From Eutreptiella sp. 'Long Island Sound 2002' (lineage: Eukaryota > Protista > Euglenida): a stretch of 64,000 nucleotides of DNA. Below, in pieces: positions 1 through 64,000 of this stretch. The notes beneath the pieces were generated by a model. That model saw only the letters and a program-made list of their open reading frames with translations. It did not search any database and was not told the DNA's origin. The stretch spans positions 27,404,001 to 27,468,000 of the forward strand of contig OZ038379.1 in assembly GCA_964036045.1 (NCBI GenBank), given 5' to 3'. How positions within the stretch are numbered: position 1 is the first letter of the stretch; every line of letters starts with the position of its first letter. Both the position numbers and the translations under genes were made by a program.

Positions 1-1535
1 GCTTGAGGGGAGGGTCGGGATCAGAGTCAGAGGACACCAAGGCACTCTGGTCATCCTTGGGTATGGTACCCATGGACAGTGATGAACTGACAGGGGAAGC
101 ATCCGGGGAGCCAGCGCCACGTGAAATGGGACCATACTCCTCGAGCAGTAAAGAAAGTGAGGAAATGAGGACAGGACACACACACCAGGGAGTACTGTTG
201 AATGAACTGTGAGCAGCGGACACACTGTCCTTCAGCACTGATGTGAGGGACACCAAGCGGCAGCGCAAGAAGCGAAGGCTCAGGAAACGCAGAAACCCAG
301 GACAGGGTCGATAATGACAGAGCCAGTAGCCCCTGCATAATGGTGCGGACATTTCACAGGTTTCAAGCACAACAATGCATGCATGTCTGAAATCTGCGTT
401 CTGACGCAGAGCTTTTCGTCACACGAGCCGCGTTTTATCGCGGCGAGCAGCAGCACACAAAAGAGACCTCCAAGCAGCTGAACGCCGCGTCCTGTCGCGG
501 ACAGGCACCCGGGCGTTATGCCGTCTGGAAGGACACAACAAGAGAAGGGATCACATCGGCAGCGGTATGGCCCATACACACACATCCAGCCAACCCCAAA
601 GAAGGTCAAGCCTCAGCAAGAACGCCAGCGTTTCAAAGTGCAAGCACTGAGCCAGCTAGACGCCATTGCGAACGAAGGACTGCAAGCAGTTGAAGCAGAA
701 CTGACCACAATGGCCTGGGCCCGCAATCAGCAGATTTGGCTCCGACTGGACCAACCACATGACACCAGGATGCACTGTGAGATTGTGGACAACCATGGGG
801 AACCATTGCTGATGAGCAATCAGGAGCTCTACTCGGTGATGGTCCAGATCAACTGGACCCTGAAGTCTCAGGCTCTGGCGAACATGCAGGTCCAGTGGCG
901 ACCCAAAAGTGCAGGCAAGTGGCACCCGTTCCAGTGGGAGGCGATCCTCCACTGTCCGACGGCAGAGGGACAAAAACAGGGCGCCGTAGCGCCCCTGAGC
1001 CACAGGCTCGACACGTCGTCACGTGTTGAAAGGCCGAAGCATGACTGGGGCTGCGAGAGTGCGGCCCAAGTGAGGCAGTTGGAAGCCAGTGGGCAAGGAA
1101 AAGTGGGCAGCATGCGCATGCATGGTGTCGAGCAGAAAACGTAGGCGCCACACACAGTACAGCAATGATCTGTTGAGATACCTGACAGCAGGAGCACATG
1201 CTGAAATGTTGAGACGCCTTTGCGCCACCAAAGGCGCCTTTGCGCCCCTGAGGCACGAGTACGACACGTCCTCACGTGCCAGGGAATGAGTGCAAGACAG
1301 GGGCACGACCTGCAGGGCAAGGGTTAGAGTCTAACCGGCACTGTGGGTGGGTGGTGGGTGCGAGCTGACCTCACTGTTCAGAGGAGCAGAGCCAATGCAC
1401 AGTCAGCAACCACCTGGTGTGGTACAGAACTGGTCTACGCTGCAGTGCAGCAAGCATAACACCGGACAATGTGGTTATGACCATGCGCCTGTGACACGGG
1501 GGCGTATGCGAACCCAGTTTCCGTTGCCTCATGGC
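1..1535 (+). mobile_element. 3' portion of RNase H-bearing LINE-like element, copy 1 (paralog of 8905-11142, lacking ~670 bp present in copy 2)
   Basis: 1-975 aligns by eye with 8905-9907 and 975-1535 with 10577-11142; it encodes the same Ser/acidic C-terminal extension (GSESEDTKALWSSLGMVPMDSDEL) that follows RNase H in copy 2. Confidence 0.8.
518..1144 (+). CDS. Unknown ORF downstream of LINE RNase H ORF (copy 1; C-terminal ~55 codons probably a deletion fusion)
   Basis: Same ATG and first 138 codons as 9453; 10 synonymous vs 6 amino-acid-changing codon differences between copies. Confidence 0.55.
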   Translation: MPSGRTQQEKGSHRQRYGPYTHIQPTPKKVKPQQERQRFKVQALSQLDAIANEGLQAVEAELTTMAWARNQQIWLRLDQPHDTRMHCEIVDNHGEPLLMSNQELYSVMVQINWTLKSQALANMQVQWRPKSAGKWHPFQWEAILHCPTAEGQKQGAVAPLSHRLDTSSRVERPKHDWGCESAAQVRQLEASGQGKVGSMRMHGVEQKT

Positions 1536-1757
1536 CCCCCCCCTCGCTGCCGGGTTTTGGCCCCAAAGTGCCGGACCATGGGCGCCGAAGGCGCCCTAAG
1601 GAAATTTCCCTTGACTTAGTAGAGGGTTAAAAATTGGGTTTTCACCCCATGTGTCTATACTCAAAATACTCAGTTTTTTTAGGAGAACCCAATAGTGGAT
1701 GAAAATCAAATTGGACCAAATATGAATACCACCCCTGTGCAGAGGTATGTCAGAGAT

Positions 1758-1826
1758 GGGCCCTACCCTAGTGGTAAAGCAGTGCCGTGCAACTGGAAGG
1801 TCCTGGGTTCAAACCGCAGTGGAGTC
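1758..1826 (+). other. tRNA-derived Pol III-like head (A box TAGTGGTAAA, B box GGTTCAAA) inside family D; not an intact tRNA
   Basis: Box motifs at tRNA-like spacing; paralog at 59277-59345; stems do not close. Confidence 0.5.
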
Positions 1827-1911
1827 AATATGCAGGACTATAGGCAGGATCAGGGACACCATGGGAATTTCTTTTTTGCTTTGCTTTTTTTTTGTTTTGA
1901 CTTTGTTCTCT

Positions 1912-2208
1912 TTGTTGGGGATCCCCGAGAATGCAGGCTTTCTGCCCACTTGTGGGCCTCCCAGAAGGCAGGGTTTAGGCATCCAATTTTGATTTTGTCC
2001 CCCTTGGTGATGTAGCATTTCCGCCCACTTGTGGGCCCCACCAATTCTGATTTTGTCCCCCTTGCTTTGGGGACCCCGGAGAATGCAGGGGTGATGTAGC
2101 ATTTCCGCCCACCTGTGGGCCCCACCTATTCTGATTTTGTCCCCCTCTCTTTGGGGATCTCGGAGAATGCAGGGGTGATGTAGCATTTCCGCCCACTTGT
2201 GGGCCCCA
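1912..2208. repeat. ~80-bp internal tandem repeat of family D (…GAGAATGCAGGGGTGATGTAGCATTTCCGCCCAC…)
   Basis: 3-4 imperfect units; the same unit occurs at 59440-59692. Confidence 0.8.
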
Positions 2209-5085
2209 CCAAGGGCACGCGACGCGTTCCTGCACACGATGCACCATTGTTGTATGTGCGCACGTTTCGGGCACGTAGTGCGCGGAGAGGATTTTTTTTT
2301 GGAAAAAGACGTAGTGCATGTGGTGCACACCCCCTCCCCTCCCCGTGCTCCCCCAAAGGGTTTCGAAACATACACCAACTCTGCCTTGAAAACAGCATGG
2401 TTCGGCCTGGGTGGGGCGCCACTAGCAAGAGTGGCCGGGAATTGACTCGGGGGTGCTATGCCCATAAACAAAAGTACCACCTACCATGCCCCCCCCCCCC
2501 TGTTGCAATTTTTTTTGCTCCTGCATCTGTACCTCAAAGTGATAAGTGTGATGAGGCGGCCATTTCACACCATATATGTAGGGGTCTGGAGCCCCCCCGC
2601 CCCCTCTCGATGGCCCCCTACCCCCCCTCCCCCCCAGACCCAGCCCCCCCCCCGCCGTGAAAGTGGTACCGAAGCGGGAAGGAGTCGGCGTATGGCCCAT
2701 TGTGACGACCCCCCCGGGCACCGCACCCCTTCTGCCAAACCTCTTGTAGGGGGAGCCCGTCCGGGCGAATCTATGTTGTAGTGGTGATGACTTTTTCAGT
2801 GACGTTGCAACAAGTAAAACTACCCATGCATGTGATCATTGACGACCCGCGGCCGAGATCTCTAGTGATACCTTGCACGGCGGGGTGATACCGTCCCGCC
2901 TGGGGGAATGGAAACACATTCGTGGCGAGTAGGCGGGGGAATGTGGGGGACGCCGTTGGGACCGGTGAGTTACCGGAACCCGTCCTTCCTTCCGCGACCT
3001 GTCGGCGGGCGACCCACCTCCTTGGGGCCACTTAAGCACGTGATTTTGTGGTGTGTAGGGTGTAAATATGGCTGGAAAAGCAATTGGAATTTTACCTTTG
3101 TGGTTGCACCTGTTGTTAGCCCGACTAGAACTACGTGCTAGCTTCATGGCCTACTATCCAACCAACTCCTACCAAAGCTGATAAAGACAATCCCCGAACG
3201 AGTACCTAGACGGTCCACGGTCGCAACTACAGTGGCCACTTGACGAATTCCCTTGCAGGAGACTCCACGACGCAGCGTCTGCAAATTCATCGACAGTGGT
3301 GAACGCCGACTCTAACAAGAACTGCCGAAAAGGCACACGGTCCATGGCGGCATTGCAAGTCAAAGATAACTAGGCCTCAGACGAGGTGATGGAGGTAGAA
3401 TACTTAGTAGAAAAATTGAGGTGCAACACACTGGACAACACACAGTGCACCAGCAACATACCATACAACAAATTAAAAATCAATAGTCATCATGTCCTGC
3501 TGAATGACAAGTGTGCTATGGAACCACGGGGTCCAAAAATGAAGAATTTTTGACAAAAAAAAGCGCGCTACAGCGTGCTTTTATGTGAAAAGGTGGCTTT
3601 TAAAGGCCGCTATTACCATTGGTCAAACACGCGGGGCAAGTGTCACGCAAGTGTAAAGAAGTGTCACGCCAGTGTAGTACCGTGAGTGTCAGAAAATATA
3701 CATCTTTTTTTTGTGTCGGTGTGAGTGTACCCCCATTGTGTTTTTTTTTATTCTCAACGTGAGTGCTAATGAAAAAAAATTCAATGTGACCGCTTTTGCT
3801 ACTTGGAGAGGTAGTGTGAGGCAAGCTCACCCCCACAGACATTTTGGGTACTCCAAGCATGGGCAAGGCAATGGAGCCGTGGCGCAGACGGATGATAATA
3901 GGGATGGGAGGGGAGACCCATGGCTGAGCATTGGATGCACCGCAAGTAGCTGGTGTACAACAGATTAGTTGGTAGGTTAGGGTCCATTGGGTTTGATAAA
4001 TAGAGGCAATAGGAAAGGAAGGGGTTGAGGGATTGGATACACTGCACCTGAAAACGCAGTGTACAACAGGTTAGTTGTTGTGAAAAAGGGGGGAGAGGAG
4101 GTGAAAAAAAGGGCATGGCACCTAGGGAGCGCCGTTCACAATGTCTTGAACATGCGTCACAAAGGCCGCCGGCGTGCGTTCAGCAGTGAATGTGCTCAAA
4201 CCAGTTTCGGGGTCCGTCTGCAACAATTGGTGCGGCAAAACTAGGGACTGATAACCACAGGTCCAACCATCAAGATGTTGGAGACCCAAAGCCTTGGCGG
4301 TTAGTGGGATACCTTTGTCGCAAAGCTACTAAATAAGGGGGCACATGTACACCCCACTTCCCTTGGCATCCCACAGAAACTCGTGCATGGCGGGCTCAAC
4401 AACTGCCCCCAACACAAACCAATGGACCCTGGAAGAACAACCGCTATTCGTAAAAAAAAAAAACTCTGCCACCAATGCTGTTCGGGTGACATCGTGCGAC
4501 ATAACCCCTACTGCCTAGGGTATCCCAAGCGCTTCAGAGCGGGGGAAAGAATCAAACGTGGCCCAAAAAGGGGCCGAGTGGCTACCCCTAGTGACCCAGA
4601 TTCAAGTCAATATGGTTAATTTGAATTTTTAATATATGAACCGGTTAGCATATTAATCTCGCAAATATTAACACGTTACCGTTCAATTTCTTTGATTGGG
4701 TCATTTGTACTCATTTTTCATGCACATATGACGACCCATAAGGGGTGTTACGTGGTATATTGTTGCACAACGGTATAGTAGAGATGTTCCAATGTTGTGT
4801 TGGTAGGTGTCTTGGACCCCCCCCCCCTCCGGTTGCCTGCATTCCCCCCCACTCCACACCACCATGTTCCTTTGTATAGCTCTTGTTATGCCTTTCTCTC
4901 GGGACAACCCCCCTCCCCCTCCAATGAAATACATAGTGTTGGGCACCTCGGAACAGTTGGGTATGCGGCCCAGGTGTGATGCGACAATTCGCACACCCCC
5001 TACCAACGTCTATGGTAGGGTTTCATCGGCTTGGGTATTTCCGGCCGTGGGTACCAAAAACCTCAAGACTGTGTGTCTCCGAGGC

Positions 5086-5215
5086 GGTCATGGGGTTCCA
5101 AATGCACCATGGGGTTAGAATTGTAGCATGGGGGTTGAAACGCATCAAGGTTGGTCATGGGGTTCGGAATGCATCATGGGGTTAGAAATACACCATGGGG
5201 TGAGAAATGTGTCAA
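5086..5215. repeat. ~19-bp minisatellite (CATGGGGTTAGAAATGCAC-like), ~7 units
   Basis: Recurrent CATGGGG(T) cores. Confidence 0.7.
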
Positions 5216-5744
5216 GGGGAGGGCATAAAAGAAGGTGTGTGTGTGTGTGTGTGACTATATTGGTCGGCCGACGCAACTCGGGAGGCCCTTAAGGCTATGG
5301 TGGGCCAGGCCTCCCTCCCCGCGCCATTGTGTGGGCCTTCCAGTCCTAGTGTGCATGCTACTACAAGGGAAGGAGAGGGAGAGTGAGGAGGTGTAGGGGG
5401 TGGGGGAGGTGTGTGCATGTAGCTCCGCCTCCTTCTTCCGCCCTAACGTCTTTACCTTGCAACGCTTCTTAGCACTTTGCTTGGGAGTGGTGATGGGCCG
5501 CTTTTTGCCCTTGCCGGGCACAGCTTTCTCTTGGGGGCACGGGGGGGCCGTCTCCTCGGTTCAGGTACGCGACTCCCCCCCCCCCCCCCCTCCCTGCCCT
5601 CTGGGCCCACTTAGTTACCAAGGGTCAATAGCTACCGGCCATACATATGGTGGCGCCGAAGGCGCCTGAAAATTTTTTTTCATTCCCCTTGCTCACGTTG
5701 CATCCCTCCCCGCCCAGGCGGTGGAGCACCCCAACGATATACTT

Positions 5745-5842
5745 GAACCCAACCTTGACTCTAACGCCCACCCCAACCCTCAGCCTGCTCCTAACCCTAC
5801 ACCTAACCCTTCCCATGACCCTAACCCTAACCCTAACCCTAA
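5745..5842. repeat. Interstitial telomeric-like (CCCTAA)n array, degenerate distally
   Basis: Perfect CCCTAA units next to 5843; further units at 6977-7000. Confidence 0.85.
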
Positions 5843-6868
5843 TCAAGACTGAATATTGGGACCGAGCTGGTGGGGGAGGGAACATCAGCTGTGACTGGTG
5901 AGGGACATCAAGAATGATTCACACATTGATGGCTCTTGACAAAATGAAATTAGCTTGCAAGTGAACCCCATCACCACGAGGCCCACTTTCAAGGCTTTTT
6001 GGACTTCTAAGGGGCCAAAATGCCCCAAAATGGGTTCAAAATGGGCTCATTTCACCCGTTTGTGCACCCCAAATGGTCTCTGATGAGGTTTGGAAAAATG
6101 CGTTTTTGACCCATTTTTGACCCATTTTTGGTCCCAAAACAGCCCATTTTCAAGGCATTTTGGGATTTTCGGAGGACCAAAATGGGCCACCACGAGCTCA
6201 AAATAGTCCAAAAACTCTTGTTTTAGCGTCGCACATGGTCTAGGATCATTTTTGAGAAAAGTCATCTTTTTGCCCCTACTGGACCCTGTTAACCCATTTG
6301 GGCTCCCACCTTGTTGGGCTTGAGCTTGCAGCTTGCAGCCTACTGGGCCTAGGTATTGGGGTCTAGGCGTCCGTTTGGGCAGTTCTGAGGGGTGGAAACC
6401 ACAACAAGTGGGGGGTTGTGGGTGGAGAAGGTGCCCTCGGAATCGCATTTTGAGCCATATAGCCAAAGATATGGCCTATTCCTGGTTTGTGGCTGTCAGC
6501 ATTTGGAGCTTCTGGGGGCCTTTTTGGGCCGTTTCCGGGACATATCATGGTGTTAGAGGGCCGCAAAGAGCTCGTTGACATGGGGAAGTCAAGCCGCACG
6601 TGAAGTGTACCCACCGTTTCCCTTCGCTTGGCCGTTTTGAATGTGTTCCAGGGCTTTTTTGGCCCAAAAATGGCTGTTTTTGGCCCTAAACTGCAGTTTT
6701 TGAAACTGAGGTCCGCCACTTGCGAATCCCGTTCCCGGCCGCCACCGTTGAGTTTCTTGCTCAAACTTTGTGTGTGATTGTACTTCACACCCATAGGTAT
6801 CATCCACCAAAATTTCACCCGAATCGGAAGCACCACGACGGAGTTCTGATTTTTACCCATTTCGCGCG

Positions 6869-6903
<35 letters not shown>

Positions 6904-6976
6904 GCTAAACCTGGTAGGTCCACCCTAGACACTAAAAAGGGTTATAAAACCAAGACTGGTTCCACGAGCTCGGTGA
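5843..6976. mobile_element. Telomere-repeat-flanked cassette, copy A (1134 bp)
   Basis: CCCTAA|TCAAGACTG…CTCGGTGA|CCCTAA; 13-bp sub-terminal inverted repeat at 5861-5873 / 6962-6974 (1 mismatch); (GCTT)n at 6871-6903; colinear with copies B and C. Confidence 0.85.
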
Positions 6977-7156
6977 CCCTAACCCTAACCCTAGCCCTAG
7001 CTCTCACCCCAGAGGGAGGGCAAGGGGAGGTAACGGGAGCCTGTGCCCCCCCCCCCCCCTCACCACCCCAAATCGCCCCACCTGGACCCCCCCCCCAACC
7101 GACCCTCCTGACCGCCCCCCCCCCCCAATCGCCCCTCCCTGAACCCCCCCCTCCAA

Positions 7157-7193
<37 letters not shown>

Positions 7194-7439
7194 GGGGCCT
7201 TCGGCCCACTTCTACTAGGGGGGGAGTCGCGTCTAAAAGCGAGGGGACGGCCCACCCGTGCTTGGGGGAGAATTTCCACCCCGGAAGAAGAGGTAGAAGA
7301 GGAAGAAGATGAGGAAGAGCAGGACTCCAAAACCAAAAATGGCCGGGGTGCCCTTCCTGCGGACAATACCCCCGCGCAGTGAAAAAACCCCTTAAACCCC
7401 CCCCAAACCCCCCCTTTTTTAAATTTGGCTCTGCGGCAG

Positions 7440-9216
7440 GTTGTAAGCATGATATCCGATTTCCGAGACTCCACCCCCTCGGTTTCCTGGCTGGGGCGAG
7501 GGCATGGCTCCCCCATGGGCTGCCCTCTGCTCGCTGTCTGCCGTTTGCGATCTGTAGGGGACTCCTAGAATCGATTGTTGCCGGCAGCCGTGGATGGAAG
7601 CCCCAGGAGGTGCAGGGGCCGGTGGTGCGTATATATATTGATGCGGCAGAGAGCCCGAGTTGGTTGGGTGAGTTTTATGTTGGCGTCTAGAGTTCCGTTG
7701 GCGCTGCTGTGCCCCGCTTTCCGCCCTGGGTGGACATGCAACAGTCACTCGAGCGGTTCGGCGTCTGTGCTTAGGACGTCGTTTGTGGGTCCACATGGGT
7801 CACCGCCATGTGGATCTAGTGCTCGATAATATAGGTGCCATAGAGCAGGTGCTCCGGGGGCGGGCGGCAACTCTTGTGGTCACCCAGCAGCGTATCGTGC
7901 GCCGCATCGCGCACCACCTCTGATGGCAGGGCGTTTCGTTAGGACTTAGGTATGTAGAGAGCGCTCAACCCGGCAGACTGTATGGGCATGTGGGGGTTAG
8001 GAATGGGGGCTAGGGACATGGTGGTCGAGAAATGCGCAAAGGCCCTGGTGTACAACCAGCAGCCGGGAAGGGTGTGGGGTAGGGTGGGGGACAAGGAATT
8101 GCGCCTGACTGTTTGGGATGGCATCGTGTGTGTGTGCATGTCTACCCCGCCCTTGTATAGTGTGGTCTCATGAGGACCTCGGCTTACGCTAAAGTTGTAC
8201 ACGAGACGGGGAGCGCGGGGATGGCCCGCCTGCCGGAGCCCGCACCCCGGATACCCCCGCCTCCCCCTAGTGGCGGGGGTATCAGCCGACAATCAAAGTT
8301 GGCAAAGGGCAACGGAGTCACGCCCGAAGCGCCCGAGGCAGGCAGGCCCGGGAGTGCTACAAGGAGTGCAAGAACTGATTGCAGAACTGGTGGAGAAGGG
8401 CTACAGGATAGTGTACACTGATGGATCGTCGAAGCGACTGGGCCACAAGGACATGCGCAGGGCCGGGGGATTTGGCGTGTTCGCGGCGGAAGACGACCAA
8501 GGACCAGAGGTACGCTTCTGTGGCTACGTACCAACACATTACAGGCAAACAAATAACGGAGCAGAGCTTTGGGCAGCCGTGGAAGCCTTACAGGGTTTCT
8601 GGGTGCCAAAATTGGCTCACAATACCTGCAGCTGGGAGCGACTGGCAGGGCCCAACACTGGAAGTCAAAGGGATGGACAACCACATCTGGAAAACTGCAA
8701 GTCCACGTCCCAGTCTGGGAAATGCTGCTCCAGGAAATGGCGACGCCGGGAAGAGAAGTCAGGTGGGAGCATGTCCTAGCTCATGTCAACGTGCAGGGAA
8801 ATGAGATGGCGAATGGATTGGCCATGGAAGGCATGTGTTCAAGCCCACTGTGGTCACAGCATGTTGCACCAAAATCATCATCAAGGTCAGAGTCCACGGT
8901 GGGTTTGAGGGGAGGGTCGGGATCAGAGTCAGAGGGCACAAGGGCACTCTGGTCATCCCTGGGTATGGTACCCATGGACAGTGATGAACTGACAGGGGAA
9001 GCATCCGGGGAGCCAGCGCCACGTGGGATGGGACTGTACTCCTCAAGCAATACAGAAAGTGAGGAAATGAGACCAGGACACACGCACCAAGGAGTGCTGT
9101 CGAGTGCACTGTCAGCAGCAGACACACTGTCCTTCAGCACTGATGTGAGTGACACTAGGCGACAGCGCAAGAAGCGAAGGCTCAGGAAACGCAGGAACCC
9201 AGGACAGGGTCAATAA
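7440..9216 (+). pseudogene. 5'-truncated, decayed LINE ORF2 C-terminus with RNase H (frameshift near 8610)
   Basis: RNase H1 motifs IVYTDGS, QTNNGAEL, WKSKGW, WEHVLAHVNVQGNEMANGLA at 8400-8830; basic tail RRQRKKRRLRKRR; the 5' boundary is approximate. Confidence 0.8.
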
Positions 9217-9452
9217 TGCCAGAGCCAGAAGCCCTTGCACAATGGAACAGGCATCCCACAGGCACCAAGCACAGCAATGCATGTCTGAAACACCTGTGTT
9301 CTGACGCAGAGTCTGCATCACATGAGCTGCGTTTTGTCGCAGTAGAGCTTGCAACACATGGGCTGCGTTCTGCCGCAGTGAGCAGCAGCACGCACAGGAG
9401 AACACCAAGCAGCTGAACGCCGCGTCCTGTCGCGGAAAGGCACCCAGGCGTT

Positions 9453-10094
9453 ATGCCGTCTGGGAGGACACAGCAGGAGAAGGGATCTCACCAGCAGCGG
9501 TATGGCCCATACACACACATCCAGCCAACCCCAAAGAAGGTCAAGCCTCAGCAAGAACGCCAGCGTTTCAAGGTGCAAGCACTGAGTCAGCTGGACGCCA
9601 TTGCGAACGAAGGACTGCAAGCAGTTGAAGCAGAACTGACCACAATGGCCTGGGCCCGCAATCAGCAGATCTGGCTCCGACTGGACCAACCACATGGCAC
9701 CAGGATGCAGTGTGAGATTGTGGACAACCATGGGGAACCACTGCAGATGAGCAATCAGGAGCTCTACTCGGTGATGGTCCAGATCAACTGGACCCTGAAG
9801 ACCCAGGCTCTGGCGAACATGCAGGTCCAGTGGCGACCCAAAAGTGCAGACAAGTGGCACCCGTTCTAGTGGGAGGCGATCCTCCACTGTCCGACGGCAG
9901 AAGGACACAGAGCAGTGCCCTCCTCGGTAAGCAGAGCTGGAGATTGCATGCATGTGTGGCTGGCAGGCCGAGCGGACCTCTTGCGATTGTTCCAAAGAAC
10001 GCTCTTCAGGCAGGCGGACCCGGTACCCGGGGACGCTGTGCGGTTCCTCTACACACTGCTGAACACGCCCCCATGCGAAAGAAGATACGCATGA
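9453..10094 (+). pseudogene. Unknown 213-codon ORF downstream of LINE RNase H ORF (copy 2; premature TAG at 9867-9869)
   Basis: The TAG corresponds to CAG in copy 1; the frame stays open to TGA 10092-10094 (…LHCPTAEGHRAVPSSVSRAGDCMHVWLAGRADLLRLFQRTLF…). Confidence 0.55.
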
Positions 10095-10154
10095 CAGGGG
10101 GTGACAAAAAGTAGAAGAAGAGTGGAGCGCATGGTGCCATGGTGCGGAAAACCC

Positions 10155-10296
10155 ATCGTCGTGGCCCAGTGGATACACCACACCTCTTTTGTCCTGTGGA
10201 GGATGGTTCGAACCCCGGGGGGGATAGCGATGCACCGAACAACCCGAACCCCCCTTTTTGGGCGCGAGAGAGAGGGCGCGAGAGAGAGGGAGAGAG

Positions 10297-10334
<38 letters not shown>

Positions 10335-10335
10335 G
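10155..10335 (+). other. tRNA-like Pol III head followed by (GA)n microsatellite (SINE-like)
   Basis: TGGCCCAGTGG A box, GGTTCGAACC B box, (AG)n at ~10265-10330. Confidence 0.5.
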
Positions 10336-11014
10336 AGCACAGTGGGAAAGGAACAGAGAGGTGCAACAGGAGAGAAAGAGAAGGGGAGAGCAAGAGAGAA
10401 TGGAAGGGAGAGAGTAGGAGAAAGACCCGCAGAGCGAGAGACCGGGGCTAACCGGCGCAAAGGGAGGTGGTGGGTTCGAGCTGACCAGAGTTCGAGCTGA
10501 ACAGGGTGGGTTCGAGCTGACCAAGGTAAAAGGGACGCCACGGCGGCACGGAACAGCCGAGAAATGTCAAGAAATGAAAAAGCAGGGCGCCGTAGCGCCC
10601 CTGAGCCACAGGCTCGACACGTTGTCACGTGTTGCACAGCCGAAGCAAGACTGGGGCGGCGAGAGTGCGGCCCAAGTGAGGATGACGGAAGCAAGTAGGC
10701 ATGAATGTGTGGGCGGCATGCGCATGCATGGTGGGGAGCTGAAATGGTATGCGCCACACGCCAAACAGCAATGATTTGTTGAATTGCCTGACAGACGGAG
10801 CACATACTGAAGTGCCGAGACGCCTTTGCGCCATCCAAGGCGCCATTGCGCCCTTGAGGATTGAGTATGACACGTCCTCACGAGCCAGAGAGCAAGTGCA
10901 TGACAGGGTCACGACCTGCAGGGCAAGGGTTAGAGTCTAACCGGCACTGTGGGTGGGTGGTGGGTGCGAGCTGACCTAAATGTCCAGAGGACCAGTGCCT
11001 ATGCACAGTCAGCA

Positions 11015-11388
11015 ACCACCTGGTGTGGTACAGAACTGGTCTACGCTGCAGTGCAGCAAGCAAAACACTGAACAATGTGGTTATGACCATGCACCTGTGA
11101 CACGGGGGCGTATGCGAGCCCAGTTTCCGTTGCCTCATGGCCCTAGTGGCGGCCCCACCATCGCCCCCCCCCCCCCCCCCACCCGCTACATATGCATACC
11201 AGGACGTGCATGTGTAGAGCGCTTTGAGACCTGCTCCCCCCCCCCCCCCCCCCGCAGCAACCACCTGGTGTGGTACAGAACTGGTCTACGCTGCAGTGCA
11301 GCAAGCAAAACACTGAACAATGTGGTTATGACCATGCGCTTGTGACACGGGGGCGTATGCGAGCCCAGTTTCCGTTGCCTCATGGCCC
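11015..11388. repeat. ~128-bp direct repeat (11015-11142 and 11261-11388; third copy at 1410-1535) around a poly-C/hairpin/poly-C spacer
   Basis: Near-identical ACCACCTGGTGTGGTACAGAAC…CCTCATGGCCCC segments; each ends in a CACGGGGGCG TIR-like start. Confidence 0.8.
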
Positions 11389-13487
11389 CGCAGCGCAGCG
11401 CACGGGGCATTGGGTGGAGGGGCAACCGCCCCCAACGGGGCCCCCGCTCTCGGCGGCGGTGGCAGATGTGGCAGTCGAGCAGTGTGTCCGATGACTGCCG
11501 CATCTGCTGTTGCTGCTGAGCCCGCCACTGATGCCGCGGAGCCCACTGCACCTATTGCTGAAGCCGCGGTGCTTGCTAACTGACCGCTGAGGTCACCGCA
11601 TATGGTGTTGCTGGCGCGGAGCCCGCTGAGGCTGCCGTTGATAACACCGAGCCCGGTGCACTTGCGGCTGATGCCGCGGTGCATGCTGACCCGGCCGCTG
11701 AGGCTGCTGGGGCCACTGTTTATGCTGCTGCTAGTGCGGAGCTCGTTGTGCCTGCCGCTAATGCCGCACATCGTGCTGTACCTGCCGTTGATGCTGAGGA
11801 GCCGGCCGGGCCCACCATGCGCTTGCAGGCGTCTGGGCTAGCTGTTGGGCCTAGCGCAACGATCCACATCGCCCAGGTCCCGGCGGGCTAGGGCAGCGCG
11901 GCGACGCACGCGCGGCGCGACCGCCGCTACCGTAGCGGCAACGTGCGTGGTGCCACCCGCGCCACCCTGCGGTGCCACTCCGTGGGAGAGGGGGGGCAGT
12001 TTTGCCGCCCCGATGCTCGTGGAGGGGCTAGGAGGGCCCTGACTGTGGTCGCCTGCCGGCTTGCTGGAGGGGCAGCCGCCAGCACAACGGCGGTGTGTGG
12101 AGGCCCATCCGTCCCCGCCCACGCCACCCCCATCCCTGGCCCCCCGGCCGATGCAGGCGGCGGGGTGGAGGTACTAGAGCGAGCCTCCATCGACTACAGC
12201 CCCCTAGTGTAAGCTGCCCCTGTGACCCCCTGTGTGCCTTTGACCGGATGAGTATGGCTCCATGCATGCTGGCGCTTTTTTGCGGTTGGGCGTGGAGCCC
12301 TTTGTTTGGGCGTGTGTGTAGCGTGCACGCCGCGTGAGACCCTACCCCCTTTCTTCCTCCAGGGGGGGGCGAGTACCCAGCGCCCCGCCCTTTTGATGCT
12401 GAGTGGCTGTTGGGGGGGGCTCATTCCAGCAGGCGTGTGGCCAATGTGCAGTGTGGGGTCTCGTGTGGGTACCGAGCCCTAGCGCCAGGCACGCAGGCCC
12501 TTACTTGGCGCGGAATAGACTGCGAGCGAGCAACGTGCTAAAGGGATCCGGTCCTCAAAAACACATCAACTGCACAGTACAACGTGGGAGGAGGGGGGGG
12601 GGGGTTGTGGGTCTGGTCTGTCCGCGTCTGTCTAGGTCTGTTACATGAACTGGTTCGCCCCCCCCCCCCTGTGGCAAAAACCTAGGTTATTGCTAACCTA
12701 GGTTTTGGGGGAATCTTTGCACTGCACGCGCACTGCACGCGCACTGCGCGCTACTTTTAGACTATGTTCCCCCCGAAGAGCCCCCAAGCACACCCCTTGG
12801 AAACGCCCTTAGAATTAGGTGACCCAAACTGCCCCAGCTCAAGAAAGTTGCAAACTACCTTCCCTTAACACAACACACACATGTTCCTTACGATGCCCCA
12901 GTGCCACAGGCGTGGTTTCGGTTGTGAGGAAGGGGCTCTCTCCTTTCCCTTGCGGTTAGAATCGGATTGGGGTTGAGATTGTGTAGCCACAGGGGGTTGC
13001 GAGGACTGAGAGGGTTGAGGGAGATTGGAGCTGGACGAAGCCACATCGGCCCGAGGGGGCGCAGCAACACAAGAAGCATCCAGTGTGCGTTGCCGCTTTT
13101 CTAGGACCTGCTGCGCATGTTTTGCTTGTTTCTTGGCCTCTCTCTCTCTGTTCTCACGGCGCAAACGGTCAATCACAGGCTGCAGTGTTGGCGCTTCACT
13201 GCCGCCTTCAGAGAATGGTTGGCCATCAAGCCCATCCTGGATAATTACACTTTCCTCATCCCTTGGTAAGTGGTTACCCTTGCCGAACCGCAAGATCTGC
13301 TCAATCACCTTTGGCACACCCAAACAAAGGGGGACGAAATCAGAAGTCAAAACCTCTGCTAGGGGTCACCATGATGCCCCTAGGGGCCCCTAGTATCTCA
13401 AAGTATGGGTCTCTAGTACGGCCGGACGCCCAAATAGTTGCACTGCGCGCGCACTGCACGCGCACTGCGCTTAAGGCTCCCCCTTTG

Positions 13488-14632
13488 CATGCATTGCTGG
13501 CCCTGTACCCTGACCCGCCCTGAGACACACTGACACAAGGCAACAGGACAAACTGTATCTTACTCTGGGTAAAATACCCATTCCCCCCCTCCCACACCAG
13601 TCCATGGACCCACTGACCCACCACACAGGTGCAGAAAGCGCTGCCCTCCCCCAGGGACTTGCACACATATATATCTACACACACATGTGCAGCGGTTGCT
13701 CACGCAGAGCGAAGAACCCAGGATGCCCACACTCATCAGGTGCCCAACAGGACAAGGACAACGCATGCTGTCCACGCCAGCTAGGAGCGCCGGGTCCACG
13801 GGCAACAGCCGCCTGGCCGCCCCACTTGTAATACGCGCAACGCGCACATGGCGGGTCGCGGGGAACTCGCCTCAGTAACAAACACACACAGGGCACAGGG
13901 TGTCATGCACGGGGGGCGGGGGGGTCTCAGTTGATGCCCCGGAGTCACGCCCCGGTACGCCCCGGGTGTGCAGCACCCAAGAGCCGGGCGACTGGAGGGT
14001 TCAGTGTCCAGCAGCCCGCGGGATGTCACTTAAGCTCACACCAAGGCAGCCTACATCGCCCACACCCGCATGCCAGGTCACCCATCGATAAGTGCAGGTC
14101 GGGCCAAACTCAAGGTGGTGCGGCAAGGCAGGACAGCCCGGCCAACCGGGAGGAGAGAGGAAGGTATCTCACACAACGCGCAAGCTCCGTGCCCACCCAA
14201 GCAAAGGGCTCCATGCCTAGGCCCACACACGCTAGAGCCCCCCACCCAACCCCAACCCCGCCGAAAACACCGTAAGCCTTTGCAGGCCTCAGCACACGGG
14301 AGGCCGCTGGATGCCCTCGCTGGGGCCGGGGTGCACGAGCTTGCAGGCCCGTTGCCCATCGATATATACAGGTCAGGTCCAACGCAAGGTGGCGCGTCAA
14401 AGTGGGGCAGTCCTGCGCAACAGGGACCCCCCCCCCCCCCAGGTACCGCCGCTGGGGCACCAATGGCAGTGGGCCCACAGCTACACAATACGTAGCAGCC
14501 CTGCAGCAGCTGCTGCATCATGTTCTGTACGTCAGACCCCAGCAGCACTCCCCAGAGTCAGATACAGTTTGTCCCGTTGCCTTGTGTCAGTGCGTCTCAG
14601 GGCGGGTCAGGGTACAGGGCCAGCAATGCATG
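13488..14632. mobile_element. Non-autonomous element with ~85-bp terminal inverted repeats (MITE-like)
   Basis: 13488-13570 is the reverse complement of ~14550-14632 with few mismatches; no TSD recognised. Confidence 0.75.
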
Positions 14633-16903
14633 TAAAACAAACACGTGCTTAAGTGGCCGCCGAAGATCTCGTTCCTCAATTTGGAGCTGTTCGAGAATCA
14701 GCCTATGTGGTCTGATATAGATACTTGGATGGCAAATATTGCAGAGGATGCTGATGATGGCGAGTTCGTGGTGTTGCTCCCTGGCAGAATGGTCAAAGTG
14801 GTTAGTCGTCTCGTTCTACGGTCTTTGGGGATCACCGCTTATCTCATGGCCATGGGGTTCAATCCACATATGCACTGGCTGACGGACGGCATGCTTGCCT
14901 TGATGACCGGTGACTTGACTGGCCTACCGCCTGGATATCACCTCCTAATTTTGCCCCGGCGTTTTCGAGGAGCGATGGAAACACATGCCTTTGTTTGCTA
15001 CTTTGATGGCTAAGTTGGAGGACCAAGAGAGGTGCATGAAGGAGATGAGTAGGCGGCTGCAAACGGCCGCAAAGGTCCATGACAATCTGGGTTTCCAACC
15101 CCCGGAACTAAGTTAGAAGACGCTGGTTGAGGTTGTGGCGGGCGGCAAATTGCCCCAATAGGCCTGGACATCCTTGTCCTTGGGGTATGCCGCTGTGCAG
15201 GGTGAAACTGTGGTGGACTTTGTGTTGGTATGTATCAGCGACTGGAAAGAGGCCACTCCCAGAACGTGGTTTCAATTCTCGCATGAGCAAAAGAAGGATG
15301 CTGCCCCGTGGTTGACTATGGACATTGATGCCGAGGGGGGGCCTAGCTGACAGTGCTTGCCCGAGGTGCTTTTTTTGTGGCGCCTCGCCTTGCCTTTGCT
15401 GCCCAAAATTATGCCACAGCTTTTCGCGATCCAGATGGGGGCACAGCGATGCAGGAAATGGAGATTGATTTTGGCGATACTGCGTTGGAGGCGAAGGAGG
15501 TTTGGTGTTGCGTTCGCGCGCTTGGATCCAAATTCGCGGTGAAGGGTGGGCGGCAAAGATGCATGAAATGCTGAAGCAAAGTTTGACACCAACCTATGGT
15601 TCGCAAGAAACGCCGCTGGAACAAAAACACAGGCTCAAGCAGGTCACCAGGTTGTTGCAGCTGCTGCAAACGAGACGTCAGATGACTGTCATGAAGGTAG
15701 ATTACTGTTTCAGGAAGACGAGATTGCACATGAGCTTGTACAATTTTGGTTTGCAGTAAATGTCGCCGACTACAGTGACCCGCGCCAACAGCGGGCACAG
15801 TATATAAGTGACATGCCTCGTCGCTAGAGGGGAGCAGGGGCTAAATTATGGCGCCATCCAACACTCGACATGGTGCATCAGGTGCTCACAGAGTTAGACC
15901 CCTCGTCCACCCCACCGATGCCCGATTACGCTATTGAATTGTAAGATGAAAACGCTGGAACAGAAAGGTGCTGTGAAAAAAAGATGCATGGATTCGCAGG
16001 CACACAACAAGTTTTGCGGTAAATTGGGACCTGATTGGAGAGCTTGTTCTCGATGAATAACCCAACAAGCAGCGCACAGTGTGCGCAGTATGTGGTGCAA
16101 GCAATCCCCGTTTGACCAGATTGAATTGATTGGTGCTGCGGAGGTCAGGCATGAGTGAGCAGTGACATTTGATAGCTGGCGATTGTGATTTCATGGAAGC
16201 ATCTTGTACTGGAGCAGCCTTTGTGCTGGTTGGAGATTTAACTACGAAATAGATCAATTGAGAGTGAGTCGGATAATGCTGAATCTTTGAAAACCTACCA
16301 TCATACCCTTGGACAATCCGACCCCCAGGAGAGAAGACATTGACAAGCTGCCGAAAATTGCTACATATGCATAACAGGACGTGCATGTGTGGAGCGGTTG
16401 TTGACCTGTGTGTGGCGAAAGGTGATTACATGTATGCTTTGCATTGCATATGTAGTGGTGGTTGCATTGCTGGCTGACACGACACCAAATGATGTGTCAA
16501 AAAGGATGGCGCTCCCATTTCCCTGTGGATGTTGAGCATCTGCAAGGTCATCTTTGTCCAAGAAACCCCCTCATACAGGTCACTGCCTTCAGCAGCTGTA
16601 TCATCTCATTCAAAATTCCACACCGTGTTTGCAGATGTCATCAATGGTTTTGTGTGTGGTGTGCTGATGAGGTACATGTTTTGCCCACCTGTGCGATCTG
16701 CAAAGGACCTCCTCACCATTTCTGTGCAGTAGCTGGCAACATTCAAATTTCCATTTGCCACACGGAACATGGAGGCCACTCCTAGTCCAAGTCAAAGATA
16801 CCTGGAAGGATCTTACTGTCCCTGCTCCTGCACAAGGGAGGCTAGGACCCACCCCGCTGAAGCTGTGCTCCTGTTCCTCTGTCTGTCTCCAGTTCAAAGT
16901 CCC

Positions 16904-17179
16904 ATGAGTGTCTTGTATTCCTTTCCCACGGCGGACCATGTGTCCAAAGCTGTTGCAAAGTACGTAGCCTCAAAAGCTGCTGCCTGCATTGCCGAGACGG
17001 GACGCTTCACGGTTGCACTGTCCGGTGGCTCCCTCCCCAAATTGTTGGCCACATACCTCAAAGAGGATTCTACAGTTGATTGGACCAAATGGTACGTGTT
17101 CTTTGCAGATGAGCGTGTCGTACCTCTGGACCACATGGACAGCAACTACTATGCTTGTTTCCAGGAGCTGTTTTCTAAG
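16904..17179 (+). CDS. PGL: 6PGL exon 1 (92 codons)
   Basis: Pyrimidine tract + AG (16891-16892) 11 nt before ATG; donor AAG|GT at 17180. Confidence 0.9.
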
Positions 17180-20100
17180 GTCTCTCTGGAGCATAGGGCA
17201 GTCAAGCCTGGGCAAGGGCAAGGGCTAGCGACATGAGTAGAATTGCAGGTGTTCCTGATCTGTATGAGGGCCTTACTATCTGTGCTCTGGTTGTGGTTTT
17301 GGTTGTGGTTGTGGTTGTGGTGGTGGTGGTCATGGGAAGTTGCAGGTCTTGGCAGGCAGGGTCCCCTTGGCCGGGTCTAGGGGGGGCAGGAGCCAGGACC
17401 AGCCAAAGCAGTAGCATGGGACCAGCGTCCATGATGTATAGGACTGCAGAGGTCCAAGCACCAACGGTTGAAGCATGCCGCAGCATGCCGCAGCACACTG
17501 AAAATTGGGGTGGGACCTTTTGGGGGAAAATATCGGACCAAAATATCAAACCCATCCCTGAGCAGTCAACTGCCAGAGGCAGCCAGTACTCTAGTGGTTA
17601 AATGGTGCATCTGGGAGTGAGGGGTCTTCGGTTCAAGTCCTGGGACTGGCAATCTGCAGCAATGCTGGTAAGGACAGGGGCACACAGTCCAAGCTGATTT
17701 TTTCCTTTTTTTCTGTGCTGTGCTGTGCTGTGCTGTGCTTTGACAGATCATGGTTTTCTTCACTTTGTCTTCTGATGTCTACCGTTGAACCCACTGAGGA
17801 GGGGACAACACAACCCAAGAGGAACAAGGAGACAACCAGGAGTACTACAGACTGTTTGCAGTGGGCAATTGGAGAAGGCATCAGGACCACCCATGAAATG
17901 TTTCTGTTGTGTCCATCTTTGCAGGGTGTTGGGAGATGCACTCCTTTGTGTTTGGTTCTGGGTTTTGCCGCTTTTGCAGCTTTTGGAAAAACTGGGTATC
18001 CCCCACCTACGGCTTGAAGCAGGCCGCAGCATGCCGCAGCACAGCAAGTTCTTCTTGGGGACTGTTGGTGCTTGTATAGGAGGACCAGGACCCCTGCCAC
18101 TTCTTCTTTTTTTCTTGATCTCCAGCCCACATTGCCACACAGGTCTCCATCCCTGCGGATCAGATATTCCCAATTACTGGTGGGCTATCGGCTGCAGATA
18201 CCGCTGCTGCTTACACGCAGGCTATGAAAGGCGTGTTCGGTCAGGAGTGTGCATGGCCATCCCTCGACTGCATCTTCTTGGGCATGGGTCCTGATGGACA
18301 CACATGTTCCCTTTTCCCGCAGCATCCTCTGCTTGATGAACGGCAGGTGCCCAGGACAGACCTGCAGGGGTTAGGGTTAGGGAGAAGTGGTGCCGTTCTG
18401 CAGTTTGCTGTTTAGCCTGTTGGTATTGCATTGATGCCTGCTCAGTCATCCCCCCGCCCCCCTCCCCCCCCGCCGATTTAGTGCCAGCCCTGAGCCAGGA
18501 TCTGTATGATAAGGAAGAGGTCCTTGTGTATGTAGTATTGAAGCCAGAGGTTGTGGCTGCCAAAACACGGCCAACCGAAGCACAATGAGCCAGAAGGAGA
18601 GCTGTGCATGACATAGCTGTGAGAACTGCCGAACATTGCTGCATATGCATACCAGGACGTGCATGTGTGGAGCGCTCTTTGACCTGCGTGAGGCCTCTAT
18701 GTTCCCGAGGAAATGTGGCCTCCAGGGGAGAGGCGTTGGATGTTGTAGACTGCAACCCAGCCTTATGGGCCAACAATGACTGCAAAATCATGTGGTTTCT
18801 CAGAGCATTTGTCTGGCGCATCCGGTCTGTGGCTGTGCATCACGGTTTTTAACCAATACCGGACTGTCAAACAACTGTCTGCCTGTTGTCGGTATTGCAT
18901 GCCCTTGGCAAAGAAACACGAGTGTTACCATACAGGCACGAGTGGCAGACCGGGACCGTCAACAAGGATAGAGGCACACAGCATTGCAGGGAGGTCTTTT
19001 CTCTACGTGGGAGGTGTGGGCAGGAGGGGGGAGCGCGAAAACTATCATTGCTCGACCTCCTTCTTTTCTTTGTGCATGCCCTGCTACCGCCCTTGCATTG
19101 CTGTGCCAGGGAACATCCCTGGCACGCTTTTGGGTCATCCTCTGGGTCCATTACAACACACGTCGCGCCACGTTGCTGGTCCAGATGTTGTTTTGATGGG
19201 ATGATGGTTTAAGGGGAGGCTGGTTTTCAGGTTCAGGCCAAAGAGCATATGCAGACAAGAATAAGCACATTACTGTGCCCTTGGCATCATGGGCTTGGGT
19301 GTGCATATGGCGAGGATTTGGGGATAGAAGGGCATGTGCGATACATGCTTCGGTGGGTGGATGGTGGCTGTGCGAGCAATGGCCACACAAGAATGACAAA
19401 CCTGAGACTGAGCAACGATGCACCACCACACAAACAAGACTTCACTGAGGCAATTCTGCGGCCGGGGACGGGAATGAAACAGGGTGATACATTATCACCC
19501 ACCATCTTTTCGCTTCTAACAGCGGTTTTGATCCAAAATGTCTTACGAGATTGACATAGGTGTAGTCCTTTTTAGTTGCGGATGATGCACTTTTTTTTTA
19601 TACCAGGCACCCACGGCAGGTGGGGGTGACCCTCTAAACTTTGTTGCAGCTCTTGCGGGAGTATGGGGATGTTTTGGGTTATAGACTCAACATGGATATG
19701 TGCGGTGTGGTCTTTCAAGGACCCGACCCACCACCACTAGGCATGGTTGTGATGGCGTAAAGGTGTGAACGAAGGTTAAAGATTTCGGTACATGGCTGGG
19801 CCGGGCAACTATTTTCGACCATTACCAAGGGCCGCCGTCAAAATTAATGGTTGAGGCCCAATTTTTGGCATCGCTGCCCCTTAAGGCAGAAGAAAAAATA
19901 CAGGCGAAATACATTTGGGTGTACCTTGTGCTTCGGCACATTGCAATTTTGTTTTTTCCGACACACCAAGTTATCCGAAAACCCAATGTGGCCATGTGTA
20001 TTTCATTGGGGATTCGCACTTGGTGTCTGCCCACAATGCATTGGAAACTACGATATGAGCGCGGGGGGTATGCATTGGGGTCAGCACGGAACTTCCTCTT

Positions 20101-23100
20101 GTGGTGCCACTCCTTGGCATACGTTAGAACGTTGAGAGCTACTTCCGAGATGGGGGCCGCCAGAAAGGCTCCCAAGCTACAATTCGATACTGTTTATTTC
20201 AAGAGCTTTTTGTGGTTCCGGTAGCCACAGGACCATTGGCCAGTAACATTGGCCAGTGGTGAGTACATCTTTAGTGGCATACTCCACTTTCTCACAACTT
20301 TGTCCGGGGAACTGTCCGGGGGGACTTCTGTCCGCCCCTGTTTTTCTGGGCGGATAGTAGTTCACAACCCCCCTTGTATCTCTGCTGCATTTCTGCGATA
20401 GTTTTATTTGTTTGTGTGTGCACCATGTTTTCATTCACCTCGTCGCCCGCGAAGACCTCTGCCAACTGTGGCGGAGGCTCCGGTCCCCCCGACTAGGACT
20501 TGTCCAACATGTCCCCGATTCAGATTCTTGCGTTCTTGGCGCAACAGCAAGCGGCGCTGGCGTCGCTACAGACTAAGCTGGACGAACTCGGCGTTAGCGA
20601 CAAATCAGGCGTCCCCAATCTGACAAACGCGGCAGTCACCGAGCTGTTGGCCACGCCGAAGTTGGCATCATCGATGTGACAATGTGGGGACACTTTGGGC
20701 GACTATGTCAAGGCAGTGGAGAGGCCGGTTAGCAGGGCTGGCGGAGGTGGAGATCACAGGGATCGTTTGGCCTATCGGATGTGGTCCGTGTTGGTCGAGT
20801 CCCAAAGGGCGTACACAGAGAAGTTTGCCGACCCGGCCGCGCTCTCCGCATCGCAAGCGACCAACCCCCTCGACGGGCTGGTTTGGCAGGACTTCCGACA
20901 CCAAGGTGGGGATAATTTTACCTACAAAGGTATACAATTTGCCACGAGGGGCGATGTGTTGCATTGGAGGACGGCCAAGGGCCATTGGGTGCCTGAAATG
21001 GCTCCGGCATCGTAGCCGTGCAAGCAATGCCTGGACATGGGTCTGAATGCAAAGGCGGCCCGGCATTGGCACTACCAGTGCCCCAACTTGCCTTGAATTC
21101 AAGGGACTCGGACCTTGGGATGGGCACCAGGTGCCCTTGGAGTCAAGCCCAAAGATGGGTTCGGGCATGTCGTCAGCGTACCGGAGACCATGTCTATGGG
21201 ACGTTTTCGTGTGGCAGCACTGGCGCGGACGGCGGCACGTACCGGTGTTCGCCTGACCGACGCGGCGACTGCCGCCATGCGCAGCTGGGCATCCAAGACC
21301 ACCCGCCGATATCAGGGTTCCCTGTTCGCGGTCGCGGACTTCGAGGACGAGCGTGCAATGCCTGTTGGGCCATCTGTGTGCCTATCAGAATACCTGTCCG
21401 CCAAGGTATCGGCTGGGATTGCCCGGTCGACCCTCCAAAACGTGGTATCCGCGGTACGCGGCGGAGGAACTGGGCCTCCTGCCACCCACCGTCCTCCCCA
21501 TCCATTGGAGGTTGGCCAAGGGGGGACATTTGTCGGGGCGCCAGCCCTATTTTAGTCCCCCCGCGCTGGCCTTCTTGTGTCAGACATCGCGCACCCGCGA
21601 GCAACGTATTGTTGTGGGGCTCGGGTGCCTCAGCTACACGCTCTGGCGGCGAGTATCCGAAGCGGCCACCATTGCGCCGAGAGACCTGCGAGGAAACGGC
21701 ATGGCCTCCTTCATCGCTACGAAAGTGCGGGGGCCATCTGAATAGAAACGTCCTTTGGGCCGCTGGGCAGTTGGCTGGGCTGCTTATCTCTTGGCTATGG
21801 TGGACGAGTCGGCGGATCCGGCATAGCCGTTCGCGGAACGGGGAGCGCCGAGATTGGAAGGGTCCGTTACTGACATGCTGCGGGACTCGCGGTGGAGCAA
21901 ACTGTGGTGGCACGTGTTCCGACGGGCAGGCTGTGCAGCGTGCTACCACCGTGGGCCCCACCTCCGGTTCCTCATGTGGTGGGGCCGGGTGGCGGCGTCT
22001 GCAAACGGCATTGGAATGCGCTAACAGGTACGGCGACCCGGAGGTTGTGCGGCCCCTTCTTTTGCTTGTGACAGATGCTGGGGACTTTGTGGGCACTGTA
22101 GTGGAGGTTCTTGTCATGGACCTGTGGCCGGCGGCCATGTATGCCAAGGATACGGTTGCCATCAAGGACCTGGTCAAGGATTCGGGCACCCAGCCGGCAA
22201 CCGACAAATGTGCACCAGAGCGGGCCACGGAAGGAGGTGGCGATGAGCCTTCCGACTCCGATTCCTCCACGTCGTCCTCCGAGTCTTCTCTTGGGTCCGC
22301 TAGATCGGACGCAGCAGCCAAGAAGAGCGATGTCGGGGAGCGCACGGTGGGGACTCACTCGGGGAAACGCGCCGTGGGCACCTTCGTCGTCGGGGTCAGA
22401 TCCACTACCGGCCGCCAACCACGCGGCGGCGGGGGTGAGCGGAAGCGGGGACCGGTTGGTACCCTAGTCCCCAGGTCCACAGGCAGAGCTGCGAGCGGTA
22501 CAACAGCGCCGAAGCGATGGACGTGGCTTGCTGTGGGCGGTGCTGTACGTGTCCACGGCCCTGTACCTGGTGGCCCGAAGGTGGTGCTGGGTGGTGGCTC
22601 GGTTGCGGGTCGTCCCGCCGCCAGGGGCCGTCTTCATAGGCGTGGCACCGAAGGGCCTGCGGGCTCCGGGTCGTCCCCAAAAGGTGCCTCGGCGGGGGGA
22701 GGGGTCCAGAGGCTCTTGCCCGTTTGGAGAGTTGGCAAGCGGAGGGGCCAGCACCGGTGACGTGGCGTGGAAGTTCAAGCCGCGGGGAGAGGGCCATCAC
22801 AACCCCATCACCCTGTGAACGCGCTGCATTCCACGGGTCTCGGCGGGGGCAGGGGTTAGGCGACCAGCTGGCATGGGGCCCCCGGAGAGTGCCAAACAAT
22901 CAAAACGGTATATCTTCCGCCAGCCGTGGGGACCCTCGGCCGGGTGGTATGCTAGACCCCTTTCATGTTTGTGGTCGGCCCTCGCCAGATCCCATGGTAC
23001 CGCGAGATGGCCTGCGGCCGCCGTTATTTCGGGGGGGGGCGGGGGAACCTCTCTTCCTGCTTATCCTTCGCAAATTGTCCGGCAAGCTGGCATGGTTGTC

Positions 23101-26100
23101 CGTGGCACTTAAAACGAGTGTCCGCCTTCCCATGCTGAGGGCGCACCTTTTCCTCTTGAGGGCCTTTGTGACGGTCGAAGATTTTCGGCTTCTTGAGCCC
23201 ATGAGCGTTATTTTGTGCGCGCTCGGTGAACTCCAGCCGGACGGATGGGCCAGCCTCATGCATGGTTCCACATCCCCCAAACCCGTCCCGCAAACACCTA
23301 ACCCCGCGGTGGCGGCTAGGGGATTAGGGGACATTAGGACCTACCACATCTTGGATGCATTATGGGATGAGGTTGTGGGGGAGGGGGTGGATGTCGAGCA
23401 ATTGGCCTCCGAGTTTGCGCTTGAGATCTCCCCACCACCATTGGCCCTTCACAGGCGAGAAACAGACCCCCTGGTGGAACCCATGTTGCGCTTCTTGAGG
23501 GTGATGGTGTTGTCGAGAGGGTGGTGGGGGACCCAGGACGGCCCGCCACGTGCTGGCCCTTCATTATTCCAAAATCATCGGAGAAAGTTTCGGTCATTTT
23601 CCACTTAGTGGACTTCAAGGGCACCATGCCCCGCCCGGCCCGTTTTCCTTTGTGCAGTTGGGAGGACATGGCAAATGGCCTAAGTGCATGGCCTAAGCAT
23701 GAGCCCCTTTATTGCACACACATAGATTTGAAAAACGGCGTTTCGGTTTGGTTTTGGACTGGGGGGGGGGGGGGGGGTCATGTACCATATGCGCTTTATG
23801 CCGTTTCGCCGGAAATTTTCCCCGTTGCTGTGTCCGTTGGCCTTGCAAAAGGTGATCGAGGGGATAGTCCCGCCGCATATGATCATTTTCCATTATTTGG
23901 ATAATTTTCTCTTGCTGGGCGGGTGTCCCAGGGAACTCAAGGAAGTCACCCGTCGCATGGTGGAGGCGTTACATGTGGCTGGTTTTTTGGTGTCGCCCAA
24001 GTCGGTTTTGGATCCGACGACACGCATATTGTTCTTGGGGAAGCACATTGATACCCAGGCGAGGTGCATTTGGTCCCACCCGCGTGCAATTTTGCAAATG
24101 TATGCGCAGTGGCTGCGTTTGGTGATAGCAGCCCACCCCCACCCTCGCCACTTAAATAAAATATTGGGCTTTATTCAGTGGCATGTGCGGCCACATAGCG
24201 GTGGGGGGCCGTGGGACCGCCGGTGCCTCTTAAGGTGCTGCATGGGTTGGCCACGGCGATTGTTTTTGCTATGGAGCCGTGGTCTCCGCTTGATGCGCTG
24301 CGATGGTCATTGAATGTGCTATGGGACAGCCGGTGAACCTGTGCCGCCATGCATTCGCCACAATGTTCGTGGGTGCGGCTTTGGAATTTTTTCGTTATCG
24401 TGCGGGGTTGTTTTTGCCTAGTACGCATGAAGTACGGTCTATTGTCATTCCTCGCAACCGGCACGCTCGACAAAGTGCTGAGTTGTGGGGGTCGTGTTCG
24501 GCGATGCGGCTGGCAAGGCGGTTGGGTTGGCCGTTTCTGGTTTTGGTTACCGACTCGCAAGCACGGGGGGGCGGCCGGGCCCGGTCCTTGTATGCGACAC
24601 CCCCCAGCCCCCCCCCCCCCCCGGGTTTTGAAAGATTGTGGTGCCGGGTCGGCTACCAGCAAGTGTCCCTAGAGAAAACTGTCCGGCGCCAAAGGCGCCA
24701 ATTTTTTTTTCAGGCTATGTGTTTATGCTCAAAATGCCCAAAATTTTGTAGAGAATTCATATTTGGGCTACAGCAGGGCTGCAGGCCCTAGCCCTGACCC
24801 TAACCCTAAACCTAACCCTAATCAAGACTGAATATTGGGACCGAGCTGGTGGGGGAGGGAACATTAGATATGAATGGTGAGGGACACCAATGAGTTACAC
24901 ATTGAAGGCCGTTGACAGGGTGGAATCAGCTTGCAAGTGATCCCCTTCACCACAAGGCCCACTTTCAAGGCTTTTGTGGACTTGTGAGGGGCCAAAATGC
25001 CCCAAAATGGGCTCAAAATAGGCTCATTTCACCCGTTTGTGCACCCCAAATGGTCTAGGATGAGTTTTGGAAAAATGTGTTTTTGACCCATTTTTGACCC
25101 ATTTTTGGTCCCAAAACAGCGCATCTTCAAGGCATTTTGGGATTTTCGGAGGACCAAAATGGGCCACCCCAAGCTCAAAACAGTCCAAAAACACTTGTTT
25201 TAGCATCACACATGGTCTAGGATCATTTTTGAGAAAAGTCATTTTTCTGCCCCTATTGGACCCTATTGACCCATTTGGGCACCCACCTGTTTGGGCTTGA
25301 GCTTGCAGCTTGCCGCAGCCTACTGGTTTTGGGTACGGGGGTCTAGGCGTCCATTTGGGCAATTTTGAGGGGTGGAAACCACAAAACGAGGGGGGTTGCG
25401 GGTGGATTACGTGCCCTCGGAATCGCGTTTTGAGCCATGTAGCCAAAGATATGGCCTATTCTTGGTTTGTGGCTGTCGCCAGCCAATCTGCACAAAATTT
25501 GGGGCTTGTGGGGGCCTTTTTGGGCCGTTTCTGGGACATATGGTGGAGTCAGAGGGCCGCAAATGGCTCGTTGACACAAGAAAGTCAAGCCGCACATGGA
25601 GTGCACCCACCCTTTCCTTTTCCTTGGCCGTTTTGAATGGGTTCTAGGGCTCTTTTGGCCCAAAAATGGCTGTTTTTGGCCCTGAACTGCAGTTTTTGAA
25701 ACTGAGGTCCGCCACTTGCGACACCCATTCCCGGCCGCCACCGTTGAGTTTCTTGCTCAAACTTTGTGTGGTTGTCCCTCACACCCATAGGTATCATCCA
25801 CCAAAATTTCAGCCGAATGTGAAGCACCACGACGGATGTCTGATTTTTCCCCATTTCGCGCGTGCTGCTTGCTGCTTGTTGCTGCTTGCTGCTTGTTGCT
25901 GCTTGCTGCTTGTTGCTTGTTGTAGCTGCTGCTAAACCTGGTAGGTCCACCCTAGACCTTAAAAAGGGTTATAAAACCAAGACTGGTTCCACCAGCTCGG
26001 TGACCCTAACCCTAACCCTAGGGCTGACCCTAGGGCTAACCCTAACCCTAGGGCTAACCCTAACCCTAACCTTAATCAAGACTGAATATTTGGACCGAGC

Positions 26101-29100
26101 TGGTGGGGGATGGAACATCAGCTATGACTGGTGAGGGACATCAAGAATGATTCACACATTGATGGCTCTTGACAAAGTGGAATCGGCTTGCAAGTGAACC
26201 CCATCACCACGAGGCCCACTTTCAAGGCTTTTTGGACTTCTGAGGGGCCAAAATACCCCAAAATGGGCTCAAAATGGGCTCATTTCACCCGTTTGTGCAC
26301 CCCAAATGGTCTAGGATGAGGTTTGGAAAAATGCGTTTTTGACCCATTTTTTACCCATTTTTGGTCCCAAAAGAACCCATTTCCAAGGCATTTTGGGATT
26401 TTCGGAGGACCAAAATGGGCCACCACAAGCTCAAAATAGTCCAAAAACTCTTGTTTTAGCGTCGCACATGGTCGAGGATCATTTTTGAGAAAAGTCATCC
26501 TTTTGCCCCTACTGGACCCTGTTGACCCATTTGGGCACCCACCTGTTTGGGCTTGAGCTCGCAGCTTGCCGCAACCTAGTGGGCCTAGGTATGGGGGTCT
26601 AGACGTCCATTTGGGCAATTTTGAGGGGTGGAAACCACAAAAAGTGGGGGGTTGCGGGTGGAGTAGGTGCCCTCGGAATCGCATTTTGAGCCATGTAGCC
26701 AAAGATATGGCCTATTCCTGGTTTGTGGCTGTCGGCATTTGGAGCTTCTGGGGGCCTTTTTGGGCCGTTTCCACGACATATCATGGAGTTAGAGGGCCGC
26801 AAAGAGCTCGTTGACATGGGGAAGTCAAGCCGCACGTGGAGTGTACCCACCGTTTCCCTTCGTTTGGCCGTTTTGAATGGGTTCCAGGGCTTTTTAAGCC
26901 CAAAAATGGCTGTTTTTGGCCCTAAACTGCAGTTTTTGAAACTGAGGTCCGCCACTTGCGAATCCCGTTCCCGGCCGCCACCGTTGAGTTTCTTGCTCAA
27001 ACTTTGTGTGATTGTACTTCACACCCATAGGTATCATCCACCAAAATTTCACCCGAATACGAAGCACCACGACGGAGTTTTGATTTTGGCCCATTTCGCG
27101 CGTGCTGCTTGCTGCTTGCTTGCTGCTTGCTGCTTGCTTGCTTGCTTGCTGCTAAACCTGGTAGGTCCACCCTAGCCAACCAAGACTGGTTCCACCAGCT
27201 GGGTGACCTTAACCCTAACCCACCCCCCCCCCCTCACCCCATCCGACGCCCCCCTGACCCCTGGCCAGACCCCCCCCGACCCCCGGCTTGACCCCCCCCG
27301 ACCTCCGGCCGGACCCCCCCCCCCCCCAACACTGCCCCCCCCCCGAGTTTTGACAGATACTAGGGGGGTATGTCGCATCAGGACCGGTTGTAGTCGCCCC
27401 CCGTGCTCGCAAGTGGCAGGAGCACACGTGGTTTCGCTGCGCGCGCGTACTTGGCTGCATTGGCAAAACCGTCTTTTGAGAGGGACTGTTATTCAGACGA
27501 AGTAGTGTGGTGGTGGGTCTGCATTGGATTTCCACTGAATTTTAGCCGGCGGACCCGCTGAGTCGGCTTGATGCGGTAGCAATCTGGTCCCCATTACATG
27601 CTTTGCGTTTGGCGCAGGTCCGTTGGCACCATGTGCGTACACGTGGACCTGAGCCGGATTTGCCAGGGGTCGTTTGGTTGTGAAGGGAGAAGGGTACCGA
27701 AGGTGACTTCGATCCTGTGTTGTTGCTTGTGTGAACTCCTGTCTGCCCCTATTTTTTTGGGCGGCCGGCTGCTGCAGTTTTGCGAAGTTTTTATTTCCCG
27801 CCCCCCCCACCCATCCGTCGGCACAACCACTATGCCCCGCGCCGTCACTCTGCCGTGCTTCCATCCGCTTCCACCGAGGGCGCCTGTGGATGCCCGCTAG
27901 CACCAGGCGGTGGAGCGGTTGCGAGCGCGTTAGCAACCTGTGCATTACATTCGCTTTTTGCCTAAGTGAACTCACCGCCTGCTTGCAACCCGCATGCCTA
28001 GCCGTGCTCGGTCTGCGGCGCAACTCCGCAATTTGGCGTATGCACTCTTCGTCATCCTCACGCTGCGCCCGGGATTGCTTTGGCTATTCGACCTTCTCAT
28101 GGAGGCCTTTGCCGTTCTGGTAGCGACGGGTCTGCGGCTACTGGCATACATAAGACGGACTCGCCACGGTGTGGGCGTCAGCTTGGCCGTGGTTTGTGCG
28201 GCCTTGCAAGGCCGGTTTGGATGTGCGCAGCGCATGGCCCAGCGTGCTCCGCGTCTGCACTTGCGACTTGCGGGAGATGCCTGGGTGGTGGAGCGTCACG
28301 TCGCCCCCATTTGGGACCAGGCCCTCGTACCCCTGCGCCGTGCATTTGACTTGATGCCGCAACTCTGGTGGGACAGACCAGCAAATCGCTTGTTGGTGGT
28401 GTCGGGGTGGCTGGACGTGCGGTTTTTGGGTCACGCCGGACACTTCGTCGGAGTTACCTGGGGTTTTGGGGTGTATTCCCCCGTTTTGGGCGTGTGATGG
28501 TTGGGGATGTGGAAGTAGCGGCGTGAGAGGTCGTGCGTAGGATGCCGCTCGTGGAGGAATTTTGGTATTTTCTTTTGCCACCGCCAGGCACCGAGGGCGA
28601 GCGGCTAGCCGTACAACCACTGCCCCTTGGCGCCAGAGGTGGGAAGGCGACGCATTTTCGTGGCGGCTAGCAGGGCGGCCGCTGATTGGGTGGCCCACCG
28701 TACCCCTGTGCGTGCGTCTATGGATGGCTCGTGTGCCTGCCCGCCACTGCATCCTTGATGTTTGTGGGGAGCTTGAGCTGCCCGTTCTCGTTTTTTTTTG
28801 AGTGGTGTGAGTCGCCCAGGACATCACAACCACAACGGTAGATCTCCTGCCGACCGGTGCGCTCACGTTACATTGTTCTTTTTGTCTCGGGAGTGGGGAC
28901 CGCAGCCGGGTTGTGGCCGCTGTCCTTGGGCTACCGTACGCGTTGCCAACCCTGACCTGACCGGTGCGTTGGCGTTTGCCCTTTGCCTGAGGTGGGTGGT
29001 GAGTTTCTTTGTGACGCTATACTGACCCTCTCTCAAGCACGCGGCTGACCTTGGGCGCGGGAAGTGTCGCCGACACGCTGTGATGGCTTGTGGCACTTAG

Positions 29101-32100
29101 TTGTTGACTTTAGGTTTTTGGTGACATGGTGCATGCAAAGGGGTTCCCTCGAGACGGGCTGGTTGGGTCCTGCAGCGGTGGCTGCAGAGTTGGCTTTGCT
29201 GAGGGTAGCAGTGGGTGGTGTGAGTCCGAGGGAATTCGTCTATTGTGTTGCCCCTCGGGGGCGCACTGTCTTTGGGTTGCGCTGTGTAGTACTCATCCAT
29301 GGCGTGCAACCATAGTACTGTCTGAGACATCGTCCGAAGGTGATGTCGATCCTGTGTTGTTGCTTGTGTGAACAAGGGCTCTTGCAGCCCCGCTCTGGAA
29401 CTCGGTGTTTCTAAGCAGCTTGTCAAGTCAAGGGTACAAGAAAACCATTTTCAACTATTCTGCTGCCCATCGTTGGCAGCGAAGGGATTTCATAGGGTGG
29501 CAGATTGCGTTAGGGACTCGGGTAAGCTAATCTTGAATCCCCATCATCCGGCGACCGCCCTAGTTGGGGCCCTTGGCTGCAGGGCCTCCGCTAACGAGCG
29601 TCGTTTGTCGGTGTTCTTCCTCCGCGGTGAACTCGTTCACTTGGCCGCTCTTCTTGCCACGCTTCCACATCTTTCCAGAAGGTTTCTGAGATCCATCTTG
29701 TCCCTTCTTGTTCCAAGCTTTCTTGATCTCTTGCATCTCCCTGGCAATGTCCTCGTTTAGCTTGGACAACTCCTCCTTGGCCACTTTCGCGGCATCTTGC
29801 CAGGCCTTTTATGTGCATTTGCTGGTTGTATAAGTTGATGCAGCCCATGGGTGGGAGCCCCACACCCTAGTTAAATGGGCTGCCACCATTACGGGAATGG
29901 AAACTGTCTAGTGTGCTCAAAGTGTGCCAGCGGCACATCCAAGTGGAGAAGGAACAAGCAGTGTCGGTGTGGGAAAGTGTGCTTGTGCAACAAGTGCCTT
30001 TTAAACCCAAGGAGTTTGTGTTAGTGGTGCTCTGGCATAAGTTTTTGGTGGCACAACGCCTTGTGTAGTTTCATGTCCAGGTGCGGGAGTGCCCTTTGTG
30101 TGCGTTCCTTGAGGACCATGATCATGTTTTCAAAAAGGGCCTTTACCTTTAGGATTCGTTGGCAATGATCCGCCAACTCCGGGGGGTGCATGTGTGTTCT
30201 GATGTTTGGTGTGAGCCCCGGCAATGCGTGGACCATTGCATGCTTTCCATAACCACCATTCAAGGGTGGCTGGTGTGGTTAGTGGTATAGGCACGTTGGC
30301 TGATTTGCTTAGAAGCGTTGAGCGCACTCCCGTCAAACATCGCCAACACAATGCTGCAACGGTTCTTCGTTGTCCTCTTGTGTTGAAAATCGCAACCGTA
30401 GATCACGCTACCTCAAGAAGTGGTCACCACAACCGGCGAGTGTCTCAGAGGTAGCATATGGGGCATCTTTTGGGACATATCATCTTCCCAGCTTCCAAGT
30501 TGTCACCGAAGGCTCCGTATCGGCACTTGACGTAGAGTATTTGGCAGTGTGTAGGTATTTGAGACAATCCCCAGAGACCTGACATTGTGTGTGGTTTGTT
30601 CGCCCCAATGTCATATTGATTTGCTGGTCAATGTCGACGCCTGGTGCTCGAGTGGGTGGAGGTACAACGACGGCTTCCCAGTTCTCGGGGCTCGAATGCT
30701 CGGCTGGGGATTGTGGCTCCTGCTAGTCTGGCATGGTGCACTTTGCCTGTTGTCGGTCCATTGCCATCGCACCCAAGGTCTTCTCTGAAGGGGGAGGGGG
30801 TTGAAGCCGTTGCGCCAATCGTAGCCCCATCCGGAGGAGTTCCATGAGGTCTCTGTACCTTGGACCGTGGAGATACATCCCCCCCCCCCCCCCCCGGTGA
30901 ACCCAGGATGCCTTATTGTTACGTGCAACTTCCATCATGGCGGCACTATCAATGATATTGCTACAGATGCCCCCTTTACAGAACATGTCAAAACCCATCA
31001 AGGTAGTCATTCTTGCCTTCTATGGTCTGCCACTGTGGAGATGGCCTTGAGCACGATGGGGGACAGGCGTGGCATGTGGGAGGAGCTCTTCGTCAAGAAA
31101 TGGGGTTTTCGCATGGATGGACCTGTTGGTCTGGTGAAGGCTATCGCAGCCTACATGATGTTCGCAGGAGCAGTGTTGGAGGTCGGGGCCAGTCCTTTAA
31201 GCGTACTACGCTACCGCCGGTGGCCCCATCGGCGGAAATGAAGGAGCCGCGCCTGCTGCTACAGGCCCAGAAGGTGACCACCGCCAAGCTCCGCGCGGAC
31301 CTAGGCAGTGACAACACGAGCAAAGGCTAGGGCAGCAGGAAAGCTGTGTCCTGTCCCTGCTGTGACAAGGGCGAAGGTCCTGAGACTTATGGGGCTGTAG
31401 AACAATCCCCAGTGGATTTCCTTGGCTCTGTTAGCGTTCTTAGCACTGCTGTGGGGTCGGCACTTGGGAGAGCACAAATTCGTCTCAACATACTCCTAAA
31501 GGGGGAAGATTGCGGAAGACGACCTCAATAGGCTAGTGCTAGCCACTGATGCGGACGCTACCAACTCCGACATATTGGAGTTGCGAAAGATGGACGAGTG
31601 TGAGGAGGACTGTGCGAAGTCTTTCATCAAGGTTATGTGGGCTCTGGCCACGACTAGCCTTGCTGCGCACAGGGGTAGGCATTGTTTGACGAAGGAGTCA
31701 AAAGGGATGGGGAGTTCTTCCAAGGATGACCAATAGACGTTTGGTGAGGGGCTTGCCGTTTCGCAGGGGGCCACGGGAGCCACGACTAAAGACGTCGTGA
31801 GGAAGCGACACCATGCCCTCGCGGAGCAGTTGTCCATGATGGGTGGTGGGAGGTTCTACACGTTGCGAAAAAGTGTGCCACCTATGGATGTGTCTAAGGC
31901 GCCCATCATAGCGTGCCTCTCCACCAAGAATGGATCTCGAGGCGTGCCGCTTCCTCCGGTTTCCGTCCCCACCCCCCCCCCCCCCCCCGCCCGCCCCAGG
32001 CAACTTGTAGGTGGCTGTCTGGGCCCTGCGGGCCGTTGAGGACATGGGACAGATTCCGTACATGGTCACCAAGAAGGTTTGGAGATGCAGCAATCAGCCG

Positions 32101-35100
32101 AGAGGCTGAGACGCAACCCGGCCGTACGTAGGGTTGGGCGAATTGCGCCTCTTCGCGCAAGTAGGTTCCACCTGCAGCCAATGGATGGTGTTTTCGATGG
32201 CAGCACGCACTTTCGTTCATATGCGTGCTACGAGTGGGAGAGGCGGCGCCCCTGCGACGGGGAGGTTCACGCCCCAGAGGACTGTACTTCCGTCAAGAAT
32301 GACCCCCGATTAATGGTGCACGCCTCAGGACCTTGGCCACGTGCCTGGCTCAAGTGGTTGGACGAAGAGGGTTGGACAGGTTCTGTCCGCACATCGTTGG
32401 TGTGCCCCCAGGGGGCCCACTACCCACAAGAGGTTTTGGCATCGTCCCTACGCAGAATAGAGGCGGAAAGCATGTGATGGCATGCGTGGCGCCGTGGCGA
32501 AGCTGCGGAGCTACAATGGCTTGGCCTGTCCGTCCTCCCCCTCGCCTTGTGGGGACACTGGTTGCCAGAGTCTGTCGCCGCAGGGTATGGAGACATGCCA
32601 GATGATTTCTCGGTTGCAGACACTGTCGTCTTGCCGTGTCCCCGCAATGGATCTTTCGAGTGGAAAGCACTCGGCCACAGAGACGTCTTTCCTCACGACA
32701 TCCTCCAATTGGGCACTCTAGTCGAGTTGCCCACTAAAGGCGGGGAACATTTGGCAGCCCCCCCCCCCCCCTCCAAAGCGGTGGGTGCCTCGCACACAGC
32801 TAAGTTGGGGGGGTGGGGATGGGGAGCAAAGCCACAAGCGACCGCGCAACGGATTTGAGCAGCAACCTTCCGCGTGCACCTTGGCCTTGTTCCACCCACA
32901 CCTTGCCCACCTTTGCCCCAATGGGTTCTCGAGAGGGCCACCGGATCGGATGTGGTCGCCGGGGCGGCGCAGGAGGTTGCCGCACGTTCTATAGCGGCCA
33001 CGGGGACGGGTGTTGTTGACCCCATTGTCATTGACGATGACCCCCCCCCCCCCCCCTTCTGGGTGCCTATTTTTGACGAGTGTCTATTTTTTTCGATGCT
33101 TTCCAACCATGAGCTCCCGGGGAACACGCCTCAGAGCTTTGAAACCCCCAGGCGCATGTTGACGCCGCATTGGCCGCTGGTTTGGCACCGCTTACGGCCG
33201 ACCATAACCGCCTTCGAATACTTGGGCTGAGCAGCGGGACGCCCTATTCTACATCCTACAGGCCATCCTTACCAACACCCCGACCTACATAGACGCCGAG
33301 CCCAGCAGGACATCGGAAGGAGCCTAAAACCCGACAGACCTCGAAAGTACGAACGTAGAGGTTTTCGCGGGTTATCCCGATTACGCAGCAAGCGTAATGG
33401 CCGAAGCTGCGGATGCAGCCAGCCTGAGTGCAGAGTCCAAACAAAACCATGAATGGAAAAAGGGCAGTGCACTGATGGCACATGAATCGACACAAGTGGC
33501 CATAGCCCGCCCGGTCGCGGCGGAAAACACCGCAATCTTCTGGTATCAAAAATATTTCGATGACAAAGATGTGTGTGCAGCGCAATTCAACCTGGCGACG
33601 GTGCAACAGGCCACATATCTGAACCTGCCCAAAGTGATCTTGTGCAAGGACGCAACGTTCAACTTGGTCATAGCTGCGAAAAGTTTTGCCCTCCCTGAGG
33701 CTATAGACTTCTACAAGAAAGTCGCGTCCCAGTACGCGGATGTCTCTCTCAAAATGGTAGTGCTCACCGGAAAAAAGCTACGGCTGGCGGAAGGAACAGA
33801 CCTGCTTACAGCGAAATTGCCACTCTACCCGGAAACCATCTCCCTTGTCCATCGACCGGCCAGTGAGAAGGGTGGAGCACACCTCTACACCTGGATAGTG
33901 GATGCACCACGAAACATACGGAACAACCCCTTCGCCGCAATACCAGCCCGCCGCATCGTCCAGCTGCTACCGCCGGGACAGGCCCCCCTCAAGCTGTACG
34001 CCCCGAAGGCGAAACAAGACGATAAGGTGGCAGTGTGCATCAACAATAAGTTCCTGAACGACCTCGTGGCAAAGTTGGGCCTCAGTACAGGCCTCACAGC
34101 GATCTCCCCACCCCACACAAACCAGCTGGGTAATCTTTAGAGAGAGCCTCGTGCCACAGGACAAGCTACAGGCTGCGGAGTCCAAGTTCTACAACAAGGA
34201 GAACTATGCCAGAGTGCCTTTCCGTACCTACAGCGGGGATGTAAGAGACTCCGAATGCGTCACTGAGGTATGGGTCATTGAGAAGTCACAGACCCACGAG
34301 TCCGTCACCATATTCTGGGCAGTTGTGAATTTCCACCTCTGTAAAATTTTGGACTTGTTCCAACACCACCCACGAGCCCAATACATGAACACAAACCAAA
34401 TCCGACTGGGGTTCAAAACCGAAGCAAATACACAAATTTTTATCGCTAAAGGGCTCCCCCACCTCAAGGACCTAGGCTATGCTTTTAAGACGGGATGCCT
34501 TTTGGGACCGCCAGGGCACCTCGTCCTCCTCAGCCAGTGTCCGTTCCTCAGGTTCGTGGTCCACCAAGGGAACTAAGACCCCCACCAAAAAAGAGGACCA
34601 TGTGGTCCTGGTTGACATCCCTGAGTATCTGGCACCCGATGAGATATTGGGCATTGCGAAGCATGCACTCAATAGTAGGTCTCTCCCGGCAGAGGAGTCA
34701 CAGATTTGTATTGAGCGACTACGGTGGTCTATGGGCAACATTCGGCAGCCAAACTGGAGTGTCTCCACCTCTGGAACCAAAGCTCTTGCAGGTGCAGTGT
34801 TGACCCTGACAGATCAGGCAAGCGCCAACAAGGCAGCCACAGTCAGGGCGTATGTAGACTGGGAGGCGAGCTGGCAAACGTGGTGCGAAAAAGATAAAAA
34901 TAAGGCCAAGCCAGCAGAGCAACCGGGGCAGATGACCCCAGCCCAGATCCTGCGTTGGAAATTCAATCACTTGCTCCCGCAAACGTCACCCTCTCCCCAA
35001 GTTTAAGCTAACCCTATGCATGCAGTCACCGTGCTGCCGAACATCCTGAGCCTCTTTGGCCACCCCCACCCCTTGTACCAAGGCACAGCCCCGGTCACCC

Positions 35101-38100
35101 AGCAAAACCTGAACTATATGCGAGCAGTTATGTCACAGGCACAATCCCCCCAGTCCTCAGGCCCCCGTATGATGGCATTAGACATGGACAGCATGAGAGG
35201 TAAACGGCCACGAGCGGGTAACAATGAATCCTTCAAATACAAATCCATCACAGAGATCTGTGCAACGTCTACCGCTTGGAGCGAACCTACGGTTCACCAC
35301 GTTCAATTGTAATGGAGCCCTTACCCCGGTGGAGGAGGGAAAGAAAAAGCGCAAACACATACAGCTCATTTTACGCTATTTCAAATCTACACGGAACCAA
35401 ATTTTGGCACTGCAAGAACCCCACCTCCCAACCCGCACACAACACTCGCGGATGCACAGCGCCCAAAGGCGCAGCAGGTGCGCGAGACAACCAAATGTGA
35501 GGGGTACAACATGCTATTCCAGCTAACCACGGACGGATTCATAGGTGGCGTGGCATTGTTCTAGAACAATAAATGGGAAGCCACGTGGTCCAGCTCCCTA
35601 TCCCCCCGCATCGTGCTGGCTAACCTCCGGAACGTGGACGGCCTACAGGTTACGGTCCTGGCAGGGCATTTCCACCACAAAGAAGGCGTGCGATCCATGC
35701 AAATGCAACTACTGGCACATACCCTCCCCACCCTCCCCCTACATGACCATGTGCTAGTCTTCGCGGACCACAACTGAGTCATGGTCCCGGGATTCGACTC
35801 GGAATCAATATCAGTCAAGGACACCCTCCCCCCTGTGGTAAAAGCACGCAAAGAGGAGGCGGCGGTGCTAAACTCCCTTGAGGTCCAGGATGCTTGGCTC
35901 CGTGCTTACTCACGGTCCGGGGACGCCAATGAACACCACGTGACTAAGGGCTGGACCTGGGGGCACACAGGGTGCCGCCCGACTGGGTGGTGCACGACCA
36001 GGGAGACACGGAAGACAAACCAGCCCCATCCCCACACATACGTAGGGTCCATAGAATGCACATCTCAGCCTCATTGGTCCCCACACTGAGTACATGCTTC
36101 ACACACAGACTGGCCCATTCCGACCATAGGGCCGTCATAGTAGAAATCCCCCCCCCCCCCCCCAGCGGACACTGACCAACGTAGGGCCCGGCTGCCCACG
36201 TCATTCCTGAAATGTGCGGACACCATGGAACTCGTGGCCCGCAGAACCTGCTCTCTGCCCTACCCTGATCAGAACTTCTAAGACACGGCGATCACGGAAG
36301 TCCGGAGGACGGCATTTCAATTTGAAAAAGAACACAGGACCCAGGGAATCCCGGAGGTGACTGCACTACTTCACGACGCCACCCGCACCCACACGCACCA
36401 GGGCATACGCAATGCTGCACTCCATGGTACAGACACAACAGGCAGACAGAGCAGGCACTGCGGTGTTGTCCAAATTGAAGTCCGTACTACATGAGGAACC
36501 AGCCTCCCCGTACGAGAAACAACAGAGGAAAAGCCAAATCGCCCGCACTAGACTAGAGAGCCGCAACAACGCAGAAAGCTGTCATAGCTATGGGACAAGG
36601 TGGGCACAATCCTGACCGAGCCCACCAGCATTGCCAAGGCCTTGTTGGATCGCTGGTCCAACATTATGAAGGAAGGCCCCAAAACGGTTTAGGAAGACGT
36701 GGATTTCCTTGACTCACTCCCCCCCCCCCCCCCGCACACTCCGTAACTGCGCCCCCCTACTGCTGCGGCCCCTCTCCACATGCCTGGTACGGACAGCCCT
36801 AGAAAAGATGAAATGTGGCTCAACCCCGGGCGTTGACGGTATCCCGGCTGAAGTTTTCATGAGTATGCCCTCGGTGTTTGTAGCCCCAATGCACGATGTA
36901 ATGTCCGCCTTCCTGGCACAAGATGCCATCCCAGTGGCGTGGGCACTAGGCGTCATGAACCCCGGCCCTAAAGACCAAGGTTCCACCTCCGTCCAAACCC
37001 TGAGCCCCATATGCCTACAAAACGTCATTTTCAAATGGGCCACGGCCATCATCTTGCTGATGATGGAAGACATTGTGGCCTTCGCCCCCCCCCCCCCCCC
37101 CCCCCAGCAGACCGCCTTCATAAAACACCGCTTTATTTTCCACCACATCTGGAATGTAAGAGGGGCGTGGGAGGCGGTGGAACAAGGGGTGTTGTTGTCA
37201 GTAGACTTCTCCGAGGCTTATGACAGTGTGTTCCACAGCTACCGAAGGGCATTTTTCCGATATATTGCCCCCCCCCCAGCAATGAGAGCCCTCCGGATCT
37301 CCATGTTCAAAGCGCCACTGGTCTTCTAAGTGGGACGGGGCATTGTCCCCGAGGTGCCGCTCCATCCGGGGTCCGAGATCAAACAGGGAGACCCCCTTCC
37401 CCTGGCGATTTTCGTTATGGTATGCTCAGTCCTGATCCCCTTGCTGTAGAATATCTCCCCCGATATACATGTACTGTTTTATGCGGATGACTTCCTGATC
37501 TATATCCCCCTATCCCCTGCCCAGCAGATACCCTTGCTAGATAAAGTGTTCGATATCATCAAAGTCCATGGCTATAGCGTAGGTATGAAAACCAACCCAG
37601 ACAAGTCAGCATTCCTCCTCAAGGGGTTTTGGCATGACCGGTTGCGGGAGAGGCTGCAGTAGTTTGGGGTAGAGATAAGGACCAAGGTCAAGTATCTGGG
37701 CATCCTCATTGGACATGTGTCCTCAGAAGAGGCCCTCGCCCTTATCATGGCACGCGAGCCAACATATCACCCTTTGTGCGGCTACTCCCCCTAACGTTTA
37801 GTGAGCGCATCGCACTCTTCCAAGAGTGGGTCCTGCCCCTCTTCACTTTCGCGGCCAGAGCGTACTTCCCAACTGACCAGGTGGTGGCACAGCTGGCGGT
37901 GGTCTACTGAACAACACTCCGGATAAGTAGCTGGGGCTTGACCCTGCCCATTCTGGAGTTCCCCCCGTCCCTAGGGGGAAACAACCTGCCCCAGCCACAC
38001 GCGTTCCTCCTCTTGCAGCATGTGACCCCCTTCCTACTGTCCGCCCAAGAGCCACTGTCTGTTCCCCCCGTCTCCCGTAGCCATTTCCAGCGTTGGGCGT

Positions 38101-41100
38101 CGACCTTTGGGGTCCGGCCGGACCCAATCCACCTCCCATGGTTGCAATTAGGCCCCATCCCGTGGAAAACCATGCCAATTTTGGGCACAGCATGCAAAGC
38201 ATACTTGCTGCTACGCAAAGCGGCACCGGTTGGTGTCCCGGCTAGGGAACTCGCACCCCGCCTAACCCCCTGGCACTCCACCCTATTCGGGGACACAAAC
38301 TCCAACACATACTACTCGCCTAGCCTGATCCGAGCGGCCATCTGTACCATCAAGCAGCTAATGGACATGGAGGGCAACCTAGACTTGCTCCCCTGCACCT
38401 GGGTGCCCGTCTACAAGGACGTGCCCCCAAAAGTCCTGCACCCCCCCTCCCCCCCACACCGGCGGGCCAAGCGATAGAGCAGCCGCTCATGGAAACCAAA
38501 CCAGCTTTCTGGGTAGGGTGAAACAACAAGAAATTGCTACGCTACTTGATGCAACTCCGGCCAGTCCCACCCAGACAGACGCCGGAAACGTGGAAAGAAT
38601 GGTCCACGGTCCAACTACCGGATGCAGACGTCACTTTAATCCAACAGGCACTCCGGCGCAAACTGCCAGTGGGAACCAGGTTGGCAGGGTGGCAACCCCA
38701 GAGGATAGCATGCCCCCTGGACGCCTAGCAGGAAACGTCGCAGCACCCGTTACTCCACTGCCGGTACTTGCCGGTTGTGTTCCGCCCGGCTACTAAGTGT
38801 ATGGGGCCTGTCTAGGTAGACGACGGCGCCACAGATGATGCAGAGGAAATCCTGTCCTCGATGCCCGCCCTCTCCCTCTCTTCCCCCCTTGGGCCTAGTC
38901 ATGTGGTCGGCGGTGCGAGCCAATTGTCGCATGCGATGCTCGCACAAGTTCGACCCGAAGCCCAGCCCCCCGCATTGGAACCATTTTCCGCGCCTTTGGA
39001 TTAACACCCTAGAGCCTTGGATGGACCACCACACCCCACACTGCCACACGCTGAAGTCAAAATGTTGCTGCATGGTCTGGACCAACTGGACGGCCCCGAT
39101 GGCCTACTGGACCACCCACAGGCCAACCAGCTAGGCTCACTCCACTACCCACCCCCGACACTCCACTACCCAACATGCAAGAGGTTGCGTAAACAAGGGC
39201 ACGAGGTAGCCCTATGTGAGTACTTTGGGGACGTCATTGGACGGTATGAACAGGAGAACTGGGAGATCATCTACCCAGATGGATCCTTAGAGCTGCACCC
39301 CGCAGCAGCGCGAGTGGGGGGATATGGAGTCTTCTTCGGAGACTTCAGGGATGTGGCGGAACCCCTTCCTGTGGACGAGGAACAAACCAATAATAGAGGT
39401 GAATTGCACGCGACCCTGGCGGCCCTCCAAGGCCACAGACCGGGATCACAATCCCTGATCTGCCCTAACTCCACCTATGTGGTGGACGGTTTGTTAGGGA
39501 GGGCACAAAAGTGGCGGCGCCACGGTTGGCAAACCACGTCGGGCCCAGCCCGGCACGTGGACATGTGGACACAGGTCCTAAACAGCTTGGAGAAAAGAGG
39601 ATCTGAGGTACAGTGGCTCCACGTCCCCTTCCACATCGGGATAAGAGGTACTGAAAAGGCAGACACACTGGCTGATGAGGGACAACTCAGGTCACCCCTG
39701 TTGAGGGAGTATGTGTCGGCAGGCCCCACGGCGCCCGAGGACGAGGAACCCCCCCGGTTGGAAGTGCTGTACCAAGAACCCCCGGAGATGCCCGAAGACC
39801 CCCCCCCCCCGGCCGCAAATACCGGTGCATGCAAAAGAACCGGTGGAAGGTGCACCACGGACGGCGGTCCGCATGAGTGGGCCAATGGACAACACGCCCC
39901 GGCGACCAAGGACACCAGCCCCCTTGGTCCCGGACAGTGAAATCCTGACCCCCACCCCTAGGCGGAGACACCGCCGCAACTGGTCCCCCCTTTCCCCCTT
40001 ACACGCCAGTCTTGTTCCAGAGACGCACACTACCCGCCCTCTTCCCTCCAACCCCAACATCACAACAAGCGCGAGGCGCAGTCACACCGCGGGTACTGGG
40101 GCCAGCGCGCACAACCTTCCGGTCCCCGCTCCCCCCCTCCCCACATGACGCCAAGAGAGTCACAAAACCTGCTAAGTTGCCTAAACCTGGTTGCAATGCA
40201 CTCTCCAGCCCCCTTAGCCCTCGGGACGGAGCCGCACAGCCCAGCCACAGCGGACACGGCGTCCACCGACAGATGCAATACAGAAAACTTCGGGTTCATA
40301 ACACCCGACCGGCTATCGGCGACCACCGAGGACGATGAAACACTGTCCTGCAGCACGCACAACTCTGAGGGTACCCCCCCCCCCCAAGTTTCCGAGCTGG
40401 ATAGAAGGTAAGAGACATAGACAGCCCAGCGGAGAGAGTCGTTGTCTTCAATCGTCCAGAGCCGGGGTTCAATACCCGGGGAATGCCCCCAATACCCACC
40501 CATACACCAACACGCGCCACCGCCGGTACCGGCAGATCGGATGGAGGTCTTGTCTATTTTTCAGGCACCCCCCCCCCCCCCCCACAAAAAAAAGCAAAGC
40601 GAATCGTGGCACCACGCACCTGTAGCAGCGCGCGCCGCCACCGGTACTTGAAGGGACCAATGGGAGGTCTCGTCCGTCGACTGACGGCAACGGGGATCGA
40701 ACCGGCGCCAACACTGCTGGCGCCAAGTGCGCTACCGCTCAGGCAGCGGCCTCCACAGCCTGCGTAGCCCCCCCCCCCCCCCCAGTGAACTGAATGTTGT
40801 ATGTGCCCACCAAACTCCAACACTCCAATACCCATTGGGGCTTTTCAGCCCTAACGACCGCGAAGGCTTGCCAGGGTTGGTGGCAGCAGCCAAACCGGCT
40901 AACCCCTCACCTCTCGCACCGCGAGCCCTGCATGACCCGGGGAAACACGAAGCCAAGGGTGTGCGGCCAAGAGGGGCCGGCGCAAGCAAGCACAGCCATG
41001 GTAACAGGCACCCAAACATGGTACACCACATACACGCCACGACCCGGACTCAATATCATATCATGTGTGCAATGTCCCCAGGCAGTAAAGCCCAGAACCT

Positions 41101-44100
41101 GAGGCCCACAGCTCTGACCGAGCCAGGGAGGCAGGGATCTGGAACTGTTTGGAACACAAACAAGGCCACTGGCCGGACAAACATGTGATGAACTGAGAGA
41201 GCAATGAAGGCCGTGGGGCAGGCGCGGTTGGAGCGGTAGTGGCGGGTCCACACTTGACCAATTGCAGCCCCAATCAGCTCGCAAGCCACAAGGCAGATCC
41301 GGACGCGCCGGCACCTCCAGCCTATGCTCGGCCAAGCCGGCAGCGAAAAAGGCAACCGTGGCAACGTGTTGCCCCCCCCCCCCCCCCAAGCCCTACTACC
41401 GGCGTCTCGTGGGTCACACCCGCGGTGCACTTCGTGAGGGGAGAAGCTGAGGACACTTGGGTCCGCTCGACCCTCGTGGATGGGGCATGGCACACGTGGT
41501 TGGGCAATGTCGCTGCGGTGTTGCGGGTCCCCATTGTCTGGGTGGAGAATTGCTTGTTGAGGTTGGTGTCGTGGGGGGTGGAGTTTGCAAGGGATCTTGG
41601 TGTCCCTATTTTTCTGAGTGAACTGCGACGTGCCCAGGATTTGCTCGAGCCTAAAGTTTGGCTATCAATCCTCCACGATTCAACTTCGCCGAGAGCGGTG
41701 CTTCTTCACCTTCACGAGCAGCTTTTACGCCGCGGGTTGGGGGATGTGGGATGCATCCCCATCCAACAGCGCATATGGGATTCCATAGTCCCAGAGGATT
41801 TCCACAGCGTAGCGTAGTGGGACCTGCGAGGGGTTCCCTCCCCTTCAGAGCAAGCGGCGATAATGGTGTTAGCCTTATGTGGCTAGAGGCTATTGCATCC
41901 TATGGTCGATAAGGGGCTTAAGCCCAACGGCAGTGTCTTCGCGATGCCCAAAAGTGCAGAAAAAGCAAGTTTAATAGTCTATATGGTTCCCTTCAATAGA
42001 GCCATGGCGGCCAAGCCCCCTTCCTTTCACCTGCCTTCGGTAGAGGTCCTGGCCCTAGTTATACTGGGTGAGATGACAAGATTGGCTGATTTTCTGCCGG
42101 GCCTGCATAGGAGCCACCAGGTGTATTCTTGTGTCGTGGATGCGCTCCAGACTCTCAGTGAGGGGTCTGAGGGATTGTACATGTGTCACATTGACCTTTC
42201 GAACCGGTCTTTGCACTTCCCTGCACGATACCACGAATGCCTCTGCATCCGAGGGGCTTTTGGCGAAGTGCTTTCCTTCCATTGCCTCCTTTTTGGATGG
42301 AAGTACATTCCAATCCTGTGTTAGAAAGTAATGAACACCTGGTGGCCCGGCGGGTTTGGTGGGGGTAGTGGTGATGGTCTATTTGGATGATGTGTTGGTG
42401 GTCGGGAGAGGCAAGCCAAACACACGTAACCACGCACCGTCGTTAGTGCTCCACCTACGTGCGTCAGGAAGGTGCTGTCGTTAGTTCAAGTCAACGCGAA
42501 AACCAACCCGTTGGTTGGCGTGGCTTGGTAAAGTAGTGGACTTTGATTCGGGTGTCCTGTCCGCCGCAGGTGCAACATGGGAGTTGGGCTTTGATTGCGA
42601 TGGTGATTGGTTGGCGGCACTGGAGTTGGCTCGTGCACGTCCGCAGGCCCTATGGGCCATGCCGCCTCGTAATTCTGTTTTCGTTTGGACAGTCGGCCTT
42701 CCGTGTGGCCCTTTTGTGCTCCCCCATGCTTGGCGGAATGAAATATGATCCGTTTCCAACCTGGAGGGTCATGAATTCCACGATTATTTCCTTGAGTACA
42801 AGGTCACTGCGGGGGGGCTTGTGTTGAGGGAGATTTAGCCCCTGGCTTGTTCCGCCCATGTCCCTATTTTGCCTTGCCCTAGTCTTTTCTGCATGTCGTG
42901 AGGCTATGCCCAGCTGTAGACGCGGTTCCAAGGGCAAGCGCAGGCATACGCCGGGGGCGCTGCCGGCACACGCCGGCCGCCATTGGCTGCCGACGCGACG
43001 GGAGGAGGTTGCAGCCGTAGGGAAAGTTACGCACCGTGCTCGCGGGGTTTCCGGTGCGTTGTGTCTATTTGGGCTGCCAAGCCCGACTTTACTTGGGCGT
43101 CTCAGTGTCCAAGGAGGAGGCCCCAACCATGCTGCAGAGGGCGGTGGCCGAGGTCTCCCGCAGGGTGAGTGGGGATGTGCGGCACGTGCTGTTGCGCGGG
43201 TCCCCGTCGTTCAGGTGGGCAGTGGGCATGTGTGTTGTCATAGGTGGATTTTGCCATTTGGGGTGCACCGTGAATGGCGCCTCTCCATTTCCCTCTCGCA
43301 CCACCACAAGGCAGATGGACAGCGGGTGCCCTACCTTTGGATACAGGGATCCCCTACCCTTGTCTGGGCGGTGTCTGCTCTTTTCAATCCATAGGGCCTG
43401 CGCTCTTTCTGTGCCTGCGCTTTTGGGCCAACACCGCGTACCTTGCAAAGTGCTGTAGTGCATGCCTCCGACGATTCCAGTGTTTATTATTAAGTCCTTT
43501 TCATTGGGCTGTGTTGGGGGTGCAGGTGCAGATGCAAATGTGTTTTGATGCTCTGCGTGTGCTTTGCAAAATTCTGGATCGCCATCGATGTGTAGTTTTG
43601 ACCCATGGTTGATGGCTGACTTCACCTGCGCAGTCCTCCTGCCCCTGCCAACGTGTGAGAAAGTGAGGGAACGAGGGGGTTAGCACACACTGTGAAAGCG
43701 CGCACAGCCATTATCCATGAGATTGGATGCTCTAGGGGTGAGATGCATTGATGCTCTGCGCGCCAATGGCCAGGCCAGAGAACATGAGAGGGATGCAATG
43801 AGCAGGAGAGCAAGTCGCGCAAATAGAAAAACATGCAGGAAAATAAAGAAGGGTTGCCGCGGCTGTATACACGGGGCCACTGCGCCAGAGCCGTGTGCTT
43901 CCCCATGTGGTTACCAAGACCGCTTGTGGGGAGGGTCGAAGTTGCCAACACATGCCATCCATTTCGCTCAAGGGCGGGGGGGGGGGTGCTGTGAGTGGCA
44001 TCCATGATGAGAACACCCTTGATACCGGGGCCACCATCAATACGGCCGAGGCCCGCATCCACCCTCCGGTGCAGGCCCATTCTCACTAGGGCTGAGAGTT

Positions 44101-44969
44101 CGCCTTGGCAACCCTGGGACTCAGTGCCACTGCTACATGTGCTGTGTGTGGCGTGCATGGTACTGTGTCTTGTGTCATTGTAAACGGTTGTTTTTTCTTT
44201 ACTCTGCCTGCCCACCCGCCCAAACAGAGTGTGGGGCATCTGCGAATTCTTTCTATATTATCCTGCCTGCCCACCCACCCAGAGGCAGGTTGTGTACACG
44301 ATCGCCAACGTTGTCGGTCACCATACAGCTGCATGCCAACAGGCGCTGCTAATATGCCGAGGATGATGTGTTTTGATGCTCTGCGTGTGCTTTGCAAAAT
44401 GTCCCTGCACTCCAATATGCGGTCACTCACACCGCCATTGTCCATGTACTCCAATGTACGGTCCCTCACACCACGGTCGTCCATCTATTCTAATGCACCG
44501 ACACTCACCCATCGGCTACCATAAGTTCACAAGTCTCCAATGGCTCAGGCTCATCAAAGCCAGCGTCACGGTGACCCAGAAACAATGCGGGGATGTCAGC
44601 CCATGCCTCCCTATGGCCGCCAAAGTGGGAACAGCCGGCAGTCGGGAACATAGGCTAGGGACAAACGGCGAAGAGGCAATCGTTTCTATGACAGTAGCAT
44701 GCACCAATGCAACGCCACGTCGGTCATTCCCTCGCTATTGCCGAGTGCACACTTGCCCGTGGGGGCCCCTGCTCAAGGAGGGTAGCATGCATATGTGGGA
44801 TGCAGGGCGCGGTAGGGATGCAAGCCCTGTACATAGTCTTGTTGTCGTGCTGAGAGGGAGGAAAAGCTGCACCGGGCGGAGATACCAAGCATTGATGCAG
44901 TGCAGATAGAGCTGTAGCGAGGTGGTGTATTGTAGTGAACGCTATTGCTTGGGTTGAAACGAATGGGTG

Positions 44970-45016
<47 letters not shown>

Positions 45017-46299
45017 TTCTCCTGAATTTTAGGCCATCAGTGCAGAAATAGACATGGCAAGAGGAGCCCTGTTCCTCTGGAAAGGTCACAACAAATTTTT
45101 TTTTGTGATTCAACTCACCCACAGAGAAGTGCTGCCTGATTCCAGCTGGAACTCAAGGGGTGAAGCCTCCCAGCCCCTCCATGAGTCCTCAGAGTGGTTG
45201 GCCTCTGCCCTCTCGTTAGAGGTAGCCAAGGCACAATGGGTCTCAGCCTGTTCCTTCAGGTAGGGAAGTGCTTGGCACGTCTGGGACTCTCCCCCACCAA
45301 GGAGCAGATGGGGTCACCCCTCTGGGCCTTCCTCACGTTCCTCATGTTGTACAGCGTCCTCCACCTCCAGATGGCCCAGGTCAAAATACAGGGAGTGATT
45401 CTGCTGCTGGCCTCTGTAAGCGGCCTCACACGGGCTCACCATGGACTCTGCTGTCATGAGATGGGGAGGCATGCAGAGCAGGTTGTGACCAGCAAGGGGG
45501 AAACTCGGCAGGCAATGCAGGTCACCGACAATAGACTTTGTTGCTACAAATGGGAGATTTCCGCCTTAATTCCCAGACCTGCATATCAAAAAAAATATGT
45601 CCCTCATTTAATCACCCATGCTGACAAGAACTAAGTCATGGCTAAACCTTGGACTCTTGTGACCTTTCCTGTGCTCAGGTCTGGATTGCACCCATATTGG
45701 ACTCCCCGAAGCCTCCTCCAGAGAGGGTCACCTTCACATACCCTGTGCTGGAGGCAGCGAAGGAGGTGATATTCCTTTCTGCAGGTGCTGGCAAGGCAGA
45801 TATGCTGAAGCAGGTGCTGGAGGACGAGGTATGCTACGTGTACTGGATGGGCTGTCTGCAGGGCAGCAAATATAATGAGATTTGTTGCAAATGCCAGGGG
45901 ACGGAGATACGTCACAATCATAATATGCCCCATGATTTCCAAGGAATTGGTCATAGCTCTGTCTCCTGGCGCTGCTGGAGATCTCTTCCCATGGTGCGCA
46001 CTCTGAAAGATCTTCAAAACCAAGCAACAATGAGGCCCTCTGGCAAACATGAGAGATGATAACTGCCTTGTCCTGGCTCTTTCGGTTTGGGGACTGCTTT
46101 CGGTCTGGCTCGGAGATTGAGGTTCAGGGAACGGGCTTTGCACTCCAAAATGCCCATCAGTCCTGTCCTCTGGTGTGTGCAGGTGGATTGGAAGCAGGTC
46201 CCTTCGAAGAACGTGAAGTGTCAGGGATCTGTCGTGTGGTTCACGGATGATGGGGCGACATCAAAACTGGAGAAAACTGCTTTGCGCAAGTCACTGTGA
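16904..46299 (+). CDS. PGL: 6-phosphogluconolactonase, spliced gene: join(16904-17179,18143-18346,45679-45828,46183-46299), 248 aa
   Basis: Family motifs [17 protein letters not shown]…[37 protein letters not shown]; three phase-0 GT-AG introns (963, 27332 and 354 nt) join in frame. Confidence 0.92.
17582..17651 (+). other. tRNA-derived sequence in PGL intron 1 (SINE-like head)
   Basis: GCCAGT…ACTGGC acceptor-like stem, TAGTGGTT A box, GGTTCAAGTCC B box; the T and anticodon arms do not pair. Confidence 0.5.
17800..18070. repeat. Dispersed repeat with GCAGCATGCCGCAGC motif; paralog at ~52465-52800
   Basis: Shared AGGAACAAGGAGACAACCAGGAGTAC…TTTTGGAAAA…GCATGCCGCAGC…GGGGAC(T/C)GTTGGTGC. Confidence 0.7.
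18143..18346 (+). CDS. PGL: 6PGL exon 2 (68 codons)
   Basis: CAG|GTC acceptor; [11 protein letters not shown]…[23 protein letters not shown]; CAG|GT donor. Confidence 0.92.
19430..20325 (+). pseudogene. L1/Tx1-like LINE ORF2 fragment (RT C-terminal half), left part; continues at 29374
   Basis: [11 protein letters not shown], frameshifted ADD, and FFPTHQV…GGYAL…FLLWCH, which is homologous to YFPTDQV…GGNNL…FLLLQH at ~37860-38020. Confidence 0.8.
20509..21096 (+). pseudogene. gag-like ORF1 of the YR element (2 in-frame stops)
   Basis: Coiled-coil-like start [27 protein letters not shown]; C-terminal C-x2-C-x11-H-x4-C ([21 protein letters not shown]); stops at 20677 and 21013. Confidence 0.7.
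21115..22080 (+). pseudogene. Tyrosine recombinase ORF (frameshifts and stops)
   Basis: Catalytic-pattern motifs RRVSEA (R), ATKV (K), HVFRRAG (HxxR), [12 protein letters not shown](C)A (expected Tyr position reads TGC). Confidence 0.82.
22900..24561 (+). pseudogene. ORF3: N-terminal domain + reverse transcriptase + RNase H (N-part) of the YR element
   Basis: [22 protein letters not shown] (for YLDD), FLGKHIDT; RNase H RQSAEL and LVTDSQ; several frameshifts. Confidence 0.85.
24822..26003. mobile_element. Telomere-repeat-flanked cassette, copy B (1182 bp)
   Basis: Same termini as copy A; perfect 13-bp inverted repeat at 24840-24852 / 25989-26001. Confidence 0.85.
26004..26075. repeat. Telomeric-like spacer array between cassettes B and C, with CCCTAGGG palindromic variants
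   Basis: CCCTAACCCTAACCCTAGGGCTGACCCTAGGGCTAACCCTAA…. Confidence 0.85.
26076..27206. mobile_element. Telomere-repeat-flanked cassette, copy C (1131 bp)
   Basis: Same termini; inverted repeat at 26094-26106 / 27192-27204 (1 mismatch). Confidence 0.85.
27414..27683 (+). pseudogene. RNase H C-terminal part of the YR element (resumes after the hAT-like insertion)
   Basis: TDSQ|[12 protein letters not shown]… joins in frame across the TSD; [15 protein letters not shown] matches the WVxSxxNPADxxSR motif. Confidence 0.85.
27994..28497 (+). CDS. Hypothetical hydrophobic ORF within the YR element, between A2 and B2
   Basis: 167-codon ORF with hydrophobic stretches ([11 protein letters not shown]; [20 protein letters not shown]); no recognised homology. 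Confidence 0.3.
   Translation: MPSRARSAAQLRNLAYALFVILTLRPGLLWLFDLLMEAFAVLVATGLRLLAYIRRTRHGVGVSLAVVCAALQGRFGCAQRMAQRAPRLHLRLAGDAWVVERHVAPIWDQALVPLRRAFDLMPQLWWDRPANRLLVVSGWLDVRFLGHAGHFVGVTWGFGVYSPVLGV
29374..30450 (+). pseudogene. Right part of the interrupted LINE ORF2 (C-terminal region with zf-RVT-like and CCHC remnants)
   Basis: [17 protein letters not shown] across the junction; [17 protein letters not shown]…[11 protein letters not shown] (~29965-30062); [15 protein letters not shown] (~30085-30130); right boundary approximate. Confidence 0.7.
33250..40410 (+). mobile_element. Near-full-length decayed non-LTR retrotransposon (ORF1; APE-RT-zinc knuckle-RNase H ORF2), L1/Tx1-like RT
   Basis: ORF1 pieces 33397-35250; [21 protein letters not shown] (35290-35430), AHSDHRAV (~36115); [33 protein letters not shown] (36800-37500); RNase H 39260-39690; many stops and frameshifts. 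Confidence 0.88.
39260..39690 (+). pseudogene. RNase H domain of the LINE
   Basis: [47 protein letters not shown]. Confidence 0.88.
40421..40748. other. Two convergent tRNA-like Pol III heads (40421-40490 on +, 40680-40748 on -)
   Basis: CAGCCCAGCGG…GGTTCAATACC on +; GCCTGAGCGG…GGTTCGATCCC on -; cloverleaves incomplete. Confidence 0.35.
41239..43400 (+). mobile_element. Second, diverged YR-family retrotransposon fragment (ORF3 N-domain, RT, RNase H remnants; no gag or YR seen)
   Basis: HDSTSPRAV…RGLGDV…IWDSIV is homologous to HGSTSPKPV…RGLGDI…LWDEVV of the first element; [20 protein letters not shown] (~42380). Confidence 0.8.
44971..45014. repeat. (CA)22 microsatellite
   Basis: Perfect dinucleotide run. 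Confidence 0.95.
45679..45828 (+). CDS. PGL: 6PGL exon 3 (50 codons)
   Basis: CAG|GTC acceptor; [30 protein letters not shown]…; GAG|GTA donor. Confidence 0.92.
46183..46299 (+). CDS. PGL: 6PGL exon 4 (38 codons + TGA)
   Basis: CAG|GTG acceptor; [24 protein letters not shown] resembles the 6PGL C-terminal strand. Confidence 0.82.
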   Translation: MDWKQVPSKNVKCQGSVVWFTDDGATSKLEKTALRKSL

Positions 46300-47087
46300 A
46301 GAGCTTGGACTGCCATGGATCTGGATTTGTGCCCCCTTGATGGACCCCACCCCATCCCACACGACGTTGAAACGAGAGTTCCCATCCACATGCGTCCCCA
46401 GATTTGATCACCATCACTCACCCAAAGCCCCAGCCTTGCAATGTAGCGACAGCAAGACTACAATCATGAACACCTGATCTATGGCTCCTGAAATCTATAA
46501 GTCTATTCCAGAACTAGCCTTTCTCCTGACCATTCAGCCTGGCCTCACTTCAGTCGTGCATTTCACAAATTGGATGGTCCTTAATCATGGTCCCTCTTTG
46601 TTTTTTTGCACGGAGGACTGTGGTTGTCGGTTGATCAATGGCGGTTGACAGTCAAACGCAGCAATCGCAGGCAGTTTGCGGTCAACCGAATGATGATCCA
46701 ACGATGATGGCTGGCGCATAGACGGCGATTGGCAATGACTCTCCGTGGATTTTAAATTTTAGGATTCAATTGTTGCTTTTTCCTCTCCTACGAATCGCCC
46801 CTGCTGACAGGCAAGCAAGCACATTGTCTTGCGCACAACATTGTCTGGATGGACCAACGTTGTTGACGCTGGCCGATTTGTTGAGGTTTACCACTCCACA
46901 TTTTGGGATTGCCTGCTTCGGTTAAGATGCAGAGGACCTGCAGCACAATGCCTGTGCAAGGAGCTGCCAGGGGCTCACATCCAGGGCAACCACCCACTGC
47001 ACATGCGCCTCACCTGTGACCCAACCCACGTCGTGCTATACTCAGCCCATATACCTCACAGGGCTGCAGGTGTGATCTACCCCCTGT

Positions 47088-47765
47088 GGTGATTCATTGA
47101 AGGGTCGACTCCCTTCAATGATTCACCGCTAGACCCCTCAATGAATCACTGCAGGGGGTCTACACCCATTTACAAGGGCTGCGGTGATTGATTCAAGGGA
47201 GTAGACCCTTCAATGAATCACCGCAGGGGGTTTACATCCATTTACAAGGGCCGCGGTGAATCACTGAAGGGAGTGGACCCTTCAATGAATCACTGTAGGG
47301 GGTCTACACCCATTTACAAGGGCTGCGGTGATTGATTCAAGGGAGTAGACCCCTCAATGAATCATGGCAAGGGGTCCACACCCATTTACAAGGGGCACGG
47401 TGAATCATTGAAGGGAGTAGACTCTTCAACGAATCGGTTTACACCCATTTACAAGGGCTGCGGTAAGTCATTGAAGGGAGTAGAATTTCAATGAATCATC
47501 GCAGGAAGTCCACACCCATTTACAAGTGATGCGGTGAATCATTGAAGGGAGTAGATTGTTCAATGGATCACTGCAGGGGATCTACACCCATTTACAAGGG
47601 CTGCAGTGATTCACTGAAGCGAGTAGACCCTTCCATGAATCACCGCAGGGGGTCCACACCCATTTATAAGGGGCGCGGTGAATCATTGAAGGGAGTAGAC
47701 CCTTCAATGAATCATTGCAAGGGGTTTACACCCATTTACAATGGGTGCGATGATTCATTGAAGGG
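47088..47765. repeat. 72-bp palindromic minisatellite, ~9.5 units
   Basis: ACACCCATTTAC recurs every 72 bp (one 63-bp unit); each unit contains TGATTCATTGAAGGG-6nt-CCCTTCAATGAATCA. Confidence 0.92.
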
Positions 47766-50700
47766 GACCTATGGGGGCCTATGGGGGTCTATGCGGGTCA
47801 ATGGGGGCCGTTGGGGGTCTATGCGGGCCTGTGGGGGTCTATGGGGACCTATGGGGTCTATAGGGACCTATGGGGTCCTATGGGGACCTATGGGCGCCTA
47901 TTGGGGCCTATGGGTACCTATGGAGACTTTTGGGGCCCTATGGGGACCTCCGGGGACCTTTGGGGGCCTTTTGGGGCGTATGGAGAGCTTTGGGGACCTA
48001 TGAGGACCTTTGGGTCCCCTTCGGGACTTATGGGGACCTCTGGGCACATATGGGCACCTATGGGGGTCTATGGGGACCTATGGGGGTCTATGGGGACCTA
48101 TGGGGGCCTATGGGGGTTTGTGGGGACCAATGGGGACCTATGGGAGCCTTTGGAGACTTTTGGGGACTTATGTTGACCTATGTTGACCTATGGGGACCAA
48201 TGGGGACTTTTGGGGACTCTGGGGACCTATGCGGACCTATGCGGACTCTTTGGGACTTTTGGGGACCCATGGGGACCTATGGGGGTCTATGGGGGCCTAT
48301 GGGGACCTATGGGGGTCTATGGGGACCTATGGGGACCTATGGGGGCCTATGGGGACCGGGGACCTATGCGGACCTTTCGGGACCTATGGGGGCCTATGGG
48401 GGTTTGTGGGGACCTATGGGGACCTATGGAGGTCCCCAAAGGTCCCCATAGGTGCCCATAGGTGCCCATAGGTGCCCACAGACCCCCAAAGGCCCCCATA
48501 GGCCCCCAAAGGTCCCGAAGAATCCGCATAGGTCCGCATAGATCCTCAAAGGTCCCTATAGGTCCCCATAGGTGCCCATAGGTCCCCACAGACCCCCATA
48601 GGTCCCCATAGGTCCCCATAGGCCCCCATAGGTCCCCATAGGTCCCCATAGGCCCCCATGGGTCCCCATAGGTCCCCATAGGCCCCCATAGGTCCCCAAA
48701 AGTCCCGAAGAGTCCGCATAGGTCCGCATACCCCAAAGGTCCTCAAAGGTCCCCAAAGGTCCCCAAAAGTCCCCATCGACCCCCATAGACCCCCAAAGGT
48801 CCCCATAGACCCCCCATAGGTCCCCATAGGTCAACATAAGTCCCCAAAAGTCTCCAAAGGCTCGTATGGGCCCCGATGGGGACCTATAGGGACCTTTGAG
48901 GATCTATGGGGACCTATGCGGATTCTTCGGGACCTTTGGGGACCTCTGGGGGCCTTTGGGGGTCTGTGGGGACCTATGGGCACCTATGGGCACCTATGGG
49001 GACTTTTGGGGACCTATGGGCCCCGATGGGGATCTATAGGGACCTTTGAGGATCTATGCGGGCCTGTGGAGACCTATGGGGATTTAACGGGACCTATTGG
49101 GCACCTATGGGGACCCTCTGGGGGCCCATGGGGACCCATGGGGACCCTGTGGGTGCCCATGGGGACCTATGGGGACCTATGGGGACCCCGTGGGTGCCCA
49201 TGGGGACCTATGGGTACCTATGGGTACCTATGGGGACCTATGGGTAACTCTGGGGGCCTATGGGCACCTATGGGGACTTTTGGGGACCTTTGGGGACCTA
49301 TGCGGACCTTTGGGGACCTTTGGGGATCTATGCGGACTCTTCGGGACCTTTGGGGACCTATGGGGATCTGTGGGGACCTATGGGGGCCTATGGGGGTCTG
49401 TGGGGACCTATGGGGGCCTATGGGGGTCTGTGGGGACCTATGGGCATCTATGGGCACCTATAGGGACCTTTGAGGATCTATGGGGACCTATGGGGACCTC
49501 GTGGGTGCCCATGGGGACCTATGGGGACCTATGGGGACCTATGGGGACCTATGGGTAACTCTGGGGGCCTATGGGCACCTATGGGGACTTTTGGGGACCT
49601 ATGGGCCCCGATGGGGATCTATAGGGACCTTTGAGGATCTATGCGGGCCTGTGGAGACCTATGGGGATTTAACGGGACCTATTGGGCACCTATGGGGACC
49701 CTCCGGGTGCCCATGGGGACCCATGGGGACCCTGTGGGTGCCCATGGGGACCTATGGGTACCTATGGGTACCTATGGGTACCTATGGGGACCTCTAGGGG
49801 CCTATGGGCACCTATGGGGACTTTTGGGGACCTTTGGGGACCTATGCGGACCTTTGGGGATCTATGCGGACTCTTCGGGACCTTTGGGGACCTATGGGGG
49901 TCTATGGGGACCTATGGGGGCCTATGGGGATCTGCGGGGACCTATGGGGACCTATGGGGACTAAGGGCGGCTATGGGGAGCTATCGGGACCCTATGGCTG
50001 CCCATGGGGACCTATGGGGACCTACGGGGACATATGGGGGCATATGGGGAGCTAGGGGGACCAATGGGCAGCTATGGGGACCCTATGGGGACCTATGTGG
50101 ACCTATGGGCAGCTTTGGGGACCTATGGGCCCCGATGGGGACCTATAGCGACCTTTGAAGATCTATGCGAACCTATGCGGACTCTTCGAGACCTTTGGGG
50201 ACCTATGGGGGCCTATGGGGGTCTGTGGGGACCTATGGGGGCCTATGGGCACCTATAGGGACCTTTGAGGATCTATGCGGACCTATGCGGATTCTTCGGG
50301 ACCTTTGGGGACCTATGGGGGCCTATGGGGGTCTGTGGGGACCTATGGGGACCTATGGGGACCTTTGGGGACCTATGGGGGCCTATGCGGGCCTGTGGAG
50401 ACCTATGGGGATTTAACAGGACCTATTGGGCTCCTATGGGGACCCTCCGGGTGCCCATGGGGACCTATGGGAACCTATGGGGGCCTATGGGTACCTATGG
50501 AGACTTTTGGGGCCCTGTGGGGACCTCTGGGGACCTTTGGAGACCTTTTGGGGTGTATGGGGAGCTTTGGGGACCTATGAGGACCTTTGGGGACCTGTCG
50601 GGACTTATGGGGACCTATGGGCACCTATGGTGGCCTATGGGGACCTTTGGGGGCCTCAGGGGTTCGTGGGGACCTATGGGGGTCTATGGGGACCTATGGG

Positions 50701-51901
50701 GGCCTATGGGGACCGGGGACCTATGCGGACCTTTCGGGACCTATGGGGGCCTATGGGGGTTTGTGGGGACCTATGGGGACCTATGGGAGCCTTTGGTGAC
50801 TTTTGGGGACCTATGTTGACCTATGGGGACCTATGGGGACTTTTAGGGGTCTATGGGGGCCTACGGGGACCTATGGGCACCTATGGGGGCCTATGGGGAC
50901 TTTTGGGGACCTATCGGAACCTTTGAGGATCTATGCGGGCTTGTGGAGACCTATGGGGACTTATCGGGACCTATTGGGCAGCTATGGGGACCCTCCGGGT
51001 GCCCATGGGGACCTATGGGAACCTAGGCGGGCCTTTGGGGACCTATGGGGACCCTGTGGGTGCCCATGTGGACCTATGGGTACCTATGGGGACCTATGGG
51101 GACCTATGGGGACCTATGGGGACCAAGGGCGGCTATGGGGAGCTATCGGGACCCTATGGCTGCCCATGGGGACCTATGGGGACCTACGGGGACATATGGG
51201 GGCATATGGGGAGCTAGGGGGACCAATGGGCAGCTATGGGGATGTGGACCTATGGGCAGCTTTGGGGACCTATGGGCCCCGATGGGGACCTATGGGGACC
51301 TATGGGGGCTGTGGGGACCTATGGGGAGTTTTGGGGAGCTATGGGGACCCGTGGGGACCTATGGGGGCCTATGGGGACCTACGGGGAGCTAGGGGGACTA
51401 ATGGGCACCTATGGGGACTTTTGGGGACCTATGGGCCCCAATGGGGTCCTATGGGGACCTATGGGGACCTATGGGAACCTAAGGGGGCTATGGGGAGCTA
51501 TGGGGACCTCATGGGTGCCCATGGGGACCTACGGGGACATATGGGGGCATATGGGGAGCTAGGGGGACCAATGGGCAGCTATGGGGACCCTATGGGGACC
51601 TATGGGGACTTTTGGGGGCCTATGGGCCCTAATGGGGTCCTAGGGGGCCTTTGAAGGCCTATGGGGACCTATGTTCCCCACTTTTTCTGGATTCTGGTGT
51701 TTAGTTTTTTCCATGTTGGCTTGATTTTTCACATGCCCCTATGGGGAGTTTTTGGGAGCTATGGAGACTTACGAGGACCTATGGGGACCTATGGGGACTT
51801 TTGGAGTCCTATGGGGACCTATGGGGACCTTTGGGGCCCTATGGGGACCTTTGGGGACCTATGGGGAGTTTTGGGGAGCTATGGGGACTTACAAGGACCT
51901 A
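47763..51901. repeat. ~4.1-kb G-rich (GGGGACCTAT)n satellite with higher-order structure and an internal inversion (48430-48862)
   Basis: 10-bp periodicity; strand switch to ATAGGTCCCC; 47920-48440 recurs at ~50495-50790. Confidence 0.95.
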
Positions 51902-52375
51902 TGTTTCCCACTTTTTCTAGATTCTGGCTGTTTGGTTTTTTCCTGCTTTTCCTTGTTGGCTTGATTTTTCACATGCCCCAGTTTCCCAACCCCTTTTGTT
52001 TTTTTCTTTCTTTTTGGGGTGGGGGGCATCAGATTTTGGCACACCCATTTTGGCACCCCCCCACCCCCCTTCCTCCAAGCATCAGGCCTATCTTGTATAC
52101 ACTGCAAACACAACATGCCACATCAGACATCAGACATTAGACCTTATACACATACTTGGCATGCCGCAGTGCCACATTCTGGGAGCTGTTGGTGGGGGTG
52201 CCGCAGCATGCCGCAGCGGCCTAAATTTTTCACATGGCGCACTTTTTTTTGATAACAAGTTGAACCTTTGGACCCTTTGTTGAGTAGCCTCAGGAGTTGA
52301 CATGGAACAGAGACACCAAAAAAAACGAAAATATGTGGAACAGCAGAGAAGAATTGACAGGCAAGAATTTGACAG

Positions 52376-52450
52376 ATTTGGGTATTGAACCAGGGACTTT
52401 TCACACTGGAGTCAAGTACCTCAACAACTGAGCTACCATCCAGTTCTGGC
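52376..52450 (-). other. tRNA-derived Pol III-like head
   Basis: Minus strand reads TAGCTCAGTTG…GGTTCAATACC; adjacent to the GCAGCATGCCGCAGC repeat family. Confidence 0.5.
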
Positions 52451-55000
52451 ACCTCTGTGCTACAAGGAACAAGGAGACAACCAGGAGTACAGCAGATTGT
52501 TTACAGTGGGCCATTGGGGAATGTATTGGGGACCACCTTAGCCTAACTGACAGCCAAGGTGAGTCCCAAAATGGACAAGAAACAAAAATGTGAGGAGGAG
52601 CAGTAGAAATGCGCCCAATTCTGAATTGATGCAGCAGTGTTGATGTTTGCAGGGTGTTAGGGCAAGCGTTTCACTCTGTTTTGGTCTCCTTTTTGACATT
52701 TGTGTGTGTTTTGGAAAAGGATGGTACCCTCCACCAACAGCCTGAAGCATGCCGCGGCATGCCGCAGCGAGGCAAAATTTTCTCGGGGACCGTTGGTGCC
52801 TGGTCATGTATTATATGAGCTACAACATCGTTTGCCACTGCCTTTTCGGGGGTCCTCACTGCTGGAGCGGGGGGGATCACAGATTGGGTGAATGTGCTCT
52901 GCAACATGCTCGGGCAGTATGTGTCTGACTGGGGTGGTCTCTTAATTTCTTCGCGATTTATACAACCCGTGCATCAACACATGCAAAAGTGTTGTGTCAT
53001 TTTGTCTTTTTTGGGGGTTGGAATTGGATATCATTTGGTTGCCCTTGAAACAATTGTGATGATGCCAAGACCTGGTGTGTTATGATTGCTTGCTGCATTC
53101 TTTTTTTGCATGTATTTGCTTGGCCATGCAGGCACTACTGGACATACTTGTCCCTTGTTTTGTTGCTCAGCACGTTTTGAGTTTCTTTTGCTCAGCGATG
53201 TTGCCTTTTATTTTGAAGACATACGGGCACTCTGACCTCATGGTGCACGCAGTGCACGTGATGTGCACCAGGTATCCTGATGCAAAATTACTTTTGCAGT
53301 GCCATGCCGACTGATGCAGCAGCTTGTGGGAGCAACAGCTCTTTGACTGGCTGACTGACTGTGGTCAGTGGTTTGCTGTGGGCCAACACAATAAGAGTAG
53401 GGGTTGTTCGCGGTCATCCAATAGCAGCTGATGGTAATGTGCTTCGTTATCCAACAGCTGTTGAGAAAGCCCCCTCTCCACCTGAGTGTCCTCTTCAGGG
53501 GATTGCCAGGGTCTACAGGATGGGAACAGAGGGGTGGGGCGGCAGCACAGACGCACAAAACAAAACAAAACAAAAAGAATCTGGAAGCACCCGTTGGCAA
53601 ACTAACTCCATCTGCATGTTTTGCCACCCCACACGCCACCCAAAGATGGGGAGTGGGGAATGGGGGCCAACTGGGAGGGGCTGGGAGATATCGGGAGTGG
53701 GGAGCTGGGGTTTTTGGGACAGGCAGAATCGGGGGAGGTTTTCCGCACCCGCCACCCCAAGGAACCAGCGCCCCCCAAGCCTTGGAAGGTCCAGCGAGCT
53801 GCATTGGACAGTGTGTTGGGAGGCAAACTCACTTGTGATGGGTGTAGCAGTCATGGGGGAAACCATCCAAAAGCAGAGGCCCTGGGCTGGTAGCCCCCTC
53901 CGCCCCGCCACACCTAAACCGGTCTTTTATGGTAAGCCTCCAGACAGAGAATGTGTACAAGAAAAACCAAGCCCGAGACGTACAACGGCATGTCTTTGTA
54001 TCTACAGTTCCTCAGGACCAAGGGGGGCAGGGGGCACTAGAGCTCCGGGCCTCTGCAAAGATCTAACTGCAGATTCCAAGGATACTGCAGAAGCCTCATG
54101 TGCCTTTGGGAAGGAGATATGGGACCCCATTGGAAAAGCCCCGGTAGAACACACAGGCCACCTCCTGTGGACAGCAGGGTCAGACCCCTTCACACCATGG
54201 GTTGACCACTACTATGTTCTGGACCTATCTGACTCCCCGTTCTTCCATTGGACAGAGTGTAACCCAAACACATGTGAGCCACAGGATTAGTGGTCCCAAA
54301 TCGACTTAGATGGGTTCTTAGTTGCAGCAATGCAAGAAGCCCACGCACAACACAACCACCCAAAAGAATCACCAGACCAGCATTCCTAGCACATGATACA
54401 CAATTTATTACTACCACATTTTGTGTGTGCATTTCTATATTAGGATGGCTTGGCAAAGCAGTATGCACTGCGTGCCCGCAAATGCCAACGTCTTTGTCGG
54501 ATGTAGCAATCAAATGTGACGTGAGTTTTGCTGGGTGAAAGAGGGTCCCCCCGTAGCAACACCACAGAGGTATTGGCACTGCTGTCTGTTCATTGTGGCC
54601 ACTGTCTACTGTGTTGCATTATCAACTCAGGGACATGCTGGCCTCTCACATCTCTCGCCTCTCGCCTCACGCCTCTCGCACCAAGAGGATGGGGGAGGAG
54701 GGGAGGCTGCAGCTGCAGGTGGCAGGTAGTCCTCCACACCATTCCACTGGCATATGCAGTGCAAGATTCCCTTGCAAAACATGCGAAAACTATGCGGTTT
54801 TAGGCATTTTGTTTAGTGTTTTGGTTGGCCAATTGCACACTGTCCCAGGCCGCGGGCTGTCACATTGGGGGTGGGGGGCAAACTGCCGGCGTTAGACCAA
54901 GAACTGAATGATCAGCAGATCTTTGTGGGATCAGCACAATGAGTGGGTTCAGGCCGTCATTATTGAGGATCGCACCCCATTTCTTTTCGCGTTCAGTCTC

Positions 55001-57382
55001 ATGAGCTCTTCTGAAGCCGACAGCCTCAGCGAGGCCCTCTCCACGCACTCACCAGTAACCCCCATTGCGGAGCCCGAAAGCACCCGCGCCGCCGATGCCG
55101 TCACCGTCATGTCTGACCAGGAGCTCACGGCCCGAGGCCTGACCTGCCCCATCTGCCTCTCCTTCTTCTGTGAGCCCTTGTCCCTGTCCTGCGGCCATGC
55201 CCTGTGCCGCATATGCCTCCTGCAGAGCACACGCCTGTGCCCCGATGGGCGCAACTGCCCCATGTGCCGTGTCACTATCAGCATCAAGGACCCCTTGACG
55301 CACCCGGTGGACGCTGACCTCGAGGCCCGCGTCCGCGCTTCGGTGCCGGAGGTAGAGTACTCGCAGCGCGCAGAGAAGGCGGCGGAGGAGTTGGAAGAGC
55401 TGCAGAAGGCGGAGCAGCACAATCTCCCGGTGTTCTACATGCGGGGGGGATGCCGGGTGGGGCAGCAGGTGTGTGCACACCTGCGTGCACTTTTCTCTGA
55501 GTGGTCCTCAATCACTCCTCTTTCTGTTGTTGTTGTTGTTGTTGTTGTTGTCGTCTTCTTCGCACAAAACAACACACTAACAGGATCCCTCGAGAATTGT
55601 CAGTTGGCCAAGGAAGCTGATGGTCAACCGACGACGTTTGGTGCAGAAGCGACTGCAGTGGATGCTCAACTGACGGTGGTTGGTGTCCGATCGACGACAG
55701 TTGATGTCCAACGGACGGCGTCAGGCCATGTGCCAACAAGTCAATGGCCAACCGAACGCAGGTGGCAGTTGACCAACAGCAGTTGTTACTTCATGCGCTC
55801 CACGTGCACAGGCACTTGTATTGTTTGGGGTACACCTATGAGACACTCGTCTGTGGACCCACAGGATCAACGGCATGCCGGGAGCTGCCTGCAGTGAACG
55901 TGTTGTTGTGCACTGCAACCACCATCCGGAAGAGTCCGGCTGTGGGAGAGGCATCTGAGCATGCCACTCCACAACCTTATTTCAGGGGATTGATCCTGTG
56001 TCGAGGGCCTGTGGTGCAGATCAGTGCAACCTGTTCATGCCTCAGTGACAGCCGTTGGCAGAGATTCTCTCCTTCCATGACCCCCGACTCTTTGATTGAA
56101 TGACAGACTGCTTGCACTGCATGTGTCTGTGAGGAAGAGGACATTTCGTTCCCTTTTGGGGCACCAGGGAATTTTCTGGAGCACTGCCCACAACATCATC
56201 TTCTGGGATGACCCTTTCTCAGAGGATCATATCAGTATCGATTTAGAGGCGCCCCAGACCCCTCCAGGCCACCCCCAAACCTCCGTGGGGCTCATGAGGG
56301 GAGGGGAGGGAAGAGGAGCAAACTCTGCAGCACCTCGTGGAGGCCAAGTATCAGACACCGCTAAAGCCGCACGACAAGGTCAGAGTCAACAGGCCAGCAG
56401 CAGGTACAAGAGGGACAGGGGACCAGCAGCGTCACATGCAACGGGCAGAAGCGATGCACCGCTTTGCGGCCCAGGCTGACGATTGGGCAGAGGTCCGACG
56501 GAAACAAACGAAGAACTGAAAGAACGGACACAAACGGGGCGGTGTGTCGTGCAAGGGGGGGGGGGGGGGGGGTTCCCCCTCCTCTTTTTCCTGTCCCTTG
56601 CCTTTTGGGGGATGTCCAGGATGTGTGTCGCCCCCGCAGCTCCTGTGCTCTGTGTGATCTCACGGCAGGTGGCGCTGCATTTGTTCGAGCCGCGGTACAA
56701 GATCCTCATTCGGAGGGCCATGGAGGGCAAGCGGCTGTTCCTCTACGGCGAGGGGGTCCCCAAAGCAGGGGCCTCCGCTGTGGTCGTGCGCGTTGTCCAT
56801 GCCCAGATTCTGCCCGATGGCTGCGCAGACATTGTTGGTGTCGGGGTTGAGCGCGTGCACATGGCGCGGGTGTGGGTCGAGGACGGGACCCAGGGGCTGT
56901 ACTACGGCCACTGTGACCCCACCAAAGTCGGGACCGCTGCCCCGCCAGAGCCCAGCGACACTGTCCTCCCGCTGCCAGGCCCGAACCAGCTCCCCGTCTT
57001 CTTCCACGGCTCCGGGGTGTCCGTGGGTCGACCGGTGGCGCTGCGGTTCTTCGAGGCCCGATATGTACTGATGATGGAACGGATCATGCGACAGTCCGAC
57101 GCCGGCGCGCGGCGCTTCATTTACGCCCCGGCCCGGGCCGAGGACGGTATGCACGCGGTGGTGGTGCAGGTCTCCCGGGCCTGCGCCACAGGGAGCGTCT
57201 GGAGTGTGCAGGGCAAGGCGGTGCAAGGCGGCAGACTGCGCGCAGTCGTGACGGTGGAGGGAACGCATGGCCTGCACTACGCCACATTCGAGCCCGACTC
57301 CCGCTCAAGCGAGCCCCGCCTCACCCGTCGCGCTTCAAGTTTTTTGCGTCGCAGCCGGTCCACCGGCTGTGCCATTTCATGA
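55001..57382 (+). CDS. C3HC4 RING + two LON-N (PUA-like substrate-binding) domains + C-terminal CaaX; join(55001-55468,56669-57382), 393 aa (LONRF-like putative E3 ligase)
   Basis: CPIC…CGHALCRIC…CPMC; LPVFY…GQQ|VALHLFEPRYKILIRRAM repeated as LPVFF…GRPVALRFFEARYVLMMERIM; 1200-nt phase-0 GT-AG intron; AG 4 nt before ATG. Confidence 0.88.
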
Positions 57383-59009
57383 GTTGAAGGCAGTCTGCAA
57401 GAAGTCGGATTTTCTTTTTTTAAGCGACCCCCCCACCCTCCCACCCCCCACCACCACCCCACACCCGGTCCCAAGTCAGCAGCAATGCCAGCATCTGCAC
57501 CAGCATCGGCATGGAAGCGTGGAATGGCAGTTTGTTTTTCCTGACGGTGATTGATTCAGCCGTTTTTGAGGACTGTGCCAAACGAGGTTTACGATCGTGA
57601 GAATCAAGCAATTTCGACGCAAAAACGGAACCCGTTGGTGGTGCTCAGCACCAAAGCCGCCTGGTTTGAATTTATGGCCATCAAAAAAAATGGATTCGGA
57701 GTGTCCTCTGGCTGGTGCAGATGCGGGGGGGGCTGGCGCTGCTGCTGGTACCGGCGCACATCTCCGGTGGGTTTTGTGCACTGCTTGCAGCGTGCGTGGG
57801 CCAGCTGCAGACTCAACGCCCACTGTTGCACATGCGATCCCCACAAAGTGACGGGCCCGGCAGTTTCGCATCCCTGTCCTTCTGCTGCACTGGCATGGGC
57901 CCATCGATGGGGCTCAGTGGCAGGATCGCCCTTTTGGGCCCAGGCTGCTTACAGCGTTTTGTTTTCGCCGCGCCCTTTGTAGTTATAACCCTCATCACCC
58001 TCGTAACTTTCCCCAAAGAGGCTGGGGTATCGTTTGTGCGCGGCACTGCAGTAGTCACGTGTTGCCTGTGTCCAAACCCCTTGGCCCCCCCCCCTCCCCC
58101 TATATAATTATTATAGCTGTCTGTTTCCGTCCGTCTGTGGTATTTGTCAACAGAAATGGGCTTTCGTCGACCAGGTCATGCACACCAGACCGCTGTATCG
58201 GCAGCATAACAGTGGGACGGTGTGAAGCGCAACAAACGAAGTTACGATCGCACAGCAAATGGTTTGCTATCAACTGCACCACAGCATCAGTCCCTAACAA
58301 GTGTGTGGCAGTGTCATAATCTAATGGGGGTGTTTGTGGCCTCCCCCTTGCACACATGGCGATCCCTCTGAGGGCATCCGTCCATGGGCCTCTCTCTGCC
58401 TCGGCCTGCCCCAGCAACGCCTGCGCCTACGCTTGTGCCTCGGCTTTGCGGATGTATCTGATCGTGCGTCTGGCCTGGGCCTAGGGAAGTGCTTGCGCCT
58501 GTGCGCTTTCCAGTGCCTCAGCCTGAGCCTGCGACTGCATCGGGCAGAGAGCCCTGAAATGGTGTCCTGTCTGAGGGCCAGCTGAGGGTCGTGCAGGCAA
58601 CACTGGCCGGTGTAGGCGGTATGCGCTGCGCCGGCCTCTCTCTGGGAGCGGCCGACGATTCTATTTCTATTCTTGAGCATGTGCAACACCAAAACGCCCC
58701 ATCCCCCACTGCCTCACACCCACTGACAAGAAGTGGCCTCCCGGTTGCTGCCATCCAGTGCCAGTGCCATCCAGTACAATGCAAGCGCCTACGCTCTGCC
58801 TGACTGAGTGTGTTGCCAGGACTTGGGCGCCCCTCACGGCAGCATGGCAACGTTTCTGGGGACGTGTTTCTGTCCAGCGCTTGAAATGTATCTGCATGCT
58901 GCATCTGAATCGTGTGTTGGGGGGAGTGGCAGGGCTGCACTAGAAGGGGGGAAAACTTGTTTTAAGAAGGAGGTGCCCCCGACAACCAACCGGCAAACTT
59001 ACTTGGCCC

Positions 59010-60015
59010 CACGGGGGGCTCGCCGGGATCGGACCCTTTACGCCGACTCCCCCCCCCCCCCCCCCCTCCCGGAATTTGGTCCGAAAGTGCCGGACCATGG
59101 GCGCCAAAGGCGCCCTAAGGAAAATTTGCTTGATCTAGTAGAGGGTGAAAAAAATTGGTTTTCACCTCATGTGTCTATACTCAAAATGCTCAGTTTTTTT
59201 AGGAGAACCCAATAATGGATGAAAACCAAATTGCACCAAATACCAATACCACCCCTGTGCACAAGTTTCTCAGAGATGGCCCATACCCTAGTGGGTAGTG
59301 TCCCTGCAATTGCAAGGTCATGGGTTCAATTCACAGTGGGGGCAACATGTAGGACCCCAGGCAGGGGAGGGACACAGTAGAAATTTTTTTGTAGGTATTT
59401 CTGTTGTTGTTTTTTTTGGTGCTTTGGTTTTGTCCCCTTTGTTGGGGATCCCCGAGAATGCAGGGGTGATGTAGCATTTCCGCCCACTTTTGGGCCCCCC
59501 AGAAGGTAGGGTTGAGGCAGCCAATTCTGATTTTGCCCCCCTTTGTTTGGGGACCCCCGAGAATGCAGGGGTGATGTCGCATTTCCGCCCACTTTTGGGC
59601 CCCCCAGAAGGTAGGGTTGAGGCAGCCAATTCTGATTTTGCCCCCCTTTGTTTGGGGACACCCGAGAATGCAGGGGTGATGTAGCATTTCCGAAAACAAG
59701 CATGGTTCGGCCTGGGTGGGGCGCCACTAGCAATAGTGGCGGGAATTGACTGGGGGGTGCTATGCCCTTAAACAAAAGTACCACCTACCATGCCCCCCCC
59801 CCCCCCCTTGTTTCAAAAATTTTTTCTCCAACATACATGCTTCGAAGTGATTAGCGCGATGAGGCGGTCATTTTATGCCATCTCTGTCAGGGTATGAAGC
59901 CTCCCCCCCCCCCCCTCTTCTTGGCTGCCCCCCCCCCCCCCACCCTGAAAGTGGTCCGAGAGTGGGAAGGAGTCGGCGTATGGCCCGATGCTACGCCCCC
60001 CCCCCCCCCCTCATG
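59010..60015. mobile_element. hAT-like non-autonomous TIR element, family D, intact ends
   Basis: CACGGGGGG…TACGCCGACTCC / GGAGTCGGCGTA…CCCCTCATG; exact 8-bp TSD CTTGGCCC at 59002-59009 and 60016-60023; carries a tRNA-like head and ~80-bp tandem units. Confidence 0.9.
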
Positions 60016-62159
60016 CTTGGCCCTTGTGTGCTTGGCCTTTGTGGCACCCACCCCTCCCTCTTGTGCTTCCGAATTCTGCATTCCTCCCTTGCCAAGGAGG
60101 CTGAACAAGTTGTGTTGCTGTTGGCATGCCTGCAGTCGTCCAGCTGTAAAATAATGTTGTCAGGATATGAGGCATCTCTACAGTGCTGTGTTCCTCTTGC
60201 CTGCCACACTGCTCCCCCTCCCCCTGTATGGCAACCGCCCTTGCATAGTTTTTTTGGGGGGGGCGTCACTTTCTGTTTTGCAAATTTACTCAGAAGGTTG
60301 GATATTGAGCTCCTCCTGTGCGTTTGCTGGCTGGACAAGGTGGTATCGTTGGTGCATTGCTGTGTACTTCAGATTTTTTGCATCCAAGGCGCTCCACTGT
60401 ACCCTGTATGATGCAGATCACTTTTTCGCAATTTCAGCCATGGATGTTGATCATATTGACATGTACTCACCTGGTGCTGTGTCAATTTCCAACGTTCTGG
60501 GGGCAGTATTGTGCCTGCCAAGATTCTGGGCCCCTCAGAGTGTGGTGTTGACTACCGGTCCATCACATATGAGCACTCTGGCACTGTGGTGACACATGAC
60601 TGTGCCCCTAGAGCATGGATGTCTGTCCTCAGTGTGCGAACATGCATCCTGACAGTCAGTTTCCGGCTCATTTTGTCGCTCATATGCCCTCGTGTCTGCA
60701 TGTTGTGTGGTGTTGTGTGTCCCTTGCATACTAATTGGGGGGCGAGGGGACCGTCACTTGGGGTATGTTCTCCTGGGGGGTGCGAGGATACCGTCGCACA
60801 CATGTGGGTACTATACGGGGGGGCGGGACATGAACAAGCAACAGCAAGCATCCAGAAGCCTCCAGGAATCAAATGAACCCCCAAAAAGGTTTGGTGGGCT
60901 GGTTGGCAAGGAGGAGGGTCAACACCCCGCCCCTTTGACCCCTGCCCCCCCCTTCCTATCCTTCTATTCGAGTGCAGCCCTGGGGAGTGGGAGGTGCATA
61001 ACTAGGGGGTGAACCTCATCCAGACATCTGATTCGGTCTCCACCTGCTGCTATTATTCCTTTTCACAGGGCACTCGGCAATGTCCAATTACTGTCACTAC
61101 TTTCGATGGAACCCCTGTGGCCTGTCCAAAATGTCTGCATAAGAGGGCTCCCGGCTGCATACAGTTGTTGAAGATTTGCCTACATTTCCTTTTGCTAACA
61201 ACCGTCGAACCGCGCATCTTTCTGAGTTTTCACATCTTCAGTCTGGTGCATTTTTCCGGAACAGTTGACGCACGCCGGCCTTTCTGGGTTTTTTTTCAAG
61301 CCATTGCTGCACACAAATATCCATCATCTCTCCATTCCACAGTCGCTCACCTCTTTGCTAACCTTCGTTGGAACTGTGCCATGTTTAGAACATTGCATTA
61401 TCCAAAGTGGATCCAAATTCCGGATCTCCTCGAAAGTCTGAAGAGATTCCTCAAAAAGGGAAGGTTGGGTTCCTCACCTGTGAGCAAAACTGCCTCTATT
61501 GTTAAATTTTTTCGAATTGTTGTTGAAAGTGGTAAACAAGCACCTCATTCCTGTTTCATGTTTCATTTGGTTGTTCCTGGTGCCGGTGGGGAGCCCCACC
61601 CCTGTGAGCCTCTTTGTTACACATCCGCTTCTTGTACCCCATACCCCCCCCCCCCCGCGGAAGCACCGCCTTGTCCAAGCACCGTCGTTTTTCTGACCAC
61701 AGTTTTTATGGTCAGAAACCTAACAGAACGTGATTGTGTGCCGATTGCAGAGGGAAACAGGGGCTGTGTCATGTTTGGGATGAGTCCTCCTGCTCATAAC
61801 AACATTATGCTTGCTACTGCAACCCACTGCTGTTTGTTTTGATGTGATTTTCAGCCATGACTGATGTCGTTACTCCTGGCTTGGCTGGTACCGCACGTCG
61901 CTTGCAAGCACCGCCTTGTCCAAGCACCGGGACCCGGTCTGACCGTCGTTTTTCTGACTTTCCTGGTGCTTGCGCAAGGGGGGGGGGGGTAAGATCCTTT
62001 GGTCAGCAGTGTAATTGCAACGGGGCCTTTCCCCAACGGGGAGGGGGGAGACCCAGGGAAGCTGAGGTCACTGACCGTACCAGCCCACAATTACTGCATC
62101 CAGGTCAGGTGGCTATTGGAGGACACCGTGTGGTGGGAGGGGGGCTTGGCCATGTGGTC

Positions 62160-62800
62160 GTGGGTATAAAACCACCCCCAAATGGGGGATAAAACCACCC
62201 CCAACCCCCGTTTTGGCCATTTTGGACCCCTGGGGTGGTTTTATGCCACCTGTGGGTGGTTTTATCCCCCCTTTTGGGGGTGTGGCTTTATCCCCGCAAA
62301 GGGGTAGTTTTATCCCCCCATTGGGTCATTGGGGGGGGGGTATTGCCCCTTTCGGGTGGTTTTGTCCCCGCTTTTCGGTGATTTTATCCCCATTGGGGGG
62401 GGGGGGGGTTGTCACCTCTTTAAGGGCAGAGGGGTATGGCCCCTCTCTATGTTAACCTAGAACCAGAGTACCGGAAGACAAGTTCGGGTATGGAGGTAGG
62501 AGAGGTGATGGAGGGTGAGGGAACAACATATGTTTTACACTCAGTGTTTTATTTCACATTGCTCTTTGTATATGTGTTATAGGATGTCTGACCTGGCCGG
62601 GGCCAATTTTACAAATGGGGTCTGAGATCAGATTCCTGACATGGTTTGGGCTCGCTATTCATCCAGTTCGACATGCATTGCTTTTGTGGCAGCATTGCTC
62701 AGACTGCTTTTGTTTGCTGTGTTGTTTCATTTGTTGCTTTGGTGGCATAAAACCACCCCGGGGTGGTTTTATCACCCCGAAGGGGGTGGTTTTAATAAGG
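62160..62800. repeat. Mixed-orientation GGGGTGGTTTTAT repeat cluster, including a perfect 26-bp palindrome at 62747-62772
   Basis: ATAAAACCACCCC and GGGGTGGTTTTAT units at 62165-62400 and 62747-62810. Confidence 0.75.
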
Positions 62801-64000
62801 GGGGTGGTTTTCTTGGTCCTGTATTTTTTTTTAGATGCGGATTTTTTTTTTTTTAGAGGTTATATTTCTTTTTAGCTAAAAAAAATAATATTCTGCACCA
62901 AAAAAAAATGTTCTGCACTAAAAAAAATATTCCGCACTTAAAAAAAATACTCAGATATTTTTTTTCTGGTCATTTGAACGGATCATACATAATGCCTGAA
63001 TTTTGTGAAGTAGGGTACTCAGCCACCTTGGCCAGAGCCCAGGGGCACAATTTCAAGGGTTGGGGTAAGGTGCTTGCAGTGGAGGGCTCTGAGTGCACGA
63101 TCAAGTGGCAGACAGAAAAGAAACCCAGTTCCCATTCTTTTACAGATGTGTTTCTTACTGCTTTTCATAGCATTCCAAGTTCGGATAGTGCATCAGAGGC
63201 CCCCTTGTATCTGGAGTCTAACCACGAAGCTACTGACCCAAAAACGTCCCTACGCTCAGCTGCTGAGCAAAATACCCAGACGCAGAGTGATCCAGCCAGG
63301 CTTTTTCTGCTCATTTCTTCCGAAGTACCACGTGCCACCCACGTGGCTGTGCTGCAGTGTCTGACACCCATAGTGATCAACTCTTTACAACCCTGCATCC
63401 CAACACAACAGTGCGTGCATTTTCTGCGGCTTTCGGTCTGCCCAGTCAGTCCCAAGTTCCAGATTCCTTGCTCAGACTTTGTTCAGAGGCATTATTCGGT
63501 GCACAAAGTGGTTTTGCCTCTGAGAGGTGGTTTTCAAGCACTACTCGGTCGGTGCACAATTTTGCCCATAATTTTATGCTCAAGTGTTGCTCTTTCCAAG
63601 TGTTTTCAGATGGTGGGTCAACATAGGCCGACCAGGGTGCACGCGGGGGGGGATGCTGGTTCTGTATTTGTTTGGGTCATGTCCAAAAATCCATGGCACT
63701 CCAGCCCTTGTCCACAACGAAGGCGTCTTGTGCATCAGTTGCACAGTGACAGGTTCCTACGCCATCAAGTGGGTTGCATTATCCATCATCCTCACGTAAT
63801 CTAAAGTGTACTGCAACAACACGTTAGGAAAGTGCATCTGGCATCAGGCAATCTTGTTGGCAGTGGTGTCATGCTGGGCGTCATGTTGTCCCTAGATGCA
63901 ACCAACAGTGTGAATCAGTGGTTTCTATTGCATGTTGCCTGTAGGGGCAGGGCAGGGACGTGGGGGTAGCGTTATCCGTCAATTTAATTTTTTTTAGATG

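What the first reader, a model, noticed from the sequence alone, without database searches (positions are those of the whole stretch)
5843..27206. Non-coding ~1.15-kb cassette sitting at a fixed GGG^TTA phase in telomeric repeats, three copies
Seen: copies at 5843-6976, 24822-26003 and 26076-27206 all read CCCTAA|TCAAGACTG…CT(C/G)GGTGA|CCCTAA (CCTTAA variants flank copy C), i.e. GGG|element|TTA on the other strand. Each has a 13-bp asymmetric sub-terminal inverted repeat (ACCGAGCTGGTGG/CCACCAGCTCGGT), an AAGACTG direct repeat at both ends and a (GCTT)n microsatellite near one end. B and C are tandem, joined by a 72-bp telomeric array. The flanking arrays and shells differ between loci. Knowledge: TATE, the YR element of Leishmania braziliensis, is reported to insert at GGG^TTA; asymmetric sub-TIRs plus a microsatellite also describe Helentron-associated HINE/DINE-1 elements. 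Inference: a telomere-repeat-specific non-autonomous element that may be undescribed. The neighbouring YR element is not itself in telomeric DNA, so the mobilising partner is unidentified.
Basis: partly seen in the sequence, partly recalled or inferred. Interest (0 to 1): 0.85.

Follow-up and report, generated by a model that had tools for sequence, protein, structure and literature searches.

The report
Mobile element that targets telomere repeats
A 1.1-kb non-coding jumping element of an alga always sits at the same position and in the same direction inside TTAGGG-type repeats, mostly in short telomere-like tracts carried by an older transposon. It is a real and abundant family, and an unusual variant of known target-specific transposons.

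Summary
Copies at 5843-6976, 24822-26003 and 26076-27206 are 91-95% alike. All start TCAAGACTG after CCCTAA and end GGTGA before CCCTAA. They are non-coding.

Each copy lies inside a TIR "shell" with an 8-bp target duplication (shell A 5538-7260, shell BC 24562-27405). The two shells belong to one family but are much more diverged than the cassettes.

Using a spurious ORF as bait, I fetched ten more loci from a public assembly. All 32 5' ends and all 33 3' ends lie in CCCTAA-like hexamers, in one phase and one orientation. Spacers within arrays are mostly multiples of 6 bp. Copies form a star-like tree. Only 4 of 20 arrayed copies have their nearest relative in the same array, and three arrays lie outside any shell. 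So the cassette is itself mobile and site-specific, not a passenger.

A sister family shares about 700 bp of core but has different ends with co-varying inverted repeats, and it always sits in (TA)n.

The end architecture fits Helitron2/Helentron (HINE) best. The phase equals that of Leishmania TATE. No autonomous partner was found, so the mechanism remains inferred.

The scan had already noted this family elsewhere in this genome (for example s1-202944, s1-202942, s1-199768).

The parts
5843..6976 (+). cassette copy A (1134 bp), written in C-strand orientation
24822..26003 (+). cassette copy B (1182 bp), member of a distinct subfamily. Its nearest relative is in another locus (96.9%).
26076..27206 (+). 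cassette copy C (1131 bp), main subfamily. Its nearest relative is copy A (95.3%).
5861..5873 (+). 5' sub-terminal inverted repeat of A, 18 nt from the end. Equivalents lie at 24840-24852 and 26094-26106.
6962..6974 (-). 3' sub-terminal inverted repeat of A, 2 nt from the end. Equivalents lie at 25989-26001 and 27192-27204.
6869..6904 (+). (GCTT)n-type microsatellite of A. Equivalents lie at 25863-25921 and 27103-27151.
5770..5842 (+). degenerate to perfect CCCTAA tract left of A (perfect over 5819-5842)
6977..7000 (+). CCCTAA-type tract right of A
24786..24821 (+). CCCTAA-type tract left of B
26004..26075 (+). 72-bp degenerate CCCTAA-type spacer between B and C
27207..27221 (+). short CCTTAA/CCCTAA tract right of C
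5538..7260 (+). TIR shell A (hAT-like carrier). The 8-bp TSD CTTGGGGG lies at 5530-5537 and 7261-7268. Contigs of three runs join 5530 to 7262, which is an empty site.
24562..27405 (+). TIR shell BC, same TIR family but a diverged subfamily. The 8-bp TSD CTCGCAAG lies at 24554-24561 and 27406-27413. It is inserted in the decayed RT region of a retroelement.

Best explanation
The cassette is a high-copy, non-coding, non-autonomous mobile element. An enzyme supplied in trans integrates it in one orientation at one phase of TTAGGG/CCCTAA hexamers: TAA^CCC on the C-strand. On the G-strand this reads GGG^TTA, or GGGT^TAGGG given a 1-nt ambiguity.

Its usual landing sites are short interstitial telomere-like tracts. 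Most of these are carried inside an older cut-and-paste TIR transposon with an 8-bp TSD (hAT-like). Each insertion leaves hexamers on both sides, so later copies land beside earlier ones and build head-to-tail mosaic arrays. Occasional local tandem duplication, and transposition of the shell with its cargo, add further copies.

I think the most likely enzyme is a Rep-helicase (HUH) transposase of the Helitron2/Helentron group, which would make the cassette HINE-like.

Shown: the discrete ends, the lack of coding capacity, the invariant phase and orientation, the independence from the shells, and the sister family with other ends and another target.

Inferred: mobilisation in trans, recognition of the 13-bp inverted repeats, and the rolling-circle chemistry.

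Sub-confidences: mobile and site-specific, about 0.9. HUH/Helitron2-like mechanism, about 0.45.
For: Ends and phase. All 32 of 32 5' ends follow a CCCTAA-like hexamer, and all 33 of 33 3' ends precede one. All have the same orientation. Spacers are 6 (x5), 12 (x7), 18 (x3), 11, 29, 42, 60 and 72 bp.

Independence from local duplication. The tree is star-like, with about 94-95% identity between any two copies. Within-array median identity is 92.1% against 93.3% between arrays. Only 4 of 20 arrayed copies have their nearest relative in the same array, and 3 of those 4 are one recent triplication. Window copy B is closest to a copy in a non-shell locus.

Independence from the shells. Shell arms of one type are only 82-88% alike in their unique part, except one young pair at 96%. 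Between types they are far less alike. The arrays in L004 and L008 lie in unrelated DNA. The same TIR family also exists with a different 3.2-kb cargo and no hexamer tract.

Non-coding. Ka/Ks is 0.56-0.96 for the only conserved ORF, and the shifted control frames give similar values.

Abundance. The bait ORF found 564 clusters. Word depth on the cassette is about 10 times that on the shell arm.

Sister family. It shares about 700 bp of core at 75-85% identity and the (GCTT)n tract. It has other termini and a different 15-bp inverted-repeat pair with the same asymmetry. It is always inside (TA)n.

HINE/Helitron2 fit, read on the G-strand. The element starts 5'-TC. The sub-TIR lies 2 nt from the 5' end, and its partner is sub-terminal at the 3' end. 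It carries a microsatellite, some variants have central repeats, and it forms tandem clusters. This matches the descriptions in PMC4067079 and PMC5148889.

Precedent. Telomere-repeat-targeting Helitrons with non-autonomous derivatives are described in Paramecium (PMC13085455).
Against: No autonomous element with these termini was found in the window, in about 190 kb of fetched loci, or in metagenome contigs.

The terminal hairpins are not better than shuffled sequence (z -1.1 and -0.7).

The 3' sub-TIR lies 18 nt from the end here, and 9 nt in the sister family. HINEs have 38-60 nt and FoHeli elements have about 20-40 nt.

The ends are not CTRR.

A T^T target is allowed only by the 1-nt ambiguity, and it does not obviously fit the (TA)n family.

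Two copies have the same variant hexamer on both sides (CCTTAA in copy C, CCCCAA in L008). This hints at a 6-bp duplication or a shared crossover core, which a Helitron would not make.

All loci were chosen because they hold a cassette, so unoccupied tracts and true telomeres were not sampled.
Confidence: 0.5

Rival explanations
1. The cassette is integrated by a tyrosine recombinase. A circular copy of the cassette, DNA or reverse-transcribed, carries one hexamer-like core between its joined ends and recombines with a CCCTAA core in the target. On this reading it is a non-autonomous relative of TATE-like or Crypton-like elements.
For: The phase and the tandem clustering match TATE of Leishmania braziliensis, which belongs to the same phylum as euglenids (PMC6681497, PMC2696322). 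The minimum spacer of exactly one hexamer, seen 5 times, is what core duplication predicts. Two copies have matched variant hexamers on both sides. The orientation is fixed. YR retroelements are present in this window (weak RVT_1 hit). A 13-bp inverted-repeat pair flanks the would-be circle junction.
Against: There are no split direct repeats and no internal complementary region. The inverted repeats would be 20-26 bp apart across the junction, not the 6-8 bp of classical YR sites. There is no TT duplication, since at most one T is shared. Most variant hexamers are unmatched. No partner was found.
Confidence: 0.2
2. The cassette is a cut-and-paste DDE transposon (a MITE) that recognises the hexamer and makes a 6-bp target-site duplication. 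The duplication is invisible inside a repeat tract.
For: Both ends read TCA...TGA and have inverted repeats close by. Spacers are one hexamer or multiples of it. Variant hexamers are matched around copy C and around one L008 copy. Target-specific DDE families exist, for example Dada (my own knowledge).
Against: The inverted repeats are offset by 16 nt at one end only. The sister family conserves this asymmetry, with a 7-nt offset. The orientation relative to the hexamer is the same in 33 of 33 cases, which is not expected from a symmetric TIR mechanism. Sixteen of 31 copies have different hexamers on the two sides.
Confidence: 0.12
3. The cassette is RNA-mediated. It is either a SINE-like passenger of a telomere-repeat-specific LINE (TRAS/SART-like), or an endonuclease-deficient Penelope-like element primed on G-rich ends.
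For: The phase and orientation are fixed, and copies lie head-to-tail separated by short telomeric repeats. The cassette appears in contigs of RNA-labelled runs (X9, X15). Earlier notes report a Penelope-type hammerhead insertion and an RNase H-bearing head-to-tail family with CCCTAA junctions in this genome (s1-228053, s1-195324; both unchecked).
Against: There is no poly(A) or other 3' tail. There are no random 5' truncations: 31 full copies, and the only short form is a shared variant. No hammerhead or any other Rfam family was found. Arrays grow at interstitial sites inside 2-8-kb shells, which end-priming cannot do. Co-varying inverted repeats are not a requirement of TPRT. The RNA libraries may hold DNA, as the tool itself warns.
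Confidence: 0.08
4. The cassette is not mobile by itself. It is an internal long-period tandem repeat of the TIR shell, copied only when the shell moves or when arrays recombine unequally.
For: Ten of 13 arrays sit in shells. One array is a recent triplication that includes its mutated spacer. One pair of shells is as similar (96%) as the cassettes they hold. L008 shows duplication of a cassette together with its spacer.
Against: Arrays occur outside shells. Array-mates are no closer to each other than random pairs, and subfamilies are mixed within arrays. The cassettes are younger than most shell arms. The sister family lies in (TA)n with no shell at all.
Confidence: 0.05

Closest known systems
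HINE / DINE-1 and Helitron2-type non-autonomous elements (Helentron group; FoHeli of Fusarium)
   Same: Both are non-coding. Both have 12-15-bp sub-terminal inverted repeats placed asymmetrically, 2 nt from one end and sub-terminal at the other. Both start 5'-TC, carry an internal microsatellite, have central repeats in some variants, show no evident TSD, and tend to cluster head-to-tail (PMC4067079, PMC5148889).
   Different: The target here is a specific phase of a 6-bp repeat, not T-rich DNA. The 3' sub-TIR is closer to the end (18 nt). The terminal palindrome is not convincing. No Rep-helicase partner sharing the termini has been shown.
TATE (telomere-associated transposable element) of Leishmania braziliensis, a VIPER-like tyrosine-recombinase retrotransposon
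   Same: [quoted passage not shown]
   Different: TATE is a coding element of several kb (gag-like, YR, RT/RH) with split direct repeats and a TT duplication, and it lies at chromosome ends. The cassette is 1.1 kb and non-coding, has inverted rather than split direct repeats, shares at most one T, and is seen here in interstitial tracts.
Telomere-repeat-inserting Helitrons of Paramecium aurelia and their ORF-less derivatives
   Same: Both are flanked on both sides by telomeric repeats of one polarity, have an absolute orientation bias, have abundant non-autonomous derivatives, and carry internal satellites (PMC13085455).
   Different: The Paramecium elements are a separate Helitron clade. They are many kb long, lie at real chromosome ends, and end in CCAA after a stem-loop. 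No fixed phase within short interstitial tracts, and no carriage inside another transposon, was reported for them.
TRAS/SART telomere-repeat-specific LINEs of insects (my own knowledge, not checked in a paper here)
   Same: Both insert at a fixed phase and in a fixed orientation in a short telomeric repeat.
   Different: TRAS and SART are coding LINEs with poly(A) tails and an AP-endonuclease. None of these features is seen in the cassette.
Tandem-repeat-containing MITEs and Helentron-borne satellite-like arrays of bivalves
   Same: In both, a small TIR or HINE element carries a variable number of internal repeat units (PMC3879986, PMC7492417, abstracts read).
   Different: In those elements the internal units are short satellite monomers that expand in place. 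Here the units are 1.1-kb elements of mixed subfamilies that arrived independently.

Membership tests
Helentron-associated HINE / Helitron2-type non-autonomous element | 12-15-bp sub-terminal inverted repeats | tested here: met
   A 13-bp pair is present in all copies. A 15-bp pair is present in the sister family.
Helentron-associated HINE / Helitron2-type non-autonomous element | 5' sub-TIR 2-4 nt from the terminus, 3' sub-TIR well inside (38-60 nt in mite HINEs, about 20-40 nt in FoHeli) | tested here: inconclusive
   Read on the G-strand, the 5' repeat starts 2 nt from the end, which meets the feature. The 3' repeat ends 18 nt from the end, or 9 nt in the (TA)n family, which is shorter than described (PMC4067079, PMC5148889).
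Helentron-associated HINE / Helitron2-type non-autonomous element | short palindrome or stem-loop near the 3' end (hairpins at both ends in Helitron2) | tested here: inconclusive
   Small stems exist (5 bp around an AGAC loop, 3 bp at the other end), but terminal folds are no better than shuffles (z -1.06 and -0.65). They are absent in the sister family.
Helentron-associated HINE / Helitron2-type non-autonomous element | insertion into TT (or T^T/C) without target-site duplication | tested here: inconclusive
   GGGT^TAGGG is allowed by a 1-nt ambiguity. The presence or absence of a 6-bp duplication cannot be read inside a repeat.
Helentron-associated HINE / Helitron2-type non-autonomous element | autonomous Rep-helicase(-endonuclease) partner sharing the termini | not tested
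None was found in the window or in the fetched loci (and the Pfam columns). The genome itself could not be searched.
Canonical Helitron (Helitron1) | 5'-TC, 3'-CTRR, hairpin about 11 nt from the 3' end, insertion between A and T | tested here: not met
   5'-TC is present, but the ends read GTGA or TTGA, and the junction is A^C or G^T.
TATE / VIPER-like tyrosine-recombinase retrotransposon | insertion at GGG^TTA of telomeric hexamers in tandem clusters | tested here: met
   PMC6681497
TATE / VIPER-like tyrosine-recombinase retrotransposon | split direct repeats (A1 ... B1 A2 B2), gag-like, YR and RT/RH ORFs, TT duplication | tested here: not met
   There is only an 8-bp direct repeat and no B1/B2 pair. 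There is no selected ORF. At most one T is shared at the junction.
DIRS-like element | inverted terminal repeats plus an internal complementary region that stores the circle junction | tested here: not met
   No internal match of 8 nt or more to the joined termini in either orientation.
Endonuclease-deficient Penelope-like element (Athena/Coprina type) | hammerhead ribozyme motif in the pseudo-LTR; variable 5' truncation capped by telomeric repeats | tested here: not met
   No Rfam family reached its gathering score in the window. No hammerhead appeared at E up to 5 in 24000-28000. Copies are full length with one fixed 5' end.
hAT-like TIR transposon (the carrier shell, not the cassette) | 8-bp target-site duplication and short terminal inverted repeats | tested here: met
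   The TSDs are CTTGGGGG and CTCGCAAG, with a third example in L001. An empty site for shell A is seen in three runs. The transposase was not identified.

The most novel reading that the evidence does not exclude
The cassette and its (TA)n-seeking sister share a core but carry different end modules with co-varying inverted repeats. Together with further families noted elsewhere in this genome, they may form one superfamily in which the end module sets the target simple repeat. That would be DNA-guided target choice of the kind known for IS200/IS605 HUH transposons, here in a eukaryote, using telomere-like tracts inside other transposons as safe landing pads.
Probability: 0.2. Interest if true: 0.85.

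Novelty: new variant of a known kind. Interest (0 to 1): 0.6.

Why it matters
The cassette shows natural integration aimed at a single phase of a 6-bp repeat, in one orientation, at hundreds of sites.

If the end modules really set the target, with the same core going to CCCTAA in one family and to (TA)n in the other, the system would be a tractable eukaryotic model of programmable, sequence-guided insertion.

It also shows how interstitial telomere-like tracts can be occupied and lengthened, and how one transposon can serve as a harmless landing pad for another.

The shared GGG^TTA phase with TATE of Leishmania raises a testable question: is telomere-hexamer targeting old in Euglenozoa, or did it arise twice by convergence?

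Tried and rejected
Rfam search of the window and a permissive search of 24000-28000: no hammerhead or any other family.

The conserved 140-codon frame on the G-strand looked like a gene. Its Ka/Ks is 0.56-0.96, and shifted control frames give similar values, so I rejected it as coding. I used it only as bait.

Two metagenome scans, one with the shared 5' terminus and one with a variant interior: 0 hits each.

Pfam scan of 20 window ORFs: no Rep-helicase, integrase or DDE transposase. The only hits were RNase H, a weak RVT_1, RING and LON domains.

Read laying could not show cassette empty sites. The tool skipped the tract positions as repeats (5790-5850 and 6862-7010).

DNA folds of the termini were not significant.

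A search for an internal circle-junction copy or for split direct repeats found none.

I tried to show an intact RT frame across the shell BC insertion. The frame is decayed, so this gave no information.

A test for a 6-bp TSD by matching variant hexamers on the two sides was ambiguous.

The look-up of sequencing runs failed twice before it answered.
Full report
**Observation**

The three copies lie exactly where stated. A MAFFT alignment and a blastn self-comparison show units of 1134, 1182 and 1131 bp. Excluding gaps, A-C identity is 95%, A-B 90.6% and B-C 91.3%.

Each unit starts TCAAGACTG right after a CCCTAA-type hexamer and ends GGTGA right before one. The 13-bp inverted repeat, the 8-bp direct repeat CAAGACTG at both ends and the (GCTT)n tract are all present. 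Telomere-type 12-mers occur 16 times in the window against 0.35 expected, and all but one touch a cassette.

**The shells**

Reading outward from the tracts, each locus is bounded by terminal inverted repeats beginning CACGGGGGGGC and by a perfect 8-bp direct duplication. For 5538-7260 the duplication is CTTGGGGG. For 24562-27405 it is CTCGCAAG.

The arms of the two shells align but are strongly diverged and full of indels. Contigs of three public runs join 5530 to 7262, which is the empty site of shell A. Shell BC sits in the decayed RT region of a retroelement.

The same TIR family also occurs with a different 3.2-kb cargo and no hexamer tract (L001 11753-15181; L003 about 2100). So the carrier is an ordinary cut-and-paste family with an 8-bp TSD, hAT-like, and some of its members hold a telomere-like tract.

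**More copies**

The only frame kept open in all three copies (140 codons, G-strand) has Ka/Ks of 0.56-0.96. Shifted control frames give similar values, so the cassette is non-coding.

Gene callers nevertheless predict this frame, so I used it as bait. It found 564 protein clusters, nearly all from one ENA assembly. Ten look-ups returned about 190 kb around such ORFs.

Across the window and these loci there are 32 5' ends, 33 3' ends and 31 full copies. Every 5' end follows a CCCTAA-like hexamer: 25 exact, 7 with one or two changes or a 1-nt deletion. Every 3' end precedes one. Orientation is always the same. Spacers within arrays are 6 (five times), 12 (seven), 18 (three), 11, 29, 42, 60 and 72 bp.

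**Mobile or passenger?**

Five results point to independent mobility.

1. The tree of copies is star-like. Almost any two copies are 94-95% alike, whatever their locus or shell type.
2. Array-mates are not closer than random pairs. Median identity is 92.1% within arrays and 93.3% between arrays. Only 4 of 20 arrayed copies have their nearest relative in the same array, and three of those four are a recent triplication in L001 that also copied a mutated spacer.
3. Subfamilies are mixed within arrays. Window copy B is closest to a copy in L008 (96.9%) and to one in L004, each of which sits beside a main-subfamily copy.
4. Shell arms of one type are 82-88% alike in their unique part, and one pair is 96% alike. 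So most cassettes are younger than the shells that hold them, although some shells did move with their cargo.
5. The arrays in L004 and L008 lie in unrelated DNA that offers only two to four hexamers.

Local duplication and shell transposition do occur as secondary processes.

**Sister family**

The more distant bait hits led to elements that share about 700 bp of core (75-85% identity) and the (GCTT)n tract with the cassette, but have unrelated termini. These termini carry a 15-bp inverted-repeat pair of a different sequence, with the same asymmetry: 2 nt from one end and 8-9 nt from the other. All copies seen (L006, L008, L010) lie inside (TA)n, often in tandem.

Other ends go with another simple-repeat target. 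The two arms of the inverted repeat co-vary between the families.

**Mechanism**

Read on the G-strand, the cassette starts 5'-TC. It has the inverted repeat 2 nt from that end and its partner 18 nt from the other end. It carries a microsatellite, and some variants have central repeats. It clusters head-to-tail and shows no evident duplication. This is the layout described for HINE/DINE-1 and Helitron2-type elements (PMC4067079, PMC5148889). Helitrons that insert into telomeric repeats with absolute orientation bias are known from Paramecium (PMC13085455).

Five points weigh against this assignment. The terminal hairpins are not significant. The 3' repeat is closer to the end than described. 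The ends are not CTRR. A T^T target depends on a 1-nt ambiguity. No Rep-helicase partner was found.

The phase equals that of TATE in Leishmania, which also forms tandem clusters (PMC6681497, PMC2696322). One-hexamer spacers and two cases of matched variant hexamers would suit a recombinase core or a 6-bp TSD. However, the cassette has neither split direct repeats nor an internal junction copy.

A retroelement reading is weakened by four findings: no tail, no truncation series, no ribozyme, and growth of arrays at interstitial sites.

I therefore rate 'mobile and site-specific' at about 0.9 and the HUH assignment at about 0.45.

**Other evidence**

The cassette is held by runs under three organism labels and by estuary and urban metagenomes and metatranscriptomes. 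One RNA-labelled run has a 1074-nt contig covering almost the whole unit, but DNA carry-over cannot be excluded.

Summed word depth on the cassette is about ten times that on the shell arm. This is only a rough guide.

A loose end at 5885 shows another family that shares the first 43 bp and then diverges.

After that call I sent no hexamer letters to any search tool.

**Known or new**

I found no paper describing this family or any Euglena transposon of this kind. This is absence in the searched library only.

The scan itself has already noted the family at several other places in this genome, and one follow-up reached a similar nested-transposon reading.

- the 31-copy census;
- the evidence against passive copying;
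- the non-shell contexts;
- the relative ages of shells and cassettes;
- the homology of the core between the CCCTAA and (TA)n families;
- the checks against the TATE, DIRS, Penelope and Helitron definitions.

I did not verify the organism. Earlier notes call it an alga and mention euglenid genes.

Noticed in passing
L006 9556-10916; L008 about 10660-11860; L010 1-5760 and 9880-14700: A sister family of the cassette always lies inside (TA)n, often in tandem with roughly 150-bp (TA)n spacers. It shares the core and the (GCTT)n tract but has different termini and a 15-bp inverted-repeat pair.
   Followed up: partly
L001 11753-15181 and L003 about 1500-2101: Members of the same TIR family as the shells carry a different 3.2-kb cargo. 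It includes a Cys/His-rich ORF and 40-bp tandem repeats, with no hexamer tract. These may be the longer relatives from which the shells derive.
   Followed up: partly
L002 9060-9465, L009 11722-12438, L003 10479-10508: A cassette variant has positions 37-131 replaced by 390-680 bp of other non-coding DNA. In L003 a form cut at the end of that insert again follows CCCTAA and again begins TCA.
   Followed up: partly
window 5885 (loose ends in runs X1, X4, X15): Many contigs share the first 43 bp of the cassette and then continue with unrelated sequence. This is a further family, or a possible partner, with the same terminus.
   Followed up: no
window 47130-51673: A 72-bp satellite (9 copies) is followed by about 3.9 kb of a 10-bp G-rich satellite (unit GGGGACCTAT and its permutations) that switches strand once at about 48430.
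   Followed up: partly
window 1-1537 and 8905-11389: Two copies of an RNase H-bearing LINE-like repeat (88% alike) lie in direct orientation on either side of the shell A locus.
   Followed up: no
window 18371-18384: An unoccupied GGTTAGGGTTAGGG lies next to what reads like an exon of a 6-phosphogluconolactonase-type gene. So two hexamers alone are not always occupied.
   Followed up: no
window 54908-55897 and 56483-57382: One ORF has a RING finger domain and one has a LON substrate-binding domain. These are probably host genes.
   Followed up: no
L007 10480-10695: One cassette copy carries a roughly 210-bp unrelated insertion flanked by a 12-bp direct repeat (AAAATGGGCTCA).
   Followed up: no
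L004 1-20516: A segmental duplication of about 14.8 kb (doublecortin-domain ORFs repeated) surrounds the non-shell cassette array.
   Followed up: no
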